From positions 1 through 60,530 of the forward strand of contig JAJHSB010000080.1 of the NCBI GenBank assembly GCA_022684035.1: a stretch of DNA of 60,530 bases. Direction: 5' to 3'. A model generated the notes under the pieces. The model was not told the origin of the DNA and did not search any database. It saw nothing but the letters and a program-made list of their open reading frames with translations. The position numbers and the translations under genes are program-made. The first letter of the stretch is position 1; every line of letters starts with the position of its first letter. The DNA is from Candidatus Acetothermia bacterium (GTDB lineage Bacteria; Bipolaricaulota; Bipolaricaulia; UBA7950). Of the stretch, positions 1 through 60,530 are shown piece by piece.

Positions 1-304
1 CTTTGGCTATCCGTGGCAGTATCCACAATTGATTTTCATACCCATGAGCAAGAGGCTCTTCGAGAAGTAATCCCAGAAGTTCCTCTCTCTGCTGGGGAGA
101 CAACCGGGAAGGCCGACCAGGGTGAGGCTTTGCCCTCAACGCTTCTTTCCCTCCTTTCTCTACCTGATCCTTCCAGTGTTTCACAGAGGACGGTGCTGCC
201 CCTATCTGCCGGGCTACTTCTCGAATGCCCATACCTTGCTCCAACAGGGTTGCCGCTCGTTGTCTTCGCGCTTCCAGTACTTTTGCACTTCCTTTTGGTC
301 TCAT
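1..304 (-). mobile_element. IS630-family transposase, N-terminal HTH part (truncated by window edge)
   Basis: Manual translation from ATG at 304 on the minus strand: MRPKGSAKVLEARRQRAATLLEQGMGIREVARQIGAAPSSVKHWKDQVEKGGKEALRAKPHPGRPSRLSPQQREELLGLLLEEPLAHGYENQLWILPRIAK. Open to base 1. HTH plus GRP-x-RL and W-x-L-x-R pattern typical of IS630 OrfA. Confidence 0.85.
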
Positions 305-462
305 GTATTATTATAGTATAGTCTTGTTTTATTATAAATGCAAGGGTCAATAAGCACCCGCCAAAATATCATCATTGCAATTATAATATCTTGTCGTCTC
401 CAATGTAAACAGAGAAAGGAAAAGAGAATTTTACCATCGCAGTTATTTGCCTGTAAAATGAA

Positions 463-491
463 TTGAAAATTAGTATACTATATAATATACT
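463..491 (+). promoter_or_regulatory. sigma70-type promoter upstream of nfuA-like gene
   Basis: TTGAAA(463-468)-17 nt-TATACT(486-491). Confidence 0.55.
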
Positions 492-562
492 TATTTACTG
501 TTAGTCGTATTAAGACTTAGATGGTAACGAAGGTGTCCGCCAATGGACCCCTTAGGCTAAAT

Positions 563-684
563 GTAACTACGCAGGTTAGATAGACTGCAGGTGGAAGGCT
601 ATGCGGGACAAATCATACGTGATCATGAGATGGCTAAAATACTTTCAGTCTTCGGTCTTCAACCTAAAATAGCTAATTAGCTAC
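563..684. repeat. Miniature imperfect inverted-repeat element (copy A)
   Basis: Ends gtaactacgcag / gctaattagctac. Bases 639-684 match the reverse complement of 29662-29707 at about 41 of 47 aligned positions. Confidence 0.7.
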
Positions 685-730
685 GCTAAAACTATGATTG
701 GAATCTGGGTGAGAAGAGGAGGACCGTGGA

Positions 731-952
731 ATGCGTGCTAAAGTTACACAGGCATTAGATGAGATAAGACTCTATTTACAAGCACACGGCGGTGATATTG
801 AATTGGTCGATGTTACTGCTGATGGCGTAGTGCAGGTGAGATTGACCGGCGCTTGTCAGGGATGTCCGATGAGTCAATATACTCTGAATATGCAAGTCGA
901 AGCGCAGCTCAAAGAGGCAGTACCGCAAATAAAACGTGTGGAAGCATTATAG
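731..952 (+). CDS. NifU/NfuA C-terminal-domain Fe-S carrier protein
   Basis: LQAHGGDIELV...VRLTGACQGCPMSQYTL: NifU domain with CxxC; SD gaggagg upstream. Confidence 0.92.
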   Translation: MRAKVTQALDEIRLYLQAHGGDIELVDVTADGVVQVRLTGACQGCPMSQYTLNMQVEAQLKEAVPQIKRVEAL

Positions 953-966
953 GAGGTTGCGCAGAG

Positions 967-1061
967 CCATCGATGGAAAAGATAACCAGAATCAATGACG
1001 TGATTAAGTATCAAAGAGTCTTCTAAATTCTAATAGCTTATCTTTTCTGTTCCATTGATGG
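967..1061. repeat. Imperfect inverted repeat downstream of nfuA-like gene
   Basis: ccatcgatggaaaagataa (967-985) pairs with ttatcttttctgttccattgatgg (1038-1061). Confidence 0.5.
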
Positions 1062-1390
1062 TCTTAGCGAAAATCAAGCAGATGTCTTTTGCAAAAGTTA
1101 TAGATCGTTTTTACCTGAAAACTTCGCTGAAGATGATATACTCCTTGCTTCAACCACCCGAATTTTGGTTTCTGCGGATTATATGTTGAGAGCGGTAAAC
1201 TTATAGTGTGGTATACTGTAAAAGGCGGTCTACTACTATTGCAGATTGGATGCAAATAGAGATCATCGAAGGTGGAATGTGCGCAAATCAAAGTCGGCAA
1301 TAGCAATAGCAAAATCCGTTCTCTTTTCTGACTCTTTTCGCTCCGTATCGCTTGCTAATTGAACAAAAGTCAGTATGCAAAGGAGTGATA

Positions 1391-1942
1391 ATGAAAATAA
1401 ACGTTGTTGAACGACAGCATAGTTCTAGCAAAAGTCCGAAAGAATACGCGATAAAAAAAACCGAGGCGCTCGACCGTTATTTTAATCGGGTAATAAGTGT
1501 CGATATTACTCTTTCAGTTGAAAGAGAAAAACAAATCGCGGATTTTGTTATCCATCTCATCAATCGTAAAATTATTAAGATACGTGAAGAATCAGATGAT
1601 ATGTATGCAGCGATCGATGGCGGAGTCGACAAGCTTAAACGACAACTGGTTAAGTATAAAGATAAGGTTAAGGATAAGGGATCGGGAAGTGCATTGCAAC
1701 AGAAGACTGAGGTCGTAGACGTATCGACCGATCTATCCGCTCTGATCCGACAGCAGGAGCACACGCACAAGGAGATTATCAGAACAGACCATGTTATTCG
1801 AAAGCCAATGTCACCCGAAGAGGCGGCACTCCAACTGACGGCTACCGATCAAATCTTTCTTGTTTTCATAAATGTGGCGTCTGGAACACCGAATGTCATT
1901 TACAAACGTAGGGATGGAAATTACGGACTTATAGAACCGTAA
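1391..1942 (+). CDS. hpf: Ribosome hibernation promoting factor, long form (HPF/RaiA)
   Basis: DMYAAIDGGVDKLKRQLVKYK N-domain plus C-terminal KPMSPEEAALQL...NVIYKRRDGNYGLIEP; ATG 1391 after aggag. Confidence 0.93.
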   Translation: MKINVVERQHSSSKSPKEYAIKKTEALDRYFNRVISVDITLSVEREKQIADFVIHLINRKIIKIREESDDMYAAIDGGVDKLKRQLVKYKDKVKDKGSGSALQQKTEVVDVSTDLSALIRQQEHTHKEIIRTDHVIRKPMSPEEAALQLTATDQIFLVFINVASGTPNVIYKRRDGNYGLIEP

Positions 1943-1979
1943 TTTTCTAAGCAGAAAGCTTCTCTTTTCTTTTGAAGAA

Positions 1980-3011
1980 GTGGTTATGGTAAGAGCTTTA
2001 TCGCTGTTCTCAGGAAGCTTAGCCAGCCTTGTTGCAACGCGGTTGGTGGAGCTGTCAGATGGGGTGGATGAAGTACAGTTATTGTCTTTTCGTTCACCGT
2101 TCTTTACTGATTATGAGCGGGTGCGTGAGATAGCCAAAAGAACTTGGCCGGCGATGCAGTTTCGTAGTCAGGCGATAAATAAAGACTATCAGCAGTTGGT
2201 GGGTATCTTATCTACTGATGAATTTTCACTGGCTCGTAGTTGTTACTATTGTCGTACTCTTATGTTGACGCGAGCAGCGCAATATATGAAACGGATCAAA
2301 GCAGATTTCATCGTCACCGGCGAGATAGAGGGAAGTAATGGATTGACGAAGTGCGAGTTAGAACGTATCAGCACTGATGCGGGGATCAGTGATCTTGTAT
2401 TACGTCCTCTCTCAGCAAAGTTGCTTTCCCCGACGCGGCCGGAGCAAGCGGGATGGGTTAATGCGGAAAACTTATACGATCTTCAAGTAGGTGATAAGGA
2501 ACGATTAGCAAAATTGGCGTTTACGTTAAACCTTGTTAATCAAAATTTGTTTGACCGATTTGACCGACAAGATAGGTGTAAATTGATTCGTCCTAACTTC
2601 GGGCCACGGTTAGCCGATCTTCTTTGTGAGAAAGAGTTTACACTGAATGGATTACGCCTGCTTGATTTTAGTTATTACTACAAGAAAGGACCGGATGTTA
2701 CGATTGTGCTGGCGATTGAAATAGAAGAGAAACGGAATTTACAGAATTTTTTTCTTCCCCAGGATGCGCGAGTCTATCTACCGACGCATCAGGGGCCATT
2801 GGCATTGGTTCGTACTGATTGGACAGCAAAGAAAGAAGATGAGATTGCGGAAATCATTGAATTGGCAGGGCGGATGATCGCTATTTATAGTGCAGCCGCA
2901 CATCATGAACAAATCCAAATTAACTATCGCTTTGAGAACAAGAACGAGACAATAAGCCGCACTATATCGCCGTTTGCTGACTTTAATGAAATTAATCGTT
3001 ATGCGGTTTAA
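1980..3011 (+). CDS. PP-loop tRNA thiouridylase-like (ThiI/MnmA-related, DUF814-type) protein with degenerate motifs
   Basis: ALSLFSGSLAS, CYYC, ADFIVTGE, VLRPLSAKLLSPTRPEQAGWV; start 1980 or 1986. Confidence 0.7.
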   Translation: MVMVRALSLFSGSLASLVATRLVELSDGVDEVQLLSFRSPFFTDYERVREIAKRTWPAMQFRSQAINKDYQQLVGILSTDEFSLARSCYYCRTLMLTRAAQYMKRIKADFIVTGEIEGSNGLTKCELERISTDAGISDLVLRPLSAKLLSPTRPEQAGWVNAENLYDLQVGDKERLAKLAFTLNLVNQNLFDRFDRQDRCKLIRPNFGPRLADLLCEKEFTLNGLRLLDFSYYYKKGPDVTIVLAIEIEEKRNLQNFFLPQDARVYLPTHQGPLALVRTDWTAKKEDEIAEIIELAGRMIAIYSAAAHHEQIQINYRFENKNETISRTISPFADFNEINRYAV

Positions 3012-3063
3012 TAGCGAATTTCTCGCACTGGAAACTATATTGTGCGGATTTCGTATTTTCATG

Positions 3064-3092
3064 TTGAAAAAAATATTGACCTGTGTTATATT
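3064..3092 (+). promoter_or_regulatory. Probable sigma70 promoter with extended -10
   Basis: TTGAAA(3064-3069)-17 nt-TATATT(3087-3092), TG at 3084-3085. Confidence 0.45.
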
Positions 3093-3145
3093 TATAGTTT
3101 AATTTAAAAATAGGGATCATCTCCAAAAAAGTTGGTAAGATCATG

Positions 3146-3280
3146 AGGATTCGAGGGAAATGCTTAAGAATTACAAAAGGATTCGAGGGGTCAAGCCCCG
3201 TATCAAGTACGGGGCAAGGATTCGCGGGAAATGCTTATAAAATCCTTACTCAAAAATAAGCACTTGAACCCTTGAACCCT
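3146..3280. repeat. Composite repeat: direct/inverted heptad-type repeats with an inserted REP-like palindrome
   Basis: aggattcg(a/c)ggg three times; gccccgta-tcaag-tacggggc (3195-3215); ataagcacttgaacccttgaaccct pairs back to the left arm. Confidence 0.75.
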
Positions 3281-3321
3281 TTATTTATTGGAACAAGGAT
3301 TAAAGAGGGAGGTAGTAAGGT

Positions 3322-3573
3322 ATGCCTTTTTTTCGCTATCAATGCCGTAAGTGCGGCGCGGAATTCAAAGTTTTGCAGCATAGCAATGACAAAATGGCAA
3401 CATGCTTAGAGTGTGATAGCAAATCGTTGGAGCAGCTTTTACCACGCATCGGGGTAATATACAAGGGGAGTGGCTATCATTCCACTGATTACAAAACTAC
3501 ACGTGCACGAGGGGCAGGAAGCAGTTCTGCAGATGATAAGCAATCAAGCAACGAAAATTCGGCTTCAGAATAA
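3322..3573 (+). CDS. FmdB-family zinc-ribbon protein
   Basis: MPFFRYQCRKCG...CLECDS...IYKGSGYHSTDY. Confidence 0.88.
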   Translation: MPFFRYQCRKCGAEFKVLQHSNDKMATCLECDSKSLEQLLPRIGVIYKGSGYHSTDYKTTRARGAGSSSADDKQSSNENSASE

Positions 3574-3630
3574 ACCGCCGGCATCTGATCTATTGGATAG
3601 ATGTGCGGAATGGCGGTTGCAATTTTTTTT
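3574..3630 (+). terminator. Probable intrinsic terminator
   Basis: accgcc...ggcggt stem enclosing gcatct/agatgtgc, followed by a T8 run. Confidence 0.5.
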
Positions 3631-3861
3631 AGAATGGATAAATCTTAAATCTATTGTGCTGGTAGTTATGGTGCAAGATAAGTAATTAAGAGATACGAAA
3701 TCAAAAATATATTACTACAGAGCATAAGGAACCGCTTTATCCTAACACACCCCTCTCAGCGGCAATCATTCAAACTAAAACTTGGGATTAAATCTAATTG
3801 GTACAGACAAGATGTAGATGATCAGGCGAATTAAGGAGCCTGTTAATGTAGGAGGTAGCAA

Positions 3862-6800
3862 TTGATCTCTGGCGATGATATACGGAAGATAAAACTTGAG
3901 CTGGCTTCTCCGGAGACGGTACTTAAGTGGTCTCATGGAGAAGTGACTAAATCTGAGACAATAAACTATCGCACCCATAAGCCGGAGCAAGGAGGGCTTT
4001 ACGCCGAACACATCTTCGGTCCTGAAAATGACTACGAATGCAGTTGCGGTAAATATAAAGGGAAAAAATATGAAGGGATAACTTGTGAAAAGTGTAGTGT
4101 TTTGGTGACTTCGTCTGCAGCGCGGCGCGTCAACTTTGGTCATATATCCTTAGTTAGCCCGGTGGTCCATTTTTGGTTTCTCAAAGGAGTATCCAGCCCC
4201 TTATCCCGCTTGTTGGGAATAAAAAAGAAGGAACTTGAACAGATCGTATATTACGAAACCGAATCGAGCACTGAATCTCTTTATATCGTTACCACTTCAC
4301 AATCAAAAGAGATCCGGCCAGGGGAGATTCTTTATAACTCGGAAATGCGGATTCTGCGCCGCCTCTTTGCCTTTGATGTTGAAGCGGCAATCTATATTGA
4401 AAATCCTCCTCAGGTTGTTGCCAGTGAAGGCGGGATTGTAAAGATTGAGGAAAGAAAGTTGACCAACGGCGAGCCGATGATCTTCATTGTCGTGGGATCA
4501 CAAGCCTATCCGGTATCTCCTGCTGTTCCATTACTCGTAGCAGAAGGGGATGAGATCGAGACTGACACCCTCCTTGCGGAGATGCCGGTTGATGAACTCT
4601 GTTCGCAAACGGCGTTTGCCATGTTCTCCGCGTATTATGGATCAGCATTGCAAGGCGAGGCAATCGAGGAGAATTTAGATTCTTTAATCTTTCTCGTTAC
4701 TAAAGTGAAGGATCCAGCTATTCCGCTTCAAGTTGGTGATCGGGTGTCATATCTTGAGAAGCGGGCATGGGAACGACTATATCCTGGAAAAATTGAAATA
4801 TACACCGGTGCCCATGGGGTCAAAGAACTGTTAACTCAACTAAATCTTGTTGAATTGCATAATCAGTTAACCGCCCAGATGCGTGCCGAGACGAGCCAAG
4901 GTAACCAACGGCGGATCGTTAAACGCCTCTCAATAGTCGATCAACTACTTAAATCAGGCAACCGACCCCAGAACATGGTGTTGGATGTGCTCCCAGTTCT
5001 TCCTCCGTTTCTGCGGCCGATGATCCAATTAGATGGAGGTAAGTTTGCGACCACCGACTTAAACGATCTTTATCGACGGATCATCAATCGTAATAATCGC
5101 TTGAAGAAATTAATTTCAATGGGAGCGCCAGAGGTGATTCTTCGTAATGAACGGCGGATGCTGCAAGAGTCTGTTGATGCATTAATTTATAACGAGAAGA
5201 AGGAAACACCGATTTGCGGACGTGACAACCAGCCGCTAAAGTCTCTCTCCGAACGACTACAGGGAAAACATGGGAGATTACGTCGTAACCTCCTCGGTCG
5301 ACGAGTTGATTACTCAGGACGGGCAGTGATCGTTGTCGATCCGACGCTCAAACTACATCAGTGTGGCTTACCGAAGAAAATAGCACTGGAACTTTTCAAA
5401 CCCTTTATCTTAAGCCGATTGAAAGAGACCGCTTTCTCTGATTTCGACGATATAAAGAACAAAGCACTTTTAGGAGAGCTGCCTGAAGTGTGGGATATTT
5501 TAGAAGAGCTGGTCAAAGAGCATCCGGTTCTTCTGAACCGCCAACCAACGCTTCATCGCATGTCAATTCAGGCATTTGAACCGCTATTGGTCGACGGCGA
5601 GGCAATTCATATACATCCACTTGTCTGTCCTCCTTATAACGCCGACTTTGATGGCGACCAGATGTCAGTTCATCTGCCCCTCTCAGTCGAGGCGATCTCT
5701 GAGGCACGTAATATTATGGCTGCTCCGCTGAATATTCTTTCGCCGTCCAATGGTGAACCGCTGACTGTACCATCGCAGGACCCGATCTTTGCTTTCCATT
5801 ACATGACCACAGTAAATCCTAATGGAAAAGGAAGAGGCAAATACTTCAAGAATATTGATGAGGCCCGGCGAGCATATGAAGAGAAGATAATCGATTTACA
5901 CAGCGAAATTAAAATTAAGATCGACGGAGAACTGATCGATTCGACCTTAGGGAGAGCTGAGATAAATCACATCCTGCCGTCTGAGATTCGTAATTATACA
6001 CGTCTTTATAGCCGTAAAGAGATCAAGCAACTCGTAATGGAATGTTACTATCGCTGCGGTAAAGAGCGTATGGCCGCTCTGCTCGATGACCTGAAAGACT
6101 TAGGATTTAAGTATGCTACGCACGCCGGTCTGACCATATCACTGAAAGATTGCTTGATCCCGCCAGAGAAGGAAGAGATTGTCCACCAGTCGTACGCCCG
6201 TGTCTTACTCGTTAATAAGATGTACGAGAGCGGTTTAGCCACCGAAAAGGAACGTTCTCAGGCGGTGATCAAAGTCTGGCGCCAGACCGTCGATGCAGTC
6301 GAAAAAGCGGCGATGAAAAACTTAAGCTGCCAGATGTTTAATCCGTTAGCTGGTATCGTCATTTCAGGGGCACGCGGGGGACCGGATCAAGTCAAACAAT
6401 TATGTGGAATGCGAGGACCGATGGCCGGTCCTTCCGGTGAGATCATCGAAATGCCCGTTATTTCCAATTTCCGTGAAGGGTTGGATATGATGGAATACTT
6501 TATTTCTACCCACGGAGGAAGAAAAGGTGCTGCCGATACAGCACTTAAAACAGCGGAATCAGGCTATCTGACCCGTCGGCTGGTCGATGCATGCTCCGAT
6601 GTTATCGTTATTGAAGAAGATTGCGGTACCCATCAAGGATCTGAGATTAATCCTTTTTGGTTCAGCAAAGGTGACCTCATGGTAAAGGTGGCAGATAGAA
6701 TTTACGGCCGCGTCACTGCTGAACCGGTGATCGATCCGCGATCAGGAGAGATTCTGATTGCCGCCAACCAGTGGATCGACAAAAATATGGCTCATTGGCT

Positions 6801-8808
6801 CGGCACGCTGCAACATGAGTTTGATCTCAATGACAAAGCTCAGGTTCAGAGAGCAGTAGGGATGAAGAGTGTAACGGATATCCATAATCCAGCAAATGGT
6901 CGGGTCTTAATGAGTGAAGACGAACCATTTACCGCTCATTTGGCGGAAGAATTATGTCGTGCTGGCTTCACGCACATCATCCTCCGCCCGCGAATCGTTA
7001 TCCGCTCTCCCATGACTTGCGAAACCGAAGGAGGGATATGCCAATTATGTTATGGCTTTGATCTTAGTAATCATCAGCCAGTGGCACTCGGCACTGCCGC
7101 AGGAGTTATTGCCGCCCAGTCAATCGGTGAACCAGGGACACAGTTAACGATGCGCACATTCCACACTGGTGGCGTAGCGGGGATCGATATTACCCAAGGA
7201 CTTCCGCGTGCTGAGGAACTCTTTGAAGCGCGCAAAACAATGAAAAGCGCCCAAGCTGCAGTATCTTCTCTCGATGGTTACGTTTCACGTATGCTCGCTT
7301 CTCCCGCAGGGCGGGAGATAGTGGAAATTACAGGAGAAGAGCGTGTCATTCGTATTCCATCTCTCTTATTGAACCCGGATCTTCTCCACGCAGATGAATC
7401 TAAATTAACAGAAGTGCAAGATCTGGTTGTGACAAAGAGTCCATATGAAGGTGAACTATTTGTCAAGGACGGTGATGGTGGGATAGAGATACTGATCATT
7501 AACAGCAAGAAAGGCGGACAAATATACAGACTGCCTAAAGGGGCGATTCCTGTTGTCGAGGATGGAGATGTAGTAAGAGAAGGAATTCCGCTGACAGAAC
7601 AGTTTACTGTTGAAACGGTCATCTCCGACAGCGCGGGTGTAGTCGAACTAAACAAAGAGAATGACCGTCAGCTTAATGTAGTTAGCGACGACGGAAATCT
7701 CCATTCATATCCAATCGCCTATGGCGCCCGTCCGCTGGTGAAAGCAGGTGATTGGGTGCACCCAGGCGATAAACTCATCTCAAAATCAAAGCCGATGGTA
7801 ATTACTGCCGCAGAAGCGGGCAAGGTAGCTTTGGTTGACGGTATCATCCTTATCTATACCCCACAGGTAAATGGTCTTCGCTTTCCTCTCACCACTGATC
7901 TCACTCTAATTAAAGAGCACGGAGAGATGGTAAAGGCAGGAGAACGTATTCTACAACTTAATCTACAACGATCCGGATCAGTAGTGATCGAGAAGGTTGA
8001 AGAAGAAGAGGGACTGACCACGGTCTATTTGCGCTACATCAGCCAAGTTGAAGTGGAACAGCGATCCGTTGTTAGCGTTGGAGATAAGGTGAGAGAGGGA
8101 GACCTTCTCACCAAAGGAGTCGTTCCTCCACATATTCTACTTGAGGCATCAGGGGTGAGAAAGACTCGCGACTATCTATTGAGCGAGATTCATAAGGTCT
8201 ATAAAACACAAGGTGTTGATCTAAGTGATAAACATATCGAAATTATCATTCGCCAAATTTTAAACAACGTACGGATAATCTCGCCGGGAGATGCAGATTT
8301 ATTATTAGATAGTTTGGTTTCACTGGAAACTTTTCGGGCAGAGATCGCAAGGATTACACGTATAAATGCTGCTGCAAGTCGTACTCGCCAAGAGGTATTG
8401 GGCGATACAATGACACCTCCGGCAAAAGTTGCACGTGATATTATTGCGATGGGGCGGGTAATCGCGCCAGCCGGAGAGTCGTTTACCGCCGAGATCCTTG
8501 TTGCTGCCCAAAGAGCAGGAATAGCAGAAGTAATCGGTATTCGTGATGGAAAAGAGATAGTGATCCCGCTGCGAGATTTGACTTTACCAACAGGTGAGCG
8601 GGAATTGTTACGCATATCCAAGGCTGCGTTATCGGCCAAAGGGTGGCTTGCCGCTGCTTCGTTCCTCCGTACGACCACGGTCCTTGCCGAGGCTGCCTTA
8701 CGAGGGGAAGTAGATGAACTTAAAGGGCTCAAACCGTGTGTCATTGTGGGAAAGAAGATACCAGTCGGCACCGGATTTAAGATGACGATCGATCAAGATG
8801 GAGAGTAG
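3862..8808 (+). CDS. rpoC: DNA-directed RNA polymerase beta' subunit with lineage-specific insertions
   Basis: Zn-ribbon ECSCGKY...[16 protein letters not shown], catalytic NADFDGDQM, bridge helix [13 protein letters not shown], trigger loop [11 protein letters not shown]; TTG start after aggagg. Confidence 0.98.
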
Positions 8809-8836
8809 AGCTGTGTGCTAAGTCGTCGACGCGTAG

Positions 8837-8865
8837 TTGACAGTAAGGCAGCGACGATATATAAT
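8837..8865 (+). promoter_or_regulatory. Consensus sigma70 promoter of the str operon
   Basis: TTGACA(8837-8842)-17 nt-TATAAT(8860-8865), perfect consensus. Confidence 0.85.
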
Positions 8866-8887
8866 ATTACCTTTTAGGAGTATAAAG

Positions 8888-9259
8888 ATGCCGACAATAA
8901 ATCAATTAATCAGGTTTGGACGTAAACCTAAGGTAAAACTGAGCAAATCAAGTGCTCTTTCGCTTTGTCCGCAAAAGAGGGGCGTATGCACGCGTGTTTT
9001 TACGAGGACGCCGAAAAAGCCTAATTCCGCCTTACGTAAAGTTGCACGAGTGCGATTGAGTAATGGCAAGCTCGTCACGGCTTACATTGGAGGAGAAGGA
9101 CATAACCTGCAAGAACACTCAATTGTGTTGGTGCGCGGCGGACGTGTCCAAGACCTTCCTGGCACTCGATATCATATTGTGCGTGGTGCTCTCGATTCCG
9201 AAGGGGTTGAAGGCCGTAAGCGGGGTCGCTCGAAATACGGTGCAAAGAAGGCTACTTAG
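8888..9259 (+). CDS. rpsL: 30S ribosomal protein uS12
   Basis: MPTINQL...[17 protein letters not shown]...[10 protein letters not shown]; ATG 8888 after aggag. Confidence 0.98.
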
Positions 9260-9336
9260 CCTGAAAAGAATCAAGAATCTTAAATTGCTCAGACCTGCCC
9301 CCTGGTCAAGTTAAGGAGAGGCTCTCGGCTGGCCCA

Positions 9337-9525
9337 GGGGTTTAAAGTTCCGGGGTTCACGGTCCAAGGTTGAAGAAGGAAAGACGGACGGAAAGTTTTG
9401 AGTTTTGGGCTAAGGAGTAGGGGTTAAGGATTTAAAAAGAGAGATTAGGGAGTAAGGAGAGCCACAAACTTTTCTTTCTTTAATTATTCACCTCTTTAAA
9501 CGGTGAACCTTGAATCTGATAACCC
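9337..9525. repeat. Heptad-type imperfect inverted-repeat element in the rpsL-rpsG spacer
   Basis: gggtttaaagttccggggttcacggt versus ctttaaacggtgaaccttgaatctgataaccc; the right arm recurs at 27515-27531 and 34671-34686. Confidence 0.6.
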
Positions 9526-9564
9526 GTGTAATTAAGATAATTTAGGAGAATAATAAGATTAAAG

Positions 9565-10023
9565 ATGAAATTACCAGAACGTGATTTAAGAGCTGATGCC
9601 CGCTATGGTAGTAAATTAGTTGAGAAATTTACCAATTATATCATGGTCGATGGGAAGAAAGGAGTTGCGCGACGGATTGTCTACGAGGCGTTGGCATTGG
9701 CTGAAAAGCGTAGTGAGACTCCGGCGCTTGAGCTCTTTACCGAAGCAGTCGCGTGCTGTTCTCCGTTACTGGAGGTTCGGACAAGACGCGTCGGTGGCGC
9801 TAACTACCAAGTGCCGCATGAAGTATCGCGTTCCCGACGTATTGTTCTTGCTTTGCGCTGGATCAAGACTGCAGCGCAGGCACGCGGTGAGAAGACGATG
9901 ATCGAGCGACTTGCAGGAGAGATTTTAGAGGCAAGTCGAAAAGAAGGCAAAGCATACAACAAAAAATTGGAAGCCCACCGAATGGCCGAGTCTAATAAGG
10001 CTTTTGCTCACTACCGCTGGTAG
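9565..10023 (+). CDS. rpsG: 30S ribosomal protein uS7
   Basis: DGKKGVARRIVY...EVRTRRVGGANYQVP...HRMAESNKAFAHYRW. Confidence 0.97.
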   Translation: MKLPERDLRADARYGSKLVEKFTNYIMVDGKKGVARRIVYEALALAEKRSETPALELFTEAVACCSPLLEVRTRRVGGANYQVPHEVSRSRRIVLALRWIKTAAQARGEKTMIERLAGEILEASRKEGKAYNKKLEAHRMAESNKAFAHYRW

Positions 10024-10110
10024 TTGAGTCAATACAACGAGGAAAATCTATTGATTACCGAAACGACTCTTAGAAGAAGAGTTTTACTTTCTCAGACGGA
10101 AAGTAGAGCG

Positions 10111-12192
10111 ATGAGAATTGATAAAATCAGAAATATAGGGATTATTGCGCATATCGATGCCGGTAAGACGACTCTTACCGAACGTATTCTGTTTACCACG
10201 GGACAAATTTACAAAGTAGGGGAAGTTCATGAAGGGAATACAGAAATGGACTGGATGGCACAGGAACGCGCGCGGGGAATTACAATAACTTCTGCTGTTA
10301 CCAGTTGTCCGTGGAACGGCTATCAGATTAATATCATCGATACTCCCGGCCATGTTGATTTTACTGCGGAAGTGGTAAGGTCGTTGCGAATCCTCGACGG
10401 TGGAGTCGTTCTCTTCTCCGGAGTGGAGATGGTAGAAGCCCAAACCGAAACAGTATGGCGGCAAGCTGATCATTATAAGGTGCCTCGGATTGCGTTTATC
10501 AACAAGCTCGATCGCGTGGAGTCTAATTTTATAAAGACAGTGGAGATGATCGAGGATCGATTAAGCGGAAGACCTGTCCCGCTGCAGTTTCCGTATCGCG
10601 ATCCTGACCGTCGGTTCCTCGGAATGATCGATATATTAACGATGAATTTGATTATCAGGCAGGATACGCCACACGGAACAGAATCTAAATTGATCCCGAT
10701 CAAGAAAGAAGAGTCACTCTCGCTTTCACGCCGGTTTATCGATCGTCTTGAACGTTATCGCGAGATAGCAGTGGAACGTGTAGCAGAGATCGACGACCGC
10801 GTGATGGAACGATATTTGAATGAAGGAGATATCGATCTTGATCTCTTTTACCGTACGCTTCGACAGGGATGTCTGGAATTCGGTTATGTCCCTGTATTGG
10901 GGGGCTCAGCATTTACCCATCAGGGAATCCAACCACTCCTCGATGCAATCACAAACTATTTACCATCACCGCTCGATATTCCGTCAGTGAGCGCAATCGA
11001 TGATCCATCCATAATCCGTCGTGCTGATGAGCAAGAACCACTGGCGGCGCTCGCATATAAAGTTATGACCGATCGCTACGCTGGCCGGCTCGTTTTTTTA
11101 CGGATATATTCAGGGACGCTGGACGTAGGCCAGACCGTCTTTAACTCTTCTCGCAAGGAAAAACTGCGAATAATGAAACTGTACAGGATGCATGCAAATG
11201 ACCGGACGCCTCTTAACGAAGCTAAAGCCGGTGATATTATTGCTGTGGTCGGTTCAAAGAATATCGCTACAGGAGATACAATCTGCGATGTGCAAAGCCC
11301 AATCTTATTAGAAGAGATAAGATTTCCTGAACCAGTGATTTCAGTCGCGATTGAACCGCTCGGCGATTCGGAATCGGCTCGATTGTCAAAAGCATTACAA
11401 GAACTGGAAGCCGAGGATCCGACGTTTAAAGTGTCGATCGCCGAGGAAACAAATCAGATAATCATTTCAGGGATGGGGGAGCTGCACCTTGAGGTATTGC
11501 TGCAACGATTACAGGATGAACTAGGAGTTAACGTTAATGCGGGATTACCACAGGTCTCCTATCGCGAAACATTAAGTGTGCCGACGGTAGTCGAGGAGAA
11601 ATTTGTCAAACAGACTGGTGGGCATGGTCAGTACGGCCATGTCATTCTTGAACTCTCGCCACTTGAGCGGGGAAGAGGATTTGAGTTTAAATCCGCGATT
11701 AAAGGGGGGGAGATTCCCCGAGAATATATCTCATCTGTTGAAACTGGATTGATCGCCGCACTGGACAATGGGCCATTGGCCGGTTATCCTATAGTAGATC
11801 TCAGAGCTGTCCTTGTCGGTGGGTCGTTCCATCCGGTTGATTCCTCGGATCTGGCATTTAGATCTGCTGCGACGCGTGCATTGCGCAAAGTATGTAAGAC
11901 GAATTTTACTCTTTTAGAACCGATTATGGAGGGTGAGATCGTTACACCGGTGGAATATTTAGGTGATGTGATGGAAGATATTGCCCGGCGCCGCGGAATA
12001 ATCAAAAAGATATTAGCCAGAGATGCGGTACAAGTGATCACGGTCGCTGTTCCGCTTGCGGAGATGTTCGGCTATGCAACACAGGTGCGCTCATTGACTC
12101 AAGGCCGGGCAACCCATTCGCTGTGGCCAGCATACTATACGCAAGTACCGGCCGGCATCAAAGAGAAGATTATAAAGAGCAGAGGGGCTTAA
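10111..12192 (+). CDS. fusA: Elongation factor G
   Basis: IRNIGIIAHIDAGKTT, RGITIT, DTPGH, NKLD, GMGELHL, KQTGGHGQYG; start placed at ATG 10111. Confidence 0.96.
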   Translation: MRIDKIRNIGIIAHIDAGKTTLTERILFTTGQIYKVGEVHEGNTEMDWMAQERARGITITSAVTSCPWNGYQINIIDTPGHVDFTAEVVRSLRILDGGVVLFSGVEMVEAQTETVWRQADHYKVPRIAFINKLDRVESNFIKTVEMIEDRLSGRPVPLQFPYRDPDRRFLGMIDILTMNLIIRQDTPHGTESKLIPIKKEESLSLSRRFIDRLERYREIAVERVAEIDDRVMERYLNEGDIDLDLFYRTLRQGCLEFGYVPVLGGSAFTHQGIQPLLDAITNYLPSPLDIPSVSAIDDPSIIRRADEQEPLAALAYKVMTDRYAGRLVFLRIYSGTLDVGQTVFNSSRKEKLRIMKLYRMHANDRTPLNEAKAGDIIAVVGSKNIATGDTICDVQSPILLEEIRFPEPVISVAIEPLGDSESARLSKALQELEAEDPTFKVSIAEETNQIIISGMGELHLEVLLQRLQDELGVNVNAGLPQVSYRETLSVPTVVEEKFVKQTGGHGQYGHVILELSPLERGRGFEFKSAIKGGEIPREYISSVETGLIAALDNGPLAGYPIVDLRAVLVGGSFHPVDSSDLAFRSAATRALRKVCKTNFTLLEPIMEGEIVTPVEYLGDVMEDIARRRGIIKKILARDAVQVITVAVPLAEMFGYATQVRSLTQGRATHSLWPAYYTQVPAGIKEKIIKSRGA

Positions 12193-12193
12193 A

Positions 12194-12502
12194 ATGGCAA
12201 GAAAGAGAATAAGGATTAAAGTGCGTGGATATGACCACAATCTTGTTGACAACGCGATCAGGAAAGTAGTGACTGCAACAAAAGAGACGAGAGCGCAGAT
12301 AGTGGGGCCGGTTCCATTGCCGACAAGTAAACGAATCTATACGGTGCTGCGGTCTCCCCACATCGATAAGAAATCAATGGAGCACTTTGAGCGACGGATT
12401 CATACCCGTCTGATCGATATTAAAGAGCCGACCTCGGAAACGATCAACGCACTGATGGATATTGAACTTCCGACCGGCATCGATATCGAGATTAAAGTTT
12501 AA
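12194..12502 (+). CDS. rpsJ: 30S ribosomal protein uS10
   Basis: RIRIK..YDH...GPVPLPT...RSPH. Confidence 0.97.
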   Translation: MARKRIRIKVRGYDHNLVDNAIRKVVTATKETRAQIVGPVPLPTSKRIYTVLRSPHIDKKSMEHFERRIHTRLIDIKEPTSETINALMDIELPTGIDIEIKV

Positions 12503-12614
12503 TATAGTCCTGATGAGGTAGAAACGGCAAGAAGACTTCGATGCGAGAGACGATGAACCCGAGCATAAGATCGAGCAGTTCCAGCTCTGGTAATTTGGGA
12601 AGGTGAATTGGAAT

Positions 12615-13241
12615 ATGAGATTAGCGCTATTAGGAAGAAAGATAGGAATGACACAGCTTTTTGAGGATGATAATAAAGCTGTTGCGGTAACGGTTGTAGA
12701 GGTCGAGCCGTCAGTAGTCGTTCAAATTAAAAGAGAAGAGAAAGATGGATATAATGCTCTGCAGATTGGATACCACAAGATAGATAAAAAAAGAGTCTCT
12801 CAACCTCTGCAAGGGCATTTTAAGAGAGCTGGCGTTGAGCCGCGTCGACATCTCTTTGAAGTCCGGCTTGATGAAGTAGATAAATACACCGTGGGAGATG
12901 AGATCAACGTGGGAATATTCCAGGAAAAGGAGAGAATAGATATTAGCGGAAATTCACGTGGATTAGGATTTCAAGGGGTTATGAAACGATGGAATTTTGC
13001 CGGTGGTCCAGCATCACATGGTGCGCACTTCCATCGTAAACCCGGAGCAGTAGGAATGTGTGTTCTACCAGGCCGAGTCATTAAAGGGAAAAAGATGCCT
13101 GGTCATGCTGGAGCCAAGCGGGTAACAATGAAGCGGTTACAAGTAATTAAGGTTGATAAGGAGAGAAATTTGATCGTTGTGAAGGGATCTACTCCTGGCA
13201 CACTGAACTCTCTGTTGCAGTTAAGGAAGAGCCATGATTGA
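12615..13241 (+). CDS. rplC: 50S ribosomal protein uL3
   Basis: LGRKIGMTQ...GLGFQGVMKRWNFAGGPASHG; ATG 12615 preferred. Confidence 0.96.
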   Translation: MRLALLGRKIGMTQLFEDDNKAVAVTVVEVEPSVVVQIKREEKDGYNALQIGYHKIDKKRVSQPLQGHFKRAGVEPRRHLFEVRLDEVDKYTVGDEINVGIFQEKERIDISGNSRGLGFQGVMKRWNFAGGPASHGAHFHRKPGAVGMCVLPGRVIKGKKMPGHAGAKRVTMKRLQVIKVDKERNLIVVKGSTPGTLNSLLQLRKSHD

Positions 13242-13872
13242 AGTACCTTTATATGCTTTTACAGGAGAAGGAGACGCAGCTAAGTTTCTTCTCAATGAGC
13301 AGATATTTGCTGCTCCGGTCAACAAGGATCTCCTTTATCGGATCGTCCGAACACAATTAGCTGGACGACGTCAAGGGACTGCATCGACGAAGCGGCGGGG
13401 AGAAGTCGCTGGAGGAGGACGAAAACCATGGAGACAGAAAGGAACCGGTCGCGCCAGGCAAGGGTCGCGGCGGTCACCGTTGTGGGTCGGAGGAGGAGTA
13501 TCGTTTGGTCCTAAGCCACGTGATTATACGATTGATCTTAATAAAAAAATGCGGCGTGGTGCGCTGGCTGCTGCATTAAGCACACGTGCTACAGAAGAGA
13601 AACTTATATTGATCGATAAGGTTGCATTTGATGTTCCGAAGACCAAGGCGGCGCTTTCACTCCTTGAGCGTGTAAATCAAGCAGATTCAACGCTCGTTGT
13701 TGTGGGAACTGGTGAGTATAATAAGACGACGCAAAAATCGTTTGCTAATATTCCCAGTGTCAAATGTCTCCCGAGCCATGGCCTTAATGTATATGATATT
13801 TTACGTTACCAGGGGTTATTGTTGACTTTGTCAGCGCTCGAGGAGATTGAGGAGAGGTTTTTAAATGGCTAA
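13234..13872 (+). CDS. rplD: 50S ribosomal protein uL4
   Basis: RQGTASTK.RGEVAGGGRKPWRQKGTGRARQGS. Confidence 0.97.
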   Translation: MIEVPLYAFTGEGDAAKFLLNEQIFAAPVNKDLLYRIVRTQLAGRRQGTASTKRRGEVAGGGRKPWRQKGTGRARQGSRRSPLWVGGGVSFGPKPRDYTIDLNKKMRRGALAAALSTRATEEKLILIDKVAFDVPKTKAALSLLERVNQADSTLVVVGTGEYNKTTQKSFANIPSVKCLPSHGLNVYDILRYQGLLLTLSALEEIEERFLNG

Positions 13873-14164
13873 GTCGACGTATTTCGAAGATATTATAATA
13901 GCACCATTATTGACTGAAGCGACGTGGAAGGTGATGGAAGATAATAAATATGCATTTAAAGTTGCACTTGCGGCCAATAAGATTCAGATCAAACGTGCTG
14001 TGGAGGGGTTATTTAACGTTAAGGTAGAGAAAGTTTGGACAGCTAATATGGAAGGTAAACCGCGGCGTGAAAGACTAACACAGATGCATGGAAAAACAAA
14101 CCGGTGGCGGAAAGCAATCGTTAAACTTGCTCCTGGAAACAAAATCGAATTGGTTAGTAGTTGA
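13865..14164 (+). CDS. rplW: 50S ribosomal protein uL23
   Basis: ANKIQIKRAVEGLFNVKVEKV...WRKAIVKL. Confidence 0.95.
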   Translation: MAKSTYFEDIIIAPLLTEATWKVMEDNKYAFKVALAANKIQIKRAVEGLFNVKVEKVWTANMEGKPRRERLTQMHGKTNRWRKAIVKLAPGNKIELVSS

Positions 14165-14201
14165 GAAGCTACACAAGGATGAAACTTTAGTAGAGGTAAA
14201 G

Positions 14202-15035
14202 ATGTCTCTAAAAAAATTTAGGCCTACTTCGCCGGGAAAACGGCATGCTGAGCTGCCGGATTATCGCGAATTATCAAAAGTAAGACCAGAGAGACGGTTG
14301 CTGGTTCCGATTCGCAAAAATAGTGGAAGGAATAATGAAGGGAAAACGACCGTTCGCTGGCGCGGCGGAGGGCATAAACGACATTATCGAATCATTGATT
14401 TTGTTCGTGCTAAAGATGGAGTGCCGGCGAAGGTGGCGACGATTGAATATGATCCCAATCGATCCGCATGGATAACGCTCCTCCATTATGTTGATGGAGA
14501 GAAAAGGTATATAATAAGTCCAGTGGCACTGCCGATTGGACGGACCGTTGAGTCGGGAGAAGAGGCGAAGATACTGCCGGGCAATGCGTTACCGGTGCAT
14601 CGTATTCCGCTCGGAGTGACGATACATAATATTGAACTTTATCCTGGCAGTGGAGCGAAGGTAGCTCGCTCTGCCGGTACAGGTGCGAAGCTGCTTGCCA
14701 AAGAAGCAGGGACAGCACACATCCGTCTGCCGTCGGGAGAAGTTAGAATATTCGCTGATCGCTGCCGGGCCACGATCGGTGAAGTCAGCAATCCAGATCA
14801 TAAGAACATTAAACATGGTAAAGCAGGACGCGTTCGCCATCTGGGCCGTAGACCACATGTAAGAGGTGTTGCAATGAATCCTGTTGATCATCCGCATGGA
14901 GGCGGCGAAGGCCGGGCGCGGGTAGGGCGACCAGAAGTCTCGCCGACAGGTAAACTGGCTAAAGGTGGACGGACACGCAGTAAGAAGAAAAAGAGCAGCA
15001 TGATTGTCCAGCGGGCCACCAGAGGGAGAAGATAA
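14202..15035 (+). CDS. rplB: 50S ribosomal protein uL2
   Basis: GRNNEGK, IEYDPNRSA, RPHVRGVAMNPVDHPHGGGEG; ATG 14202 after gaggt. Confidence 0.97.
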   Translation: MSLKKFRPTSPGKRHAELPDYRELSKVRPERRLLVPIRKNSGRNNEGKTTVRWRGGGHKRHYRIIDFVRAKDGVPAKVATIEYDPNRSAWITLLHYVDGEKRYIISPVALPIGRTVESGEEAKILPGNALPVHRIPLGVTIHNIELYPGSGAKVARSAGTGAKLLAKEAGTAHIRLPSGEVRIFADRCRATIGEVSNPDHKNIKHGKAGRVRHLGRRPHVRGVAMNPVDHPHGGGEGRARVGRPEVSPTGKLAKGGRTRSKKKKSSMIVQRATRGRR

Positions 15036-15069
15036 GAATGATTAAACGAAGTGCGGAGGTGATTTAAAG

Positions 15070-15354
15070 ATGCCGAGATCGATTAAAAAAGGACCATATG
15101 TTGACGAGAAGTTACTTAAGAAGGTTCATCAAGCAAAACAGGGCAAAATAAAGGAGATAATAACTTGGTCGCGGGCATCGATGATCATACCGGAGATGGT
15201 CGGATTAACGATTAAGGTTCATAATGGTAAGATTCATATACCGGTCAACATCGGTGAGAATATGGTCGGTCATAAATTGGGAGAATTCGCTCTTACACGT
15301 ATTTTTCGCCATCATGGCGGAGTGAAGAAGAAGAAAGCCGCAGAGTTGACATAA
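15070..15354 (+). CDS. rpsS: 30S ribosomal protein uS19
   Basis: [12 protein letters not shown]...MVGHKLGEF. Confidence 0.97.
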
Positions 15355-15380
15355 CCTACTTAAGCTTATTAGAGGAAAAG

Positions 15381-15719
15381 ATGGAAGCACGAGCAGCAGT
15401 AAAATTCGTCAGGATATCACCCCATAAGGTTCGGTTGGTCGTCGATGCGATTCGCGACAAACCAGTGAGTGAAGCGCTCAATATCGTCACAGTATCCGCC
15501 AAGAAAGCAGCCAGGCTGGTGAAGAAAGTGCTAGAATCAGCATTGGCGAATGCCGAGAATAATTATAATTTCGATGTGGATCGACTCTGGGTCTCTGCAG
15601 CCTACGTCGATGGAGGGCGAACATTAAAACGAATGAAAATGCAGGCGATGGGGCGAGCTGATCTTATCCGCCGGCAGACGAGTAATATCACGATAGTCTT
15701 GACAGAAAGGAGAGATTAA
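15381..15719 (+). CDS. rplV: 50S ribosomal protein uL22
   Basis: VRISPHKVRLVVDAIR...SALANAENN. Confidence 0.96.
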   Translation: MEARAAVKFVRISPHKVRLVVDAIRDKPVSEALNIVTVSAKKAARLVKKVLESALANAENNYNFDVDRLWVSAAYVDGGRTLKRMKMQAMGRADLIRRQTSNITIVLTERRD

Positions 15720-16396
15720 TGGGGCAAAAGACGCATCCAGTAGGGTTTAGAATAGGAATTACCCGAGGTTGGTCATCTAATTGGTTTAGCCGCAAAAAGG
15801 CTCCTGAATATATTTTGGAGGATAGGAATATCCGCAAGTTGATTCAAGAAAGATATCGGGGCGCATATGTGTCTGAGGTCAATATTGAACGGCCGAAAGA
15901 AGATAGAGTTTCAATTGTAATTCGTTCAGCTCGACCGGGGATTATTATTGGCCGAGGAGGCAATGAGATAACTGCATTTCAGGCGGTTTTGGAAAAACTC
16001 ACCGGACGCGAAGTTAAAATCTCCATCGCGGAAGTCGAACGACCTGATTTTGAAGCGATTCTCGTCGCGCAAGATGTAGCGATGCAAATCGAGGGACGCA
16101 CTGCTCCGAACCGAGCGATGAAAGATGTTATTCGTCGTGTTCGTGCTGCTGGAGCATTGGGAGTAAAGATTGAATGCAGTGGCCGTTTAGACGGAGCGGA
16201 GATTGCGCGTTCGCTTAAAATGATGGATGGAAGAGTCCCTTTACAGACAATTCGGGCTGATATTGATTATGGTGTATGTGAAGCAAAGACAAAATACGGT
16301 AACATCGGCATCAAAGCATGGGTCTTCCGCGGAGAAGCGAGTGCTTGGAAGGGGACTACAACACACGATTCCGAGAGATCAACCCGACGCCGGTAA
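15719..16396 (+). CDS. rpsC: 30S ribosomal protein uS3
   Basis: MGQKTHPVGFRIG...SGRLDGAEIARS...GRVPLQTIRADIDY. Confidence 0.97.
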   Translation: MGQKTHPVGFRIGITRGWSSNWFSRKKAPEYILEDRNIRKLIQERYRGAYVSEVNIERPKEDRVSIVIRSARPGIIIGRGGNEITAFQAVLEKLTGREVKISIAEVERPDFEAILVAQDVAMQIEGRTAPNRAMKDVIRRVRAAGALGVKIECSGRLDGAEIARSLKMMDGRVPLQTIRADIDYGVCEAKTKYGNIGIKAWVFRGEASAWKGTTTHDSERSTRRR

Positions 16397-16453
16397 GAGA
16401 TCTTAAACGGAGTTGACGGAAGACCTCTGCGTACAAAAATTGAAGGTTAATTA

Positions 16454-16885
16454 ATGGCATTATTATTTCCTAAACGGACTAAACATCGGAAGTTTCATCG
16501 CGGACGGATGAAAGGAAAAGCGACACAAGGGTGTGAAATTGCTTTCGGTGACTATGCAATTCAAGCGCTGGCTCCAGCATGGATTACCCAACAACAGATT
16601 GAATCGGCACGTACAACGATTAGCCGACAAACGCAGCGAGATTCAAAGATTTGGATCAGAGTCTTTCCTGATAAAGGGGTTTCAAAGAAACCGGCAGAGA
16701 CACGGATGGGGAAAGGTAAAGGTGCAATTGACCATTGGGTAGCAGTAGTGAAGAGAGGGAAGATTTTATTCGAAATTTCCGGCATAACTGACGAGAAAGC
16801 GAAAAGAATTCACCAACTTGTTTCGCATAAGCTTCCTATCCCAACGCGATTGAAACGGAAAGTAAAGCTGGGAGGAGAAGAATGA
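16454..16885 (+). CDS. rplP: 50S ribosomal protein uL16
   Basis: PKRTKHRK...ETRMGKGKG. Confidence 0.97.
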
Positions 16886-17085
16886 AGGCAAGCGAATTAC
16901 GCGAGATGACAACAGACGAGCTCTTCCAAAAAGCAGGGGAACTGAAACGGAAAGGGTTCAATCTACGGTTTCAGAAAGCGACCGGTGAACTCGACAACAC
17001 GGCGGAAATAATAAAAACAAAACGTGATATCGCGCGTGTCATGACGATTATCCGTGAGCGGTCGATTACTGATCGGCCAAAGTAG
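16882..17085 (+). CDS. rpmC: 50S ribosomal protein uL29
   Basis: MKASELRE...[12 protein letters not shown]...KRDIARVMT. Confidence 0.95.
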
Positions 17086-17097
17086 TGGGGTTTAAGG

Positions 17098-17343
17098 ATG
17101 AAGAAAGAGAGAGTTGGACGTGTAGTGAGTAATCGCATGGCAAAGACGATCGTCGTCGAAGTAGAGAGGCGACAACGCCATCCTTTGTATCAGAAATTTG
17201 TTAACAAGCGATCTAAATTTCATGCTCATGATGAGACCAACAGCGCAGCGATCGGCGATCTGGTAAAGATAGAAGAGTCACGCCCACTCAGCCGCAAGAA
17301 GCATTGGAAATTGGTGGAAATTCTCAAAAAGGCGGAGACCTAA
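17098..17343 (+). CDS. rpsQ: 30S ribosomal protein uS17
   Basis: [14 protein letters not shown]...HPLYQK...[11 protein letters not shown]. Confidence 0.96.
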
Positions 17344-17344
17344 G

Positions 17345-17713
17345 TTGATTAGACCAGAGACAAAAGTCAAGGTATCGGATAATTCAGGGGCTAAGTTTGT
17401 CAAATGTATCACTGTGTTGGGAGGTTCAAAGGCCCAACGCGGTGAGATCGGAGACATCATTGTCGGTTCGGTACAGAAACGGTTACCGACAAGTAACATT
17501 GAAAAAGGAGAGATCGTTCGTGGTGTCATTGTGCGTACACGTAGTTCATACCGCCGCAAAGATGGAAGTTATATTCGCTTCGATGATAATGCTATTGTGT
17601 TGATAAATGATAAACTGGAACCGGTGGGAACGCGGATTTTCGGACCGGTGCCGCGGGAATTACGCGAGAAGAAGATGATGCGCATCCTCTCTCTTGCTCC
17701 GGAAGTATTATAG
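17345..17713 (+). CDS. rplN: 50S ribosomal protein uL14
   Basis: VSDNSGAK...IRFDDNA...[13 protein letters not shown]; TTG start. Confidence 0.96.
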
Positions 17714-17722
17714 GAGAACGCA

Positions 17723-18034
17723 ATGCGTAAGGTAAAAAAGGGCGATAGAGTACGGGTAATTACGGGAAATGACCAAGGCAAGGAAGGCAAGGTTCTCACG
17801 ATCTACCCCGAAGAAGAGAGGATTATCGTTGACAATATCAATATAATCACTAAACACCAACGAGCAACGCAGAGAATGCGTGAGCCCGGGATTATCAACC
17901 GACCGGGTAAGATTCACATCTCTAATGTACTGGTAATCTGTCCAGAATGTAACGTACCGGCTCGTATCGGGTTCGTCTTTGCAGAAGGCAGGAAAATGCG
18001 TAAGTGCAAAGAATGCGGCGAACTATTTAGGTGA
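17723..18034 (+). CDS. rplX: 50S ribosomal protein uL24
   Basis: KVKKGDRVRVITGNDQGKEGKV...IHISNV. Confidence 0.95.
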   Translation: MRKVKKGDRVRVITGNDQGKEGKVLTIYPEEERIIVDNINIITKHQRATQRMREPGIINRPGKIHISNVLVICPECNVPARIGFVFAEGRKMRKCKECGELFR

Positions 18035-18102
18035 AAGGTCTTGGTATTGGTAGCTAATCAGAGACAAGATGCCCGCCAATCTCCTTGCAAGTAGATGTTA
18101 TA

Positions 18103-18131
18103 TTGCAGGTGCTTCTTCTGCATGGTATAAT
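18103..18131 (+). promoter_or_regulatory. Internal sigma70 promoter upstream of rplE
   Basis: TTGCAG(18103-18108)-17 nt-TATAAT(18126-18131) with TG at 18123-18124. Confidence 0.7.
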
Positions 18132-18228
18132 TTGGACTTCTTAAAGAGATTTTGATTTTTTGTTATTATGGGTAATGGAACTGATGTTGGAAGTTAACGA
18201 GGGAGTAATTTTGCTGTAAAGAGGTAAA

Positions 18229-18759
18229 ATGTTGCAGGAGAAGTTTAAAAGAGAGATCATTCCGCAGTTGATGGAAGATTTGGCGTATGTCAATGTGATG
18301 CAGGTACCGCGGCTTGAGAAAATAATTATCAATATGGGAGTTTCAGCAAAGGATAACCCCAAAATACTTGAAGGAGCTGTGGCGAACCTTACTAAACTAT
18401 CCGGTCAGCGGCCACTTGTAACACGAGCGCGAAAATCAATATCTGATTTTCGCATCACTAAGGGGGATCCGATTGGGTGTAAAGTTACTTTGCGTCGCAG
18501 GCGAGCATATGCGTTATTGGAGAAATTAATCAATGCCGTCCTTCCCGGAATACGTGATTTTAAAGGACTCTCTGCTGCTTCATTCGACGGACGTGGAAAT
18601 TATACGGTGGGAATTCAGGAACAACTAATCTTTCCGGAAATTTCCTATGAGGAGATAACAGCGATACAGGGAATGGATATTACAATTGTCACAACAGCAA
18701 AGACAGATCGAGAAGGATATGCGCTCCTGAAGAGTTTTGGAATGCCGTTTACCGATTGA
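18229..18759 (+). CDS. rplE: 50S ribosomal protein uL5
   Basis: [16 protein letters not shown]...PIGCKVTLR...[10 protein letters not shown]. Confidence 0.97.
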
Positions 18760-18770
18760 ATGGGGGAAGA

Positions 18771-18956
18771 ATGGCGAAGAAATCGTTAATAGTAAAGAAT
18801 AAACGCGAGCCGAAATTTTCGTCACGCAGGTATCATCGTTGTAATCTATGCGGCCGGCCACATGGGTATATTCGAGACTTTGGTCTCTGCCGGTTATGTT
18901 TTAGAAAGTTAGCCCATATGGGAGAGATTCCCGGAGTGAAAAAAGCTTCTTGGTAG
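18771..18956 (+). CDS. rpsN: 30S ribosomal protein uS14, zinc-binding type Z
   Basis: MAKKSL...[23 protein letters not shown]. Confidence 0.96.
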
Positions 18957-19124
18957 CGGCTATTACGAGAGATCGATATGAAAATATATTCTCAGCCAAG
19001 CACGCTGCGCAGATAGAAGATTTGATCAAGACCGCGGTTCGTATTCGCAGCGGTTCTTTCATCTTTAGTGCCGGAGTAAGATTAAACGAAGTTTGTGCAA
19101 CTGACCAGATAATAAAGGAGAATG

Positions 19125-19532
19125 ATGACGATAGAGGATCCAATAGCAGATATGTTGACACGGATTCGCAATGCTAATGCGCAATTTCATCCCCGCGTTA
19201 TGGTGCCGTATTCAAAGCCGAAAGAGACGATCGCCCAAATACTCGTTGCAGAAGGATATCTACAAGACTATAAGATAACAGCTGAGGGCGTGCGACGCGG
19301 GCTCGAAGTGATGCTCAAATATAAGGAAAAAGACGGGAAGCAAATCCGAGTGTTGACTGGATTACGCCTGATAAGTAGGTTGAGTCAGCGGGTTTATGTC
19401 AGTAAGAATGAAATCCCCCGTTCGCTCGATGGTTTAGGTCTAACGATCGTCTCTACCTCCCAGGGAATTCTTTCCGCTAAGGAAGCACAGGCTCGCGGTA
19501 TCGGAGGAGAAGTTATATGTATGGTATGGTGA
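19125..19532 (+). CDS. rpsH: 30S ribosomal protein uS8
   Basis: DPIADMLTRIRNA...IVSTSQGI...GIGGEVIC. Confidence 0.97.
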   Translation: MTIEDPIADMLTRIRNANAQFHPRVMVPYSKPKETIAQILVAEGYLQDYKITAEGVRRGLEVMLKYKEKDGKQIRVLTGLRLISRLSQRVYVSKNEIPRSLDGLGLTIVSTSQGILSAKEAQARGIGGEVICMVW

Positions 19533-19538
19533 GAAAGA

Positions 19539-20087
19539 ATGTCAAAGATCGGTAAAATTCCTGTGAAGCTCCCTTCTGGTGTTAAAGTAGAAGTGAAAGA
19601 TCGTTACATCACTGTAGAAGGGGAAAATGGCAAATTAACACAAATGTACGACCCAACGATGGTCACTATTCAAGTATCTGATGGAGAGGTAGTGGTGACA
19701 CGGCAGGCTGAAGAACGAGAGTACAAAGCACGGCAAGGTCTGTATCGCAGTCTACTTGCTAATATGGTTCAAGGAGTCTCAACGTTGTGGCAAAAAAACC
19801 TCGTGATAAAGGGTTCGGGATTTCGCGTTCGGTCAGAAGGGAAAGAGTTAGTCTTAGAACTCGGCTATGCTATGCCAGTTAGGTTTAAACTCATGGATGG
19901 AATTGAGGCTGATGTGCCGAATCCAAACGAGATCATTATCAAAGGAATAGACAAACAACTTGTCGGACAGACTGCAGCAATGATACGTGCGTTACGTAAA
20001 CCAGAACCATACAAAGGAACAGGCATTATATATAAAAACGAAGAGATTTTCCGCAAGGCTGGTAAAATGGGTGCTCATGGTGGGTGA
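19539..20087 (+). CDS. rplF: 50S ribosomal protein uL6
   Basis: MSKIGKIPV...RKPEPYKGTGI. Confidence 0.97.
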   Translation: MSKIGKIPVKLPSGVKVEVKDRYITVEGENGKLTQMYDPTMVTIQVSDGEVVVTRQAEEREYKARQGLYRSLLANMVQGVSTLWQKNLVIKGSGFRVRSEGKELVLELGYAMPVRFKLMDGIEADVPNPNEIIIKGIDKQLVGQTAAMIRALRKPEPYKGTGIIYKNEEIFRKAGKMGAHGG

Positions 20088-20102
20088 TAGAGGAGAGTTT
20101 CT

Positions 20103-20465
20103 GTGGCGCAACTAGTAAGAGAAAAAGAACGAAAACGTCGTCATCAACGGATACGAAAACAAATACATGGAACAGCACAGCGTCCACGCCTCTCTGTTTT
20201 TCGCAGCTTAAAACATATTTATGCGCAATTAATCGACGATGATACCGGCAAAACATTGGTCTCTGCTTCTACTCTTACCAAAGAACTGCAAAATGGTATC
20301 ACCGGGTTTAATTGTACTTCAGCAGAAAAGGTCGGCGAACTGCTGGCACGGCGTGCTGTGGAAGCAAAGATAACGACTGTGGTCTTTGATCGCAGCGGGT
20401 ATCGTTACCATGGTAAAATCAAAGCGCTCGCCGAGGCGTGTCGGAAAGGAGGACTTTGCTTTTGA
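20103..20465 (+). CDS. rplR: 50S ribosomal protein uL18
   Basis: [20 protein letters not shown]...[18 protein letters not shown]. Confidence 0.97.
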
Positions 20466-20989
20466 AAGAAAAAGATGAATATATAAGTGAAATTCTCAAT
20501 ATCAGCCGAGTGAGCACAGTTACCAAAGGCGGGCGGACTCTGAAGTTCCGTGTTTTATTGGCACTCGGCGATCAAAAGGGTAAAGTTGGTATCGGCTTTG
20601 GCAAAACGATCGATATTCCACGTGCGATTGAACAAGCAACCCGCGATGCGAAAAAGCAGATGGTCGATGTTAAGATTGTCAATGGAACAATCCCCCATCA
20701 GGTAGAAGGAAAGTTCAAGGCAGCAACTGTAATGCTCAAGCCGGCCTATCCAGGGACAGGAGTTATTGCTGGAATGACAGTCGGAATGATTTGTCGCCTT
20801 GCGGGAATAAAAGATATCTTGACGAAATCGCTGGGCACCAATAATCCGGTCAATTTGGCGCAAGCAACGATCGAAGGATTAGAAAAATTACGCAGCGCAG
20901 CGGAGATTGGAAATTTACGTGATAAAGAACTCACCTCGACCGCCAAACCTGAAGCTAAAATAATAGATGGAGAAGAAGATGGAACTTAA
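20462..20989 (+). CDS. rpsE: 30S ribosomal protein uS5
   Basis: [10 protein letters not shown]...[13 protein letters not shown]; TTG 20462 after aaggagg. Confidence 0.95.
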
Positions 20990-21425
20990 GGATCTGCGCC
21001 CCACACGAGGGAGTGTTAAACGGCGGAAACGGATCGGTCGAGGACATGGTTCTGGTCATGGCGGCCATGCGAGTGGCAGAGGGACTAAGGGACAGAATGC
21101 GCGCAGCGGTAGAGGCACACGCTTAGGGTATGAAGGTGGTCAAACTCCGCTGTGGATGCGATTTCCAAAACGAGGTTTCCATAACTACACACGCACAGAG
21201 TATTCAATCATCAATGTTGACATTCTGGCAGAACGATTTGAAAGTGGAGCGGAAATCACTTTAGAAAGATTACGTGAGATGGGGATAATTCGCCAACCAC
21301 AAAGAAGACTGAAGGTGTTAGGGAGAGGAGAGCTCTCCAAATCACTCATTGTCAAAGCAGATCAATTCACGAAAACAGCTCAAGCTAAGATTGAGCAGGC
21401 AGGTGGCAGAGCGGAGGTGCTTTAA
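20979..21425 (+). CDS. rplO: 50S ribosomal protein uL15
   Basis: RIGRGHGSG...GRGTKGQNARSG...YEGGQTPL..RFPKRGF. Confidence 0.97.
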   Translation: MELKDLRPTRGSVKRRKRIGRGHGSGHGGHASGRGTKGQNARSGRGTRLGYEGGQTPLWMRFPKRGFHNYTRTEYSIINVDILAERFESGAEITLERLREMGIIRQPQRRLKVLGRGELSKSLIVKADQFTKTAQAKIEQAGGRAEVL

Positions 21426-21427
21426 TT

Positions 21428-22708
21428 ATGTGGGATAAATTTGCTCAGATATTTAGAATCCCGGAGTTACGCAAGCGAATTGTATATACTCTCGGAGTTT
21501 TGGTTGTCTTTCGCATTGGAACACATATTGCGCTGCCGGGAGTCGATGCAGAAGGTCTGCGCGCTTTCTTTGCCGAAGGAATCTTCGGCTTTCTCGATAT
21601 GTTTGTCGGAGGGGCGTTAGGCCGCTTTTCACTCTTTGCACTCGGCGTTGGACCGTATATCAATGCATCGATTATAATGAGCTTGCTCGTGCCGATCATT
21701 CCAAAATTAAAAGAGATGCAGCAGCAAGGACGGGAAGGGCAACGCCAGATCAACAAGTATACCCGCTATGGAACATTGGGGTTAGCTGTTGTGCAATCGA
21801 TCGGAATATCTGCCCTCGTTGTCGGAGAAGGACTTGCACCAGCGACCACATGGTTTTATCTGACTTCAATACTTACTCTTACCACCGGAACGATGTTACT
21901 GATGTGGATAGGAGAACGGATTACTGAGAATGGTATTGGTAATGGAATCTCGATGTTGATAATGATTGGGATCATTGCCGAGTTTCCGCGGCAGCTTTAC
22001 GCTGTCTATACCGAAGTGATTCTGGGAGTGGTCCATCCGATTTGGGCGATTGTGATGTTGGCAGTTATGGTTGCGCTGATAGCTGGAGTGGTAACAGTGC
22101 AACAGGGGCGGAGGAAGATCATGATCCAGTACGCTAAACGGACCTCAGGCCGCCGTGTCTATGGTGGTCATTCTTCCCATCTCCCGATCAGGGTAAATCA
22201 AGGCGGGGTTATTCCTGTTATCTTTGCCTCCGCGCTCCTTTCCATCCCGGTCACAGTAGTACAATTTCTTCCTGCTCTCGCATGGTTGGGTCCCTACGTT
22301 GAGATGGGAAGTCTTCCATATATGATTGCATTTGTATTGATGATCTTCTTCTTTACATACTTTTACAGCTCGATAACTTTTGATCCTAATGATGTGGCAA
22401 AGAATATCCGCGAGTCAGGCGGGTTTATCCCGGGAGTCCGACCGGGAAATCCCACTGCTACTCACATTTCTGCCATTCTGAGTCGAATACTTTTAGTCGG
22501 AGCATTATTCCTTGCTGTAATATCTGTCTTTCCATTTGTCTTTGCCGATATCAGCGGGATCAGAGGGTTTCTGGTGGGGGGGATAGGGCTGCTGATCGTT
22601 GTCGGAGTTGGGCTTGACACTCTGATGCAGATTGAGGCTCATCTGACGATGCGCCATTATGAGAGCATTACAAAGGGTGGCGCCCTGCTCGGAAGGAGAA
22701 GGTGGTGA
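21428..22708 (+). CDS. secY: Preprotein translocase subunit SecY
   Basis: FSLFALGVGPYINASII, GERITENGIGNGISM, GVIPVIFAS, GFIPGVRPG. Confidence 0.98.
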   Translation: MWDKFAQIFRIPELRKRIVYTLGVLVVFRIGTHIALPGVDAEGLRAFFAEGIFGFLDMFVGGALGRFSLFALGVGPYINASIIMSLLVPIIPKLKEMQQQGREGQRQINKYTRYGTLGLAVVQSIGISALVVGEGLAPATTWFYLTSILTLTTGTMLLMWIGERITENGIGNGISMLIMIGIIAEFPRQLYAVYTEVILGVVHPIWAIVMLAVMVALIAGVVTVQQGRRKIMIQYAKRTSGRRVYGGHSSHLPIRVNQGGVIPVIFASALLSIPVTVVQFLPALAWLGPYVEMGSLPYMIAFVLMIFFFTYFYSSITFDPNDVAKNIRESGGFIPGVRPGNPTATHISAILSRILLVGALFLAVISVFPFVFADISGIRGFLVGGIGLLIVVGVGLDTLMQIEAHLTMRHYESITKGGALLGRRRW

Positions 22709-23346
22709 GAGAGTTAACCACAATCGCGTTGACTATTCTCGGTCCTCCCGGAGCAGGTAAAGGAACACAAGCAAAGATGATCGCAAAGGATACCGGCCTG
22801 GTACATCTATCTACCGGTGATATTCTGCGGGATGAATTAGCACGCGGAAGCAAGTTGGGGCAGGAAGCGAAGGAGTACATGGATAAAGGAGAGCTGCTAC
22901 CCGATGATCTTATGATTAAGATGATCGAGGAACGCATCAACGAGCAGGATGGCTTTATTTTAGACGGCTTTCCTCGTACACTTGCGCAAGCCGAGGCTTT
23001 GGAGAAGATTGTTGCACTTGATTTTGCGATCAATATTACTTTGTCGCGAGAAGAAGTCATCCTTCGCCTTACCGCGCGTCGCGCTTGCACCGAGTGCGGA
23101 AGAATCTATAATTTGCAGTTTGATCCACCAGCGGGTAATGATGAATCGTGCGATAATTGTGGTATAAAACTTGTGCAACGCGACGATGACAGACCAGCAG
23201 TGATCGAAAAGCGGTTCGATATTTATATGGCAGCTACTCGTCCGTTAATTGAATTTTATCGTCAGCGAGGAATACTGGTCGAGGTAAATGGCGCAGCTAC
23301 CCAAAGAGAGATCTTTGCGCAAATTATGAGCATCATCGCCGTATGA
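22705..23346 (+). CDS. adk: Adenylate kinase (Zn-LID type)
   Basis: GPPGAGKGTQ, DGFPR, CTEC...CDNC LID. Confidence 0.96.
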   Translation: MRELTTIALTILGPPGAGKGTQAKMIAKDTGLVHLSTGDILRDELARGSKLGQEAKEYMDKGELLPDDLMIKMIEERINEQDGFILDGFPRTLAQAEALEKIVALDFAINITLSREEVILRLTARRACTECGRIYNLQFDPPAGNDESCDNCGIKLVQRDDDRPAVIEKRFDIYMAATRPLIEFYRQRGILVEVNGAATQREIFAQIMSIIAV

Positions 23347-24125
23347 TTGCAGTTAAAACGAGTGGCGAAATGGCTGTGCTACGTGAGAATGGTGCTACCC
23401 TGGCAGCGATAGTGCAGAGACTACGCAGTAAGATAAAACCGGGAATAAGTACGGCGTATTTAGATAATATTGCAGCTGAGTTGATCAGGGAGCAGGGAGC
23501 AATAGCAGCCTTTAAAGGATATCGCGACTTTCCGGCGACGATATGCGCTTCAATCAATGAAGAGATTGTACATGGCATTCCTTCTACTAAGAGGGTTCTC
23601 CGTGACGGAGATATCATCTCAATCGATATCGGTTTAATACGAAACGGTTTTTATGCCGATATGGCGATTACAGTGCCGGTAGGAGAAGTATCGTTGCAAG
23701 CACGAAAATTAATATTGATTACACAAGCCGCCTTGTCACGAGGGATCAATCAGGTTAAAATAGGTAATCGGGTGTCGGATATCTCGCATGCGATTGGCCG
23801 CTGTATCGAAGGAGCAGGATTTTATCCTGTGAAAGAGTATGCTGGCCATGGTATTGGGAGAGAATTACACGAAGATCCTTCGATTCCTAACTACGGCCTT
23901 CCCAACCAGGGGGGAGCAATGTTGCGCGCCGGGATGGTCTTAGCGCTTGAGCCGATGGCGAAGACAGATTCTCTACCAGTTAGGGTGATGCCGGATGGAT
24001 GGACCGTAGTGACTGCGACACGAGGTCTTGCTGCTCATTGCGAACATATGGTTGCACTGACGGAAGATGGGGTTGAAGTACTGACGAAGATTAAATTTCC
24101 AAAAGAGACGAGTGAGTGTAAATGA
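23343..24125 (+). CDS. map: Methionine aminopeptidase type I
   Basis: SINEEIVHGIP, GHGIGRELHEDP, ALEPM, AHCEH. Confidence 0.96.
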   Translation: MIAVKTSGEMAVLRENGATLAAIVQRLRSKIKPGISTAYLDNIAAELIREQGAIAAFKGYRDFPATICASINEEIVHGIPSTKRVLRDGDIISIDIGLIRNGFYADMAITVPVGEVSLQARKLILITQAALSRGINQVKIGNRVSDISHAIGRCIEGAGFYPVKEYAGHGIGRELHEDPSIPNYGLPNQGGAMLRAGMVLALEPMAKTDSLPVRVMPDGWTVVTATRGLAAHCEHMVALTEDGVEVLTKIKFPKETSECK

Positions 24126-24159
24126 GTAGAGACGAAACGAGGAGGTGCGTTAGCAAGCT

Positions 24160-24399
24160 GTGGTAAAGGCAGAAGGTCCGGTGAAGAAAAGAGATGTTAT
24201 CCGGATGCGGGGGAAAGTTATTGAAAGTTTGTCCAATTCAATGTTTCGCGTGAAGTTGGAAAATGAGCATATCGTTCTCTGTCATATATCAGGCCGGATT
24301 CGGAAAAACTACATCCGGATTTTAACAGGAGATCATGTAGCCGTCGAATTTTCTCCGTACGACTTGACTAAAGGACGGATCATCTACCGGGATAAATGA
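24160..24399 (+). CDS. infA: Translation initiation factor IF-1
   Basis: SMFRVKLEN...[17 protein letters not shown]. Confidence 0.96.
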
Positions 24400-24437
24400 A
24401 TCCAGAGCTCTTTGCCCCTAGTTTATAATTACTGGTT

Positions 24438-24551
24438 ATGAAAGTTAGAAGTTCGGTAAAAAAGATTTGTGCTAAATGTAAGATCATCCGCAGAGATGGG
24501 TATGTAAGAATTATCTGTCGTAATCCGAAACATAAACAACGGCAGGGCTAA
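24438..24551 (+). CDS. rpmJ: 50S ribosomal protein bL36 (not in ORF track)
   Basis: Manual translation [37 protein letters not shown]. Confidence 0.97.
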
Positions 24552-24584
24552 AATAAAATGACCTGCCTCATGGAATACTACTTC

Positions 24585-24644
24585 TCCTGTGCAGTCCCGA
24601 TGAATCTCTATTTCACGGGATTGCACAGGAATTCCCATGGGAAT
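24585..24644. repeat. REP-like long hairpin plus adjacent perfect 14-bp palindrome
   Basis: cctgtgcagtcccg(a)tgaa / ttcacgggattgcacagg (24586-24629); attcccatgggaat (24631-24644). Confidence 0.7.
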
Positions 24645-24670
24645 ACGATTTTACAGGTGGGAGGACTAAG

Positions 24671-25036
24671 ATGGCAAGAATAGCCGGAGTTGATTTACCA
24701 AAACATAAGCGAATTGAAATAGGAATTTCTTATATATACGGAGTTGGGAAATTTATTGCTAAGGAGATATTGCAAAAAACAGGGATATCACCTGATGTGC
24801 GAGTAAAAGATCTTACCGAAAAAGAGATCGCTGACTTACAACAAACACTCGATAACTATATGATAGAAGGAGATCTACGCCGTAAGATTCACTCCGATAT
24901 CAGTCGATTAAAAGCGATCAATTGCTATCGTGGGATCAGGCATAAATTGCGACTTCCAGTGCGTGGCCAGCGAACACGAGCCAATGCACGAACGTGGAAA
25001 GGACCACGTCCGGCCAAAGCAGGGAAGAAGAGGTAA
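24671..25036 (+). CDS. rpsM: 30S ribosomal protein uS13
   Basis: MARIAGVDLP...YRGIRHKLRLPVRGQRT. Confidence 0.97.
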   Translation: MARIAGVDLPKHKRIEIGISYIYGVGKFIAKEILQKTGISPDVRVKDLTEKEIADLQQTLDNYMIEGDLRRKIHSDISRLKAINCYRGIRHKLRLPVRGQRTRANARTWKGPRPAKAGKKR

Positions 25037-25038
25037 CG

Positions 25039-25371
25039 ATGGTCAAAAACATAAAAATTGATAAGGCGCAAATTCATATACATGCTAGTTTTAATAACAC
25101 AATTATTACATTGACTGATCTAAAAGGCAATCCAATTACATGGAAGAGTCCGGGAGTGGTCGGCTATAAAGGATCGCGCAAAGGAACACCTTACGCAGCG
25201 CAGATGGCGACTGAGGCACTGATACGTGATATGAAAGAGTATGGGGTCAAAGCAGCAATGGTGCTGGTAAAAGGAACAGGTCCAGGACGACAAGCAGTTA
25301 TCCAGACGATTAAAGGATCGGGGATTCGCGTCGATGAGATTAAAAACGTCACGTCGGTATCGTATAGCTAA
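25039..25371 (+). CDS. rpsK: 30S ribosomal protein uS11, lacking the C-terminal tail
   Basis: HIHASFNNTIITLTD...GYKGSRKGTPYAAQ; ends IKNVTSVSYS*. Confidence 0.95.
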   Translation: MVKNIKIDKAQIHIHASFNNTIITLTDLKGNPITWKSPGVVGYKGSRKGTPYAAQMATEALIRDMKEYGVKAAMVLVKGTGPGRQAVIQTIKGSGIRVDEIKNVTSVSYS

Positions 25372-25382
25372 AGGAGCAATAG

Positions 25383-26006
25383 ATGGGAAGAGATAGGGGA
25401 TTGAAATGCCGGCAATGCCGACGAGAAGGAGAGAAGCTGTTTCTGAAAGGGGACAGATGTTATACCCCCAAGTGTAGCATTGAGAAAGAAGCAAAACCTC
25501 CTGGAGATCAACCCAAACGGTGGCGTTCACGTAAGACTCCGTATGTAGTCCGGTTGAGAGAGAAGCAGAAACTGCGCCGAATATACGGGATTAGAGAAAG
25601 ACAGTTTAAAAATTATGTCTTGTTAGCTAAGACAGGAAAAGAAGCAGCAAGAGATGCTTTGCCCTCTATCTTGGAACGACGTCTGGACAGTGTGATATAT
25701 CGCTCTGGATTTGCTGCTTCACGTACGCAAGCCCGTCAACTAATATCACATGGGCATTTTGAGATCAATGGGCGCAGAGTGGATATTCCCTCGTACCTGG
25801 TTAACGAGGGTGATGTGATCAGCGTTAAAGAATCACGGCTTAGTTGGGTCAAAGAGATTGCCGCAGAGAACAAGGGCCGCACGTTTCCCAACTGGTTAGA
25901 GAAAGATGACGAAGCATTGAAAATTCAAGTTATCGGCCGTCCTAGCCCCGAGGATGTCGATTATACTATTAATTATGATCAAATCATCGAGTTTTATTCC
26001 CGTTAG
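25383..26006 (+). CDS. rpsD: 30S ribosomal protein uS4
   Basis: CRQCRREGEKLFLKG...LERRLDSVIYRSGFAASRTQARQL. Confidence 0.97.
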   Translation: MGRDRGLKCRQCRREGEKLFLKGDRCYTPKCSIEKEAKPPGDQPKRWRSRKTPYVVRLREKQKLRRIYGIRERQFKNYVLLAKTGKEAARDALPSILERRLDSVIYRSGFAASRTQARQLISHGHFEINGRRVDIPSYLVNEGDVISVKESRLSWVKEIAAENKGRTFPNWLEKDDEALKIQVIGRPSPEDVDYTINYDQIIEFYSR

Positions 26007-26017
26007 GAGCAACAGGA

Positions 26018-26983
26018 ATGACAAATTTCATTTTACCTGATAGCGTGTTTATAAAGGAACTGACAGATCGATACGGAAAGATCGTCATGGAGCCGCTGGA
26101 AAGAGGATATGGAATGACAATCGGCAATGCACTACGACGGGTGCTTTTATCTTCTATTCCCGGCGCAGCAGTGGTACGGGTTGTTTTCGATGGCAAATAC
26201 CATGAGTACGAAACGATTACCGGAGTTCGAGAGACAGTACTCGAAATTATTCTCAATATAAAGGAGCTTGCGCTTCGGCTATTAAATAACGGTGTAGAAC
26301 GCCTTTATATCAATAAAAAAGGGCCTTGCCGAATAAGAGCGGCGGATATTGAACCGAATGTCAATGTGCAAATTATCAATCACGATCTGCATATCGCCTC
26401 TCTTAACACGGAAGGGAAGCTTGACTTGGAGATGGAAATTGAGACTGGATACGGCTATCGTCCGGCAGAGTTGAATCGTCTGGAGGATTCGCCGCGGGCG
26501 CTTATTCCGGTTGACTCTGATTTTTCTCCTGTTAAACAAGTTAACTTCAAAATAGAAGAGATGCGTGTCGGAGGTCGGACCGGTTACGAGCGATTACTCC
26601 TCGATCTAACGACTGATGGAGGGATAAGACCGGAAGAGGCAATAAACGAAGCAGCTCATATTTTGCAAATGCACTTTAACTTATTTGAAAAATTTGCTGA
26701 ACATCCATTCCGAATCGAAAAAAGCAACGTACTATCAGGCGAAGAGACTCTGCTTGACCAAGCTCCGGCAGTGCCGTTAAGCGAATTAGATTTTGATGTG
26801 CGGACACTCAATGTACTTTTGAAAGCAGGGATAACAACGATAGATGATCTGCGCAATCGTTCCCGGGAAGAGCTCAGTGATTTTCATGGTTTGGGACCGA
26901 AGACCTTGGCCAAAATAATTGCCAAACTGGCTGATTATGATAGTGCGAGAGAAAAGCAAGAAGGAGGAGTCAGTGAGACATAG
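26018..26983 (+). CDS. rpoA: RNA polymerase alpha subunit
   Basis: EPLERGYGMTIGNALRRVLLSSIPG; alpha-CTD VRTLNVL. Confidence 0.97.
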   Translation: MTNFILPDSVFIKELTDRYGKIVMEPLERGYGMTIGNALRRVLLSSIPGAAVVRVVFDGKYHEYETITGVRETVLEIILNIKELALRLLNNGVERLYINKKGPCRIRAADIEPNVNVQIINHDLHIASLNTEGKLDLEMEIETGYGYRPAELNRLEDSPRALIPVDSDFSPVKQVNFKIEEMRVGGRTGYERLLLDLTTDGGIRPEEAINEAAHILQMHFNLFEKFAEHPFRIEKSNVLSGEETLLDQAPAVPLSELDFDVRTLNVLLKAGITTIDDLRNRSREELSDFHGLGPKTLAKIIAKLADYDSAREKQEGGVSET

Positions 26984-27323
26984 ACGAACAACCCCGAAGT
27001 TGAGCATGCAAAAGAGCCACCGAAAGAGTGTACTGGCGAATTTAGCAAAAGAGCTGATTACGCATGAAAAAGTCGATACGACATTTGCCTGTGGTAAAGC
27101 AGCGCAACCATATGCAGAAAAGATGATTACCCTGGGGCGGCGTGGTGACCTCCACGCACGCCGCATAGTCTTTTCCAAATTTCAGGATAAAGCAGTGGTC
27201 GATAGATTGTTCACCGAAATCGGACCGCGCTATAAAGAGCGGCAAGGTGGATATACGCGCTTATTGAAATTGGGACCGCGCCAAGGCGATGGCGCGGAAA
27301 TGGTACGAATATTGCTCGTCTGA
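26973..27323 (+). CDS. rplQ: 50S ribosomal protein bL17
   Basis: MRHRR...RQGGYTRLLKLGPRQGDGAEM; GTG 26973 after ggagg. Confidence 0.96.
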   Translation: MRHRRTTPKLSMQKSHRKSVLANLAKELITHEKVDTTFACGKAAQPYAEKMITLGRRGDLHARRIVFSKFQDKAVVDRLFTEIGPRYKERQGGYTRLLKLGPRQGDGAEMVRILLV

Positions 27324-27355
27324 TTGCAAAGATTGGTTCTAAACAGCAGGAAAAT

Positions 27356-27432
27356 GGGGGGTCAGGCCTTCATTTTTAGGATTATTTGTGATAATTGAGG
27401 CTACCATGGCAAGACCATTGCGATTAGAGTAG
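27356..27432 (+). pseudogene. Relic of a REP-associated tyrosine transposase (RAYT-like) 5' end
   Basis: gagg then ATG GCA AGA CCA TTG CGA TTA GAG TAG (MARPLRLE*) at 27406-27432, recalling the MARPLR(I/L)EY N-terminus of Y1/RAYT transposases; preceded by ggggtcaggccttcatttt. Confidence 0.55.
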
Positions 27433-27596
27433 CACGATAGACAGCAATCAGCTCTTAGCCTATCAGCAACTTACATAAGCTACGAACTCTTTTCTAACGA
27501 TTCACTAATCCCTTCTTTAAACCGTGAACCTCTTACCCTCTGTCTCCCTATAAACCCTGTGAATCCAACAAACTCAGATTAATTTGCAATTTTCCG

Positions 27597-28901
27597 TCAC
27601 TCAACTCGTTCAAGCACCAAAGGCGGTGCTTCTTGTTTGACAGGGGCAAACTGATATGCATCCTTGACTAAAGCGTAGGCGTGATCAAGATTTGCTTCAT
27701 CATTAACGTGCAAGATCGCCAGTATTTCTCCTGCCGATACACGATCATTGATTTTAGCGCAGAGTTCTATGCCCACTGCTGCATCGATCCTATCAGTTTT
27801 GACGGCTCTCCCTGCTCCGAGCAGATTAGCCGCCTGACCGATCGATAACGCATCGATCTGCTTCACATAACCGGTAGAAGGAGCAAGAATCTCCACCTTC
27901 TTGTTTGCGATCGGCAGGAGCGAACTATTATTGATCACTGCTGGGTCACCATTCTGTTCGATGATCATTGCGCGGAATTTACTCAATGCTGCGCCGTTAT
28001 AGAGTAACTGGCGCAGCTGGTTTGCACCCACGCTGCGATCGGTTACTTGGCCAGCAAAGATAAGGAGTTCCGCTCCAAGTTGACAACAGAGTTCTTCTAA
28101 ATCAGAAGGACCTTCTCCCTTCAAGGTAGCGATTGCCTCTCGTACTTCGAGAGCATTTCCCACCATTCGTCCCAACGGCTGCGACATATTGGTGATCAAT
28201 GCAGTGATCCGGCGGTCGAGACGTTTTCCAATCGCCACCAGTGATTGTGCCAATCGGCGTGATTGATCGATATTGGACAGGAAGGCGCCTGAACCTGTTT
28301 TGACATCGATTACAATCGCCCGCGCGCCACCGGCAATCTTCTTTGACATAATCGAAGAGACGATTAGAGGAAGAGATTCTATCGTTGCTGTAACATCACG
28401 TAATTTATAGAATAATTGATCAGCCGGGACCACATCGGCGCTATGGTTGGCGATGACTAAACCGCAGCGTTGAGCTGATTGCAAAAATTCTTCTGTTGAG
28501 AGATCGGTACGAAGGCCAGGGATCGACTCCAATTTATCGATCGTCCCGCCGGTATGGCCGAGAGAACGGCCGGAGAGTTTCGCCATGACAAGGCCGGCAG
28601 CAGCGACAAGCGGAGCCAGAACTAAGGTCGTCTTATCTCCTACTCCGCCGGTGGAGTGTTTGTCAACCGTGTAGCCGCAAATCTTGGTCAGATCGATCGT
28701 CGTGCCGGACTGGACCATCACCTCAGTGAGAATCGCTGTCTCTTCATCATCCATTCCGCGCAGATAGATCGCCATCAGCAGGGCTGAGATCTGATAATCA
28801 GGGATATGTCGTTTGACATATCCATCAATGAGAAATTTCAGCTCCTCTTTGCACAGCCGGTTACCATCACGTTTTTTCTTGATTATATCTACTGTTCGCA
28901 T
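27597..28901 (-). CDS. pdp: Pyrimidine-nucleoside phosphorylase
   Basis: VDKHSTGGVGDK, KLSGRSLGHTGGTIDKLESIPG, SIMSKKIAGG. Confidence 0.95.
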   Translation of the reverse strand: MRTVDIIKKKRDGNRLCKEELKFLIDGYVKRHIPDYQISALLMAIYLRGMDDEETAILTEVMVQSGTTIDLTKICGYTVDKHSTGGVGDKTTLVLAPLVAAAGLVMAKLSGRSLGHTGGTIDKLESIPGLRTDLSTEEFLQSAQRCGLVIANHSADVVPADQLFYKLRDVTATIESLPLIVSSIMSKKIAGGARAIVIDVKTGSGAFLSNIDQSRRLAQSLVAIGKRLDRRITALITNMSQPLGRMVGNALEVREAIATLKGEGPSDLEELCCQLGAELLIFAGQVTDRSVGANQLRQLLYNGAALSKFRAMIIEQNGDPAVINNSSLLPIANKKVEILAPSTGYVKQIDALSIGQAANLLGAGRAVKTDRIDAAVGIELCAKINDRVSAGEILAILHVNDEANLDHAYALVKDAYQFAPVKQEAPPLVLERVE

Positions 28902-28945
28902 TGTTTTGATTCTTCTCCTATCTACTGTGGTTAATGGTTTTGCTA

Positions 28946-29617
28946 CTACTCTTCGGCGCCGTGGAGAATCGCCGGGCCGCTGCTGGTACCGATGCGCGTT
29001 GCTCCAGCTTCGATCATCGCTATTGCGGCGTGATAATCTCTGATCCCGCCGGATGCTTTGACACCGATCATTTTACCCACTGTCTTTCGCAGCAGTATGA
29101 CATCTTCTATTGTTGCTCCGCCTTGCGCAAAGCCGGTCGAGGTTTTGACAAAATCCGCGCCAGCAGCTTTGGCCAAGATTGCACCGGCGATCTTCTCATC
29201 TGTGGTGAGGAGAGTCGTTTCTAAAATTATTTTAAGAATCAACGGGCGTGGAGACTTCGCGATTACTTCGTTGACCAATTGGATTTCCTCAAGGATAATA
29301 CGATAGTCGCCCTCTTTGAGCGCGGTAATATTGATCACCATATCAAGTTCATCAGCTCCGTCATCGATCGCCTCCTTCGCCTCCATCGCTTTGACCCGAC
29401 CAACATTGCAGCCATGGGGAAACCCGATCACCGTACATACCTTAACTTTACTTTCCGCGAGTAATTGACCAGCAAGTGGTACATAGTACGGAGATACGCA
29501 AACAGCAGCAAATCCATAGCGACTTGCTTCGGCACATATCTTCTTGATATCAGTTGCCGTTGTAGTCGGTCCGAGTGCTGTGTGATCGATCAATTTAGCC
29601 AGTTCAGCTCGTTTCAT
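28946..29617 (-). CDS. deoC: Deoxyribose-phosphate aldolase
   Basis: IDHTAL, GADELDMVIN, ADFVKTSTGF, VKASGGIR. Confidence 0.96.
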   Translation of the reverse strand: MKRAELAKLIDHTALGPTTTATDIKKICAEASRYGFAAVCVSPYYVPLAGQLLAESKVKVCTVIGFPHGCNVGRVKAMEAKEAIDDGADELDMVINITALKEGDYRIILEEIQLVNEVIAKSPRPLILKIILETTLLTTDEKIAGAILAKAAGADFVKTSTGFAQGGATIEDVILLRKTVGKMIGVKASGGIRDYHAAIAMIEAGATRIGTSSGPAILHGAEE

Positions 29618-29661
29618 CTCTCCTCCAGAACACGAAGTATACCATTCTTCATCCGGTCGGT

Positions 29662-29759
29662 GTAGCCACTTAAGCTATTTAGGTTGAAGACCGCAGACTT
29701 AAAGTATCTTTATCCTTAACCTTTCCATCTTCGACTTTCAGCCGATCCTAAGTAGTCAT
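29662..29759. repeat. Miniature imperfect inverted-repeat element (copy B, same family as 563-684)
   Basis: gtagccacttaagctatttaggttgaagaccgcagac ... cctaagtagtca; shares ~46 nt with copy A in inverted orientation. Confidence 0.7.
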
Positions 29760-29774
29760 TTTCCTCTTACATTT

Positions 29775-32168
29775 TTACCGTGCATACTTATTACGGTCCT
29801 TATCTTCATACATCAGTCTGTCTGCTTCACGTAAAAGTTTCTCCAGTTCTTGCTTGTCATTTGCTTGCCTGGTTACGCTGCCGATACTGAGCCCGATATT
29901 CAATTGGGAACAGAAAAGATCATGACTGAGCTGCTGTACATGCTCTTTGAGTCGCCGGGCAATCAATTCGATCTCTCCCTCCTTCGTCTCCGGCAGTAAG
30001 ATCAGAAATTCATCTCCTCCATAACGGATCACTCGATCGGTTGAACGCACGTTTTTCTGCAATATATCAGCTACTCTTTGGAGGACTTCATCTCCCTTTA
30101 GATGGCCAAACTTGTCGTTGACTCTTTTCAACTCATCTATATCGATCATCATGAAGGAGAGGGGCCGATTATAGCGGTCGGTTCGTGCCAGTTCCTGATC
30201 GATAATTATGTTGAAATAATGACGATTGTACAGCCCGGTCAGAGCGTCGTGGATCGCTTGCCGGCGTAATTCTTCTTGTGCACAGATGTTACTGATTGCA
30301 ACGGCAAGTATGCTGGCGATCGACTCCGCGACTTGGCGGTCCTGCGCATCGAACCGCGCCAGTTGAGCGCTTTCAATATTCAGCACTCCGAGCAGTTTCT
30401 CGCGGTGAATGATCGGAACAGCGAGCTCCGAGCGCGTCTCTCCATATCCGAGGACATAGCGATCATTCTTGGTAACATCGTCGACGATTACGCTCTCTCT
30501 GTGCTTGGCAACCCACCCTACTATCCCGCGGTCAAAGCTGAATTTATCTTTTACCTTGACCCGCTGACTCGTTTCGAGACGGCGCAGTCCCAAGACGATC
30601 AATTCAGAACCCTCTTTGAGAAGGATAGCAGTTAGATAGTAACCGAAATGTTCGTCGAGCCAATCGAGTGTAATCTCTGTTAACTCAAAGAGCGTATCGA
30701 TCTGAGCAAGCTGTTGGCTGAACGTATATATGCGCTGGAGTTCATCATGTCTCCTTAGGTTAACGATACCGCTTGTCAACTGACTTGCCACTGCAGTCAA
30801 AAATTTGACATCTTCCTGCGTGAAGTAAGCAAGTCGCTTGCTCTCCATTTGCATTAGACCAATTATTTCTTCCTTGTCAATCATCGGGATAATAACTTCA
30901 GAATGCGCAGTCCGGCAAAGTCTGCTATGCCGCTCGTCTTCGCTGACATCAGGGATCACCAGTAGTGTACCCTGCCGTGCCACCCAGGGAATGACTCCTT
31001 GATCATCCAGGGAGATACGTGTTCCAGTAGTAATCCATTCGTCTCCTGCCGGATCAACCACGGCAACAACAGCGCGGGCCACCAGTTCGTTTGATTCTTT
31101 CAACCATATCGCTCCAAAATCATACGCAAAATAATCCTGCAAGCGGTGTAAGGTTGACTCGAGTAAGGTAGGGATATTGACTGCGTCAATCATTATTTGG
31201 CCAAAATCATAGAACTGATGCAGTCTTTCTTGTAGTTTCTCCAACTGCTGTAATCTATAGACTCGCTCGATCGCCAATGCCGCCATATTGACCAAAATAC
31301 CAATCGGCTCTAATGCTGCGATTGTCGGGATATTCCCGCCGTCATGCGGAGCATCGATCGACAAATGGCCGATGATCCCTTTTTCGCTACGCAGAGGAAT
31401 GAGCAGAAGATCATCTCTGTGCCATCCCGCAGTCATTGCCTTACCTTGAGCACCATGTGGATTCTGCCAGGGGGTCTTGGCGTGGGGAACATAATAAGCA
31501 GGTCCATATTCAAATTCCTTTGTAAAGAGGTAATGGCGGTCATGTGGGGAGAGACCTCTATTTTCCATTCGACGTTGAATATCTTGTGGTGAGATACCAG
31601 CGGCAACGACTGTGCACACTTTCCCATCGATCGGCGATGGAAGCGACAGATCATACAATGAGAGAGCGGCACGGGGAAAATTACTGTGAAGAACGACGGT
31701 ATCAACGATTATCTGAAGGATGTGATCAATATTACTCTCTGTGAGGATCGTTGTTGCCACTTTTAGAATAGCCTGTTGCAGCTGTTCCAACCTACGGACA
31801 GAAGAGGATATATTGTGCAGTAAACGTTGTTTTTCACTGGCATAATCGATCATCTGTTTCAGTTGGGAAACAGAAATCAGCTCCGCCTGGTTGTCAATTG
31901 TCGTCTTCCTGTTTTGTGTGGTGACCACTATTATCTGGTCTTTAGGAGAGGTTTGCTCAATCTTAGTGCGGATAGCAGCCTCTGCCACGCCGGCAAGGAT
32001 GACGAGATCGAACTGCTCCTCTTGCAATATGATGAGGGCCTCTTGTTCATCTCTTACCTCTTTTACATAGTAGTTATCATGGCGGAGAAGGGCAGCAAGT
32101 GGGTGGCATCGCTCTCTTTTATCGGTGACAAGGAGGATTTTTCTTCCTGTGCCGGCAGTTGTGGTCAT
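29775..32168 (-). CDS. Diguanylate cyclase: pseudo-receiver, ~3 GAF domains, GGDEF
   Basis: DALTGLYNR, MIDID, RSTD I-site, RYGGDEF; GAF signatures (SEVIIPM, SELAVPI). Confidence 0.9.
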   Translation of the reverse strand: MTTTAGTGRKILLVTDKRERCHPLAALLRHDNYYVKEVRDEQEALIILQEEQFDLVILAGVAEAAIRTKIEQTSPKDQIIVVTTQNRKTTIDNQAELISVSQLKQMIDYASEKQRLLHNISSSVRRLEQLQQAILKVATTILTESNIDHILQIIVDTVVLHSNFPRAALSLYDLSLPSPIDGKVCTVVAAGISPQDIQRRMENRGLSPHDRHYLFTKEFEYGPAYYVPHAKTPWQNPHGAQGKAMTAGWHRDDLLLIPLRSEKGIIGHLSIDAPHDGGNIPTIAALEPIGILVNMAALAIERVYRLQQLEKLQERLHQFYDFGQIMIDAVNIPTLLESTLHRLQDYFAYDFGAIWLKESNELVARAVVAVVDPAGDEWITTGTRISLDDQGVIPWVARQGTLLVIPDVSEDERHSRLCRTAHSEVIIPMIDKEEIIGLMQMESKRLAYFTQEDVKFLTAVASQLTSGIVNLRRHDELQRIYTFSQQLAQIDTLFELTEITLDWLDEHFGYYLTAILLKEGSELIVLGLRRLETSQRVKVKDKFSFDRGIVGWVAKHRESVIVDDVTKNDRYVLGYGETRSELAVPIIHREKLLGVLNIESAQLARFDAQDRQVAESIASILAVAISNICAQEELRRQAIHDALTGLYNRHYFNIIIDQELARTDRYNRPLSFMMIDIDELKRVNDKFGHLKGDEVLQRVADILQKNVRSTDRVIRYGGDEFLILLPETKEGEIELIARRLKEHVQQLSHDLFCSQLNIGLSIGSVTRQANDKQELEKLLREADRLMYEDKDRNKYAR

Positions 32169-33067
32169 AGGATTATCTCCTCTTTGGTGAGGATTTCTAT
32201 CTCATCTTTATCCTCTGTCCAATCTTTACGGATTCGCACTACCAGATCAAGAAAGACGTTTGTTCCGAGAAGTATTTCGATATCACGGCGGGCGCGGGTA
32301 CCGATCTCTTTGATCATTGCGCCGCCTTTTCCGATGATTATTCCTCGTTGTGACTTACGCGCAACGTATATCTCAGCGCGGATATGCGCTGACGCAGCAG
32401 ATCGTTGCTCAATCTCTTTTACACGTACGGCAGTTGAATACGGCAGTTCTTGAAAAGTGAGTTGAATAATCTTCTCACGGATCAATTCACTGACCAGAAA
32501 CTCTTCGCTTTGGTCGGTCGTCATATCGACGGGGAAATAGGCCGGCCGGTGTGGCAGATAACCGATTATCGTGCGTAATGCCTCAGTGAGATTCGTTCCC
32601 TTTTGCGCTGATATTGGAATCAATTTGGCAAAGATATCGGTACGCGCATAAGCGAGTAATGTCTCTTCCAATGCATTCCCGCTTGCGCGGTCAATTTTAT
32701 TAACGAGCAGGATAATCGGTTTATCATGATCTGTTAACCGGTCTAACAGAAGCGTATCATAGGCTGACAACTTGCCCCACGGCTCAACCATATAGAGAAT
32801 GAGGTCGAGTTCACGCAGCGCGCGATAGGCTTGTCGCAAAATATGACGACTCAATTTGGTATGCGGACGATGGAGGCCAGGGGTGTCAACAAAGACGATC
32901 TGGACGTTCTCGCAATTATAAATACAGCGAATGCGGTTTCGTGTCGTCTGTGGCTTAGGCGATGTGATCACCAATTTCTTTCCTAAAATAGCATTGACAA
33001 ATGTCGATTTGCCGACATTTGTCTGGCCGATAACACCGACGAACCCAGAGCTAAAGGATTCCATCAA
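32165..33067 (-). CDS. era: GTPase Era
   Basis: GQTNVGKST, PQTTRN, VDTPG, NKID, KH domain IIIGKGGAMIKEIG. Confidence 0.96.
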   Translation of the reverse strand: MMESFSSGFVGVIGQTNVGKSTFVNAILGKKLVITSPKPQTTRNRIRCIYNCENVQIVFVDTPGLHRPHTKLSRHILRQAYRALRELDLILYMVEPWGKLSAYDTLLLDRLTDHDKPIILLVNKIDRASGNALEETLLAYARTDIFAKLIPISAQKGTNLTEALRTIIGYLPHRPAYFPVDMTTDQSEEFLVSELIREKIIQLTFQELPYSTAVRVKEIEQRSAASAHIRAEIYVARKSQRGIIIGKGGAMIKEIGTRARRDIEILLGTNVFLDLVVRIRKDWTEDKDEIEILTKEEIIL

Positions 33068-34607
33068 TCAGTTCTCCATCTTTAACGGCGCGAGTCAGGC
33101 GATCGATATCCCGAGCAAGGAACCTATCTTCGGCAAGGTGGGGGACAAGAGAGCGAATTCGCTTGTAGACCTGTCGTGTCGGTTCAGCAAGACGGTCAGA
33201 GAGACGAAAATCGAGCGCTTGCGCGGCACAGAGAAATGTGATCGCCACCACTCGTTCTACGTTCTCGATCACTCGCAAACTCTTAGCAGCAGCGATCGAC
33301 CCCATGCTGTTATGGTCCTCTTTGCCTCCTGAGGTGGGAATCGAATCGACCCCGGCCGGATGGCAGAGGATTTTGTTCTCACTGACTAAAGCTGCTGCCG
33401 TATACTGAGCAATCATCAGACCGGAGTTAATTCCATTATTTTCCACGAGAAAGAGTGGTAGGCCTCGATCAGAGCTTGTCAGCAAGCGGTCGGTCTGCCG
33501 CTCAGCGATGCTGCCGATTTCAGCGATCGCCATCGCTGTCATATCGAGTGTGAGAGCAAGGATTTGTCCATGAAAGTTACCACCGGAGATTACTGTTCCA
33601 TCACTCCAGATAAGCGGATTATCAGTAGCAGAATTAATTTCTATTGTAATCTTCTCTGCCAGAAAGGCGAGCGCCTCCCATGCCGGGCCAAGTATCTGTG
33701 GCAAGCAGCGTAGTGAATAAGCATCTTGCACCTCTTGCGAATTACAACAGTCTGTTTCTGCTGGATCATACCGGTCATTTGAGCGGTTGTTGAATGATCC
33801 GTCTATTTTCCGCACCAGTCGGCTGCCGTTAATCATGTGGCGGATAAGCCGAGCAATTTCGACTTGCCCAGGATGCGGTCGGACAGCATGGAGCCGTTCG
33901 TCAAACGGAGTAGTGAAGCCTTGTAGTCCTTCCAGAACGAGTGCACCAACGGCAACAGCATTCTTAAGCAGCCGTTTGCCGCGGAGTAAGGAGAGAAACC
34001 CGAGTGCACTCATGTATTGAGTTCCATTAAGCAGCGCCAGCCCTTCCTTCGGAGCTAAATCGAGTGCTGATCGATTGATCAACTTAAGGGCCTCTGTCGC
34101 GCTGATTACTCGTCCATTGTGCTCTGCCTCACCCTCACCGAGGAGGATTGCCGCCATATGGGCAAGTGGGATCAGATCACCGGATGAACCGACCGACCCT
34201 TGGTGCGGAATAAGTGGATGAATTTTGTGGTTAAGTAGCTGGACCAGATAATCGATCGTCGTTAAGCGAATCCCTGATAATCCCTTAAGGAGCGAATTTA
34301 TGCGAAAGAGGATCATTGCACGTACTGCTTCGGTCGGTAAAGGCTCTCCTACGCCGGTGCTGTGGCTTAAAATTATATTGCGCTGTAATCTTCCTAAGTT
34401 ATCAACAGGAATAGCTCGATCACTCAATTTACCGCACCCGGTATTGATCCCATAAGCGGGACGGCGCGTGGTAACGATCTTCTCTACCATTGTTGCTGAT
34501 TTGTCGACACAACAGCGCCCAGCAGCAGTGATGATAACCGGATGTTGTGCGATGATCACTCTTTCCGCTTGGTCTAATGTCAAATTATTTCCATCTAATT
34601 CGATCAT
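33051..34607 (-). CDS. hutH: Histidine ammonia-lyase (MIO triad Ser-Ser-Gly)
   Basis: YGINTGCG, ILSHSTG, GSVGSSGDL, KEGLALLNGT, QDAYSLRC, SGGNFHG, EDHNSMG. Confidence 0.88.
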   Translation of the reverse strand: MIELDGNNLTLDQAERVIIAQHPVIITAAGRCCVDKSATMVEKIVTTRRPAYGINTGCGKLSDRAIPVDNLGRLQRNIILSHSTGVGEPLPTEAVRAMILFRINSLLKGLSGIRLTTIDYLVQLLNHKIHPLIPHQGSVGSSGDLIPLAHMAAILLGEGEAEHNGRVISATEALKLINRSALDLAPKEGLALLNGTQYMSALGFLSLLRGKRLLKNAVAVGALVLEGLQGFTTPFDERLHAVRPHPGQVEIARLIRHMINGSRLVRKIDGSFNNRSNDRYDPAETDCCNSQEVQDAYSLRCLPQILGPAWEALAFLAEKITIEINSATDNPLIWSDGTVISGGNFHGQILALTLDMTAMAIAEIGSIAERQTDRLLTSSDRGLPLFLVENNGINSGLMIAQYTAAALVSENKILCHPAGVDSIPTSGGKEDHNSMGSIAAAKSLRVIENVERVVAITFLCAAQALDFRLSDRLAEPTRQVYKRIRSLVPHLAEDRFLARDIDRLTRAVKDGELIDGIL

Positions 34608-34651
34608 CAGTCTCTTGCCGTCCTTTAGAATGGAATAAGTAGAAATTATTC

Positions 34652-34707
34652 AGGTTCAAAGGTTTGGTGATTAACCGTGAACCTCTGCACTGCCATCTGA
34701 TAACCTA
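34652..34707. repeat. Short hairpin of the ggttca/tgaacc family
   Basis: aggttcaaaggtt...aaccgtgaacct followed by ctgataacc, as at 9497-9525. Confidence 0.55.
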
Positions 34708-34866
34708 AGAGTTACAATTATCACCCCTTGCTTTATCACTGGAACCAGTATTTGAGAAAATCTTTCGTAACAGACAGGACATCATCAGTATTTATTCTTG
34801 CCTTCTTAAGCATCTGTTTTTTCATATTCCTCATTATATGTTATAATATAGCTTCTATCAACTTAG

Positions 34867-34895
34867 TTGTAAAATTTCTCCTATCTTATTATACT
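34867..34895 (+). promoter_or_regulatory. sigma70 promoter giving a near-leaderless hutI mRNA
   Basis: TTGTAA(34867-34872)-17 nt-TATACT(34890-34895); ATG at 34905 with no SD. Confidence 0.6.
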
Positions 34896-34904
34896 ATTTC
34901 GATC

Positions 34905-36131
34905 ATGAGTACCATAATAACTAATATCGGTCAATTGGTTACCCCAATTGGTAAATCTCCTCTCAATGGCAAAAAGATGAACGAACTATCCTTGCACAAG
35001 GATATTCAAATATCGATTAAAGATGGGAAGATAGTAGCAGTGGAGGTAAGGGGAAGCAAGACCGATTCGGGTGGTTTGATCATTGATGCCGGCGGAGGAG
35101 TAGTTATTCCCGGTTTGGTTGATCCGCATACGCATGCTGTCTTTGCCGGCACGCGGGAAGAGGAATTTCTTGCTCGTTGTCAGGGTGAAGAGTACACTGG
35201 AGGAGGAATCGGTTCTACTGCCCGCAGCGTCGCGCAGATAAGCGAGGAAGAGCTAATAAAAAGTGCTTCCCATCGGCTTAAGGAGATGCTCTCCCACGGA
35301 ACGACGACAGTTGAGATAAAGAGTGGCTATGGTCTCGATATGGAGAATGAGATTAAGCTACTTAATGTGATCAAGCGATTAAGCAAGGAGAATAGACTCC
35401 GCCTTGTAGCAACATTCCTCGGCGCGCATGCGTTTCCCAGCGGTATGCATCGGGCTGACTATATCTCGTTGATCATCACCACGATGATTCCCTATGTGAG
35501 CCGGTACCGGTTAGCCAAGTTCTGTGATGTCTTCTGTGACAGTGGGTTTTATACGATCGATGAGGCTCGCACCATCTTACGGGCAGCACGCGGCGCCGGT
35601 CTATTGCTCAAGCTTCATGCTGACGAACTTGCCTCAACCGGCGGAGCTGAACTCGCGGCACAACTTAAGGTTACTTCTGCTGATCATCTGCTACATATCT
35701 CCGATCGTGGAATTGCAGCACTGAAAGAGGCTGGTGTAATCGCTGTTCTCCTTCCCGGGACCGCCTTCTCACTTAATAAACGATATGCGCCGGCAAGAAA
35801 GATGATCGACACCGGCTTGCCAATTGCGTTGGCCAGCGACTTCAACCCGGGCACATGCTTGATAAATTCGCAATTGATCATTATTGGTCTGGCAGTACTG
35901 AAGATGGGGCTTACGATCGAAGAAGCGCTCACTGCTGCTACTCTCAATGCTGCTGCTGCGTTGGAGATGGCAGATAGAATCGGTTCACTGGAAGAGGGAA
36001 AATCAGCCGATCTGGTGATCCTTGCGCTTGATAATTACCGCCAAATCCCGTATTTTTTCGGGCACAATCCAGTGATGAAAGTGCTGATCAATGGACAATT
36101 AGTCTGGGATAGAAACAGGGATAGATATTGA
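34905..36131 (+). CDS. hutI: Imidazolonepropionase
   Basis: PGLVDPHTH.VFAG.R.EEF, HGTTTVEIKSGYGL, HADEL, ASDFNPG. Confidence 0.94.
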   Translation: MSTIITNIGQLVTPIGKSPLNGKKMNELSLHKDIQISIKDGKIVAVEVRGSKTDSGGLIIDAGGGVVIPGLVDPHTHAVFAGTREEEFLARCQGEEYTGGGIGSTARSVAQISEEELIKSASHRLKEMLSHGTTTVEIKSGYGLDMENEIKLLNVIKRLSKENRLRLVATFLGAHAFPSGMHRADYISLIITTMIPYVSRYRLAKFCDVFCDSGFYTIDEARTILRAARGAGLLLKLHADELASTGGAELAAQLKVTSADHLLHISDRGIAALKEAGVIAVLLPGTAFSLNKRYAPARKMIDTGLPIALASDFNPGTCLINSQLIIIGLAVLKMGLTIEEALTAATLNAAAALEMADRIGSLEEGKSADLVILALDNYRQIPYFFGHNPVMKVLINGQLVWDRNRDRY

Positions 36132-37036
36132 TGACCGAAGAAGAGACTGGGCTGCTGACGATCGATGCTTACGCTAAACTTAACTTTGCCCTACGAGTTA
36201 TCAATCGCGATGCCGACGGCTACCACGAGATTGAATCGCTTGTACAAACAATTGATCTTGCTGATACAATCAAACTTTGCGTGACTCAATCGCCGAATGG
36301 ACAATTGAGCGGCTCGTTAATTAAGGTCGATAATGAGCTTGTAGCCTCACAACAGGATGATTTGGCCTACAAGGCTGCGCAGGCGATCTTGGCAGCTAAG
36401 GAGAGTGACGTCGCAGTGCAGATTAGCATTAAGAAACGGATTCCGATCGGCGCTGGATTGGGAGGAGGAAGCAGTGATGGAGCGGCAGTCTTGCTGGGGC
36501 TCGATAGATTAATCGCGCCGAGATTACTACCGGATGAACTCCTCGCCATTGCCGCCAAGCTCGGTTCTGATCTGCCACTCTTTCTTTTTGGAGGACTGAT
36601 GTTGATTCGTGGACGGGGGGAGAGAGTGACTCCTTTACCTCCTCTATTCACTCAGACAATCCTCCTTGTCGTGCCGCCGTTTAGCTGTGATACCACACGT
36701 GTTTATCAACGATACGATCAACAGAGAGCCAGCAAGAGTTTGCTTGGCAACCGCTCGCTTGGTGCGGTGGTCCCCGGCAGAGGCAGTGATAATGATCTAG
36801 AAGCAGCAGCGCTCGACCTCTATCCACAGCTTAATCCCTATCGAGAAGTAGTTGCTAAGCTCGGCAGTGATCTGTATGGGATGAGTGGAAGTGGATCTTC
36901 TTTTTACGTTGCTTTCTCTTCTTACCAACGGGCAAAGCGATCAACTGAGCAAGTAAAGGCTGATCTTCCGCATGCAACGACTTATCTTTGCCGGCCAGTG
37001 GTGACAGGAATGAAGTTCACGCGAGGTATACGATGA
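36131..37036 (+). CDS. ispE: 4-diphosphocytidyl-2-C-methyl-D-erythritol kinase
   Basis: AKLNFAL, YHEIESL, IPIGAGLGGGSSD, MSGSGSS. Confidence 0.94.
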   Translation: MTEEETGLLTIDAYAKLNFALRVINRDADGYHEIESLVQTIDLADTIKLCVTQSPNGQLSGSLIKVDNELVASQQDDLAYKAAQAILAAKESDVAVQISIKKRIPIGAGLGGGSSDGAAVLLGLDRLIAPRLLPDELLAIAAKLGSDLPLFLFGGLMLIRGRGERVTPLPPLFTQTILLVVPPFSCDTTRVYQRYDQQRASKSLLGNRSLGAVVPGRGSDNDLEAAALDLYPQLNPYREVVAKLGSDLYGMSGSGSSFYVAFSSYQRAKRSTEQVKADLPHATTYLCRPVVTGMKFTRGIR

Positions 37037-37650
37037 AAATTGCAATCGACGGTCCTGCTTCTTCAGGAAAAACGAGTCTCGGCCGACGGTTAGCAGCTCA
37101 TTATAATTGTCTATTTGTTGATACAGGTGCAATGTACCGCGCGCTTGCATTAGGCGTTGACCGCGGCCTTGCATTAGAGGAGATCGAAATTATCTTGGAC
37201 GAAGAAGGAAAGATCTTTCTCAACGGAGAAGAGGTGACCGCCTTGCTGCGCAACCAGCGCATCGACCAACTCTCTTCTGAGATGGCAATGGATGCCAAAG
37301 TGCGACGGAAATTGGTCCGGATGCAACGACAATTGGCAAAAGAGAAAGACGTCGTTATGGAAGGACGCGATATCGGCACTATTGTTCTTCCGGATGCAGA
37401 GATCAAGATATTCCTTGTGGCATCTCCAAGCGAACGGGCGCAGCGACGAGCACAAGAGCGCAGCGATTCAGATATTGATGGTATCGCAAATGAGATTGCT
37501 CTTCGAGACGCACGTGATATCGGCCGATCGATCTCCCCCTTGAAACCCGCTACGGATGCAATTACAATCATTACAGATAAAAAGAGTCTTCAAGAGGTTG
37601 CTATTGAAGCAATCGACCTGATCGAAAAAAGGATAAAGTATTTGCGATAG
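37033..37650 (+). CDS. cmk: Cytidylate kinase
   Basis: IAIDGPASSGKTS, DTGAMYRA, VMEGRDIGT. Confidence 0.95.
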   Translation: MKIAIDGPASSGKTSLGRRLAAHYNCLFVDTGAMYRALALGVDRGLALEEIEIILDEEGKIFLNGEEVTALLRNQRIDQLSSEMAMDAKVRRKLVRMQRQLAKEKDVVMEGRDIGTIVLPDAEIKIFLVASPSERAQRRAQERSDSDIDGIANEIALRDARDIGRSISPLKPATDAITIITDKKSLQEVAIEAIDLIEKRIKYLR

Positions 37651-38301
37651 ATGCAGCACGCGAAAGAACTATGCAAAACAATTATTTACTTTGTCAGCAC
37701 CTACATTCTATTGGTAGTGATGAAAATTCTCTTTCATCTACGTATTAATGGGAGAGAGAAGGTAGAGAAGGGGAAGGAATATATTATTGTAACCCGACAC
37801 CGTAGTTATTGGGACATTCCATTATTGGCAGTTGCTCTGGGAGGACGACGGAAGATCCATTTTATCTCCCAGAAAAAATTGTTGAAAAACCCATTTTTTT
37901 ATCTATTGCTCAAGGCATATAGCACAATAATTGATCGCGATAACTTCAAACGCGACGATTTTAGAAAGATAATCGCAACATTAAATAGAAACAAGTTAAT
38001 CGGAATCTTTCCCGAAGGGACGACACGTGTCAAAAAAGAGGCCAAAACAGGTGTGATCCACTTTGCTGAGATGTCAGGGAAAGAAATTTTGCCGGTTAAT
38101 ATCCAGGCAAAAGGATCTTATCCGCCGCGCTATCCGTTTCGCTTGCCCTCCATCTCTATTTCCATTGGACATCCATTCGCTGTCGCTGAACTGAAGCGAG
38201 AAGACTCACTATCGCTATGCCGAGAGAAGATGGCAACGCAAGAGAGACGTTATTACCAACGCTTAAGTAAATTGGTGATGGAACGGATCGATAGTGCATA
38301 A
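37651..38301 (+). CDS. plsC: 1-acyl-sn-glycerol-3-phosphate acyltransferase (PlsC family)
   Basis: HRSYWD (HxxxxD) and FPEGT motifs. Confidence 0.85.
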   Translation: MQHAKELCKTIIYFVSTYILLVVMKILFHLRINGREKVEKGKEYIIVTRHRSYWDIPLLAVALGGRRKIHFISQKKLLKNPFFYLLLKAYSTIIDRDNFKRDDFRKIIATLNRNKLIGIFPEGTTRVKKEAKTGVIHFAEMSGKEILPVNIQAKGSYPPRYPFRLPSISISIGHPFAVAELKREDSLSLCREKMATQERRYYQRLSKLVMERIDSA

Positions 38302-38601
38302 TCTGCGAAACAGAGAATTGCAAAGAGGGGGGAAAGGTGTAAGGTTCAGGTGATGCGACGCAGGCAGGTGCCCTTACTAAGACGCGGGCGAACAGATAGG
38401 TTCACCCCGATAATTGAGGGAAAACGATGATCAAAGGTAAATGGTAAAATGGATGGTATATAATGTATACTTCATAATCTGATTCCTTTGGCTGATCAAA
38501 TGGCAAAACAGGAGGTCGATCAATAGCACATAGCAGAGCGCCCGCCTCTTCTGATGAACGGGCAATGGAAAAGATAACAGAAAAATAATAGGTGATTTTT
38601 A

Positions 38602-40281
38602 ATGAACAGTCGGATAAAGATGAAAGACGCTTTCATAGAAAGCGATGTTAAAACATATAGTCGCGGGGATACGATTGCCGGAACTATTGTTCAGATCAAT
38701 GACGAGGAGATCCTCGTTGATATCGGTTATAAATCAGAAGGGATTTTGCCGAAACGCGAGTTATCACCGTTCCGTAAAGACGGAAAAGTTGAGGAAGGCG
38801 AAGAGATCGATGTGCTTGTAACTTATATCGATGAGGAGAAAGGAGCTGTTTACGCTTCCGAGAGACAAGCTGAGTATGAAAAACGAGTCGCTTCTCTGAA
38901 CCTTGCGTACCGTGAAGGCAAAACAGTAGAAGGAGAGATAGTTGATGAAGTTCAAGGATCAGGATATCATGTTAACATAGATGGTGTCCGTGCATTCCTG
39001 CCTGGTTCACATCTCGGCAAGACCGGACTCAAAGAGATCAAGAGACTTAAGGGACAGAAGATGATGTTTAAAGTCCTTGAACTATCGCGTGGTGGCAGGA
39101 ATCTCGTCGTCTCTCACACTGCTTATTTGAAAGACTTAGACAAAGAACAGATCAACGAGCTCTTTGCCTCGCTGGATAAAGGTGCGGTAATCGATGGCAA
39201 GATAAAGAGTATTGTTAATTTTGGTATATTCGTGGATATTGGTGGGTTTGAGGGGCTTGTCCATCGCTCTGAAATATCCTGGAAAGATCTTCCTGTCCCG
39301 CCAAAGACGTATAAAGTTGGTGATACTGTTCGCGTTAAGGTGATCGATTTCGATCAGGAGAAGAAGAAAGTTTCGCTCAGTATAAAACAGTTACGCCCTG
39401 ATCCCTGGAAGGATGCTGCTGTTCGGTATCCCGCTGGCACACGGGTAACGGGTACGGTGGTCAGTGTAACAGACTTCGGTGCTTTTGTCCGTTTAGAAGA
39501 GGATATCGAAGGACTTGTACATCTCTCTGAACTCTCATGGAGTTTTCCATCAAAACCCAGCGAAATCGTATCCGAAGGTGATGAAGTCAATGTGGTAGTA
39601 TTAAACTGTAATACGAAAGAGCGCAAAATGAGTCTTTCGATGCGGCGAGCACAACGAGATCCCTGGTGTGATGTCCAAAAGAAGTATCCAAAAGGTACTT
39701 ACGTCCGCGGTGAAGTTACCAAGATCACCGCGTTTGGAGCGTTCATTAAATTAGAAGAGGGCATCGAAGGATTGATCCATATCTCTGAGCTTGCCTGGGA
39801 GCGGATAGTGCGTCCGAGTGATATGCTCAAAGAGGGGGAAATCGTCGAAGCTAAGGTGTTAGAAAGTAATGAAGAAGAACGTCGGATAAGCCTTTCTTTG
39901 CGCGCACTGCAAGCAGATCCTTGGAATGAGTTTCTGGTACAATATGGTATCAATGATTTGGTTGAAGGTGTAGTCACCGAGATCAAAGATTTCGGTGCAT
40001 TTGTGAAGATCACAGAGCATGTTGATGCCTTGATCCACGTTTCAGAGATTACTGAAGAAAGAATTGTAACTCCGCATGATTACTTTGCGATCGGAGACAA
40101 GATCAAAGCGCGTATCATCGGGATTAACGACGTGAAGAAGCAGGTTCGTTTGAGTATGCGAGACTTATCTCTCTCCTCCGGTAAACAGAAACGACCGGAA
40201 CGGATTAACCTCAATCATGAAGGACATAAGGATCTTACGATGAGAGATCTACTGGGGATGATAGATGAAGAAGCAATATAA
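38602..40281 (+). CDS. rpsA: 30S ribosomal protein bS1 (six S1 domains)
   Basis: VDIGYKSEG, repeated FGAFV/GLxHxSE units; downstream of cmk. Confidence 0.96.
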   Translation: MNSRIKMKDAFIESDVKTYSRGDTIAGTIVQINDEEILVDIGYKSEGILPKRELSPFRKDGKVEEGEEIDVLVTYIDEEKGAVYASERQAEYEKRVASLNLAYREGKTVEGEIVDEVQGSGYHVNIDGVRAFLPGSHLGKTGLKEIKRLKGQKMMFKVLELSRGGRNLVVSHTAYLKDLDKEQINELFASLDKGAVIDGKIKSIVNFGIFVDIGGFEGLVHRSEISWKDLPVPPKTYKVGDTVRVKVIDFDQEKKKVSLSIKQLRPDPWKDAAVRYPAGTRVTGTVVSVTDFGAFVRLEEDIEGLVHLSELSWSFPSKPSEIVSEGDEVNVVVLNCNTKERKMSLSMRRAQRDPWCDVQKKYPKGTYVRGEVTKITAFGAFIKLEEGIEGLIHISELAWERIVRPSDMLKEGEIVEAKVLESNEEERRISLSLRALQADPWNEFLVQYGINDLVEGVVTEIKDFGAFVKITEHVDALIHVSEITEERIVTPHDYFAIGDKIKARIIGINDVKKQVRLSMRDLSLSSGKQKRPERINLNHEGHKDLTMRDLLGMIDEEAI

Positions 40282-40294
40282 GAACTATGATCAA

Positions 40295-40324
40295 ATAGAT
40301 AGGCACGCTAATTAACCTATCTAT
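40295..40324 (+). terminator. Hairpin after rpsA (possible terminator or processing site)
   Basis: atagatagg / cctatctat perfect 9-bp stem; no U tract. Confidence 0.4.
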
Positions 40325-40403
40325 ACGGAAGTTGAGATAAAATTTCTGTGTGTTGCACGGAAGGAAGATAGAAAAAAGATAACACTTACCGGAGGTAGTG
40401 GAA

Positions 40404-40715
40404 ATGAATAAAAATGAGCTCATCAATCAGCTGGCAGAGATATCACAATTGACGAAAAAAAAGGCGCATGTAGTACTCAATTCAGTCCTAAACTTGATCG
40501 AGGAGAGCTTAGTACGCGGTGAAGAAGTAAAGCTTGTCGGATTCGGTAAGTTTGCGGTAAAAGAACGAAAAGCCAGCAACCGTATCAACCCTCAGACTAA
40601 ACTGCCAATCACAGTTCAGGCAAAAGTCATCCCTGTTTTTCGGCCGGGGAAAGACCTCAAGAGCAAGATCGAAAAGAGCCTGAAGATAACAAAGAAAGGG
40701 ATTGAGCTTAAGTAA
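40404..40715 (+). CDS. hup: HU-family DNA-binding protein
   Basis: MNKNELI...VKLVGFGKF...NPQT...PVFRPGKDLK. Confidence 0.92.
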   Translation: MNKNELINQLAEISQLTKKKAHVVLNSVLNLIEESLVRGEEVKLVGFGKFAVKERKASNRINPQTKLPITVQAKVIPVFRPGKDLKSKIEKSLKITKKGIELK

Positions 40716-40884
40716 GAATAATCGCCAATTATTGCACGAAGTTACAATTGAATAGATTAACAGAACTCGTGGAGTAATATTGGAGGTAATGTAATTTTTC
40801 AGCATTTCGGATGTCACAGGGTTGATCTGCGGCCGGCCTGTGCAGATAAGCGAGGTCGGCTACATTTTTGATTCCTCTGTAGAT

Positions 40885-42390
40885 ATGCAAAATAACTTTA
40901 CCAGCCCAGCACTAAAACCCAACGCGATCTTTGATGTTGTGATTATCGGAGCAGGTGTCATCGGAGTTGCAATCGCACGTCAGCTCAGTCACTACACCTT
41001 ACAGGTGGCTGTTATAGAGAAGGAGTGGGAAGTTGGACTGGGCGCGAGTTGTCGTAATTCTGGCGTCATTCACGCTGGAATTTACTACCAACCAGGAAGT
41101 TTACGCGGCCAACTATGTATGGAGGGTCGGCAGCTTTTGCAACAGTGGTGCGACGATTTAGGCATACCATACAGTATCCCCGGCCAACTCATTGTGGCAC
41201 AAAAGAAAGAAGAGCTCTCAGAGCTCAAGCGACTCCTGGCGCAAGGAGAGGCCAACGGCGTCTCCGGGTTATCGATTGTACAACACGATGAGATTACAGC
41301 TCTTCAGCCAGGAGTTGCCGGAATAGCCGCCCTGTATGCGCCGTCGAGCGGTCTTGTGCCGCCCTATACATTGACGATTGCAATCGCAGAGAGCGCTGCC
41401 TATAATGGTGTCTCTTTTTTTCTCGACAATAAAGTAACCGGAATTACCTATGACGAGCCGATATACCACGTGCACACCGAAAAAACCATCCTGACCGGTC
41501 GGTGGGTTATCAATGCTGCCGGTCTCTTTGCCGGCCAGATTAGCAAAATGTTGGATATATCTGTTCCGACTATCTACCCGTGTCGCGGAGAGTATCTGAT
41601 ACTGGACAAAGAGGTGGGCAAAGAGATTAAGATCTTAGTCTATCCAGCACCACCGCAGCAAGGAGGTGGATTAGGAGTGCACCTTACACCGACTATCGAA
41701 GGGAATCTGTTGCTCGGTCCTTCGGCAGAGTATATCTCAGAACAGGAGGATCATGCGTGCAGTAATGTAATTGCTCATCAACTTATTGATGAGGCGACAA
41801 AGCTTTGGCCTGCTTTGCCGGCAGATAGTATCATCGGTGCATACGCCGGTCTCCGTGCTAAACTTACTCCCCCGGGAATAGGTGGATATGACGACTTTTT
41901 TATCAAAGAAGCTCCTCTCTTCCCGCGGTTTATTAACTTGGTGGGGTTGGAATCGCCCGCTCTGACAGCAGCGCCAGCGATTGCGCGGTATGTGATGGAA
42001 ATAATCGCAGCACGAGAGTCATTACATCACAAATCTCCAGCTGAATTACGTGATTATCATTGGCCGCAGCGATTTGACTCTCTCCCTGAACAAGAGAAGG
42101 AAGGATTGGTGCGCACTCATCACGATCATGGTGAGATCATCTGCCGTTGTGAAGGAGTGACGAAATACGAGCTTTTACAAGCGCTACAGAGCCCATTACG
42201 GGTAAAGACATTGGTGGGGCTTAAGTACCGCTGCCGCGTGATGATGGGCCGTTGTTGTGGAGGATACTGTTTACCTCGGATTGTGAATCTGCTGAACAAT
42301 GAATATGGCTGGGAACCGACAGACTTTTACCTGCGGGGGAAAGATTCTCCGATGTTCAGCGGCTGGGTGAAGAAACTTTGTAATGGCTAA
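40885..42390 (+). CDS. GlpA/LhgO-like FAD oxidoreductase with C-terminal BFD-like [2Fe-2S] domain
   Basis: IIGAGVIG, ASCRNSGVIHAG, IICRCE...GRCCGGYC; start uncertain (40822 or 40885). Confidence 0.85.
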   Translation: MQNNFTSPALKPNAIFDVVIIGAGVIGVAIARQLSHYTLQVAVIEKEWEVGLGASCRNSGVIHAGIYYQPGSLRGQLCMEGRQLLQQWCDDLGIPYSIPGQLIVAQKKEELSELKRLLAQGEANGVSGLSIVQHDEITALQPGVAGIAALYAPSSGLVPPYTLTIAIAESAAYNGVSFFLDNKVTGITYDEPIYHVHTEKTILTGRWVINAAGLFAGQISKMLDISVPTIYPCRGEYLILDKEVGKEIKILVYPAPPQQGGGLGVHLTPTIEGNLLLGPSAEYISEQEDHACSNVIAHQLIDEATKLWPALPADSIIGAYAGLRAKLTPPGIGGYDDFFIKEAPLFPRFINLVGLESPALTAAPAIARYVMEIIAARESLHHKSPAELRDYHWPQRFDSLPEQEKEGLVRTHHDHGEIICRCEGVTKYELLQALQSPLRVKTLVGLKYRCRVMMGRCCGGYCLPRIVNLLNNEYGWEPTDFYLRGKDSPMFSGWVKKLCNG

Positions 42391-43615
42391 TAAGATCGAT
42401 GTCGCGGTCATTGGCGGCGGACCAGCCGGACTTGCCGCCGCTGTAGCGGCGCACGAAGCGGGCGCCGATGTATCTCTTATCGACCGTAATCATGATTTGG
42501 GCGGAATTCTAAACCAATGTATCCATGATGGATTTGGAATCCATCTCTTTGGTACTTCTCTTACCGGACCCGAGTTTGCGCAGCGGTATATTCAGCAAGT
42601 ACAGAAGAGAGGTGTGGAAATAATGACCTCCACTTCAGTCACCCAGTTGACATCTGATCGCCAGTTGATCTGTTCCTCACGCGGTATTCGCCGGCAGCTG
42701 GAGGCACGTGCAGTTGTGCTTGCTATGGGATGCCGGGAGCGGACCCGCGGAATGTTGATGATCCCTGGCGACCGGCCGGCCGGTATCTATGCCGCCGGAG
42801 TGGCCCAAAACCTTCTCAATGAACAGAATATATTAGTCGGACGCAAAGTGGTCATTCTCGGATCAGGGGATGTGGGCCTTATTATGGCGCGCAGTCTAAC
42901 CTGGGAAGGAGCAACTGTCTTAGCTGTAATCGAAAAGCTCCCATACCCATCGGGATTACCGCGGAATATCGTTCAATGCTTGGAAGATTATGATATTCCG
43001 CTCTATCTTACTCATACGGTAAAGTCGATCCACGGTCGAAACCGAATTGAGGCGGTAACCGTGGCGCAGACGGATAGCGCAGGAAATCCGATTACAGGGA
43101 GCGAGTTTTCCTTAGCCTGTGACACACTCCTTTTGTCAGTCGGGCTCATCCCCGAGAACGAACTATCCCGCGGCGCAGGTGTGGTTATTGACCACCGGAC
43201 CAACGGAGCGATCGTTGATGACTGCTACATGACCAATATCAAAGGAATCTTCGCGTGTGGAAATACATTACATGTTCATGACTTAGTTGATTGGGCCGCG
43301 CAAGAAGGAGAGAGAGCAGGATCGATGGCAGCGCAATACTCACAATATTCTTTTACACCCGATCGCAAGATTGCAGTTCGGGCGGGATCAGGAGTACGCT
43401 ATGTACTGCCCCACTATCTTACCACGAGGAAGAAAGTAGAGCTGTCACTGCGCGTACAAGCGCCAGGGCGAAATCGAGAATTACGACTTAACGCTGAGAA
43501 GCGAGTCATATTTGCCAAGGAGTTGCCACATGTACACCCTGCTGAGATGGTGCAACTGGAGATCACTCTCCCGCCCTGGGAAACGATGCGGTCGGTGGAG
43601 GTTTGCGTAGTGTGA
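42383..43615 (+). CDS. Pyridine nucleotide-disulfide (NAD(P)/FAD) oxidoreductase
   Basis: IGGGPAG, LGGILNQCIH.GFG, LAMGCRER, ILGSGDVGL. Confidence 0.88.
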   Translation: MANKIDVAVIGGGPAGLAAAVAAHEAGADVSLIDRNHDLGGILNQCIHDGFGIHLFGTSLTGPEFAQRYIQQVQKRGVEIMTSTSVTQLTSDRQLICSSRGIRRQLEARAVVLAMGCRERTRGMLMIPGDRPAGIYAAGVAQNLLNEQNILVGRKVVILGSGDVGLIMARSLTWEGATVLAVIEKLPYPSGLPRNIVQCLEDYDIPLYLTHTVKSIHGRNRIEAVTVAQTDSAGNPITGSEFSLACDTLLLSVGLIPENELSRGAGVVIDHRTNGAIVDDCYMTNIKGIFACGNTLHVHDLVDWAAQEGERAGSMAAQYSQYSFTPDRKIAVRAGSGVRYVLPHYLTTRKKVELSLRVQAPGRNRELRLNAEKRVIFAKELPHVHPAEMVQLEITLPPWETMRSVEVCVV

Positions 43616-44004
43616 ACGTCAAAAAGATGACCTGTATTCTTTGTCCGACTGGATGCCAGTTAGCAGTAGAGTGGATTGCTGCTCCACAGCCAATTGTAAA
43701 GAGAGTACGCGGGACGATGTGCATGAAAGGCCATGACTACGCTATTGAAGCGATAACGCGTCCCATACGTACCCTTACCACTACCATATTGGTAACGAGT
43801 GGGATTCGTCGCTTGACCAGTGTAAAAACAGCCACACCGATCCCAAAGCAATCGATTCCCCATGCGCTTAGAGAGTTAAAAATCCTTACAATACCAGCTC
43901 CAGTCTATATCGGGCAGATAGTGATAGAAGATGTAGCCGGCACAGGAATACCTGTAGTTGCAACACGAGATGTGGCGGCAAAGGAATCTTCTTCGGGTTT
44001 GTAA
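43612..44004 (+). CDS. DUF1667-family Cys-rich small subunit
   Basis: TCILCPTGC...C.KG..YA...RTLTTT...VKT..PIPK. Confidence 0.85.
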   Translation: MNVKKMTCILCPTGCQLAVEWIAAPQPIVKRVRGTMCMKGHDYAIEAITRPIRTLTTTILVTSGIRRLTSVKTATPIPKQSIPHALRELKILTIPAPVYIGQIVIEDVAGTGIPVVATRDVAAKESSSGL

Positions 44005-44037
44005 GGTCGATTAAGTTCGTAGAGTGAGCGGTTCATC

Positions 44038-44076
44038 TGCCTGTGGTTCCTCTCTGCGCGCGGACACGCACAGGCA
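44038..44076. repeat. REP-like palindrome between convergent genes
   Basis: tgcctgtg ... cacaggca perfect 8-bp arms. Confidence 0.55.
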
Positions 44077-44110
44077 AACGCCCTTCTCCTCTTTCTATAG
44101 CTGCTTTCTT

Positions 44111-45847
44111 TTAAGTGGTAGCACTGCCTGAGATTACGACATCGATAAGCTGCAATTGAATGTTGTTACACCAGTTATCAAACTCTAGTGAGCACACAAC
44201 TCCTGCATCAGCAATCTTTTCCAGAAAATCAATGTAGCCCCCAAAGTTAAATGCGATAAACGGCAGCGTGACATCCGCTTGAATTATCTTACCTTTCAAA
44301 TGCTTCCCATTAGCACCGACAAGATGGAGTTCGTCAAAGCAAGCACACGGCAACAAGAATATAGGAGCGGGATTACCCTTGCCAAACGGAGAGAGAAGAG
44401 CAAGATCCTTATAAGCATCGGTATTAACTCCTTGCGCATCTATTACGGCGTCAATTTCTAATCTTCGTTTAGCGGGCGGTCCTGGGTAATTTTGGAGATA
44501 GGAACGTACACTGGTAACAAACTCTGTCAATCGCTCATTGGCGAGAGAGAGACCAGCCGCCATCTCATGTCCGCCATAGTGAATAAGTACGTTTGAGCAG
44601 CTTTGCAGACAGGCTGTTATATTGAATCCGTTGACACTGCGACAGGAGGCACGGCTGATGCGGTCACCATAAGAGAAGACGATCGCTGGAACGTCATATT
44701 CTTCTACCAAGGATGATGCTACCAGTCCAATAATTCCTTCATTCCAGTATCTACCTCCCACAATGATAATCCCGTCTTGTGAAGGATGTATATTCTCTTT
44801 GGCGAGGATCTCTTTTGCTTGCTGGGTGATCTCTTGCTGATTGGCTGTACGGTCGTGATTATAATCGACCAGAACTTCGGCTAAATATTGAGCCCGATCC
44901 GGCTGGGTTGTTGTCAACAGAAGAAAGGCGACCTTTGGATCTCCCGCCCGATTGGCGGCATTGATTTTTGGGGCGATTAGATATCCAATATCATCTGCTT
45001 GTAGTTGTTCAGGCTTAAGCGCTAATTCTTTTATCAAGGCGCGTATTCCATATGATGAACCTTTTTCTCGGTTAAGAAGCTCAAGCCCTTCGCGGACGAT
45101 CGCCCTGTTCTCTACTTCGTTCTCCTTTGCTAGCGGTACAAGATCAGCGATAGTTCCAATACAGACTAAATCCAATAGATGGTAAGGTGTCGGCCTTCCT
45201 GTCTGTTCATATAATCCACATACTAATTTGTACGCAACCCCTACCCCAGCAAGCGAGCGATTGGGATAAGTCTCTTCCGGTAGGTGCGGATCGATGATCG
45301 CGACTGCCGATGGGAGTTCATCGAAAGGAAGATGATGGTCAGTAACGATCGTATCTATGCCTGCCTCACGAAGATCTGATATCTTCTCACAGTCTGAAAT
45401 ACCGCAATCTACTGTGACGACAAGATTAAATTCTTCTTCGATTGCCCGGCGGACAAAGGCGTACGAAAGACCGTGCCCGAAGGTGCGATCTCCCACTTCA
45501 ACCTTGATCGTCCCGGCCGGAAATAAGGGAAGGAGGCCGTAATAAAGAAGAGCAGCGCCGGTCAATCCATCGGCATCAAAGTCACCATGAATAAATATCT
45601 TCTCTCGGCTATCTATCGCATTGCGCAACCGTCTTACTGCTCTTTCCATTTGAGAGAACAAAAATGGCGAATGGAAAGTATGACGATCAGGATTTATGAT
45701 TTTACGCCATTGACGCCCACCTCGTTGCGCAAGGAGAATAGATAATAAAGGTGAACAAGTAAGCTCATTACTTATTTCGTCGACCAGATTGATCGCAGGA
45801 GGAACTGCCAAAGCCCACTCTTTTCCGGTAAAGAGAAGAGATTTCAT
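44111..45847 (-). CDS. recJ: Single-stranded DNA exonuclease RecJ
   Basis: HGDFDADG, TVDCG, TDHH, APKINAA.R, GGHEMAAG; ATG 45847 overlaps the secF stop. Confidence 0.94.
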   Translation of the reverse strand: MKSLLFTGKEWALAVPPAINLVDEISNELTCSPLLSILLAQRGGRQWRKIINPDRHTFHSPFLFSQMERAVRRLRNAIDSREKIFIHGDFDADGLTGAALLYYGLLPLFPAGTIKVEVGDRTFGHGLSYAFVRRAIEEEFNLVVTVDCGISDCEKISDLREAGIDTIVTDHHLPFDELPSAVAIIDPHLPEETYPNRSLAGVGVAYKLVCGLYEQTGRPTPYHLLDLVCIGTIADLVPLAKENEVENRAIVREGLELLNREKGSSYGIRALIKELALKPEQLQADDIGYLIAPKINAANRAGDPKVAFLLLTTTQPDRAQYLAEVLVDYNHDRTANQQEITQQAKEILAKENIHPSQDGIIIVGGRYWNEGIIGLVASSLVEEYDVPAIVFSYGDRISRASCRSVNGFNITACLQSCSNVLIHYGGHEMAAGLSLANERLTEFVTSVRSYLQNYPGPPAKRRLEIDAVIDAQGVNTDAYKDLALLSPFGKGNPAPIFLLPCACFDELHLVGANGKHLKGKIIQADVTLPFIAFNFGGYIDFLEKIADAGVVCSLEFDNWCNNIQLQLIDVVISGSATT

Positions 45848-46734
45848 CTTTTGGGGCTGTCGGCTCGCATCGTCCATGCATAAAGCACTGGATTAGCAAC
45901 ATATATTGAAGAATAAGTGCCAACGATTACTCCGATTATCAATGCAACGGCAAAACTCCGCAGTACCGGACCACCAACTATAAACAGAATAACCACCGGA
46001 ATGAGGGTTGTGAGAGAGGTATTAATAGTACGCGTCAAAGACTGATTGATGCTGCGGTTTATCACATCAAAGATGGAGGCGCGTTTTTCTACTGCAAGAT
46101 TTTCTCGCACGCGATCGAAGATAACGATTGTATCATTAAGTGAATAACCGATTATCGTGAGAAAAGCAGCGATCGTCGCTAAATTAACCTCCAACTGAAA
46201 GAGAACAAAAACACCCAAAGTAATTATAACGTCATGGACTACGGCAGTTACAGCGCCGACAGCGTACCGCAGGCGGAACCGCCATGAAACATAGAGCAAA
46301 ATTCCAACCAGCGCAAGTAAGATGGCTCCCCATCCCCGATGTACCATTTCACGGCTTATTCGCCCTCCGATAGCACGCCGGGAGATCTCCTCGGCAGGAA
46401 AGGTCTCTTCTAACATCGTCTCTACGCTGGTGATTATCGTGTGGTGCAGCTCAATATTAAGTGGAGTGGTGATAATGATATTATATGTCTCCCTAATCTC
46501 CGTAATTACACTGCCGGCAAGATCAATACCATCAGCCGGAATAGCGCCCAACGCAACACGTAAATCAGCTATTTCCACTGCGTCACGGAAAATGATGGTA
46601 AACTCAGTTCCGCCGGTAAAATCGATACCGAGATTCAACCCATTTACGATGAGCAACAAGATACTCGCTGTAACAACGACGAGGGAAAGAGTTATTCCGA
46701 ACTTACGCGTGCTCAGAAAATCGAACTTAGTCAT
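45844..46734 (-). CDS. secF: Protein translocase subunit SecF
   Basis: GLNLGIDFTGGT, GYSLNDTIVIFDRVREN, SLTRTINTSLTT, GTYSSIYVA. Confidence 0.95.
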   Translation of the reverse strand: MTKFDFLSTRKFGITLSLVVVTASILLLIVNGLNLGIDFTGGTEFTIIFRDAVEIADLRVALGAIPADGIDLAGSVITEIRETYNIIITTPLNIELHHTIITSVETMLEETFPAEEISRRAIGGRISREMVHRGWGAILLALVGILLYVSWRFRLRYAVGAVTAVVHDVIITLGVFVLFQLEVNLATIAAFLTIIGYSLNDTIVIFDRVRENLAVEKRASIFDVINRSINQSLTRTINTSLTTLIPVVILFIVGGPVLRSFAVALIIGVIVGTYSSIYVANPVLYAWTMRADSPKR

Positions 46735-46747
46735 TGTAACTCTTCCC

Positions 46748-47008
46748 TCACATATTGTAAACTCTCTTCGTCATTCGCGATTTGATTCGACTAGCCTTAT
46801 TCTTATGGAATGGTCCATGCGAGGCTGCCTTATCTGCCATCTTTGCCAGCTGAGGAAGCAATTGCTGTGCGCTCTCTTTATTCCCAGTGGCGACGTGATG
46901 TCGCAATTCACTTACTACCTGTTTGAGAGCTTTCTTTCTCATCAAGTTATGTTTTTTTCGCAAAATGTTCTGTCGTGCCTGTTTAGCGGCCGATTTTATA
47001 TTCGCCAT
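46748..47008 (-). CDS. rpsT: 30S ribosomal protein bS20
   Basis: MANIKSAAK...HKNKASRIKSR. Confidence 0.95.
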   Translation of the reverse strand: MANIKSAAKQARQNILRKKHNLMRKKALKQVVSELRHHVATGNKESAQQLLPQLAKMADKAASHGPFHKNKASRIKSRMTKRVYNM

Positions 47009-47151
47009 TCTCTTATCACCCCATATACTGCTCTTAATCCGGTAATAGAACCGTGCGTCACCAGTTACAGCAACTATTAGAGCCTTCTTTTTCTAAGCCT
47101 TCTTTTTACTAATTAATAAATAACTATACCAATTTCAGGGATAAAATCAAC

Positions 47152-47180
47152 TTGACAAAAAGTCTTTGCTGAGGTAAGTT
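47152..47180 (+). promoter_or_regulatory. Probable nrdD promoter
   Basis: TTGACA(47152-47157)-17 nt-TAAGTT(47175-47180). Confidence 0.5.
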
Positions 47181-47218
47181 TTAGCGACAATTTTCTATTA
47201 ATAAAGGGGGATTAAGTT

Positions 47219-49375
47219 TTGACATTAGAAAAGATTGTAAAACGCGATGGCCGCATAGTTGCATTCGATGAGAGTAAGATTACTACTGCAATTTGGAAAG
47301 CGATGCGCTCACTGGATAAGCCTGATGCTACCCTCGCAAAAGAGTTGACTGATCAAGTCACAGCGATATTAACGCGTCGATTTGTCCATGAACTTCCGAC
47401 AGTTGAAGGTGTACAAGATATCGTCGAGGAGGTTCTCCTCGATGGACAACACCATCAACTGGCAAAGGCTTATATCCTATATCGCAAGCAACGTACTGAT
47501 GCGCGTGAAGTAAAAGATTTGCTGGGCAATCTCTCTGTAGTAGAAGACTATATCAATAATGTTGATTGGCGAGTACGCGAGAACAGTAATATGACTTATT
47601 CTCTGCAGGGACTGAACGTTAATATTACCGACAAGGTCATATCGAAATACTGGCTTAATACAATCTATTCGCGTGAGGTCAAAGTTGCCCACGAACGCGG
47701 TGATTTTCATCTCCATGACTTGGGGACGTTAGGTGCCTATTGTGTCGGATGGGATCTGCAAGATCTTCTTGTCCAGGGATTTCGTGGTGTAAGAGGTAAG
47801 ATTGAGTCCCGAGCGGCAAAACACTTCCGCGTTGCGCTGATGCAGGTGGCTAATTTCTTGTATACGCTTCAAGGTGAAACAGCAGGGGCGCAGGCATTCA
47901 GCAACGTAGACACCTACCTTGCTCCCTTTATCCGCTTTGATAATCTCTCCTATCACGAAGTAAAACAGCACATGCAAGAATTTATCTATAACTTAAACGT
48001 ACCGACACGCGTTGGTTTTCAGACCCCGTTTACTAATATCACTCTCGATCTGAAAGTACCAAAATATATGGAAGCGACACCGGTCATCATCGGCGGTAAA
48101 GTTCAGAAAGAAGTGTACGGTGACTTTCAACACGAAATGGATATGTTCAACCGCGCATTCGCTGAGGTAATGACCGAAGGAGATCTCCGCAGCCGGCCAT
48201 TTACTTTTCCGATTCCAACCTATAATATCACCGAAGAATTCGATTGGGATAACAAAAACTTAGATGCTATTTGGGAAATGACCTCCCGCTATGGAATTCC
48301 CTATTTTGCCAATTTTATCGGCAGTGATATGAAGCCTGAAGATGCGCGCAGTATGTGTTGCCGGTTACGGATTGATAATCGTGAGCTGAATAAACGCGGT
48401 GGTGGGTTGTTTGGCGCCAATCCACTCACCGGCTCGATCGGTGTTGTAACAATCAATATGCCCCGTTTAGGGTTCTTGGCTGATAGCACCGCAGACTTTT
48501 TCGATCGCCTCAGTGATCTGATGGTGTTGGCAAAAGAGTCGTTACTTACCAAACGTAAAGTATTAGAGCAACTGACAGACAAAGGGCTCTATCCTTATTC
48601 CAAATTCTATCTGCAAAAGATCAAAGATTTTTCCGGTGAATATTGGAAGAACCACTTCTCCACCATCGGGCTGATCGGAATGAACGACGCCTTGCTCAAT
48701 CTGTTTGGTGAAGATATCACCACGCCACACAGTCATGCGTTCGCCATTGAAGTCCTTAACTTTATGCGGTCTAAATTAGCAGAATTCCAAGCGGAGAGTA
48801 GAGAGATTTTTAATCTGGAAGCAACTCCAGCTGAAGGAGCAAGCTACCGGCTCGCGAGGAACGATCTATCCCGCTTCCCCGACATTCGCATCAGCAATTT
48901 AGAACGTAGCAGAGAAGGTGAACCATACTACACCAACTCAACACACCTACCAGTTTCATTCACCCCTGATATCTTTGCCGCATTAAACCTTCAAGATCAA
49001 CTGCAATCACTTTATACCGGTGGAACCGTCTTCCATGGATTTCTTGGTGAGTCGCTGCCTTCAATACACGCAACAAAAAATCTGGTGCGTAAGATTGCGG
49101 AGAACTACCATCTGCCTTACTACACAATCACTCCTACGTTCAGTATCTGCGTTGAGCATGGATACTTTACGGGAGAGAATGCCCGGTGCCCAGTATGTAA
49201 TGGTGCGTGCGAAGTCTATTCACGCGTCGTCGGTTATCTCCGCCCGGTAGAACAATGGAACAATGGCAAACGAGCGGAATTCGCCGATCGAAAGGTCTTC
49301 TTTTTCGCAACCCCAGAAGAAACAGCAGACCAAGAATCGCTCAAAGAGCAGCTATCATCTGCAGTTAAGGCTTAA
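47219..49375 (+). CDS. nrdD: Anaerobic (class III) ribonucleoside-triphosphate reductase with ATP cone
   Basis: IVKRDGRIVAFD ATP cone, SMCCRL finger loop, NLEATPAE, C-terminal Cys cluster, glycyl-radical YSRVVGYL. Confidence 0.96.
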   Translation: MTLEKIVKRDGRIVAFDESKITTAIWKAMRSLDKPDATLAKELTDQVTAILTRRFVHELPTVEGVQDIVEEVLLDGQHHQLAKAYILYRKQRTDAREVKDLLGNLSVVEDYINNVDWRVRENSNMTYSLQGLNVNITDKVISKYWLNTIYSREVKVAHERGDFHLHDLGTLGAYCVGWDLQDLLVQGFRGVRGKIESRAAKHFRVALMQVANFLYTLQGETAGAQAFSNVDTYLAPFIRFDNLSYHEVKQHMQEFIYNLNVPTRVGFQTPFTNITLDLKVPKYMEATPVIIGGKVQKEVYGDFQHEMDMFNRAFAEVMTEGDLRSRPFTFPIPTYNITEEFDWDNKNLDAIWEMTSRYGIPYFANFIGSDMKPEDARSMCCRLRIDNRELNKRGGGLFGANPLTGSIGVVTINMPRLGFLADSTADFFDRLSDLMVLAKESLLTKRKVLEQLTDKGLYPYSKFYLQKIKDFSGEYWKNHFSTIGLIGMNDALLNLFGEDITTPHSHAFAIEVLNFMRSKLAEFQAESREIFNLEATPAEGASYRLARNDLSRFPDIRISNLERSREGEPYYTNSTHLPVSFTPDIFAALNLQDQLQSLYTGGTVFHGFLGESLPSIHATKNLVRKIAENYHLPYYTITPTFSICVEHGYFTGENARCPVCNGACEVYSRVVGYLRPVEQWNNGKRAEFADRKVFFFATPEETADQESLKEQLSSAVKA

Positions 49376-49438
49376 GATAAACCGGAATGGATAAATGGCA
49401 ACATCCAACCGTTGCCACTCCCCTCTCTTATTGTAAGG

Positions 49439-50152
49439 ATGAACATCGCGTATCTGCTGCCGCTCTCGTTGATCGACTATCTCGATAAGTTATCAGCGGT
49501 GATCTTTACAGCAGGATGCAATTTTCGTTGTCCCTATTGCTATAATAGTGAACTTGTGTTGCCGGAGAGAATCAGTACCACAAGTTCAGTCTCTGAAGAT
49601 GAAGTCTTCTCTTTCTTAACCCAACGCCGAGGTCTTTTAGACGGAGTCGTTATCTCTGGAGGAGAACCGTTGCTTCAGCCGGGGCTGCGTCTCTTTATCA
49701 CCAAAATAAAAGAGCTGGGATTTCTCACAAAACTTGATACCAACGGCGCGTTTCCCAAGATACTTAAAGAGTTACTCCGCAATAATCTCCTTGACTATGT
49801 GGCAATGGATATCAAACGATCAACAGATTATTATGAAGTGGGGGCAGGAGTAGCAGTTGACCTGGAGCGAATCATTACATCGATTCACTTGATTATCAAC
49901 TGCGCACCTGACTATGAATTTCGCACGACAGTCGTTCCAGATATTGATGAAGAAGAACTAATTAAGATCACCACAATGATCACCGGCGCCAAACGTTACA
50001 TCCTGCAACCATTTATAGTCCCGGCGCATAAAGAGCTCGTCGGGCCAATGGAAGAAAGAGCCCCGCACGGACCAGAAATGCTGAATCACTTATGGGAGAG
50101 GATAAAAGATAAATTCCCCGCCGGCGGCGTCCGCCAGACAGGCTCGCTATAA
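49439..50152 (+). CDS. nrdG: Class III RNR activating radical-SAM enzyme
   Basis: GCNFRCPYC, GVVISGGEP, KLDTNG, YEFRTT. Confidence 0.92.
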   Translation: MNIAYLLPLSLIDYLDKLSAVIFTAGCNFRCPYCYNSELVLPERISTTSSVSEDEVFSFLTQRRGLLDGVVISGGEPLLQPGLRLFITKIKELGFLTKLDTNGAFPKILKELLRNNLLDYVAMDIKRSTDYYEVGAGVAVDLERIITSIHLIINCAPDYEFRTTVVPDIDEEELIKITTMITGAKRYILQPFIVPAHKELVGPMEERAPHGPEMLNHLWERIKDKFPAGGVRQTGSL

Positions 50153-50321
50153 ACAGGTTAAACTGCAGTTCCCGCCGATTAATTCTCGATTATTATAATA
50201 ATTGAACCGGCAGCGGAAATCATACGACATACTATCGAATAAATCCTCATTGCGGTTGTGGTTAAAACAAAGTTATGTTACAATACGTTAAGAATAAATG
50301 GACGCAATGATTATGAATAAC

Positions 50322-50503
50322 TTACCGAGGCCGCAAAGAGCGCTGAGAAAGACAAACAATAAGCACTCTGAGTCCTCTGCGTGCTTGGTGGTAAAAAAAA
50401 TAGGGAAGAATGAAAGATGGCATAAACCGCATTGTGTGAGCAATCGGTATATAGAGAGTGCAGAGATTCTGGAAATAAATAATTCTCAGTCTGCTCTGCG
50501 GTT
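50322..50503. repeat. Two tandem imperfect palindromes of the ccgcag/ctgcgg type
   Basis: ttaccgaggccgcaaagag...ctctgcgtgcttggtggtaa (50322-50394); aaccgc...gagagtgcagaga...tctgctctgcggtt (50425-50503). Confidence 0.55.
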
Positions 50504-50544
50504 AATTATCTGTTGACAAACAATCGTTCGCTTGCAAAAGGAGA

Positions 50545-51513
50545 ATGAATATGACAAATACTGTCTTAGCGGTGAAAAATCTTACCAAGATTTATGACGG
50601 ACGACGAGGGAAGAAAACCATTGCTGTCGATGATATCAGCTTTTCTATCAGAAAGAATGAGGTTGTAGGACTCCTCGGCCCAAACGGTGCTGGCAAGACG
50701 ACAACGATCAAGTGCATCTGCACATTGATCAACCCCACGAAGGGCACGATTAACGTCAACGGCACTGATGCAGTAAAGAATTCGCGTACCGTCCTGCAGA
50801 AAGTGACGGCTGTTTTAGAAGGGAACAGAAATATCTACTGGCGGCTCTCAGTGCGGGAGAACCTGGAGTTCTTCGCTGGTCTCCAAGGTATCCCTGCCCG
50901 CCGAGTGCAGAACTATATCGATCAATTGATCGAGTTGTTTCAGCTCAAAGAAAAGGAACAGACCCCGGCACGCAAACTCTCCCGCGGAATGCAGCAAAAG
51001 TTGGCCGTTGCCTGTGCATTGGTTAAGCAAACTGATATCTTGCTTCTCGATGAACCTACATTAGGTCTCGACGTGGAGATATCGCACGAATTGCGCTTCG
51101 CATTAAAAGAGATGGCCCAGCAGGGCGAGCGGACGATCATCGTCTCGAGCCACGACATGAGCGTAGTGCAGGACATTTGCGAGCGAGTGATCATCATCAA
51201 TAATGGGAGAATCGTCACCGACGATCGGGTGGCAAATCTCTTGAGACTGTTCCAGGCCAGTGCTTATCGTTTCGAGATCGAAGGCCGACTGGCCGAGCAG
51301 CAGGTGAAGCGACTGGAGGAGCGGTTTGAGATGCTCAAGGTCAGCGGAACCGACTACCACACCGAGATCGAAGTAGATCTGGAAGATGGCAACCAGATAT
51401 ACGAGATCATGGATATATTAAAAGAGGGCGACAGTCGCATAAGGTCAATCGCGCGCAAAGATCCGAACATGGAAGAGATATTCCTCACAATTATCAAAGG
51501 AAGCAAACAGTGA
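50545..51513 (+). CDS. ABC-2 type exporter ATP-binding protein
   Basis: GPNGAGKTT, LSRGMQQK, LLLDEPT, SSH. Confidence 0.93.
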   Translation: MNMTNTVLAVKNLTKIYDGRRGKKTIAVDDISFSIRKNEVVGLLGPNGAGKTTTIKCICTLINPTKGTINVNGTDAVKNSRTVLQKVTAVLEGNRNIYWRLSVRENLEFFAGLQGIPARRVQNYIDQLIELFQLKEKEQTPARKLSRGMQQKLAVACALVKQTDILLLDEPTLGLDVEISHELRFALKEMAQQGERTIIVSSHDMSVVQDICERVIIINNGRIVTDDRVANLLRLFQASAYRFEIEGRLAEQQVKRLEERFEMLKVSGTDYHTEIEVDLEDGNQIYEIMDILKEGDSRIRSIARKDPNMEEIFLTIIKGSKQ

Positions 51514-52286
51514 GATACTTGGTGCTCTTTAAGACGATGTTTAAATGGGAGTTCATCATAATGAGACGATATCTGTTCAATATGCTCTCAGCGCTCATCA
51601 GTATTTACATCCTTTTCCTGCTTATCTTCTTTGGTGTGCGCACTTTGGGCGGCGGCGCACCAGGATTCGGGGGCACTCTGGACGCAATCGTCGTTGGTTT
51701 TTTAGTTTGGACCTTCGCGCTCTTCACCTATAGTAATTTTGCCTGGGGAATGATTCGTGAAGCACAAGAAGGCACACTGGAGCAGTTGTACATGTCCTCG
51801 GTCGGATTCATCTGGGTCTCTCTGTTTCGCAGCATGAGTTCTTTTCTCATCACGTTGATATTCAATATTACTTTGTTGATATTGATGATGGCTACTACCG
51901 GCCGCTGGCTCCATCTCGATGTAATCAGTCTTCTGCCGCTATTACTCCTTACGCTCGCCGGTGTTTATGGTATCGGGCTTGTAATGGGCGGGTTGGCATT
52001 GGTCTTCAAGCGGATCGAGTCGTTCCTCCAGATCTTTCAATTCGCCATCATTGGACTGATTGCTACTCCGATCGACCGGTTTCCGGTGCTGCGATTTCTG
52101 CCGCTCTCTCAAGGGTATGAACTGATCCGCCAGGTGATGGCTGAGGGGCTATCCATCGGGCAGCTTCCAACTGGCGATCTCCTGTTATTAGTGATTAATT
52201 CAGCATTTTACCTCGGGATCGGTCTGATCGCGTTCCACCTCCTGCTGAAGACGGCGAGGAATAGGGGGCTGCTGGGACATTACTGA
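51510..52286 (+). CDS. ABC-2 type permease, paralogue 1
   Basis: ~6 TM segments, EAQEGTLEQLY loop, ends RGLLGHY. Confidence 0.9.
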   Translation: MRYLVLFKTMFKWEFIIMRRYLFNMLSALISIYILFLLIFFGVRTLGGGAPGFGGTLDAIVVGFLVWTFALFTYSNFAWGMIREAQEGTLEQLYMSSVGFIWVSLFRSMSSFLITLIFNITLLILMMATTGRWLHLDVISLLPLLLLTLAGVYGIGLVMGGLALVFKRIESFLQIFQFAIIGLIATPIDRFPVLRFLPLSQGYELIRQVMAEGLSIGQLPTGDLLLLVINSAFYLGIGLIAFHLLLKTARNRGLLGHY

Positions 52287-52363
52287 TCGCCCTGTTTAGG
52301 GAGGATACGATTAGACGCTTGCAGAGAGCAGAGAACGGCCGTACATACACATAAAGGAGAAAA

Positions 52364-52609
52364 ATGGGCTTTACATGTGGGTTGATCGGCTTACCCAATG
52401 TCGGCAAATCTATGCTGTTGAACGCACTCTCTGCTGCCGGTGCCCAGGTGGAGAGTTATCCATTCTCCACATCATTTGCCAATGTCAATGTAGCAGATGT
52501 GCCGGATGAGCAGCTCGACCTTCTTGCCGCTTTCCGGAGAAGCAGAAGATCCCCACCCAATTACAGTTCCTTGATATCGCCGGCTTAGTGAGCGGAGCAA
52601 GCACGGGAG
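52364..52609 (+). pseudogene. ychF: Truncated, frameshifted ychF 5' fragment
   Basis: Copy of the ychF start with GKSML P-loop change and a 4-nt deletion (gccgctttcc vs gccgctctctttcc); homology ends at 52609. Confidence 0.9.
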
Positions 52610-52645
52610 GAGAAATGCGAGGAGGAAGGGACAGTGGAGTGACAG

Positions 52646-53440
52646 ATGAATAAGCAAGTTACTGAACTGCCGACGGCCTCCTCTGCCAAGATCCTCGCGA
52701 ACGTCGCCGAGACCGTTGCTCTGGTGGGTGGTCCGGTACTGGCAATGATCAAGTTGTCTGCCGTCTATCCCGGCGCATGGCTGATCGCTGGCATCGGCGT
52801 TCTGGCCTTTCTACTGGCAGTGCTTCTCGGTCAGGTTGGCTTCATGCGCTTGGTCACAAACCGGTGGAAGAAGCGCGCGCTGGCGCGGGGGCTACACGAG
52901 GACCAGACGCGCAAGACCTACCTGTATGCCCGTTTGATTCCCATAGGCTCTCTAACGGCCGGGGTGCTTGAGGAGACAGCGCGTTTCGCTTTGCTATCGT
53001 TGATGCTGCCATACGCCGCAGCACCTTGGATTATAGGAGTCGCCTTCGGCCTCGGTCACGGTGGAATCGAGTCTATTGTGCTCGGTCTCGCCAGCGGCGT
53101 CGTTGGTTTGCTCGACTTTCTCCTTCCCGCGAAAATGGCCGGTCTCACCCTGACCGGCGTGCGGCGGTACAGGGCGAGCGAGCACTGGATCGGAATCGGC
53201 GAACGCGCAGGAGTCACTCTCTGCCATGTCCTCTTCACACTTCTGGTAGTCCGCACCGTTCTCACCGGAAACATCCTTTGGTACTTTACGGCTATGGCCC
53301 TGCATGCAACGATGGACTTTGTTTGGGGATCAGGGCGGCTCCGGTATGGCTGGTCACTCTTTCGCTGTATGCTGGTCCCGTGGGTCACTGCTCTTGCTGG
53401 TCTTTTACTCTTGTGGGTTTCAGGCGGCTTGTTGACCTGA
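52646..53440 (+). CDS. YhfC-family intramembrane glutamic/metalloprotease (PrsW/CPBP-like clan)
   Basis: AGVLEETAR, GLGHGGIE, ER...H, ALHATMD in a multi-TM protein. Confidence 0.8.
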   Translation: MNKQVTELPTASSAKILANVAETVALVGGPVLAMIKLSAVYPGAWLIAGIGVLAFLLAVLLGQVGFMRLVTNRWKKRALARGLHEDQTRKTYLYARLIPIGSLTAGVLEETARFALLSLMLPYAAAPWIIGVAFGLGHGGIESIVLGLASGVVGLLDFLLPAKMAGLTLTGVRRYRASEHWIGIGERAGVTLCHVLFTLLVVRTVLTGNILWYFTAMALHATMDFVWGSGRLRYGWSLFRCMLVPWVTALAGLLLLWVSGGLLT

Positions 53441-53441
53441 T

Positions 53442-53464
53442 GGGGGCTGCTGGGGCACTATTAA
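53442..53464 (+). pseudogene. Orphan 3' tail of a third ABC-2 permease paralogue
   Basis: ggg ctg ctg ggg cac tat taa = GLLGHY*, the same ending as both permeases but with different codons. Confidence 0.7.
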
Positions 53465-53480
53465 CATCGGAGGTTAGACA

Positions 53481-53552
53481 TTGACCGAAGATACAGGTGT
53501 TGGGAGAGTCAAGTTCTGGGAGCAGACCTTCATTTTAAGCAGATTAAGGTAA
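53481..53552 (+). pseudogene. 23-aa ORF or gene stub with strong SD, containing the RAYT-flank-like motif
   Basis: ggagg + TTG: MTEDTGVGRVKFWEQTFILSRLR*; gggagcagaccttcatttt at 53518-53536. Confidence 0.35.
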
Positions 53553-53565
53553 GGGGGCGCGGACA

Positions 53566-54567
53566 ATGTCGGTTCAGATCCGCACACTGAGGGCCAAAGA
53601 TGTAGACGGGTTCGTGAGCTTGATGCTCATGGCCCACAGCGATGACGTCAAGCTCTTTGGGATCGACGCCGGTAAAGGCGCCGCGCAACTCCGCTCTGCA
53701 TTAACCAATCCGCTTCTCCGGGGACTGCAGGCGATCAGTGGGGCCACGGGGCGCTTCCTGGTCGCCGTGAGTGGGGGCGAGGTGGTCGGTTTAGTTGGCC
53801 TGACTGGGCAGAAGGTGCTGGAGGTGGTGGGCACGGCGGTCCATCCCGACTACCGCGGTCGGGGGATCGGAAAGGCCCTGATGGAGGCCATCCTTGCTGA
53901 GGCGCGGCGCTTGGGGCGCGATCGGGTCACTGTGGGCGTGCGGGAGGACAACCTCCCCGCGGTCCGCCTCTACGAGCAATCAGGGTTCCAGACCTACCAG
54001 CGCCTGAGCTATGTGAGTCTGGATCTTCCGTTTGATCGTAGTCTATTTCTCGCCGACGAACATGCCGCAGTCAGGCACTACCACCCGGCGGATGGGGAGC
54101 GGCTCGTTGCGGTAGAGAGGCGCGTGCTCTCGGCGGAGCATCTTCGGGTGCAAACTTCGGGGAGGTCGCGGTATGAGCCCACGTTTGGGGGAAGGCTCCG
54201 CGCGCAGCTTCTCGGCCTCAAGAGGCGAGGGCTCGTCTTGGTCGTAAGGGGCCAAGCGGTGGGCTTCGTCCTGGTCCGGGCGGACGCTTCCGCTCATGTG
54301 GGAAGGATGGAAGAGCTTCTGATGGAAAGCGAGCATGCGGAGCACCTTCCCGCCTTGCTTAAGGCAGGCCTGGAATTTTTGGAGGGAGCGGGGAAGCGTC
54401 GCTCGCTGCTCACCTTCCCTGCGGAGCAGGAGGCCGTGGGCCGAGAGATCAAGCGCCTGGGATTTTGTGAGGAGATGGCCGCTCTCATCATGGTATGCTG
54501 GCTTTCTGAACCTGCGGAGGGAGTCTTCGGGAAGAGAGTGGGGCATGAGCGAGAGACAGACAAGTAG
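53566..54567 (+). CDS. Tandem GNAT-family N-acetyltransferase
   Basis: AVHPDYRGRGIGKAL and NLPAVRLYEQSGF motif A/B; second degenerate GNAT domain. Confidence 0.88.
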   Translation: MSVQIRTLRAKDVDGFVSLMLMAHSDDVKLFGIDAGKGAAQLRSALTNPLLRGLQAISGATGRFLVAVSGGEVVGLVGLTGQKVLEVVGTAVHPDYRGRGIGKALMEAILAEARRLGRDRVTVGVREDNLPAVRLYEQSGFQTYQRLSYVSLDLPFDRSLFLADEHAAVRHYHPADGERLVAVERRVLSAEHLRVQTSGRSRYEPTFGGRLRAQLLGLKRRGLVLVVRGQAVGFVLVRADASAHVGRMEELLMESEHAEHLPALLKAGLEFLEGAGKRRSLLTFPAEQEAVGREIKRLGFCEEMAALIMVCWLSEPAEGVFGKRVGHERETDK

Positions 54568-54805
54568 GCAGTGGGATACACTGTACAGGGGAACAGAGTG
54601 CGTCTGGGGCATTGAGCCGGACCGTGTGTGTGGTGTGGAGGAAGCGTTCCGGAATCAAAACAGGCTTCTCTCATCGAAAGATGAGTGTGAGCCGTTACCT
54701 TTTGATATACTTAAAGCAGGCGACAGCCGTATAAAGGCGATCGCTCACAAAGATCCGAACATGGAAGAGATATTCCTCACAATTATCAAAGGAGGTAAAA
54801 AGTGA
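54545..54805 (+). pseudogene. Chimeric ORF: methyltransferase-like N-terminal stub fused in frame to ABC ATPase C-terminal stub
   Basis: MSERQTSRQWDTLYRGTECVWGIEPD...DILKAGDSRIKAIAHKDPNMEEIFLTIIKGGKK*; stop overlaps GTG of permease 2. Confidence 0.6.
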
Positions 54806-55905
54806 GATACTTGGTGCTCTTTAAGACGATAGTTAAATGGGAGTTCATCATGATGAGACGATATCTGTTCAATATGCTCTCATTTCTGATTAGTATGTAT
54901 ATCTTTTTCCTGCTTATCTTCTTGGGTGTACGCGCCTTGGGCGGCGGCGCATCAGGATTCGGGGGAACTCTGGACGCGATCATCGTAGGATTCTTAGTCT
55001 GGACCTTCGCGATCTCCACTTATAGTGATTTTGCCCAGGGAATGGTTCAGGAAGCACAAGAGGGCACACTGGAGCAGTTGTACATGTCCTCGGTCGGATT
55101 CATCTGGGTCTCTCTGTTTCGCAGCATGAGTTCTTTTCTCATCACGTCAATATTTATTATTACTTTGTTGATATTGATGATGGCTACTACCGGCCGCTGG
55201 CTCTATCTCGATGTAATCAGTCTCCTGCCGCTATTACTCCTTACGCTCGCCGGTGTTTACGGTATCGGGTTTATCATGGGAGGATTGGCATTGGTCTTCA
55301 AGCGGATCGAGTCGTTCATCGGGATCTTTCAATTCGCCATGGTCGGGCTGATCGCTGCTCCGATCGACCGGTTCCCGGTGCTGCGCTATCTGCCGCTCTC
55401 TCAGGGGAACGAACTAATCCGCCGGGTGATGGCCGAGGGGCTATCTATCGGGCAGCTTCCAACCGGCGATCTCCTGTTATTGGTGATTAATTCCGCATTT
55501 TACCTCGGGATCGGGCTGATTACATTCAAGCTGCTACTTAAGACAGCGAAGAATAGAGGACTGTTGGGGCATTACTGATCGCCCTGTTTAGGGAGGATAC
55601 GATTAGACGCTTGCAGAGAACAGAGAACGGCCGTACATACACATAAAGGAGAAAAATGGGCTTTACATGTGGGTTGATCGGCTTACCCAATGTTGGCAAA
55701 TCTACGCTGTTGAACGCACTCTCTGCTGCCGGTGCCAAGGTGGAGAGTTATCCATTCTCCACCATTACTACCAATATTGGTGTAGTAGATGTGCCGGATG
55801 AGCGGCTCGACCTTCTTGCCGCTCTCTTTCCGGAGAAGCAGAAGATCCCCACCCAATTACAGCTCCTTGATATCGCCGGCTTAGTGAGCGGAGCAAGCGC
55901 GGGAG
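54704..55905 (+). repeat. ~1.2-kb direct repeat, copy 2
   Basis: Matches 51412-52609. Confidence 0.95.
54802..55578 (+). CDS. ABC-2 type permease, paralogue 2
   Basis: Same length as paralogue 1; about 32 of 258 residues differ by manual count. Confidence 0.9.
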   Translation: MRYLVLFKTIVKWEFIMMRRYLFNMLSFLISMYIFFLLIFLGVRALGGGASGFGGTLDAIIVGFLVWTFAISTYSDFAQGMVQEAQEGTLEQLYMSSVGFIWVSLFRSMSSFLITSIFIITLLILMMATTGRWLYLDVISLLPLLLLTLAGVYGIGFIMGGLALVFKRIESFIGIFQFAMVGLIAAPIDRFPVLRYLPLSQGNELIRRVMAEGLSIGQLPTGDLLLLVINSAFYLGIGLITFKLLLKTAKNRGLLGHY

Positions 55906-56744
55906 AAGGATTAGGAAATCAGTTTCTCGCTGAAATCAGAACAGTTGATGCCATTCTCCATGTTGTACGTTGTTTCCGCGATGAGAATGTGGCTCACGTT
56001 ACCGGAGAATTGGACCCGGAAGGAGATATTGCAATCGTCAATACCGAACTTCTACTCAAAGACCTTGAGACATTACAGCGAACTTGCGCCACCCTTTCCC
56101 GGCAACAGAAATCCGGTGACCGTCAGATTAAAACGCGGTTTACTCTCTGCCAAACGCTCCTTGAAACTGTAGCCCGGGGTTCCGCTATCGATATAGGAGA
56201 GGTTGATTCTGATGCGGAAGCGCTGATTCGTGAACTCTCTCTCCTTACTGCCAAGCCGGTCCTCTATATAGCCAATGTCGATGATAACGGCAAGAACGAA
56301 TATTCACGCCGGGTAGAAGAATTAGGGCAGAGAAACGGAATAAGGACGATCACCATCTGCGGCCGAATCGAAGCAGAGATAGCCGAGATAGCTGTAACGC
56401 CTCTGGAGAGAAAGAGTTACTTAACAGCATGGGGGCTCGCTGAGAGTGGCCTTTCCCAATTGATTCGTGCCAGTTACGATCTGCTGAAATTGGTCACCTT
56501 CTTCACAATTGACGGACCAGAAGTCCGCGCGTGGACCGTACCACAGAATACAACGGCTCCGATTGCTGCCGGTAAAGTCCATAGCGATTTTGCCAATCGC
56601 TTCGTCCAGGCAGAAGTGATGGATGTAGAAAATCTTTGCCAATATAAGAGTGTGAAGACGTTGCGAGAAAAGGGTCTGATAAGACGCGCCGGCCGTGATC
56701 ATATTGTGCAAGATGGCGAGATCATCCATTTTATCTGTGGATAA
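55656..56744 (+). CDS. ychF: Redox-regulated ATPase YchF (Obg family)
   Basis: GLIGLPNVGKSTL, DIAGLV.GAS.GEGLGNQFL, TAKP..YIANV, AAGKVHSDF..RFVQAEV. Confidence 0.95.
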   Translation: MGFTCGLIGLPNVGKSTLLNALSAAGAKVESYPFSTITTNIGVVDVPDERLDLLAALFPEKQKIPTQLQLLDIAGLVSGASAGEGLGNQFLAEIRTVDAILHVVRCFRDENVAHVTGELDPEGDIAIVNTELLLKDLETLQRTCATLSRQQKSGDRQIKTRFTLCQTLLETVARGSAIDIGEVDSDAEALIRELSLLTAKPVLYIANVDDNGKNEYSRRVEELGQRNGIRTITICGRIEAEIAEIAVTPLERKSYLTAWGLAESGLSQLIRASYDLLKLVTFFTIDGPEVRAWTVPQNTTAPIAAGKVHSDFANRFVQAEVMDVENLCQYKSVKTLREKGLIRRAGRDHIVQDGEIIHFICG

Positions 56745-56756
56745 GGCAGCAGGTAA

Positions 56757-56921
56757 GTCATTGCGAGTTTACGAAGCAATCCCGTTGCTTTAGCCTAGTC
56801 GTAGGGGCAACCCCCTGTGGTTGCCCATTTTTGGGACAGGCACAGGGGCCTGCCCCTACAGGAATAATGATGCCATGGACATGACAAGATTGCCACGAGT
56901 TCTGCGAACTCTCGCAATGAC
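56757..56921. repeat. Nested REP-like elements
   Basis: Outer gtcattgcgag..gaagcaatc / gattgccacg..ctcgcaatgac; inner gtaggggcaaccccctgtggttgccc..gggacaggcacaggggcctgcccctac (56801-56859). Confidence 0.85.
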
Positions 56922-56960
56922 AAGAAAAAGGAGGCGCTGCATCCCCGCAATGGCAAGAAC
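56887..56960 (+). repeat. Left copy of ~75-bp long-range inverted repeat
   Basis: First 43 nt are identical to the reverse complement of the 3' end of 60312-60387; the remainder is similar. Confidence 0.9.
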
Positions 56961-57065
56961 GCTTGCTGCCAGCTTGTTCATACTGGATCTTACTTGCGTG
57001 CAAGCATAACTATTACATATAATAGAAGGCAAGTCATATCTTTTGCTTGCCGAGGAGGAGATACA

Positions 57066-57677
57066 ATGATACGCAGCATCAAATTATCAAAGATTCTGTT
57101 GGTTATAGCCGCTATTTTACTTGTTACCGCACCGAGCAGCTGGGGACAAGCAGAATTAGACGAATTCCCATTTGGGACAACGACAATGGTCTATCGTATC
57201 GTCAGTGAAGAGATAGAAGCGCCGCAATATTTGCGGATAACGGTCACCGGTTTGGAAGACGGACGGTTTCAACTCATCATAACGCAGGAGGCGATCGGAA
57301 CGCCGGAGGAGTTAGCCTTCTTTGGTCTTTTAGGTGGAATGATGTTGCCTCACGCTGACGGGCGTGAAATCGACTTTACGCCGCTCTTCTTTCTGATGGA
57401 ACGCCGTGAATTGCTTGTAGTAGGTGAAGAGTTCCTCCTCATCAGAGGAGGAAGATTCATTGTCGTTAAGTATATTGAAATTGCAGGAATAGAAGCGATT
57501 CAGGGAATTTTCTTTCATCCACGACAACCTACTGAGCGAATAGTCATTGCTTTTTCCCTCCGAGCTCCGGTCTTTCTCTTTCCACGGTTGCGAGTGGAAG
57601 AACTGATCAACGATGAATGGGTGTCTCGATTTGAAGTCGAATTGATTGAGTACGCCCATCAACTACCAGCCAAATAG
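57066..57677 (+). CDS. Hypothetical secreted protein
   Basis: ggaggag + ATG 57066; signal-peptide-like MIRSIKLSKILLVIAAILLVTAPSSWG; no family recognised. Confidence 0.75.
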   Translation: MIRSIKLSKILLVIAAILLVTAPSSWGQAELDEFPFGTTTMVYRIVSEEIEAPQYLRITVTGLEDGRFQLIITQEAIGTPEELAFFGLLGGMMLPHADGREIDFTPLFFLMERRELLVVGEEFLLIRGGRFIVVKYIEIAGIEAIQGIFFHPRQPTERIVIAFSLRAPVFLFPRLRVEELINDEWVSRFEVELIEYAHQLPAK

Positions 57678-57685
57678 GAGGCAGA

Positions 57686-58372
57686 ATGTCATTAGTAAAA
57701 TTGCGCAACATTACCAAAGAATATCAGTTGGGAAAGACAGTGGTGCACGCACTACGCGGGGTTGATCTGGCGATCGACGCGGGAGAGATCGTCGCCATCA
57801 TGGGACCATCGGGATCGGGTAAATCAACCCTAATGCACATCATCGGCTGCCTCGATATGCCTTCGGTAGGGGAGGTGGAGATTGAAAATATGCCGACAGA
57901 TTCTCTCAGAGAGCGACAACTGGCAACAATACGAGGTCGCAAGATTGGGTTTGTCTTCCAAACATTCAACTTAGTCGCCAGCCTCACTGCGCAGGGGAAT
58001 GTGGCATTACCGATGATCTTTCAGAAAATAAAGCGAACTCAGCGTACACAACGAGCCGCGGAGTTGTTGGAGAAAATCGGCTTGGGTGATCGGAAGAACC
58101 ATCACCCTAATGAACTCTCAGGTGGAGAGCGACAGCGAGTCTCTATCGCGCGGGCAATGGCCAATGACCCCGATATTATCCTTGCTGACGAGCCGACCGG
58201 AAACCTCGATTCTGAGAGCGGGGCGACGGTAATGAGAACTCTCAGGCGCCTGAGCGACGAGGAAGGAAAAACGGTGATCGTCGTCACTCATAACCCCGAG
58301 GTTGCTGCTTATGCAGATAGGGTTATCACATTACGTGACGGAAAAATAATTAAGGAGGAGCGCCGTGATTAA
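57686..58372 (+). CDS. ABC ATP-binding protein, LolD/MacB/SalX type
   Basis: GPSGSGKST, LSGGERQR, LADEPTGNLD, VTH. Confidence 0.94.
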   Translation: MSLVKLRNITKEYQLGKTVVHALRGVDLAIDAGEIVAIMGPSGSGKSTLMHIIGCLDMPSVGEVEIENMPTDSLRERQLATIRGRKIGFVFQTFNLVASLTAQGNVALPMIFQKIKRTQRTQRAAELLEKIGLGDRKNHHPNELSGGERQRVSIARAMANDPDIILADEPTGNLDSESGATVMRTLRRLSDEEGKTVIVVTHNPEVAAYADRVITLRDGKIIKEERRD

Positions 58373-59618
58373 AGATTTCTTCTTTCTGGCACTAAAGACT
58401 GTGCGGCAGCGCCGGCTGCGCAGTTGGCTGACGGTGATCGGAGTCGTTATCGGGATCACGGCCGTGGTGGCACTGCTCTCTCTCGGCATTGGACTGGAGC
58501 GAACAATCATTGCTCAGGTCGAGGGGATATTCGGAGTAGATACGATAATGATTATGAGAGGAGTCGAGGAGAGAGATCCGAGGAGAGATACGAGAAGAGG
58601 TCCGGTACCTGGGCTGATTGACATCGAACCTGACCTGGTGCGCCAGGTGGAGGAGGTCGTTGCCATCGCCCCAATCCGGTCGGAGACAGGTCTTATTCGC
58701 AGAGTGGCGGAAAATGGTGTGCCAGTAAGTGGTTTCTTTCCGGTAATCGGACTTTACTCGGAGATGGTCACTGAGTTCAGGGCGTTTATCGGGGAGTTTC
58801 CGATCGCTGCCGGCCGGATGTTAATCGTCGGAGATGAGCGCAAGGCAATCCTCGGCTATGCTGTTGCTCAGAGATTGGCGGTAACGCCCGGCAAAACGAT
58901 CGAGATCGAAGGCCAGTCATTTCAAGTCGTTGGGATCATTGAAACCTATCCCGAGGAGATGAAAGCGGCCATGGGTGCCGCTGCCGGGCTGGAACCGATT
59001 CTCACCGATGAGACAATCTTCATTCCATTTGCGATGATGGAGGAGATCTTTGGCGATGCTGGAGCACCTCTCTTCTTGGCTAAAGCAGGCGAAAGAGAGG
59101 ATGTGGTAATCGTGGCTGAGAGAATCAACACCGCGCTTGCTGAAGCAGGTGTGGATGGTATTTTATTAGTGACGTTTGAGGAGATCAGTCAAGGAATCGG
59201 GACTATGGTTAACATCGTGAGCTCCTTTGTTGCCGGGCTTGCGGGTATCGCCCTCCTTGTTGGCGGAGTGGGGCTGATGAACACTATGTATACATCTGTT
59301 CTGGAGCGAACGAGAGAGATCGGAGTAATGAAGGCGGTCGGGGCGCAGAACAGGCATATCTTGTCGATCTTCCTTATCGAATCAAGCCTGATGGGGTTTA
59401 TCGGCGGAATAGTCGGCATTATTTTGGGTCTGTTGCTAAGCGTTGGGGCGTCGCTCGCGATGCGCCATTTTTGGGAATTTGAGCTACTTCTGGGGATCAG
59501 CGCGCCGCTGATTATCGGAGCGCTTCTCTTCTCCCTCCTCGTTGGAGCCATTGCAGGCATGTTGCCGGCACGGCGAGCGAGTAAGTTGCGTCCGGTTGAA
59601 GCTTTTCGCTACGAATAG
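58365..59618 (+). CDS. ABC permease, MacB/FtsX (SalY) type
   Basis: RSWLTVIGVVIGI, large extracytoplasmic domain, GVGLMNTMYTSVLERTREIGVMKAVGA. Confidence 0.93.
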   Translation: MIKDFFFLALKTVRQRRLRSWLTVIGVVIGITAVVALLSLGIGLERTIIAQVEGIFGVDTIMIMRGVEERDPRRDTRRGPVPGLIDIEPDLVRQVEEVVAIAPIRSETGLIRRVAENGVPVSGFFPVIGLYSEMVTEFRAFIGEFPIAAGRMLIVGDERKAILGYAVAQRLAVTPGKTIEIEGQSFQVVGIIETYPEEMKAAMGAAAGLEPILTDETIFIPFAMMEEIFGDAGAPLFLAKAGEREDVVIVAERINTALAEAGVDGILLVTFEEISQGIGTMVNIVSSFVAGLAGIALLVGGVGLMNTMYTSVLERTREIGVMKAVGAQNRHILSIFLIESSLMGFIGGIVGIILGLLLSVGASLAMRHFWEFELLLGISAPLIIGALLFSLLVGAIAGMLPARRASKLRPVEAFRYE

Positions 59619-59774
59619 CGGTTTTACCGACATAATGGGGTATGCGATGCACTAAGATAAAGATTTGCAGCAAGCCAACTGTTCTGTTAGATGAAAAATA
59701 ACTAGCCGACCGTTGGATTTTGTTTATCCTGTTATCCGGTCAAAAAACTTACCTTAGCATTAAGGAGGAAAAGA

Positions 59775-60164
59775 ATGCTAAAAGAGAAACAACGTCATGG
59801 TTGCCTTACTATTTGGCTCGTATTACTGATTATCGGAGGCGTACTATCGCTTATCGGAACGGCTGTAATGTATCTTGTGGATCCCCAACTAATGAGAGAG
59901 ACTTTTCCGGATGCTCCGGGATGGACAGTTTATGCGATGGGCCTTATCAGCCTCTTTAGCTTTGTCTTCGCGATTGTCCTATTCACCTGGAAGAAGTGGG
60001 CATTTTGGGGTTATGTAGTGACCAGTATCGCCAGCGCTATTGTGAGTATAACAATGGGAACACCCGCTTGGCAATGGCTGTTAGGCTTAACTGGTGTAGT
60101 TATCCTCTACGGAGTGCTGCAGATCGGCGGCGAAGAGAAGAAAGGCTGGACACAGTTGGAGTAA
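59775..60164 (+). CDS. Hypothetical ~4-TM membrane protein
   Basis: ggagg + ATG; KQRHGCLTIWL followed by hydrophobic segments. Confidence 0.75.
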   Translation: MLKEKQRHGCLTIWLVLLIIGGVLSLIGTAVMYLVDPQLMRETFPDAPGWTVYAMGLISLFSFVFAIVLFTWKKWAFWGYVVTSIASAIVSITMGTPAWQWLLGLTGVVILYGVLQIGGEEKKGWTQLE

Positions 60165-60311
60165 TCAACTCGGCTCGCTATTCCGAGAGTGATCTTACCG
60201 GACTTACTCCCACTCTGCTTTCGCTGACTTAGCTTGGCCTCTCTGCCTACCCGCGATCGGGCGGGCGTTAGGCAAGTGGCTTTTACCCACACGTAAGACC
60301 GTAGCCTTCTT

Positions 60312-60387
60312 GTTCTTATCATTGCCGGGGGTGCAGCATCTCTTTTTTTCTTGTCATTGCGAGAGTTCGCAGAACTCGTGGCAATCT
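60312..60387 (-). repeat. Right copy of ~75-bp long-range inverted repeat
   Basis: gttcttatcattgcc...cttgtcattgcgagagttcgcagaactcgtggcaatct. Confidence 0.9.
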
Positions 60388-60456
60388 CAAAGAGATAATG
60401 CTCGTTTAGATACTAAAATCTGAAGTCTTGCGCAAAATGGGAAGGAAATGAAAACA

Positions 60457-60515
60457 CAAATTCCAAGCACCAATTTCCAAACAAATCTCAATGACCAATG
60501 ACCAAAATCTCAAAC
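60457..60515. repeat. Left arm of a heptad-type low-complexity element
   Basis: caaattccaagcaccaatttccaaacaaatctcaatgaccaatgaccaaaatctcaaac (aatgacc twice); partner arm presumably beyond the window. Confidence 0.55.
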
Positions 60516-60530
60516 AGAAAGGCCGGAGTC

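Follow-up and report, generated by a model that had tools for sequence, protein, structure and literature searches.

Do the palindromic and 7-nt-periodic repeats between the genes of this contig belong to one mobile system, or have several families accumulated side by side? The window (the whole 60,530-nt stretch analysed) is one entire contig of a 1.56 Mb metagenome-assembled genome (MAG) of 81 contigs. A first-pass annotation had read its repeats, at eight site groups, as one poorly described system of hairpin-ended elements. Multi-copy status was assessed here by blastn and 14-mer counts against the whole genome, and palindromy by comparing the ssDNA fold at each site with 200 shuffles. The repeats include an ISL3 MITE, REPs of the published GTAG and CGTC classes and single-copy hairpins, i.e. 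several unrelated families, most of known types, and they therefore do not form one new system. We favour, with a probability of about 0.7, a lineage-specific bloom of several independent, non-autonomous and mostly palindromic selfish repeat families, accompanied by two unrelated single-copy hairpins.

Repeat load, low-copy families and the ISL3-type MITE

Short dispersed repeats (14-mers with at least five occurrences) make up ~3% of the genome, or 47 kb, and, of the bases they cover, 80% are not in ORFs, though ORFs take up 82% of the genome. Three of the eight site groups (3146, 56757/60312 and 60457) belong to high-copy families and three (563/29662, 9337/27515/34652 and 44038) to families of 6-22 copies; the other two, 24585 and 50322, are single-copy in the genome, and the earlier count of at least seven distinct arm families is upheld for the six multi-copy groups and not for these two. 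Multi-copy repeats occupy ~9 of the roughly 20-25 window spacers of at least 100 nt, and to say that they fill most long spacers was an overstatement. Palindromy is likewise uneven: folding is strong at 56750-56935 (z -7.5), 24575-24645 (z -7.6) and 3104-3290 (z -4.3), weak at 34645-34700 (z -1.9) and 44030-44085 (z -1.0), and no better than shuffles at 9325-9535 (z +0.4), 50320-50395 (z -0.1) and 575-675 (z +1.0). The low-copy and single-copy features are:

579-668, + strand: repeat of ~90 nt, with 6 copies in the family, within the 5' leader of a NifU-like gene
9288-9411, + strand: low-copy repeat pieces in the enlarged (305 nt) rpsL-rpsG spacer
24584-24632, + strand: perfect 15-bp hairpin, single-copy, lying between rpmJ and rpsM within the loop of a hairpin that is older and conserved
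27519-27539, - strand: arm module of the GGTTCACGG family (AGGTTAAGAGGTTCACGGTT type), found 22 times when up to 3 mismatches are allowed
29678-29707, - strand: 3' half only of a 579-668 family member, upstream of deoC, 93% identical over 30 nt to 639-668
34651-34690, + strand: small hairpin of the GGTTCACGG family, 7-bp stem GGTTCAA.../...GTGAACC, in the divergent hutH/amidohydrolase spacer
44041-44076, + strand: hairpin of REP-like form (CTGTCTGCGTGCGGACACGCACAGGCAGAC type), flanked by recJ and the DUF1667 gene, which are convergent

The rpsL-rpsG spacer matches contig C35 at 9288-9363 (85.5% over 76 nt) and C21 at 9386-9411 (100% over 26 nt), its unaligned gap is 256 nt here vs 89-138 nt in three congeners, and it holds two members of the GGTTCACGG arm family, GGGGTTCACGG (9353-9363) and ACGGTGAACC (9500-9509). 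This arm family has 14 exact copies in the genome; its hairpin at 34651-34690 contains multi-copy 14-mers at 34673-34686 and is one of the GAGGTTCACGG sites. The 44041-44076 type has 14 copies at up to five mismatches, elsewhere usually fused directly to a CGTC head. At rpmJ-rpsM the 15-bp hairpin has one genome copy at up to four mismatches, and the congeners keep the outer stem (tgacct...aggtca) around loops that differ or are short. The earlier observation of repeats inside the ribosomal superoperon is thus borne out, with family pieces in the spacers of the ribosomal gene cluster.

One high-copy family is of a quite different type:

3114-3282, + strand: ISL3-type MITE, left TIR beginning at 3114, right end missing in this copy
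3190-3216, + strand: GTC-tagged 8-bp hairpin GTCAAGCCCCGTATCAAGTACGGGGCA nested in the MITE, flanked by direct AGGATTCG(A/C)GGG repeats

This family is a MITE derived from ISL3 and moved by a DDE transposase, because it shares its TIRs with an ISL3 element and has 8-bp target duplications. Its ends are found about 22 (left) and 31 (right) times genome-wide, full copies are 120-213 bp long and non-coding, and with the right end set at ...GAACC an AT-rich 8-bp target duplication is perfect in five of the 12 full copies. ISL3 elements generate 8-bp duplications. The TIRs GGATCATCTCC/GGTTCTTCTCC are those of a defective ISL3 element at C21:28468-30145 (MITE GGATCATCTCCAAAAAAG and GGTTCTTCTCCAATTTAG against element ends GGTTCTTCTCCCAAAAG and GGCTCTTCTCCAAATTTA), which, on a reading of its translation alone, putatively encodes N- and C-terminal pieces of the ISL3 transposase. 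The ~18-nt TIRs starting GG(A/T)TC(A/T)TCTCC, AT-rich 8-bp duplications, size range, absence of coding and presence of a TIR-matching ISL3 element in the same genome all conform to ISL3-family MITEs; unlike these, the sole assembled ISL3 copy is defective and the window MITE lacks its right end. No intact ISL3 transposase that could act in trans is in the assembly, where the family is represented by a single copy, internally deleted and interrupted, plus one distant fragment. The nested GTC-tagged hairpin is a consensus unitig with 15 copies, is not in the 124-nt MITE consensus, and forms the core of the z -4.3 fold.

CGTC-tagged REP pairs and the GTAG doublet within them

The modules at the right end of the window are:

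56757-56783, + strand: CGTC/TGTC-tagged REP of subtype H2 (GTCATTGCGAGtttacGAAGCAATCCC), left half of an outward-headed pair
56801-56859, no strand assigned: doublet of GTAG-tagged REPs, GTAGGGGCAACCCCCTGTGGTTGCCC and, in inverse orientation, GTAGGGGCAGGCCCCTGTGCCTGTCCC, lying inside the CGTC pair
56888-56960, - strand: CGTC-tagged REP of subtype H1 (56888-56921), then a polypurine linker and relic head
60312-60386, + strand: relic head, polypyrimidine linker and H1 REP (60353-60386), an inverted copy of 56888-56960
60388-60530, + strand: half of a long heptad-periodic (CCAAnnn) arm module, cut by the contig end

The most abundant family of the genome is this CGTC/TGTC-tagged REP, usually an outward-headed pair with other modules inside. 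Its 11-mer GTCATTGCGAG occurs 121 times, in heads reading (T/C/G)GTCATTGCGAG, and hairpin copies number 59 for H1 and 56 for H2, arranged in 21 outward-headed H1...H2 pairs and many head-to-head junctions with a ~30-nt linker. In the window the 56888-56960 element shares 43 identical nt with 60345-60387, and the fold of H1 by itself gives z -2.35. Amplification of the CGTC family is confined to this species, a species-specific burst: its heads number 121 here, vs 10, 2 and 2 in the congeners and 0-4 in a further 180 genomes from the phylum (for a generalised head pattern, 43 vs 10 vs background), a contrast that could be exaggerated since the MAGs of the relatives, 1.0-1.1 Mb in size, are fragmented and may under-assemble repeats.

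CGTC-tagged REPs were described as a class in 2013 (Di Nocera, De Gregorio & Rocco, BMC Genomics 14:522; PMC3733652), taking in Neisseria dRS3 and Rickettsia RPE-4/RPE-6. They have an unpaired terminal CGTC, often TGTC or CCTC, an 8-9-bp stem with A-T pairs at positions one and two, a 4-5-nt loop and a short tail, mostly CCA, and are mostly inverted dimers without a dedicated flanked transposase gene (PMC3733652). The REPs here agree in the unpaired 5' CGTC/TGTC tag, the stem opening A-T, T-A, the C-rich tail, the mostly inverted pairing and the lack of an adjoining transposase gene. They differ in that the simple stem and loop give way to a 5-bp basal stem (ATTGC/GCAAT, starting AT) followed by a GAG/GAA internal loop and variable upper stem, the tail is CCC (H2) or CTC (H1), and other repeat modules widen the pair interior to 43-314 nt; the presumed phylum also lies outside the five of the 2013 survey (PMC3733652). 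The half-site GTCATTGCGAG-N-GAAGCAATC is found in at least 120 contigs of many phyla, with hosts including Bradyrhizobium, Sphingomonas, Pedobacter, Chloroflexi and Patescibacteria, and Bradyrhizobium CGTC-1, noted for its atypical loops (PMC3733652), carries the same half-site as the REPs of this genome. Among 172 sites in other phyla, 109 have a C and 57 a T ahead of GTC, and in 68 the tail is CAG after GCAATC (..AT-CCAG). A dRS3-like variant, CGTCATTCCCGCGAAAGCGGGAATCCAG, occurs 17 times in this genome.

The GTAG doublet consists of two inverted halves (56801-56826 and 56833-56859), each a GTAG head followed by a palindrome, present in 7 and 8 copies. It makes up the inner stem of the fold with z -7.5, and the 104-nt interior of the 56757-56921 pair recurs in C15 and C33; with these interiors, modules and folds the reported nesting of elements in one another is confirmed. 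GTAG REPs and REPINs are mobilised by RAYT (Nunvar 2010; Bertels & Rainey 2011, as cited in PMC3733652 and PMC6006769). The doublet resembles REPINs in being an inverted pair of ~26-nt GC-rich palindromes that each open with GTAG; unlike them, it is of low copy number (7-14 per subtype), sits inside a CGTC pair, and has no Y1 gene flanked by doublets. A Pfam Y1_Tnp search gave three matches in the genome and none in this contig, where the 9-codon RAYT-like relic reported earlier was not found. None of the three Y1 genes is flanked by GTAG REPs, their flanks carrying TTAGGGACACATCCCATATTT-type and GGGACGGTTCTTTTGTGTT-type repeats, and no transposase gene is flanked by CGTC REPs, the Y1 genes at C60 and C11 having other flanking inverted repeats. 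No mobiliser for the REP-type and heptad families was found in the genome. The first-pass picture of several distinct families is right, these being dispersed and mostly non-coding; for two kinds, the CGTC REPs and the heptad-armed modules, there is no known mobiliser.

Heptad-periodic arms and four-helix-bundle genes

Across the genome there are 96 exact heptamer arrays with 2.5 units or more, vs 0.3 expected under a second-order Markov model, and only six arrays of period 8. The ~7-nt periodicity noted earlier is therefore a genome-wide property, but the window examples reach only 2-2.6 units (7 nt in two cases, 8 nt in one) and would not reach significance alone. There are more than 35 kinds of unit, the commonest being AATGACC (29 arrays), inside an arm module. 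The CCAAnnn arm module has 46-47 copies, usually between an H1 and an H2 REP, and full ~370-bp REP/arm composites lie at C18:4170-4542 and C21:32205-32579. Heptamer tandem repeats are familiar as the STRRs of heterocystous cyanobacteria. TAACTGA repeats occur in Beggiatoaceae, cyanobacteria and Bacteroidetes (MacGregor 2015, PMC4679880). The heptads described here are, like both, intergenic runs of 2-13 exact or near-exact 7-nt units, found also in ribosomal-protein gene spacers. In contrast to both, they comprise many units with a fixed anchor (YAG-N4, CCAA-N3, CACGA-N2) and are usually placed as one arm of a palindrome or between a pair of REPs rather than immediately ahead of start codons; a single dominant unit placed mostly directly upstream of starts, as in the TAACTGA pattern, is absent genome-wide. 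Hairpins built of 7-base units remain poorly described, the YAG-N4 arms at four-helix-bundle genes least of all.

These arms speak for a single system, one of hairpin-ended, heptad-armed autonomous micro-transposons whose cargo protein (Avd-like four-helix-bundle or GxxExxY PD-(D/E)XK) would bind the arms, with the window copies as non-autonomous derivatives. The arms of the genome's only intact four-helix-bundle gene (C21) are CAGNAGN heptads, a unit type shared with the hypervariable H1-H2 arrays (at least 14 empty elements) and with the arms of 11 internally deleted gene relics, and this element (C21:28930-29345) is inserted in the ISL3 transposase gene. Related genes at 74 metagenome loci, compared with 56 controls, have at least three phased YAG-N4 units in the upstream (36/74 vs 4/56) and downstream flanks (37/74 vs 0/56), and flank complementarity of at least 12/14 at 34/74 vs 2/56. 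At C77:42650 a GxxExxY gene is flanked by CACGAAT-type arms and adjoins an empty twin. We nevertheless consider a single system unlikely, as it leaves part of the finding uncovered: a DDE partner exists for the MITE, the CGTC and GTAG REPs fall into different published classes, and two sites are single-copy. The window contains no cargo gene, four-helix-bundle or other, and congeners without the burst have 2-5 four-helix-bundle genes, and Y1 genes too, yet no comparable bloom. The heptads also hold a Shine-Dalgarno-like GGAG, and the arms could thus serve expression, not mobility; to our knowledge the four-helix-bundle fold has no catalytic activity.

A further proposal, tentative and only slightly less doubtful, would make the heptad-armed fold-back elements a class of tiny mobile elements that is widespread and has yet to be described. 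Their arms would be phased short-anchor arrays (YAG-N4 for the four-helix-bundle, CACGA-type for the GxxExxY nuclease) acting as putative iterated binding sites for the enclosed protein, the empty hypervariable arrays, among them those inside CGTC REP pairs, would descend from the elements as non-autonomous copies, and orphan CGTC REPs would spread by using the heptad-armed hairpins as landing sites. The 23S rRNA intervening-sequence/four-helix-bundle proteins (PF05635; relatives of Avd, a DGR protein) are the family found with YAG-N4 arms here and at the 74 metagenome loci, though, unlike those loci, the window is without such a gene; our literature search returned no paper presenting four-helix-bundle genes as heptad-armed mobile units.

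Turnover and accumulation of the repeats

At the orthologous NFACT/Zn-ribbon, rpsL/rpsG, rpmJ/rpsM and ychF-downstream spacers, content and length differ among four congeneric genomes, with G003 and G000 carrying differing module sets at the same spacers; turnover of the repeats is rapid. Congener genes are ~85% identical and the intergenic DNA is too diverged for empty-site comparison; no insertion with a clean empty site was seen in the congeners compared, and mobility of the REP-type and heptad families is thus deduced from copy number, distribution and turnover, not from junctions. One repeat pair does bracket a gene block (56994-60164), as first noted, but the block follows ychF in two congeners without flanking repeats and is therefore ancestral, not shuttled cargo. 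The proposal that the elements shuttle small cargo is not supported, nothing in the window carrying any.

The intergenic hairpins could also, instead of being selfish, be structural signals in RNA or DNA that the host selects (terminators, sites that stabilise or process mRNA, binding arrays for a heptad-reading regulator acting in trans). This would suit the copies between convergent genes (44041-44076) and in the rpsL-rpsG and rpmJ-rpsM spacers, the proposal that heptamer arrays of Beggiatoaceae and cyanobacteria are regulator sites (PMC4679880), and the 579-668 family. The latter has one arm of GAAGGTN heptads and another of complementary units, blastn matches in C1, C32, C70, C81 and the window (29678-29707), and aligned copies in 5' leaders just upstream of the SD/start of acpP, dapF, a glmU-like gene, deoC and nifU. 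These downstream genes are, however, functionally unrelated, the main family is plentiful in this species only, orthologous congener spacers hold other sequences, and no HutP-type NAG-N4 reader is encoded in the genome. Repeat islands also match background proportions of tandem, divergent and convergent gene pairs (173/46/44 vs 956/193/188), convergent pairs not being favoured over divergent. As a general explanation this is improbable, more so than a single system, but some families, e.g. the 579-668 leader family, may have a cellular function. A chimeric or contaminated assembly can be practically dismissed: 43% of contig ends (70/162, from 81 contigs) do lie in repeats, but most copies are internal with unique syntenic genes on both sides, the same families occur at orthologous spacers of the independently assembled G003, and contamination of this ~93% complete assembly is estimated at 1.7%.

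In the favoured bloom of independent families, repeats would have accumulated wherever intergenic spacers tolerate them and within one another's loops, any effect on transcripts probably being a by-product. By analogy with RAYT/IS200-type HUH transposases, an enzyme acting in trans may spread the REP-type families in the form of single-stranded hairpins. GTAG doublets, REP-like hairpins and heptad arm modules appear both alone and nested in CGTC pairs, and hairpins already in place may be favoured for landing or growth, which would account for the 'Russian-doll' architecture. The arms of four-helix-bundle-gene elements are the probable source of the YAG-N4 arrays that separate H1 from H2; these arrays would then change fast by slippage. 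Outer REP pair, inner arms and innermost centre are each also found alone, and fixed neighbourhoods recur, as head - AAAGGAAGGTAAT - head and head - polypurine - head. The BIMEs of E. coli are likewise mosaics of REPs and fixed linker motifs in which fixed neighbourhoods between modules recur; the mosaics here are distinct from them in their module families, much deeper nesting and long heptad-periodic arms.

Repeat content of the window

The window is one entire contig (C75) of an assembly of 1.56 Mb in 81 contigs, with an estimated completeness of 92.6% and contamination of 1.7%. Its gene content is ordinary: a NifU-like gene, hpf, an NFACT-like gene, a zinc-ribbon gene and rpoC; the ribosomal cluster from rpsL to rplQ; deoC and a pyrimidine nucleoside phosphorylase gene; a GGDEF gene, era and hutH; cmk, rpsA and hup; glycerol-3-phosphate dehydrogenase-type genes, recJ, secF and nrdDG; and an ABC-2 transporter, ychF and a four-gene transport block. 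Scans for tRNAs and against Rfam at gathering thresholds turned up no matches in the window. The small repeats among these genes are real; they form a dense, nested mixture, mostly of known kinds. By blastn and 14-mer counts against the complete genome, multi-copy sequence in the window is limited to nine places (629-668, 3114-3276, 9395-9408, 27519-27535, 29678-29693, 34673-34686, 44061-44076, 56771-56930 and 60344-60530), and the first-pass annotation, which had repeats occupying most long spacers, overstated their reach. The assigned features are:

579-668 and 29678-29707: six-copy family in the 5' leaders of unrelated genes
3114-3282: ISL3-type MITE
3190-3216: GTC-tagged hairpin of 27 nt inside the MITE, flanked by direct AGGATTCGAGGG repeats
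27519-27539, 34673-34686 and two short motifs in the rpsL-rpsG spacer: GGTTCACGG arm family, 22 copies
44041-44076: REP-like hairpin family, 14 copies
56757-56783, 56888-56921 and 60353-60386: CGTC/TGTC-tagged REP hairpins
56801-56859: GTAG-tagged REP doublet between two CGTC halves
60388-60530: half of a long arm module of CCAAnnn heptads, 46-47 copies in the genome

Genome-wide, 14-mers present at least five times cover about 47 kb (3%), and 80% of repeat bases lie outside ORFs, though 82% of the genome is ORF. Repeats terminate 70 of the 162 contig ends (43%), including the window's right end; they break the assembly and also produce spurious ORFs. Their distribution over tandem, divergent and convergent gene pairs resembles background, and gene-pair orientation therefore lends no support to a terminator-type role for the repeat islands. 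A riboswitch reading of the family at 579-668 was rejected because the genes downstream are unrelated.

Several of the proposed families are real and multi-copy, but two single-copy hairpins and some stretches that do not fold had been taken for family members, and with the overstatement about spacers the original observation is therefore confirmed in part. When single-stranded DNA folding was compared with shuffles, palindromy was strong at 56750-56935 (z -7.5), 24575-24645 (z -7.6) and 3104-3290 (z -4.3), and absent at 9325-9535 (z +0.4), 50320-50395 (z -0.1) and 575-675 (z +1.0). The hairpins at 24585 and 50322, both put forward as arm families, have one genome copy each. That at 24584-24632, between rpmJ and rpsM, is set in the loop of an older hairpin; the congeners, three genomes of the same genus, have kept the outer stem of this older hairpin. 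Because the inner hairpin is a perfect, single-copy palindrome, local inverted duplication, to which template switching is a route, would be a more likely origin than transposition. Across this spacer (24552-24670 compared with congeners G001, G002 and G003) the outer stem tgacct...aggtca is retained around loops of a few nt (G001), about 35 nt (G002 and G003) and about 75 nt (window) that grew independently; the hairpin appears to grow at its tip.

The element at 3114-3282 is an ISL3-type MITE, with termini that are inverted repeats, GGATCATCTCC... and ...GGAGAAGAACC. The genome holds about 22 left and 31 right ends, complete copies measure 120-213 bp, and 8-bp AT-rich target duplications are perfect in 5 of 12 full copies (right end set at GGAGAAGAACC). 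The same ends bound a 1.68-kb element on contig C21 (28468-30145) encoding N- and C-terminal parts of an ISL3-type transposase, as judged from reading the translation. The window copy lacks the right end, and the GTC-tagged hairpin inside it is a 15-copy module missing from the 124-nt MITE consensus.

A direct duplication of 1.2 kb (51427-52609 and 54719-55905, 90% identity) repeats the tail of an ABC ATPase gene, an ABC-2 permease gene and the start of ychF, and between the two copies is a GC-rich (53-58%) insert with YhfC-like and GNAT genes; in G003 the permease gene leads straight into ychF.

CGTC-tagged REPs and their enlarged interiors

The hairpins GTCATTGCGAG...GCAATC are CGTC/TGTC-tagged REPs. 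As defined by Di Nocera et al. (2013; PMC3733652), this class has a CGTC or TGTC tag, a stem starting with AT and a short C-rich tail, occurs mostly as dimers and apparently lacks a dedicated transposase, a definition that the hairpins of the window and genome fit. Two later papers citing this description carry it in the reference list only and add no mobiliser for CGTC repeats, and a full-text literature search with GTCATTGCGAG returned chance primer matches only. Subtype H1 accounts for 59 copies in the genome, subtype H2 for 56 and a Neisseria-dRS3-like variant for 17. We know of no mobiliser for CGTC-tagged REPs reported since they were described in 2013.

The 11-mer GTCATTGCGAG occurs 121 times here; the three congeners have 10, 2 and 2 copies, and another 180 genomes from the phylum have 0-4 each. 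Its reversed control pattern is absent from this genome. A generalised pattern, GTCAT-N3-GAG-N3-16-GAR-N3-ATC, has 43 matches here, 10 in G003 and background numbers elsewhere. Orphan CGTC REPs in this phylum, with a species-specific burst, are new. Among species-representative genomes the pattern GTCATTGCGAG-N3-20-GAAGCAATC is present on at least 120 contigs, typically as inverted pairs spaced 20-50 nt apart, in hosts that include Bradyrhizobium, Sphingomonas, Pedobacter, Mucilaginibacter, Chloroflexi, Desulfobacterota, Patescibacteria, Planctomycetota, Microcoleus and Sporomusa. The half-site across phyla combines a 5-bp basal stem (ATTGC/GCAAT) and a conserved GAG/GAA internal loop with a variable upper stem, whose changes, read by eye, look compensatory (e.g. 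GCCGCC..GGCGGC, GGCAC..GTGCC). The commonest variable middle (loci L031-L150 from other genomes, and this genome) gives rise to the heptamer GCGAAGC. This heptamer forms a DNA mini-hairpin of unusual stability and, together with the conserved internal loop, hints that the CGTC element is read as folded single-stranded DNA. With over 120 copies in a single species whose genome is small (about 1.6 Mb), against 2-10 in the three congeners, the expansion offers a compact comparative setting for a hunt for the enzyme responsible.

The nesting reported by the first-pass annotation is borne out, as modules lie inside one another and 21 H1...H2 pairs enclose other modules in interiors 43-314 nt long. 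The composite is built of modules: outer REP pair, inner arms and innermost centre are each found singly and in varied combinations. GTAG doublets fill three identical 104-nt interiors, that of the window included. At least 14 are hypervariable arrays of 3-13 heptads, all in YAG-N4 phase (CAGGAGA, CAGAAGC, CAGTAGA, CAGCCAC, TAGCCAC and other units), and others hold CCAA-arm modules; a full CCAA-arm module between H2 and H1 REPs makes a composite of about 370 bp (e.g. C18:4170-4542, on another contig). Elsewhere in the genome the hairpin of the 44041-44076 family usually adjoins a CGTC head. The arrangement of CGTC and GTAG REPs resembles BIME mosaics; such greatly enlarged, module-filled interiors of CGTC pairs are new. 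The idea of a single system of hairpin-ended elements gives way to a mixture of ISL3 MITE, CGTC- and GTAG-tagged REPs and heptamer arrays, mostly of known kinds.

Heptad arms and four-helix-bundle genes

Exact heptamer arrays of at least 2.5 units number 96 genome-wide against 0.3 expected, with only 6 period-8 arrays, so the 7-nt periodicity noticed in the window is real for the genome; the strings singled out in the window itself have only about two units each, and one is 8-nt. Only 2 of the 96 arrays have a strictly inverted partner made of the identical heptamer; the arms have unit types in common, not exact units. Looking through the genome revealed no encoded HutP-like reader of NAG-N4 repeats.

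The only intact four-helix-bundle gene of the genome (Pfam 23S_rRNA_IVP, E 5e-34) is flanked by heptad arms of CAGGAGC/CAGAATT type, and 11 internally deleted relics are nested in CCAA-arm modules. Insertion of the gene and its arms (C21:28930-29345) within the ISL3 transposase gene of C21:28468-30145 we read as direct evidence that the gene-plus-arms unit has moved. We fetched 80 metagenome loci encoding proteins 58-81% identical, and analysed the 74 with sufficient flank on both sides. Averaged over the flanks, autocorrelation is highest at lag 7 (0.37-0.38 versus about 0.26-0.28). Three or more phased YAG-N4 units occur in 36/74 upstream flanks, and complementary units in 37/74 downstream flanks, compared with 4/56 and 0/56 in control pieces 200-300 nt off; the two flanks are complementary at 12/14 or better in 34/74 loci and 2/56 controls. 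Periodicity, unit counts and complementarity together mark heptad inverted arms as a conserved trait of these genes. Four-helix-bundle elements are a plausible source of the empty YAG-N4 arrays lying between REP halves. This putative tie between heptad arrays and four-helix-bundle gene arms is new; literature under GxxExxY and PF05635-type names yielded no description of heptad-armed elements. Subjects usually discussed apart meet in this genome: REP hairpins, the bacterial heptamer repeats that have long lacked an explanation, and the multi-copy four-helix-bundle ('23S rRNA IVS protein') genes.

On five unrelated metagenome contigs (L185, L188, L190, L209 and L182) the four-helix-bundle gene stands directly 5' of a thiolase-like gene starting MKDAVIVSAVRT, with a conserved, non-heptad upstream flank, which suggests a recurrent or inherited insertion site.

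Candidate mobilisers and turnover among congeners

A RAYT-like relic had been proposed as a candidate mobiliser; none turned up in the window by the Pfam Y1_Tnp search, whose three matches in the genome lie on contigs C60 and C11, flanked by different inverted repeats. Y1 transposases and four-helix-bundle genes were both rejected as burst-specific drivers of the CGTC REPs because congeners have both; the latter number 2-5 there, yet without a bloom. A repeat outside the window with consensus atcactcttacaatatcttgtcatacacgtatggtatatcttgcaaaatccaaactaaagaaataagtatggtgtcccc, among the genome's most abundant (about 51-58 copies), has an end, GGGGACACCATACTTATTT, resembling the TTAGGGACACATCCCATATTT inverted repeats that flank a Y1 (RAYT-like) gene at C60:8638-8967, which raises the possibility of a RAYT/REPIN-like pair.

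Nothing in the window is small cargo of the kind the repeats were said to shuttle. The inverted H1 pair around 56994-60164 gives a false 'composite transposon' geometry: in G001 as in G003 the block comes after ychF, so the flanking H1 modules are separate insertions into two spacers; at about 59 H1 copies per 1.56 Mb, a spacing of 3.4 kb is unremarkable.

Gene synteny holds in the congeners at 80-87% nucleotide identity, but conservation does not extend to the spacers. The NFACT/zinc-ribbon spacer contains the MITE here, 337 nt of unrelated sequence in G002 and, in G001, a 620-nt decayed four-helix-bundle element carrying its own CGTC-type REPs. Between rpsL and rpsG, 256 nt of spacer fail to align here and 89-138 nt in congeners; 3' of ychF the spacer measures 270 nt in this genome, 134 nt in G001 and, with unrelated sequence, 462 nt in G003. 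Most of the few CGTC sites of G003 are at spacers also filled with repeats here, with different module sets, and one corresponds to a repeat-free 104-nt spacer of unrelated sequence. A clean empty site with a junction was found neither among sites filled in G003 and 'empty' in this assembly nor among the reverse cases, all of which are sequence replacements. From these differing contents we infer that hot-spot spacers gain and lose repeats rapidly. At one G003 locus (L164, G003:C47:2600-5620) a CGTC head coincides exactly with a switch of synteny between C18:20044-21527 and C77:16083-17277 of the present assembly, and may mark a rearrangement breakpoint at a REP.

Follow-up and report, generated by a model that had tools for sequence, protein, structure and literature searches.

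A tail-less ribosomal protein uS11 from a Candidatus Bipolaricaulota member and its putative pocket in the 30S platform

The ribosomal protein uS11 encoded in a 60,530-nucleotide stretch of DNA from a Candidatus Acetothermia bacterium (GenBank assembly GCA_022684035.1, contig JAJHSB010000080.1; the whole stretch is referred to here as the window) lacks its C-terminal tail. The missing tail is a real observation, which our analysis confirms. It is likely that this protein is a functional, lineage-wide form of uS11 whose chain ends inside the kink pocket of 16S rRNA, that isoaspartate and YbeY are superfluous for it, and that the pocket has been remodelled with retention of a stacking residue. 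In this best explanation, which we hold with high confidence as a whole, the window rpsK is normal, expressed and present in a single copy in its host, a groundwater bacterium of the phylum Bipolaricaulota. The central observation is already in the literature, and the present analysis is mainly an independent confirmation of it. Its additions to the main text of Xue et al. (2026) are incremental and concern Tyr118, 16S positions 715 and 718, the origin of short neo-tails from Shine-Dalgarno (SD) spacers, and SD usage.

uS11 was described in 2020 as having a tail and an isoaspartate that are nearly universal. IsoAsp119 was reported for E. coli uS11, as part of a near-universal motif, by Watson et al. 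(2020; PMC7550191). The isoAsp region packs on three purine-purine pairs of 16S rRNA, and His118 is stacked on the conserved purine A718. Two preprints of 27 August 2026 show that the modification depends on a dedicated enzyme, bacteria using YbeY while archaea and eukaryotes use Fap7, and that enzyme presence tracks Asn or Asp at the kink. According to Xue et al. (bioRxiv 10.64898/2026.08.26.747336, 27 August 2026), YbeY is a zinc enzyme that turns Asn119 into isoaspartate, and the uS11 truncation of Bipolaricaulota is linked to YbeY loss. No natural exception is clearer than that of a whole phylum without the tail, which puts the purpose of the modification to the test.

Results

The window uS11 ends at the isoaspartate site

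The rpsK gene (25039-25371, forward strand; ATG at 25039, TAA at 25369-25371) occupies its canonical slot in the alpha operon, which has the order rpsM-rpsK-rpsD-rpoA-rplQ. Its upstream neighbour is rpsM (uS13; 24671-25036, forward strand), whose 3' end contains the rpsK SD sequence GAAGAGG (25027-25033, forward strand), and its downstream neighbour is rpsD (uS4; 25383-26006, forward strand), which encodes the Pfam S4 and Ribosomal_S4 domains. The translated open reading frame comprises 110 residues and ends in IKNVTSVSYS, an ending also given as GIRVDEIKNVTSVSYS followed by TAA. In E. coli numbering, the last eight codons (25345-25368, forward strand) specify N112, V113, T114, S115, V116, S117, Y118 and S119, with Tyr118 encoded by TAT at 25363-25365. 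The TAA stop codon (forward strand) is the truncation point and falls at the Gly120 position. The PHNG kink motif and the basic tail, both near-universal in uS11, are missing, and positions 117-119 read S-Y-S before the stop. In place of the Asn119-Gly120 substrate motif, the protein presents Ser119 and then the stop.

The protein matches the Pfam Ribosomal_S11 profile (PF00411) with an E-value of 3.2e-33 and 114.9 bits against a cut-off of 25.1. The match covers profile positions 3-98 of 110 and leaves the last 12 positions (99-110) unmatched. The uS11 chains of the PDB are matched at an E-value of about 5e-31, and the alignments with these solved chains, which are 128-131 residues long when complete, extend to query residue 108-109, opposite residue 114-118 of the full-length chain. 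A first-pass annotation of this DNA had proposed that the 110-residue protein lacks its C-terminal tail and, with it, the HNG isoaspartate site. The open reading frame, the Pfam profile and the PDB alignments bear out the former claim, and Ser119 followed by a stop bears out the latter. The same annotation had remarked on a short N-terminal extension; the shortness is real, with 9 residues ahead of the conserved core, but it is unremarkable given the range of 6-19 residues in the clade.

The AlphaFold2 model of uS11 has a pLDDT of 89.6 and a pTM of 0.80, and the best 50 Foldseek matches in the PDB are all uS11 chains, with query-normalised TM-scores of 0.86-0.94. The confidence of the model together with the exclusively uS11 matches argues for an intact globular domain. 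The alpha/beta fold and the globular RNA-binding domain of uS11 are thus intact.

The tail is not restored in another frame

We sought a tail-like PHNGCRPPK(K/R)RRV peptide (compare HNGCRPPKKRRV) in both other frames and in the stop read-through of rpsK and found none that resembles it. Past the rpsK end, the +1 frame reads TSRRYRIAKGAIDGKR before a stop and is basic by chance, the +2 frame reads KRHVGIV before a stop, and read-through of the rpsK stop gives RSNRWEEIGD before the next stop. A tblastn and motif search of the 60.5-kb window, with an approximate E. coli uS11 query, revealed neither a second rpsK, a check that the first-pass annotation had advised, nor a tail-like peptide. The rpsD SD sequence AAGGAG (25371-25376, forward strand) starts at the final base of the rpsK stop codon and forms a duplex of -8.0 kcal/mol with the anti-SD. 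Two further claims of the annotation, that the ending is not a simple frameshift and that the rpsD SD follows rpsK immediately, thus hold. The rpsK stop is separated from the rpsD ATG (25383) by 11 nt, and rpsD lies so close downstream that there is no space for a tail-coding segment.

The truncated gene is authentic and transcribed

Sixteen contigs, drawn from three NCBI MAGs, one JGI metagenome and several Logan assemblies, encode the same 110-residue uS11, and in each of them the gene lies between rpsM and rpsD. The contigs of four sequencing runs, one of which is a groundwater metatranscriptome (run X10), show zero indels against positions 24900-25600 and an unchanged rpsK, including its stop codon. 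One run has a C>T change in rpsM, which is the sole difference across this region. Word depth is up to 1351 among the four runs, and the operon is transcribed in run X10. A check against reads had been advised by the annotation, and the agreement of the 16 contigs and four runs, one of them RNA, establishes that the truncation is not an error.

It is accordingly very improbable that the short protein stems from an error in sequencing or assembly, or from a decaying pseudogene, while a full-length copy of rpsK exists in another part of the genome. Such a reading draws on the fact that the second-copy search covered 60 kb of this genome. It conflicts with the recurrence of the same uS11 on 16 contigs from independent samples, with the absence of indels in four runs that include RNA, with an end point that stays constant without frameshifts over 111 diverged clusters (53-89% identity), and with the canonical operon slot. 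The GTDB-wide survey of Xue et al. (2026) likewise presents the truncated form as the uS11 of Bipolaricaulota. Restoration of the tail during translation, by programmed frameshifting or stop-codon read-through, is barely credible. Apart from the chance basicity of the +1 frame we count no support for it, and it is opposed by the lack of anything like HNGCRPPKKRRV in either frame or in the read-through product, by the 11 nt available before the rpsD ATG, and by the absence of protein-level conservation downstream of the stop. Xue et al. (2026) reached the same conclusion.

The truncation is a trait of the Bipolaricaulota

A search for uS11 homologues at E <= 1e-10 yielded 1554 homologues, of which the best 111 clusters are considered here as the clade. 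These 111 clusters end at NVTP(V/T)(S/P)HS or a few residues further on and are 53-89% identical to the window uS11. Those with names belong to Candidatus Bipolaricaulota or Acetothermia, apart from one labelled Caldiserica (P0058), whose truncated uS11 clusters with that of Ca. Bipolaricaulota sp. J31. Matches 112-120 are ordinary uS11 proteins with PIPHNGCRPPKRRRV. The alignment of uS11 across the lineage, another check advised by the annotation, thus identifies the truncation as clade-wide among the best 111 clusters of 1554 homologues. These sequence comparisons indicate that tail loss is a clade trait of the Bipolaricaulota (Acetothermia/OP1) and is not private to this organism. The membership of the window organism in the Bipolaricaulota follows from its closest homologues (<=89% identity), which are named Candidatus Bipolaricaulota or Acetothermia, and from the co-occurring 16S rRNA, which is about 82-83% identical to Bipolaricaulota 16S and has the GGUAYC signature in common with it.

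The chain ends exactly at residue 119 in 60 of the 111 clusters and is 3-9 residues longer in the other 51, for example by KGRR or SNKGKR. At position 119, 108 clusters have Ser, two have Gly (P0088 and P0096) and one has Asn (P0069). Position 118 is occupied by His in 109 clusters and by Phe in one, the window protein alone having Tyr, and 111/111 clusters thus have a side chain capable of stacking (His, Tyr or Phe) here. Relative to the clade consensus NVTPVSHS, the window protein carries the changes P115S and H118Y, and its combination of Tyr118 and Ser115 is unique among the 111 clusters.

Short basic endings derive from the rpsD SD spacer

In tail-less members, the rpsD SD lies directly 3' of the rpsK stop. 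From the last rpsK codon to the rpsD start, the window reads AGC TAA AGG AGC AAT AG ATG, and two tail-less relatives read AGC TGA GGA GAG ATA G ATG (L055) and AGC TAG GGA GGA TCG AGG ATG (L054). The sequence downstream of the rpsK stop exhibits no protein-level conservation among relatives. A neo-tail subclade does not have this stop, and its rpsK continues across the SD spacer, which is rich in purines, and overlaps rpsD in TAATG, as in AGC AGT AAT AAG GGG AAA CGC TAATG and AGC AAG GGG AGA AGG TAATG. Since the reading frame runs through the SD spacer to TAATG, the short basic tails are translated SD spacer and not remnants of the ancestral tail. Two point changes (AAC to AGC and GGA to TGA) could have turned H-N-G into H-S-stop. 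One subclade would later have lost the stop, and read-through of rpsK would then have produced Lys/Arg/Gly neo-tails that are non-homologous to the ancestral tail.

The 16S pocket carries rare nucleotides at positions 715 and 718

The window contains no rRNA or other RNA gene at Rfam gathering thresholds, and the 16S rRNA was therefore taken from elsewhere. It was assigned by co-occurrence in small, single-organism-like runs that bear the window, not by a shared contig. Runs X2, X6, X7 and X8, and X9 in part, have one 16S type, which is the only contig matched in X2. The assigned 16S reads GAUACUGUGAGGUACCUCA followed by AUGGCGAAGG, and its positions 713-718 are GGUACC, with U715 and C718. The numbering was fixed by E. 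coli rrsH, whose positions 715-718 are AAUA. The deepest groundwater run, X1, was rejected as a source for the 16S of the window organism, given the presence of an abundant 16S of a different type with GGAACG at 713-718 (compared with L025:5121-5442). This normal-type 16S has a word depth of about 2200, is about 90 nt shorter than the Bipolaricaulota reference and probably comes from another dominant community member.

Positions 678-744 of Bipolaricaulis 16S were initially taken from the FISH probes in Table S4 of Hao et al. (2018). Among GTDB species genomes, a scan with a pattern that required C718, and is thus not usable for the frequency of C718, yielded 17 loci of one 16S type, 12 of them labelled Bipolaricaulota or Acetothermia. 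In a metagenome scan that left 715-718 free, 19 Bipolaricaulota-type 16S sequences were recovered; all 19 have C718, 14 have U715 and 5 have A715. Five MAGs with Bipolaricaulota-type 16S (L019, L021, L028, L030 and L031) are labelled Thermotogaceae, Thermotoga sp., Caldisericota or 'uncultured bacterium' at NCBI; these labels are probably wrong or the bins mixed.

Both nucleotides are rare in bacteria. Among about 2080 bacteria in Supplementary file 2 of Watson et al. (2020), position 718 is A in 1964, G in 69, U in 31 and C in 17 (0.8%), and the 675::715 pair is A::A in 2065 and A::U in 1 of about 2077. The table contains no Bipolaricaulota-type strings (gtatc, gtacc or gaatc), and the baseline thus excludes the phylum. 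In the Rfam bacterial SSU consensus, G714 and A715 are in upper case, that is, highly conserved. The canonical pocket consists of a purine at 718 and purine-purine pairs at 674:716, 675:715 and 676:714, and the Bipolaricaulota depart from it with C718 throughout the 19 sequences and U715 in most of them. C718 is constant across lineages whose 16S is only about 82-83% identical, and it turns up sporadically in bacteria whose uS11 should be ordinary, for example Parabacteroides distasonis. The first-pass annotation had pointed to h23, h24 and h45 as places where 16S might covary with uS11. Changes do exist, at the h22/h23 junction (715 and 718), but the h23 690 loop, the h24 790 loop and the h45 GGAA loop are canonical in the Bipolaricaulota, as is the anti-SD CCUCC. 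The co-variation of uS11 and 16S is an association that represents one evolutionary event in one clade and does not amount to a statistical test.

SD usage, YbeY and other platform proteins

A core SD motif is located 4-18 nt upstream of 39 of the 66 gene starts in the window (59%), compared with 10% at random positions, and the mean anti-SD duplex energy is -7.1 kcal/mol at gene starts versus -2.5 at random positions. Strong SD use, as the annotation had claimed for this genome, is thus evident. Xue et al. (2026) list three options for YbeY-less bacteria, namely compensatory bS21 anchoring, no need for the SD, or no bS21. The SD result narrows these options, and the second of them is unlikely to apply to this organism.

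No ybeY is present in the 60-kb window, including the surroundings of era (32165-33067, minus strand), which is weak evidence for the whole genome. The era gene, which encodes MMR_HSR1 and KH_2 domains, overlaps the end of an aromatic/histidine ammonia-lyase gene upstream and has a GAF-GGDEF gene after it (32165-34607, minus strand); phoH, dgkA and ybeY are absent as neighbours at this locus. Searches by tblastn with approximate bS21, bS18, bS6 and YbeY queries gave no match in 453 kb of DNA, from which nothing follows for whole genomes. Neither ybeY nor rpsU is listed in the annotation tables of Hao et al. (2018). Three ribosomal proteins encoded in the window have ordinary lengths (uS7, 152 residues; uS13, 121 residues; uS4, 207 residues).

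Other features of the window

The 119-nt spacer between rpmJ and rpsM (24552-24670) folds into a long hairpin, with arms at 24586-24599 and 24616-24629, and a small hairpin. Its minimum free energy is -45.4 kcal/mol (z = -5.0), and an enclosing pairing covers the rpsM SD in part. The spacer has no Rfam match and is not repeated elsewhere within the window. It is missing in relatives L052-L054, where rpmJ adjoins rpsM, and is partially similar in L055; a leader of the alpha operon peculiar to this lineage and an inserted element are both conceivable.

Several gene arrangements are also of note. About 285 nt of the promoter-proximal end of ychF are duplicated (52330-52615 and 55622-55905) with 93% identity and an identical SD and start, the duplicate has a 4-nt deletion, and a GTPase fragment of 74 residues remains ahead of a YhfC-like gene. 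In the spc operon of the window, rpsE (uS5) overlaps the start of rplO (uL15) at 20438-21425, and no rpmD (uL30) is present. In the region 1391-8808, the place ahead of rpoC (3862-8808, 1648 aa) is taken not by rpoB or rplKAJL but by genes for a hibernation factor, an NFACT-R_2 protein and a small zinc-ribbon protein. The fusA gene is directly followed by rpsJ (10024-12502), and there is thus no tuf between the str and S10 operons.

Discussion

The ending of uS11 in Bipolaricaulota can be placed within a structural model of the platform. In ordinary ribosomes, the isoAsp kink would allow the tail to pack in the groove of 16S 716-718, with His118 stacked on purine 718, and the tail would then bridge h23 and h45 and contact bS21. 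The Bipolaricaulota chain would end inside the 716-718 pocket, one residue past position 118, and an ending at this point would make the kink, the isoAsp and YbeY unneeded. YbeY itself appears to have been lost throughout the phylum, according to Xue et al. (2026). The pocket may have been remodelled to suit the shortened chain, with C718 in place of a purine. In most members, U715 would convert the middle purine-purine pair, A675-A715, into a potential Watson-Crick pair. An aromatic or imidazole ring is retained at position 118, mostly as His and in the window organism as Tyr, and the remodelled platform would still support SD-dependent initiation.

We propose, tentatively and with somewhat less than even confidence, that the Bipolaricaulota 30S platform has been naturally re-engineered: the pocket would have co-evolved with uS11 (C718 and A675-U715), isoAsp and YbeY would have become unnecessary, SD use would have been kept, and the capping His118 would have been replaced by Tyr in this organism. 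The rare 16S states sit exactly at the nucleotides that hold the kink. If the proposal is true, the phylum reveals what is dispensable in the 'universal' uS11 tail/isoAsp/YbeY module, along with the rRNA changes that permit it. The 16S states, the retention at position 118, the SD-spacer neo-tails and the SD usage could guide ybeY-suppressor and minimal-platform experiments.

A tail-less but functional uS11 may also have arisen by neutral degeneration, in which the unmodified tail became harmful or useless after YbeY loss and was deleted without compensation, the changes at 715 and 718 being unrelated drift. E. coli without ybeY is consistent with such a course, given that the unmodified N119 causes only minimal local change in its 70S particles, and so are the occurrence of C718 in bacteria expected to have normal uS11 and the retention of A715 in 5/19 Bipolaricaulota 16S sequences. 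However, drift does not readily explain why C718 is found in 19/19 sequences across 16S that is only about 82-83% identical, or why U715, which is nearly absent elsewhere (1 in about 2077), is common here. In addition, His, Tyr or Phe at position 118 in 111/111 clusters argues for ongoing selection on the contact, and we regard uncompensated loss as unlikely. Another reading, which we consider decidedly unlikely, is that the roles of the tail as an h23-h45 bridge, bS21 anchor and lining of the mRNA exit have moved to another platform protein, with the 16S changes incidental. The candidates would be an extended bS18, bS6, bS21 or uS7, or a lineage-specific protein. The proposal by Xue et al. 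(2026) of compensatory bS21 anchoring or bS21 loss in YbeY-less bacteria lends support to such a transfer, as does the single-clade nature of the 16S association. Against it, uS7, uS13 and uS4 are of ordinary length and the window holds no candidate, bS6, bS18 and bS21 being encoded outside it. Such a takeover can coexist with our best explanation, a functional uS11 that ends in a remodelled kink pocket.

The first-pass annotation had suggested an undescribed platform variant. In this respect it was overtaken by Xue et al. (2026), who already catalogue the truncation for the clade. No other paper that names both 'Bipolaricaulota' and 'uS11' was found among those searched. The main text of Xue et al. 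(2026) checks three reading frames for the Bipolaricaulota tail and describes H118 as kept in frame 0; it contains no 16S 715/718 changes, SD-spacer origin of neo-tails or SD usage.

Comparison with known uS11 systems delineates what is shared and what is distinct. The window protein resembles the Bipolaricaulota uS11 described by Xue et al. (2026) in its stop at codon 120, its loss of Asn119-Gly120 and the basic tail, and the outcome in the three frames. It differs from that form, which keeps H118, in its Tyr118 and Ser115. With canonical uS11 from E. coli and T. thermophilus, it shares the fold, 37-50% identity, the operon position and the core motifs HIHASFNNT and GSRKGTPYAAQ. Unlike canonical uS11, it stops about 10 residues early, without G120 to V129 and the isoAsp site, and carries Asn in place of Asp112 and Ser in place of Pro117. 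The YbeY-less Dojkabacteria, Gracilibacteria and UBP14, which have G119-G120 according to Xue et al. (2026), have lost the isomerisable Asn together with YbeY, as have the Bipolaricaulota. However, their uS11 is reported there to combine a full-length tail with a Gly substitution, whereas the Bipolaricaulota have deleted the tail outright. Archaeal and eukaryotic uS11, with Asp at the kink and Fap7 as the enzyme, represents an alternative solution at the same kink. In archaeal 16S, the 674:716 and 675:715 pairs are Watson-Crick (G-C and U-A), which is loosely similar to the A675-U715 of most Bipolaricaulota. Archaea and eukaryotes nevertheless keep a long tail and a Fap7-made isoAsp, and Xue et al. 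(2026) report no link to Fap7 for the Bipolaricaulota, whose uS11 has dispensed with both the tail and the isoAsp site.

Follow-up and report, generated by a model that had tools for sequence, protein, structure and literature searches.

The ychF locus of the window (the whole stretch of DNA analysed, 60,530 nucleotides, from an uncultivated Dehalococcoidia-like bacterium) is best explained as the fixed scar of a single-crossover (Campbell-type) insertion-duplication and not as an active element, a reading to which we assign a probability of about 0.5. An insert of 2,091 bp has on either side a copy, in direct orientation, of a single unbroken stretch of chromosome, the arrangement expected of such an event. 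The features of the locus are as follows.

50545–51513, + strand: full-length ABC transporter ATPase, DrrA-like, 322 aa (Pfam ABC_tran 2.6e-33 and DrrA1-3_C; NCBIfam drrA subfamily 4e-71)
51412–52612, + strand: left copy of the 1.2-kb direct repeat
51510–52286, + strand: ABC-2 permease, left copy, 258 aa, intact, with a GTG start that overlaps the stop codon of the ATPase
52278–52470, + strand: low-divergence tract (spacer and first ~35 ychF codons), 4 differences from its counterpart at 55570–55762
52364–52612, + strand: ychF 5' pseudogene fragment with the P-loop changed from GKST to GKSM, a scrambled 24-nt patch (52471–52494) and a frameshifting 4-bp deletion near 52529
52613–54703, + strand: foreign cargo, 2,091 bp, GC 0.60 (by composition)
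52646–53440, + strand: YhfC-family intramembrane metalloprotease-like membrane protein, 264 aa (Pfam PF10086, 1e-13)
53566–54567, + strand: GNAT N-acetyltransferase, 333 aa, with the GNAT domain at residues 60–145 and an uncharacterised C-terminal half
54545–54805, + strand: fusion ORF, 86 aa, 53 donor-gene codons joined in frame to the last 33 codons of an ABC ATPase
54704–55908, + strand: right copy of the 1.2-kb direct repeat
54802–55578, + strand: ABC-2 permease, right copy, 258 aa, intact, 87.9% amino acid identity to the left copy
55656–56744, + strand: intact ychF, 362 aa (Pfam MMR_HSR1 and YchF-GTPase_C)

The two repeat copies are colinear, with 120 of 1205 aligned columns differing (90.0% identity), and are the sole long repeat pair within the 60.5-kb window. 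The left copy completes the ABC ATPase at its start (the last 33 codons of the gene fall within it) and ends in the frameshifted ychF fragment; the right copy begins with a 33-codon ATPase stub and completes ychF, the first ~84 codons of which lie inside it. The truncated gene ends (ychF fragment on the left, ATPase stub on the right) point inward to the cargo and the complete genes (ATPase on the left, ychF on the right) point outward. The initial annotation had described this repeat pair, its gene content and its fit to insertion-duplication, all of which we find; as a correction to it, the copies are not nearly identical but ~10% diverged.

The cargo is compositionally foreign. Its GC is 0.599 compared with 0.49 in the repeats and 0.472 in the window, and the GC3 of its two genes (0.66 and 0.73) is well above the window median of 0.48, so that the GC and codon-usage check bears out the earlier remark that the cargo is more GC-rich. 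The only relatives of the YhfC-like protein form one cluster at 78% amino acid identity, and a genome scan with this protein found nothing; its gene has 87.5% DNA similarity, limited to the ORF, to a Dehalococcoidia contig, and a dN/dS of 0.64. The GNAT protein has just four relatives (72–85% identity), encoded on contigs of 59–62% GC in unrelated neighbourhoods. With a dN/dS of 0.19–0.27 the GNAT gene is under purifying selection, and its GC3 of 0.734 against 0.69–0.77 in the homologs reveals no amelioration. A third donor gene is truncated at the right edge of the cargo. The cargo is a mosaic of rare chromosomal genes derived from relatives of higher GC and not a discrete mobile element or unit, which counts against the accessory module proposed earlier. 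An ORF in L013, considered as a Y1 transposase fragment, has no Pfam match.

The fusion ORF opens with 53 codons from the 5' end of the donor gene located after GNAT, and its first 26 residues are conserved in L013. The ORF has no match in Pfam or NCBIfam. We considered its N-terminus as the start of a methyltransferase and rejected this; neither database supports it, and the methyltransferases beside GNAT in L011 and L012 are unrelated. The fusion ORF overlaps its neighbours at both ends, its start lying over the GNAT stop and its stop over the GTG start of the right permease. Because of these overlaps, and because the insert contains no terminator-like site, it appears to be read through within one transcription unit, making co-transcription probable; a scan for promoter-like and terminator-like sites gave chance level only. 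For annotation, the 86-aa ORF is a junction fusion and the 74-aa ‘GTPase’ a ychF pseudogene fragment, neither of them a gene.

The duplicated permeases have a dS of 0.286 and a dN/dS of 0.23 between them, and a dS of 0.66–0.67 to the outgroup. Of 83 ortholog-invariant positions the right permease violates five and the left four; three of these derived changes are common to both, and the two are sisters. Both copies are under purifying selection, and the right copy, with an intact ORF, invariant residues kept and dN/dS well below 1, has the properties of a functional ABC-2 permease paralog. ABC-2 systems with two paralogous permeases are common. Every relative has one ATPase and one permease, and in the nearest outgroup (L008) ychF directly follows the permease; the ancestral state was therefore a single ATPase and permease followed by ychF. 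A genome scan with a permease alignment returned 20 loci, none from the window's own species, and a metagenome scan with the single right-permease protein, whose patterns were too specific, returned just two distant loci. By exact-protein look-up the right 258-aa permease is found in one separately assembled contig only (L006, described below), and the left is unrecorded under that start codon.

Divergence is not uniform along the repeat. From 51412 to 52286 (ATPase tail and permease) the copies differ by 10.6–14.3%, compared with only 2–3% in the spacer and ychF 5' end, and the switch is sharp, near 52278. Between 52287 and 52441 just 3 of 155 columns differ, fewer than the repeat mean would give (binomial P = 9e-5). 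Runs of 85, 73 and 50 nt are still identical in the two copies. The repeat carries divergence of two ages, older over the ATPase tail and permease and younger over the spacer and ychF 5' end. This pattern would fit one crossover only if divergence already varied along the donor allele, or if further events followed; later gene conversion or allelic import can also have produced it. The internal divergence of flanking repeats can in this way order the steps of such an event.

The two truncated genes have different histories. Before its frameshift the ychF fragment has 9 nonsynonymous and 2 synonymous differences; its ORF (52364–52588) stops at 52588 and homology to ychF ends at 52612 (about codon 83–84). 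In the ATPase stub ~7 derived changes are synonymous and 3 nonsynonymous, where neutral decay predicts ~1:3 to 1:4 (binomial P about 0.004, from ~10 substitutions polarised by hand). Since its changes are mostly synonymous, the stub would have belonged to a working ATPase for most of the left/right divergence, and the truncation of the ATPase is probably younger than the permease split.

We propose that the ancestral order was ABC ATPase, permease, spacer and ychF, and that a ~3.3-kb piece entered this resident locus by homologous recombination. The piece would have comprised the 2.1-kb patchwork from higher-GC Dehalococcoidia-like donors together with a copied segment that begins in the ATPase tail, takes in permease and spacer and stops within the ychF 5' end. 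That segment may have come from a related lineage in which the ABC allele was already ~10% diverged and the ychF region nearly identical to the recipient. The piece most likely circularised before recombining. Integration would have duplicated the homologous segment, with the ATPase whole on the left, ychF whole on the right, and the ychF 5' fragment and ATPase stub left facing the cargo. Since then the ychF fragment has decayed (P-loop change, scrambled patch and frameshift), and selection has kept GNAT and both permeases. The circular intermediate is hypothetical because no circular form, donor replicon or within-species empty-site allele was found. A circle of foreign DNA and 1.2 kb of host-like DNA also needs two prior illegitimate joins of unexplained origin, which counts against the single-crossover reading.

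The alternative that survives best, although we regard it as unlikely, is an old in situ duplication-insertion, in which the repeats were identical at ~dS 0.29 ago and the last ~335 nt (spacer and ychF 5' end) were later gene-converted up to the repeat boundary. Sister permeases with derived residues in common agree with it, a conversion tract would naturally end where homology ends, the low divergence of the tract is statistically significant, and conservation of both permeases is expected if a homodimer became a heterodimer after duplication. However, the right ATPase stub should then have evolved neutrally throughout, yet its derived changes are mostly synonymous, and the GC3 of GNAT remains unameliorated, though amelioration is slow. 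Behind this stands a rather improbable two-step origin, in which a spontaneous tandem duplication was followed by illegitimate capture of foreign DNA in its redundant middle, possibly deleting part of it, and later allelic import or gene conversion gave the two ages. It reaches the same final geometry with no need of a circular intermediate; the first duplication disrupts no gene, the middle of a tandem duplication is the only cost-free place for an insertion, and a random-looking chromosomal patchwork with a truncated edge gene is what illegitimate capture should leave. Against this, at least three events are required, tandem duplications are unstable unless selected, and the cargo-free duplicated form is not seen.

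Integrase-mediated elements and transposons do not account for the locus. No recombinase Pfam family is found on called genes from about 38.6 kb to 60.5 kb of the window, and none of the locus genes has a transposase domain. The window contains no tRNA or tmRNA, an Rfam scan gave no RNA matches, and no inverted repeats occur in 49000–58500. Unlike those of an integrase-mediated island or prophage, the repeats are 1.2 kb long and not short att sites, and neither a recombinase nor a tRNA or tmRNA accompanies them; for an IS or composite transposon, transposase and inverted repeats are lacking and host genes make up the repeated unit. Searches among plasmids, phages and viruses, made with the 3.3-kb unit or GNAT, gave no relevant match.

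The same architecture is reproduced by four independent assemblies. JGI contig Ga0484004_000695 is 99.8% identical over 17 kb (~11 SNPs, ~0.07%, separate the JGI strain from the window). Logan contigs of different runs span both cargo junctions (L002, 52573–54777) and the stretch that leads from the cargo across the right repeat to unique ychF (L006, 53940–56830); an NCBI MAG contig (L005, 54953–60519) joins a right-type permease to full ychF and the downstream genes. Every dataset with these genes carries the occupied form, and no empty, hybrid, collapsed or excised form is present in public assemblies, although the lineage is sampled in about 7 datasets from few environments, so that the absence of an empty site is weak evidence. 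Comparison across strains, which the initial annotation had suggested, thus recovers the occupied structure in all of those sampled and no collapsed allele. The insertion structure predates the sampled strain diversity (~0.07%). Five SNPs cluster in the left permease between assemblies (52061–52142); gene conversion was rejected as their source, since only 2/5 sites have the right-copy base and the intervening diagnostic sites are left-type.

That the locus is an active, reversible module, installed and excised by recombination between the repeats and polymorphic in the population, as first proposed, is very unlikely. The idea has some appeal, as a crossover within 52278–52470 would precisely restore ATPase, permease and ychF and release a circle of ~3.29 kb, the surviving identical runs are long enough for RecA-dependent exchange, and no site-specific recombinase is nearby; the earlier observation that no integrase or transposase is adjacent holds over the annotated ~14 kb upstream and 5 kb downstream. 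However, the copies have diverged by 10% overall (permease dS 0.29), and the strain diversity is younger than the structure. The 90% protein clusters contain no hybrid permeases, their members being the window, JGI and NCBI versions only, and neither these nor the uniformly occupied datasets provide a trace of installation or excision. Because the second permease is conserved, under purifying selection, collapse would cost a maintained gene, and no counterpart of the 3.3-kb unit was found in plasmids, phages or viruses. We give very little credence to the related idea that the unit (cargo, ATPase stub, permease and ychF leader) is a non-autonomous cassette spreading among related Dehalococcoidia by host homologous recombination, with the copied core-gene junction as an address label, reversible without a recombinase of its own. 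Least probable of all is an assembly artefact in which the ABC/ychF alleles of two co-occurring strains, the case named beforehand as refuting, were stitched through common sequence: small-k assemblers could be misled by the low-divergence spacer, and the copies match exactly over as many as 85 nt, a metagenome makes strain mixtures likely and the SNP cluster hints at strain-level heterogeneity, but phasing and junctions agree in the window, JGI, NCBI MAG and per-run Logan contigs, the frameshifted ychF pseudogene joined to cargo in L002 cannot be a normal strain allele, and any chimera would still require both novel junctions in real DNA.

The single-crossover reading reveals no new mechanism and belongs to ordinary recombination biology, if in an unusual host. 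It would make the locus a clear case from nature, in an uncultivated lineage, in which foreign genes came into a chromosome via homology and not by a mobile-element enzyme, and would show that an event of this kind can add a second transporter permease, afterwards kept by selection. Neisseria-type minimal mobile elements, in which cargo is exchanged by double crossover in two conserved flanking genes without duplication, resemble it in placing cargo without mobility genes at a core-gene locus through host homologous recombination; the ychF locus differs in carrying a duplication. Tandem segmental duplication with paralog retention would likewise leave two sister permeases under purifying selection, but here 2.1 kb of foreign DNA lies between the copies, the unit cuts two genes and the segment ages differ. 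In homology-facilitated illegitimate recombination (HFIR) one junction is typically homologous and one illegitimate, as a rule with deletion of recipient DNA (PMC3240628). As in HFIR, homology to a resident gene anchors foreign DNA, and as in the displaced orphan arrays ascribed to it (V. cholerae T6SS immunity arrays; Rhs and CDI C-terminal displacement) the end of an upstream gene stays behind with its downstream partner, the ATPase stub and permease being analogous to an orphan toxin tip and immunity gene (PMC5361080). In contrast to HFIR, both cargo junctions (52612|52613 and 54703|54704) are novel joins, with duplication and not deletion of recipient DNA. In experiments with E. coli a flanking duplication, not a deletion, was the hallmark of a single crossover involving a circular molecule, and truncated ends pointing inward with intact genes outside are likewise taken as its signature (PMC3240628). 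The locus is like Campbell-type integration, for example of non-replicating plasmids with an internal chromosomal fragment, in that a direct duplication flanks the insert, the inner gene ends are truncated and the outer intact, no site-specific recombinase is necessary and the event is in principle reversible via the repeats (PMC3240628). It is unlike it in having no known vector, replicon or circle and in its repeats, which differ by 10% and have two ages; the event is natural, old and apparently fixed, with the duplicated permease retained as a conserved paralog.

A repeat search and a MAFFT alignment identify a single long direct repeat, with a left copy at 51412-52612 and a right copy at 54704-55908, and no other long repeat across the 60.5-kb window. 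On global alignment the copies are 90.0% identical (120 of 1205 columns differ), the left one carrying a 4-bp deletion at ~52529. The initial annotation had described the repeat and its gene content correctly; coordinates, ORFs and Pfam matches agree. The stub is the last 33 codons of the ATPase gene.

Features of the ychF locus (forward-strand coordinates)
50545-51513, DrrA-like ABC ATPase, full, left side (ORF and Pfam)
51510-52286, ABC-2 permease, left copy (ORF and Pfam)
52364-52588, ychF fragment, 74 aa, left side (ORF and Pfam)
52646-53440, YhfC-family membrane-protease homolog, in the insert (PF10086)
53566-54567, GNAT acetyltransferase, 333 aa, in the insert (ORF and Pfam)
54545-54805, fusion ORF, 86 aa, 53 codons of a donor gene plus the ATPase stub
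right side, ATPase stub, 33 codons (ORF)
54802-55578, ABC-2 permease, right copy, intact, 258 aa (ORF and Pfam)
55656-56744, ychF, full, right side (ORF and Pfam)

All recovered relatives (L007, L009, L015-L036) have a single ATPase and a single permease. In the nearest outgroup locus (L008, 82% nucleotide identity) a spacer and the ychF start come after the permease, so the ancestral order is ATPase-permease-ychF without cargo. The permease-ychF spacers of L008 (840-995) and of the related contig L007 (10778-10961) contain one to two tandem ~45-nt elements (GCCCTGTGCAGTTCCCTGCCTTCGCAGGGACATGCCTACTTCAT...) that are absent from the 77-nt spacer of the window; L007 stops within such an element. 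Both the permease and the YhfC gene have their nearest named homologs in Dehalococcoidia, whereas GCA_022683985.1 (L005; P0150), an NCBI MAG belonging to this population, carries the name Candidatus Acetothermia bacterium; that name may be incorrect, or the contig may have been binned wrongly.

Four concordant assemblies make an artefact at this locus unlikely. Over window 43566-60530 the JGI metagenome contig Ga0484004_000695 shows 99.8% identity and the same architecture. Logan per-run contigs span both cargo borders (L002 covers 52573-54777 and has left-type variants at 52603 and 52610), L006 (53940-56830) starts in the cargo, crosses the entire right repeat and reaches unique ychF sequence, L039 (50235-52089) joins the ATPase to the left permease, and the NCBI MAG contig L005 (54953-60519) joins a right-type permease to full ychF and its downstream genes. 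Co-assembly of two strains' alleles, raised in the initial annotation, is improbable, since the cargo-joined ychF fragment is a frameshifted pseudogene and cannot be the normal allele of another strain.

Alignment of left against right shows that the age of the repeat is not uniform along its length. The copies differ at 14 of 98 positions in the ATPase tail (14.3%) and 82 of 777 in the permease (10.6%), falling to 1 of 77 in the spacer (1.3%) and 2 of 78 in the first 26 ychF codons (2.6%). The switch is sharp, at ~52278; the 155 columns of 52287-52441 contain three differences, fewer than the repeat mean predicts (P = 9e-5). Elsewhere the ychF fragment shows a handful of scattered substitutions, 24 nt of scrambled sequence (52471-52494) and the 4-bp deletion. 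Upstream of the frameshift, comparison of the left fragment with the functional copy gives nine nonsynonymous and two synonymous codon changes, one of which alters the P-loop from GKST to GKSM, a substitution pattern that marks it as a decaying pseudogene. When the changes of the ATPase stub are polarised with six outgroups, ~7 derived changes are synonymous and three nonsynonymous, against the ~75-80% nonsynonymous expected of neutral decay (P ~0.004 by our own binomial arithmetic, on small numbers). This suggests that for most of the time over which left and right diverged the stub belonged to a working ATPase; in that case the truncation, together with the cargo junction, arose after the permease split. 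Both the window and the JGI strain have the structure and only ~11 SNPs separate them in 17 kb; the event is far older than the strain diversity sampled.

The two permeases are sister sequences (87.9% amino acid identity) that share three derived replacements at sites invariant in 17 orthologs; the outgroup permease P0002 has 85.7% identity with the left copy and 82.3% with the right. By the Nei-Gojobori method left and right differ with dS 0.286 and dN/dS 0.23, and either copy differs from the outgroup with dS 0.66-0.67. The low dN/dS and the few ortholog-invariant positions violated (4/83 in the left, 5/83 in the right) indicate that both copies are maintained genes. Of the ~11 SNPs that separate the window from the JGI strain, five fall within 82 nt of the left permease (52061-52142). 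Simple conversion from the right copy was rejected as their cause, since two have the right-copy base and three are novel; the cluster may be a short import of a third allele or strain-consensus noise.

The Campbell-type geometry proposed in the initial annotation holds: it is the textbook result when a circular molecule carrying an internal chromosomal fragment undergoes a single crossover with the chromosome. A plain event of this kind with an identical homologous segment leaves both the two-age pattern and the selection signature of the stub unexplained. Among single-event models, the most economical has the incoming DNA bring in the ABC allele of a related lineage, ~10% diverged, beside a near-identical ychF leader, which would give left/right differences of 10% and 2-3% wherever the crossover fell. 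Two other histories also fit, one in which the repeats were identical at origin and a diverged ABC allele was later imported into the left copy, the other a tandem duplication with foreign DNA then captured in its redundant middle. An old duplication followed by gene conversion over the last 335 nt would fit as well, but is disfavoured by the stub data. The ABC ATPase and both permeases (50545-52286, 54802-55578) have GC3 of 0.62-0.64, compared with a median of 0.48 for long ORFs of the window, 0.46 for nrdD and 0.49 for ychF. The ABC operon may itself be a comparatively recent or often exchanged acquisition; an exchanged operon would fit a diverged ABC allele beside a conserved ychF.

The GC-rich, foreign look of the cargo noted earlier is borne out by its composition (insert at 52613-54703, GC 0.599 against 0.472 for the window; GC3 of its genes 0.66 and 0.73 against the long-ORF median of 0.48). 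Among 5.8 billion proteins the GNAT has only four relatives (72-85% amino acid identity, dN/dS 0.19-0.27), on contigs of 59-62% GC with differing neighbourhoods, none of the four adjoining a YhfC gene; its GC3 shows no amelioration. Contig L013, which carries the closest of the four, aligns with window 53448-54622 at 87%, and the match takes in the first 26 codons of a gene overlapping the GNAT stop. The window's version of this gene breaks off after 53 codons, where it joins the ATPase stub in frame. In L013 (1175-1805) the similarity stops 26 codons into the gene, and the next ORF (MARPLRIDFAGAVYHV...), considered as a Y1/IS200-type transposase N-terminus, gave no Pfam match. The YhfC-like gene has a single relative cluster (78% amino acid identity), and the Dehalococcoidia contig L037 is similar to it (87.5% of nucleotides) over the ORF only (52642-53439), with unrelated flanks. 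Its dN/dS of 0.64 against this relative, well above that of the GNAT, suggests relaxed or diversifying selection. Upstream of the YhfC relative, L037 (1-595) has the N-terminal part of a truncated ABC ATPase (Walker A region; 35% by tblastn against the window's ATPase, Pfam ABC_tran E = 0.037) followed by repeat-like sequence, which may be coincidence or a hint at a tendency of this YhfC gene to lie beside ABC transporter genes. The ORF-only YhfC similarity, the differing GNAT neighbourhoods and the cut edge gene show the cargo to be a patchwork of rare chromosomal genes drawn from higher-GC relatives, with the gene at one edge truncated, and not a discrete mobile element.

As the initial annotation had remarked for adjacent genes, no recombinase or transposase family is found on any gene called between ~38.6 kb and 60.5 kb. 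Scans of the window for tRNA and Rfam families gave no match, the 3.3-kb unit (cargo plus one repeat copy) has no plasmid or phage match, and a search of viral contigs with the GNAT gave one weak generic match. Two inverted copies of a ~76-nt element (56887-56960 and 60312-60387; 43-nt arms 100% complementary; ~89% matches as well) resemble intergenic repeats of the REP or MITE type. The first copy adjoins a hairpin rich in G+C (GGGCAACCCCCTGTGGTTGCCC, 56805-56826), scored as a post-ychF terminator, and beside the second, at window 60435, the JGI strain has 22 bp extra. A 49-nt inverted pair (636-684 and 29662-29710, 80% complementary, 29 kb apart) may be chance.

The insertion leaves both the ATPase and ychF undisrupted. 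The GNAT stop overlaps the start of the fusion ORF, whose stop overlaps the GTG start of the right permease (GTGA), like the native ATPase/permease junction, and a weak consensus scan gives no terminator-like site between the ATPase gene and the post-ychF hairpin (56796-56826). We infer that the duplicated ychF leader drives expression of the cargo and second permease as an operon extension. Stretches of 85, 73 and 50 nt are still identical between the copies, so exchange is mechanistically possible, and a crossover within 52278-52470 would restore the ancestral locus precisely. Collapse between the repeats would remove a conserved permease and the GNAT. In the public datasets carrying these proteins, no empty, hybrid or circular form was found. 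This, the 10% divergence and the loss on collapse leave the proposed 'reversible accessory module' unsupported at assembly level; the initial annotation read the geometry correctly and over-interpreted the dynamics.

In E. coli, substrates built to reveal homology-facilitated illegitimate recombination (HFIR) gave mostly flanking duplications via single crossover, whereas true HFIR gave deletions (PMC3240628). The ychF locus has a flanking duplication and thus does not correspond to HFIR proper. The event is best read as an insertion-duplication by homologous recombination, of a known kind, and what is informative is its internal age structure.

Follow-up and report, generated by a model that had tools for sequence, protein, structure and literature searches.

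REP/RAYT elements and REPINs, reportedly treated by Bertels and Rainey in 2011, are known as dispersed short repeats that stand in inverted pairs around Y1-transposase-like genes. Integrative elements that attach at the ends of tRNA or tmRNA genes supply a replacement 3' end, such that the target remains intact and the old end is orphaned, while Campbell integrants have direct repeats on either side of their cargo. With regard to the length of shared sequence, the minimal segment that RecA processes efficiently is approximately 25-35 bp, and homology-facilitated illegitimate recombination makes its joints at 3-10 bp (PMC6382021). The locus described here, in which what appears to be the last six codons and stop of a permease gene lie directly behind a gene of another family, has something in common with each of these systems.

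The window, i.e. the whole 60,530-nt stretch of DNA that was analysed (Candidatus Acetothermia bacterium, contig JAJHSB010000080.1), contains a 1.2-kb direct repeat (51412-52612 and 54704-55908, 90% identical), each unit of which comprises an ATPase 3' end, a permease, a 77-nt spacer and the 5' part of ychF. A frameshifted ychF fragment closes the left copy and an ATPase remnant opens the right one. Between the two is an insert of 2.1 kb with a GC content of 60-65%, compared to 48% for the genome, whereas the sister genome G003 has the order ATPase-permease-ychF without the insert. The features of the locus are listed in the table.

Table. Features of the repeat and its cargo, in window coordinates.
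Feature	Position	Strand	Basis or remark
ABC-2 permease 1, 258 aa, ends ...NRGLLGHY*	51510..52286	+	ORF list, Pfam ABC2_membrane_3
13-nt block GGGGGCTGCTGGG in permease 1 tail, identical to stub 53442-53454	52264..52276	+	blastn-short
Young duplicate of resident DNA: 9-nt permease tail end (CATTACTGA), 77-nt spacer, frameshifted ychF 5' fragment	52278..52612	+	mismatch switch
YhfC-family intramembrane metalloprotease gene, foreign, ~60% GC	52646..53440	+	Pfam PF10086, GC profile
Orphan tail (stub), GGG CTG CTG GGG CAC TAT TAA, GLLGHY*	53444..53464	+	
Permease-type 3' untranslated spacer, travels with tail	53465..53517	+	common to L019; in run X14 contigs, first part also follows intact permease ends
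23-codon TTG frame, not a gene	53482..53553	+	disrupted in L019 and in one allele of run X14
RAYT-type terminal-repeat motif GGGAGCAGACCTTCATTTT	53518..53536	+	16/19 bases match window 27358; homologous copies L019:70, L020:820
GNAT acetyltransferase, 333 aa	53566..54567	+	Pfam; homologues P0004-P0007 at 72-85% identity
Truncated downstream gene	54545..54661	+	cut at same point as in L019; no Pfam match
ATPase 3' remnant (54704-54801) and permease 2 (54802-55578), in right repeat copy	54704..55578	+	repeat alignment, 90% identity

The ATPase-permease pair is found in unrelated neighbourhoods, being placed beside a prolyl oligopeptidase and TldD/PmbA, beside a radical-SAM maturase and a thioredoxin-like gene, or beside ychF (L025/L026, L002 and G003). 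These varied neighbourhoods, together with a patchy distribution within the order (6 of 41 genomes), indicate that the pair is accessory and horizontally mobile. Assemblies of related populations break inside the permease 3' region at the end of contig C57 and the start of contig C94 in G003, and at the starts of L023 and L024; C57 and C94 overlap by exactly 55 nt, some 45 nt before the permease stop. These breaks suggest strain variation or a repeat at the permease 3' region in those populations too. A minor contig of run X1 (depth 68, compared to 1488) joins position 52157 in permease 1 to 55456 in permease 2, and would be a cargo-free hybrid permease that arose either by loss through recombination between the repeats or in a cargo-free strain. 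Low-depth metatranscriptome contigs from groundwater (runs X12 and X19) span the ATPase, permeases, YhfC, GNAT and right junction (window 50500-56100); the island is probably transcribed in situ, with DNA carry-over as a possible source of those contigs.

The TGA stop codon of the YhfC gene (53438-53440) is followed in frame by TGG and then the tail, such that 53441-53464 reads W-GLLGHY*. The third GLLGHY* that the initial annotation had placed directly after the YhfC stop is therefore present, and the codons of the three tails do differ, as it had also claimed: permease 1 ends GGG CTG CTG GGA CAT TAC TGA (52266-52286) and permease 2 ends GGA CTG TTG GGG CAT TAC TGA (55558-55578). There is no permease body upstream in the frame of the stub, that frame being occupied by YhfC up to its own stop, and a comparison of the region upstream of the stub with permease 3' regions revealed no more similarity. 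Read-through of the YhfC TGA into the tail, which is in frame both here and in L022, was considered and dropped, given a joint chance of 1/9, stop codons that are not the same and the lack of any supporting signal.

Among related permeases, the ending G[LM]LGHY* is shared, in varying codons, by 69 of 80 metagenome loci and by L002 and L003, i.e. by 71 in total, and the permeases of L007, L008 and L009 end in GLLGRY*, GLLGRY* and GILGHY*, respectively. The G[LM]LGHY* C-terminus is near-universal in the family, down to approximately 30% identity, with free choice of codons. The permeases of L025 and L026, which are 77% identical, end in GGGCTGCTGGGGCACTATTGA, i.e. with the exact sense codons of the stub followed by a different stop. 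Since the ending is family-wide and its sense codons recur in L025 and L026, the stub is a permease gene end; it appears to be the vestigial 3' end, comprising the six last codons and stop, of a third ABC-2 permease gene of the same family. An exact scan of JGI metagenome contigs did not return GGGCTGCTGGGGCACTATTAA. In alignment A1 (window 51510-52286) the residues G-[LIM]-L-G-[HR]-Y are almost invariant as the very last of the family, for which there is no NCBIfam model, the conserved C-terminal motif being without a known role.

Downstream of the tail, an SD sequence and a 23-codon stub had been proposed. The GGAGG (53469-53473) and the TTG-started frame both exist, but the frame is not a gene, since it is unconserved: there is a stop at codon 3 in L019 and a 2-nt insertion in an allele from run X14. 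The 53441-53553 interval should accordingly be annotated without a gene. Comparison of the spacer behind the stub with the native 77-nt spacer and with the spacers of L025 and L002 revealed insignificant homology (p = 0.74, 0.08 and 0.26, respectively), and tail plus spacer gave neither an Rfam match nor a significant fold (fold z-scores of 0.12 and -0.26).

Evidence for recombination within a tail comes from the intact permease 1. Over the 300 nt before 52277 the two repeat copies differ at 42 positions, compared to 4 positions over the 191 nt that follow (52278-52468; Fisher p = 2e-6), and position 52277/52278 is a recombination or gene-conversion boundary within the last codons of permease 1. 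Downstream, the spacer copies are identical at 76 of 77 positions and the ychF fragment is 94.7% identical to ychF; neutral divergence across spacer and ychF pseudogene fragment is approximately 4%, as opposed to a permease-permease dS of 0.29. This divergence contrast indicates that the segment from CATTACTGA to the ychF fragment was copied from the resident permease 2-ychF region long after the permease copies had diverged. The sequence annotated as ychF at 52364-52612 is therefore to be recorded as a pseudogene fragment. The density of mismatches between the repeat copies peaks just before 52277, with 13 in 48 nt (window 52230-52330).

The sequence behind the orphan tail has relatives elsewhere. 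Positions 53448-54661 of the window align to L019 1-1196 at 85.7% nucleotide identity (85% for GNAT), the aligned unit extending from the tail, which forms the first 17 nt of the L019 contig, through the spacer and GNAT to the truncation point; the alignment begins at the tail because the contig itself starts within it. The last 11 nt of the truncated gene (GGAATCAAAAC), which we take to be a methyltransferase-like stub, align in L019 with the beginning of its second RAYT-type motif. These alignments show a module that, as read from sequence, consists of tail, approximately 53 nt of 3' UTR spacer, RAYT-type repeat, GNAT and truncated gene. Between the truncated gene and the ATPase remnant are 42 nt (54662-54703) for which no match was found, although they correspond in length and position to a RAYT-type leader, of which they may be a decayed remnant.

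The native position of this module was revealed by sediment run X14. Three of its contigs, with 47-60 nt of permease per contig, have ...CTGCTGAAGACGGCGAAGAATA (...LLLKTAKNR) immediately before 53442, followed by the tail and the start of the spacer, and one of them (661 nt) reaches GNAT. In this 661-nt contig, the 3' coding sequence of a permease (60 nt, with 93% identity to permease 1) runs through ...GGGGGCTGCTGGG into GCACTATTAACATCGGGGG... and on into GNAT, the joint being 52263->53442 with 13 nt that fit either side. In other contigs of the same run, what follows the permease end is another spacer allele, L019-like and with a TAG stop. The run X14 evidence thus indicates that the normal context of tail, spacer and following GNAT module is directly behind an intact permease, although it consists of short Logan contigs (88-972 nt) from a mixed community, in which strains are unphaseable and chimeras possible at repeats. 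The proposal that the cargo derives from a homologous ABC-2 locus with other genes behind the permease is borne out by these contigs and by the L019 module. Run X14 also contains a YhfC variant (93.6% identical) that shares the left junction and has an unchanged stub as far as 53469, beyond which the sequence is unrelated and resembles a repeat found in L019. On the run X14 comparisons, three arrangements among close relatives have no sequence in common other than the 28-nt block 53442-53469. No other joints at the tail were seen in runs X7, X8, X10 and X11.

The YhfC gene was absent from the 183 other genomes of the class. It is 87% identical at the nucleotide level and 78% at the amino acid level to that of L022, a Dehalococcoidia genome, and the only other clade of this YhfC comprises L022 and L021. 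L022 shares synteny with L002, a related Dehalococcoidia genome that has genes for a radical-SAM/SPASM maturase, a PqqD-like protein, an ATPase and a permease, and the L022 YhfC (L022:596-1464) occupies the place of L002 5040-9207, starting within a few nucleotides of the ATPase start codon. The L002 5040-9207 region holds the ATPase, the permease and three further genes, and YhfC is situated downstream of a decayed radical-SAM/SPASM peptide-maturase cluster; one peptide-immunity device may have replaced another. A sequence encoding GHY*, GGGGCACTATTAG, is found 26 nt past the stop codon of the L022 YhfC, where approximately 2e-4 would be expected in the gap; GHY* occurs 7 times in the whole genome. 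From the comparison of L022 with L002, this YhfC again stands where an ATPase-permease pair would be, followed by a tail vestige. The TGG at 53441-53443 probably corresponds to the TAG stop codon of the L022 YhfC, with which it aligns. The two junctions differ, however, since here the tail abuts the YhfC stop region, whereas in L022 the tail is reduced to 13 nt and is preceded by 26 unrelated nt. A single ancestral YhfC-tail junction cannot explain both, and independent events or later rearrangement must be assumed. Homology between the stretch from YhfC stop to vestige in L022 and the L002 permease 3' end was insignificant (p = 0.32), and that between the YhfC 5' UTRs of this genome and L022 was marginal but insignificant (p = 0.07).

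Taken together, we consider it probable, at roughly two chances in three, that the stub has no function and is a recombination scar where two separately circulating modules meet, the permease body having been exchanged by recombination resolved in the tail. In this genome the permease body before the tail is replaced by the ychF fragment and the foreign YhfC, and the change point is the 13-nt identity between stub and permease 1 tail, which bounds exactly the 1,178-bp difference from the run X14 form; either an insertion in this genome or a deletion in the run X14 form could have produced that difference. The segment comprising the 3' part of the tail, the 77-nt spacer, the ychF fragment and YhfC would have entered by recombination with a long homologous anchor in the permease and a second crossover in the short conserved tail. 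The tail may be conserved as DNA because GLLGHY* is conserved as protein, and would then be the last homology island before unrelated downstream DNA. The same two tails could recombine again, deleting the YhfC segment and giving a permease that ends in the stub. Joints of this type would need no dedicated recombinase, and the RAYT-type repeats at the edges of the GNAT module probably account for its excision. An identity of 13-28 nt in the tail is short for RecA-dependent exchange, which counts against this explanation; anchored recombination resolved in the tail fits the published limits for RecA and for illegitimate joints.

The strongest of the other explanations is that RAYT (Y1 transposase) or REP-type elements cut and pasted the GNAT module, with the tail as a passenger from the donor flank. 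A RAYT-flank-like motif after the stub had been recognised by the initial annotation and was confirmed. The match of 53518-53536 to the window 27358 copy (GGGGTCAGGCCTTCATTTT, 47 nt upstream of a MARPLRLE* relic) assigns it to the RAYT-leader family of the genome, and the distance from the motif to the GNAT start codon is the same as that from the 27358 copy to the relic. The family has 7 copies in the genome at three or fewer mismatches, compared to 0.2 in shuffles, most of which precede MARPLR... (Y1 transposase-like) ORFs and relics by approximately 47 nt, and inverted pairs surround RAYT relics at C43 and C44. The possibility that the likeness was due to chance, which had arisen from a test with the sub-motif TTTAAGCAGAT, was overturned by the 16/19 match and the genomic excess. 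In L019, direct copies at 70 and 1186 flank GNAT and the truncated downstream gene, and in L020 direct exact 13-mers (GGGGTCAGATCTT, at 820 and 1948) flank a GNAT homologue and a truncated methyltransferase. Homology between the window and L019 stops inside the right-hand motif (54661 / L019:1196), and at 53526, within the left-hand motif, one allele of run X14 departs from the window sequence. Three Y1_Tnp matches are present in the genome, all on other contigs. Since copies flank GNAT and homology ends within the motif, the edges of the GNAT module can be regarded as marked by RAYT-type repeats, and the tail joint as unmarked. Against this, no RAYT ORF was found in the cargo, and a 78-aa relic in L019 has no Pfam match. 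Moreover, the abutment of YhfC on the tail, the 13-nt joint identity and the divergence switch in the permease 1 tail are left unexplained. Element-mediated transfer is unlikely as an explanation of the stub; with regard to the other seams it is compatible with tail-resolved exchange, which it does not replace.

Genome-wide, the repeat family GGGGTCAGG(T/C)CTT... has more than 15 copies at four or fewer mismatches, compared to 2.7 expected, with family copies at window 27358 and 53518, C36:5921, C43:5339/5628, C44:4729/4938 and C10:10162. The right-hand copy in L020 is partly duplicated in tandem (CATGAACTTGGGGTCAG twice).

Slightly less likely again is a history in which the mosaic of YhfC, orphan tail and GNAT was built in a donor and entered by one Campbell-type crossover, the run X14 contigs being later tail-tail deletions. 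The 1.2-kb direct repeats, with their complementary truncations, fit a single-crossover product, and deletion between 13-nt direct repeats is mechanistically easy. However, divergence is uneven, with a sharp switch in the tail from the permease dS to the low values of spacer and ychF fragment. Furthermore, the ychF fragment is resident DNA, which places the formation of the YhfC junction in this lineage. At least two spacer alleles follow permease ends in run X14 (one being the L019-like allele with the TAG stop), and these cannot all be deletion products. An outgroup test with G003 gave a pattern only half as expected from a single Campbell crossover.

It is also conceivable, though doubtful, that the conserved tail and 3' spacer act as a recombinase-free 'hinge', across which front genes (ATPase-permease, YhfC) and rear cassettes (GNAT, RAYT-type and others) are exchanged repeatedly between lineages via short homology. 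The idea derives from the observation that every family member keeps approximately 20 nt nearly identical at its very end. If true, the tail would amount to an integron-like slot for peptide-immunity genes that works by homologous recombination, and the recurrent combination of this rare YhfC with tail vestiges, here and in L022, would represent the gene-for-gene replacement of immunity devices.

Slightly less probable than this is the initial annotation's proposal of a variable slot with repeated cassette swapping, in which the permease 3' end would be the attachment site of an unrecognised site-specific recombinase and swaps would stack tails. Three tails are indeed present within 3.3 kb, close relatives have alternative neighbours on both sides of the 28-nt tail block, L022 versus L002 constitutes a second case, and the L019 and G003 contigs break at or near the tail. 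Yet none of 80 other family loci contains an orphan short-frame tail, this YhfC or this GNAT, and a dedicated slot of general use was not observed. No recombinase gene is adjacent to the locus, the neighbours being RecJ, SecF, NrdD, NrdG, an ABC pair, YchF and a MacB-like ABC system, and the absence of significant structure or an Rfam match at tail and spacer also argues against an attachment site. To that extent the earlier statement that there is no recognised recombinase stands, but it has to be qualified, since RAYT-type repeats edge the GNAT module and 13-28 nt of shared sequence explain the tail joints. Moreover, the tail is conserved as amino acids with codons free, not as a DNA site. 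The expected clustering of breakpoints was seen in or at the tail here and in L022 versus L002, but homology breaks just as sharply near the ATPase start in the L027/L028/L032 group. Homology between related loci commonly stops within a few nucleotides of the stop codon, even at 85-93% identity, and ends of homology at gene boundaries are what purifying selection on boundaries gives; the break between L046 and L075 is a deletion of the convergent neighbouring gene, and L036 differs from L034 by a 1.8-kb insertion. Finally, a chance likeness of the stub to the permease tails over 21 bases, short as the match is and although named at the outset as a possible refutation, is refuted by an expected GLLGHY* count of 2e-6 in the 2.1-kb cargo by composition, by the presence of even the looser motif G[LIVM]LG[HR]Y* in just 2 of 20,000 cargo shuffles, by a six-frame translation of the 1.56-Mb genome in which all three occurrences of GLLGHY are at this locus, and by the recurrence of tail and spacer elsewhere, behind intact permease sequence.

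Read as a scar of tail-resolved exchange, the stub orders and dates the events by which the island was built, and the cargo proves to be mosaic, made up of two or more modules that each have their own history: elsewhere, the YhfC module occurs in Dehalococcoidia, and the GNAT module is normally found behind a permease. The locus provides a natural example of a protein-conserved C-terminus that makes a DNA island in which recombination between diverged loci resolves. Additionally, the RAYT-type repeat family should be weighed when other seams in this genome are read.

Comparison with the known systems places the feature as follows. With REP/RAYT elements it shares repeat copies, here at the edges of the GNAT module, but the copies in the cargo are direct, they enclose no transposase and the tail joint itself lacks the motif. 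With respect to attachment sites at tRNA and tmRNA ends, the orphaned old end is similar, whereas there is no integrase, no DNA-level core and no tandem array in 80 other loci. The likeness to Campbell integrants extends to the inner truncations (ychF 5' on the left, ATPase 3' on the right); the strongly uneven divergence of the repeats and the extra orphan tail differ, such that one crossover of one circle is insufficient. The feature is of a kind already known, i.e. an ordinary scar, unusually clearly documented, with no new mobility mechanism. In the account given in PMC6382021, homology-facilitated illegitimate recombination similarly inserts foreign DNA and leaves a short duplicated gene end as its scar, and the arrangement cited there from de Vries and Wackernagel 2002, a long anchor with a very short second joint, is matched here by the permease (~90% identical) and the 13-28 nt of the tail. 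As far as that account goes, the present case, which is known from sequence alone, differs in that its joint is the protein-conserved GLLGHY* block rather than random microhomology.
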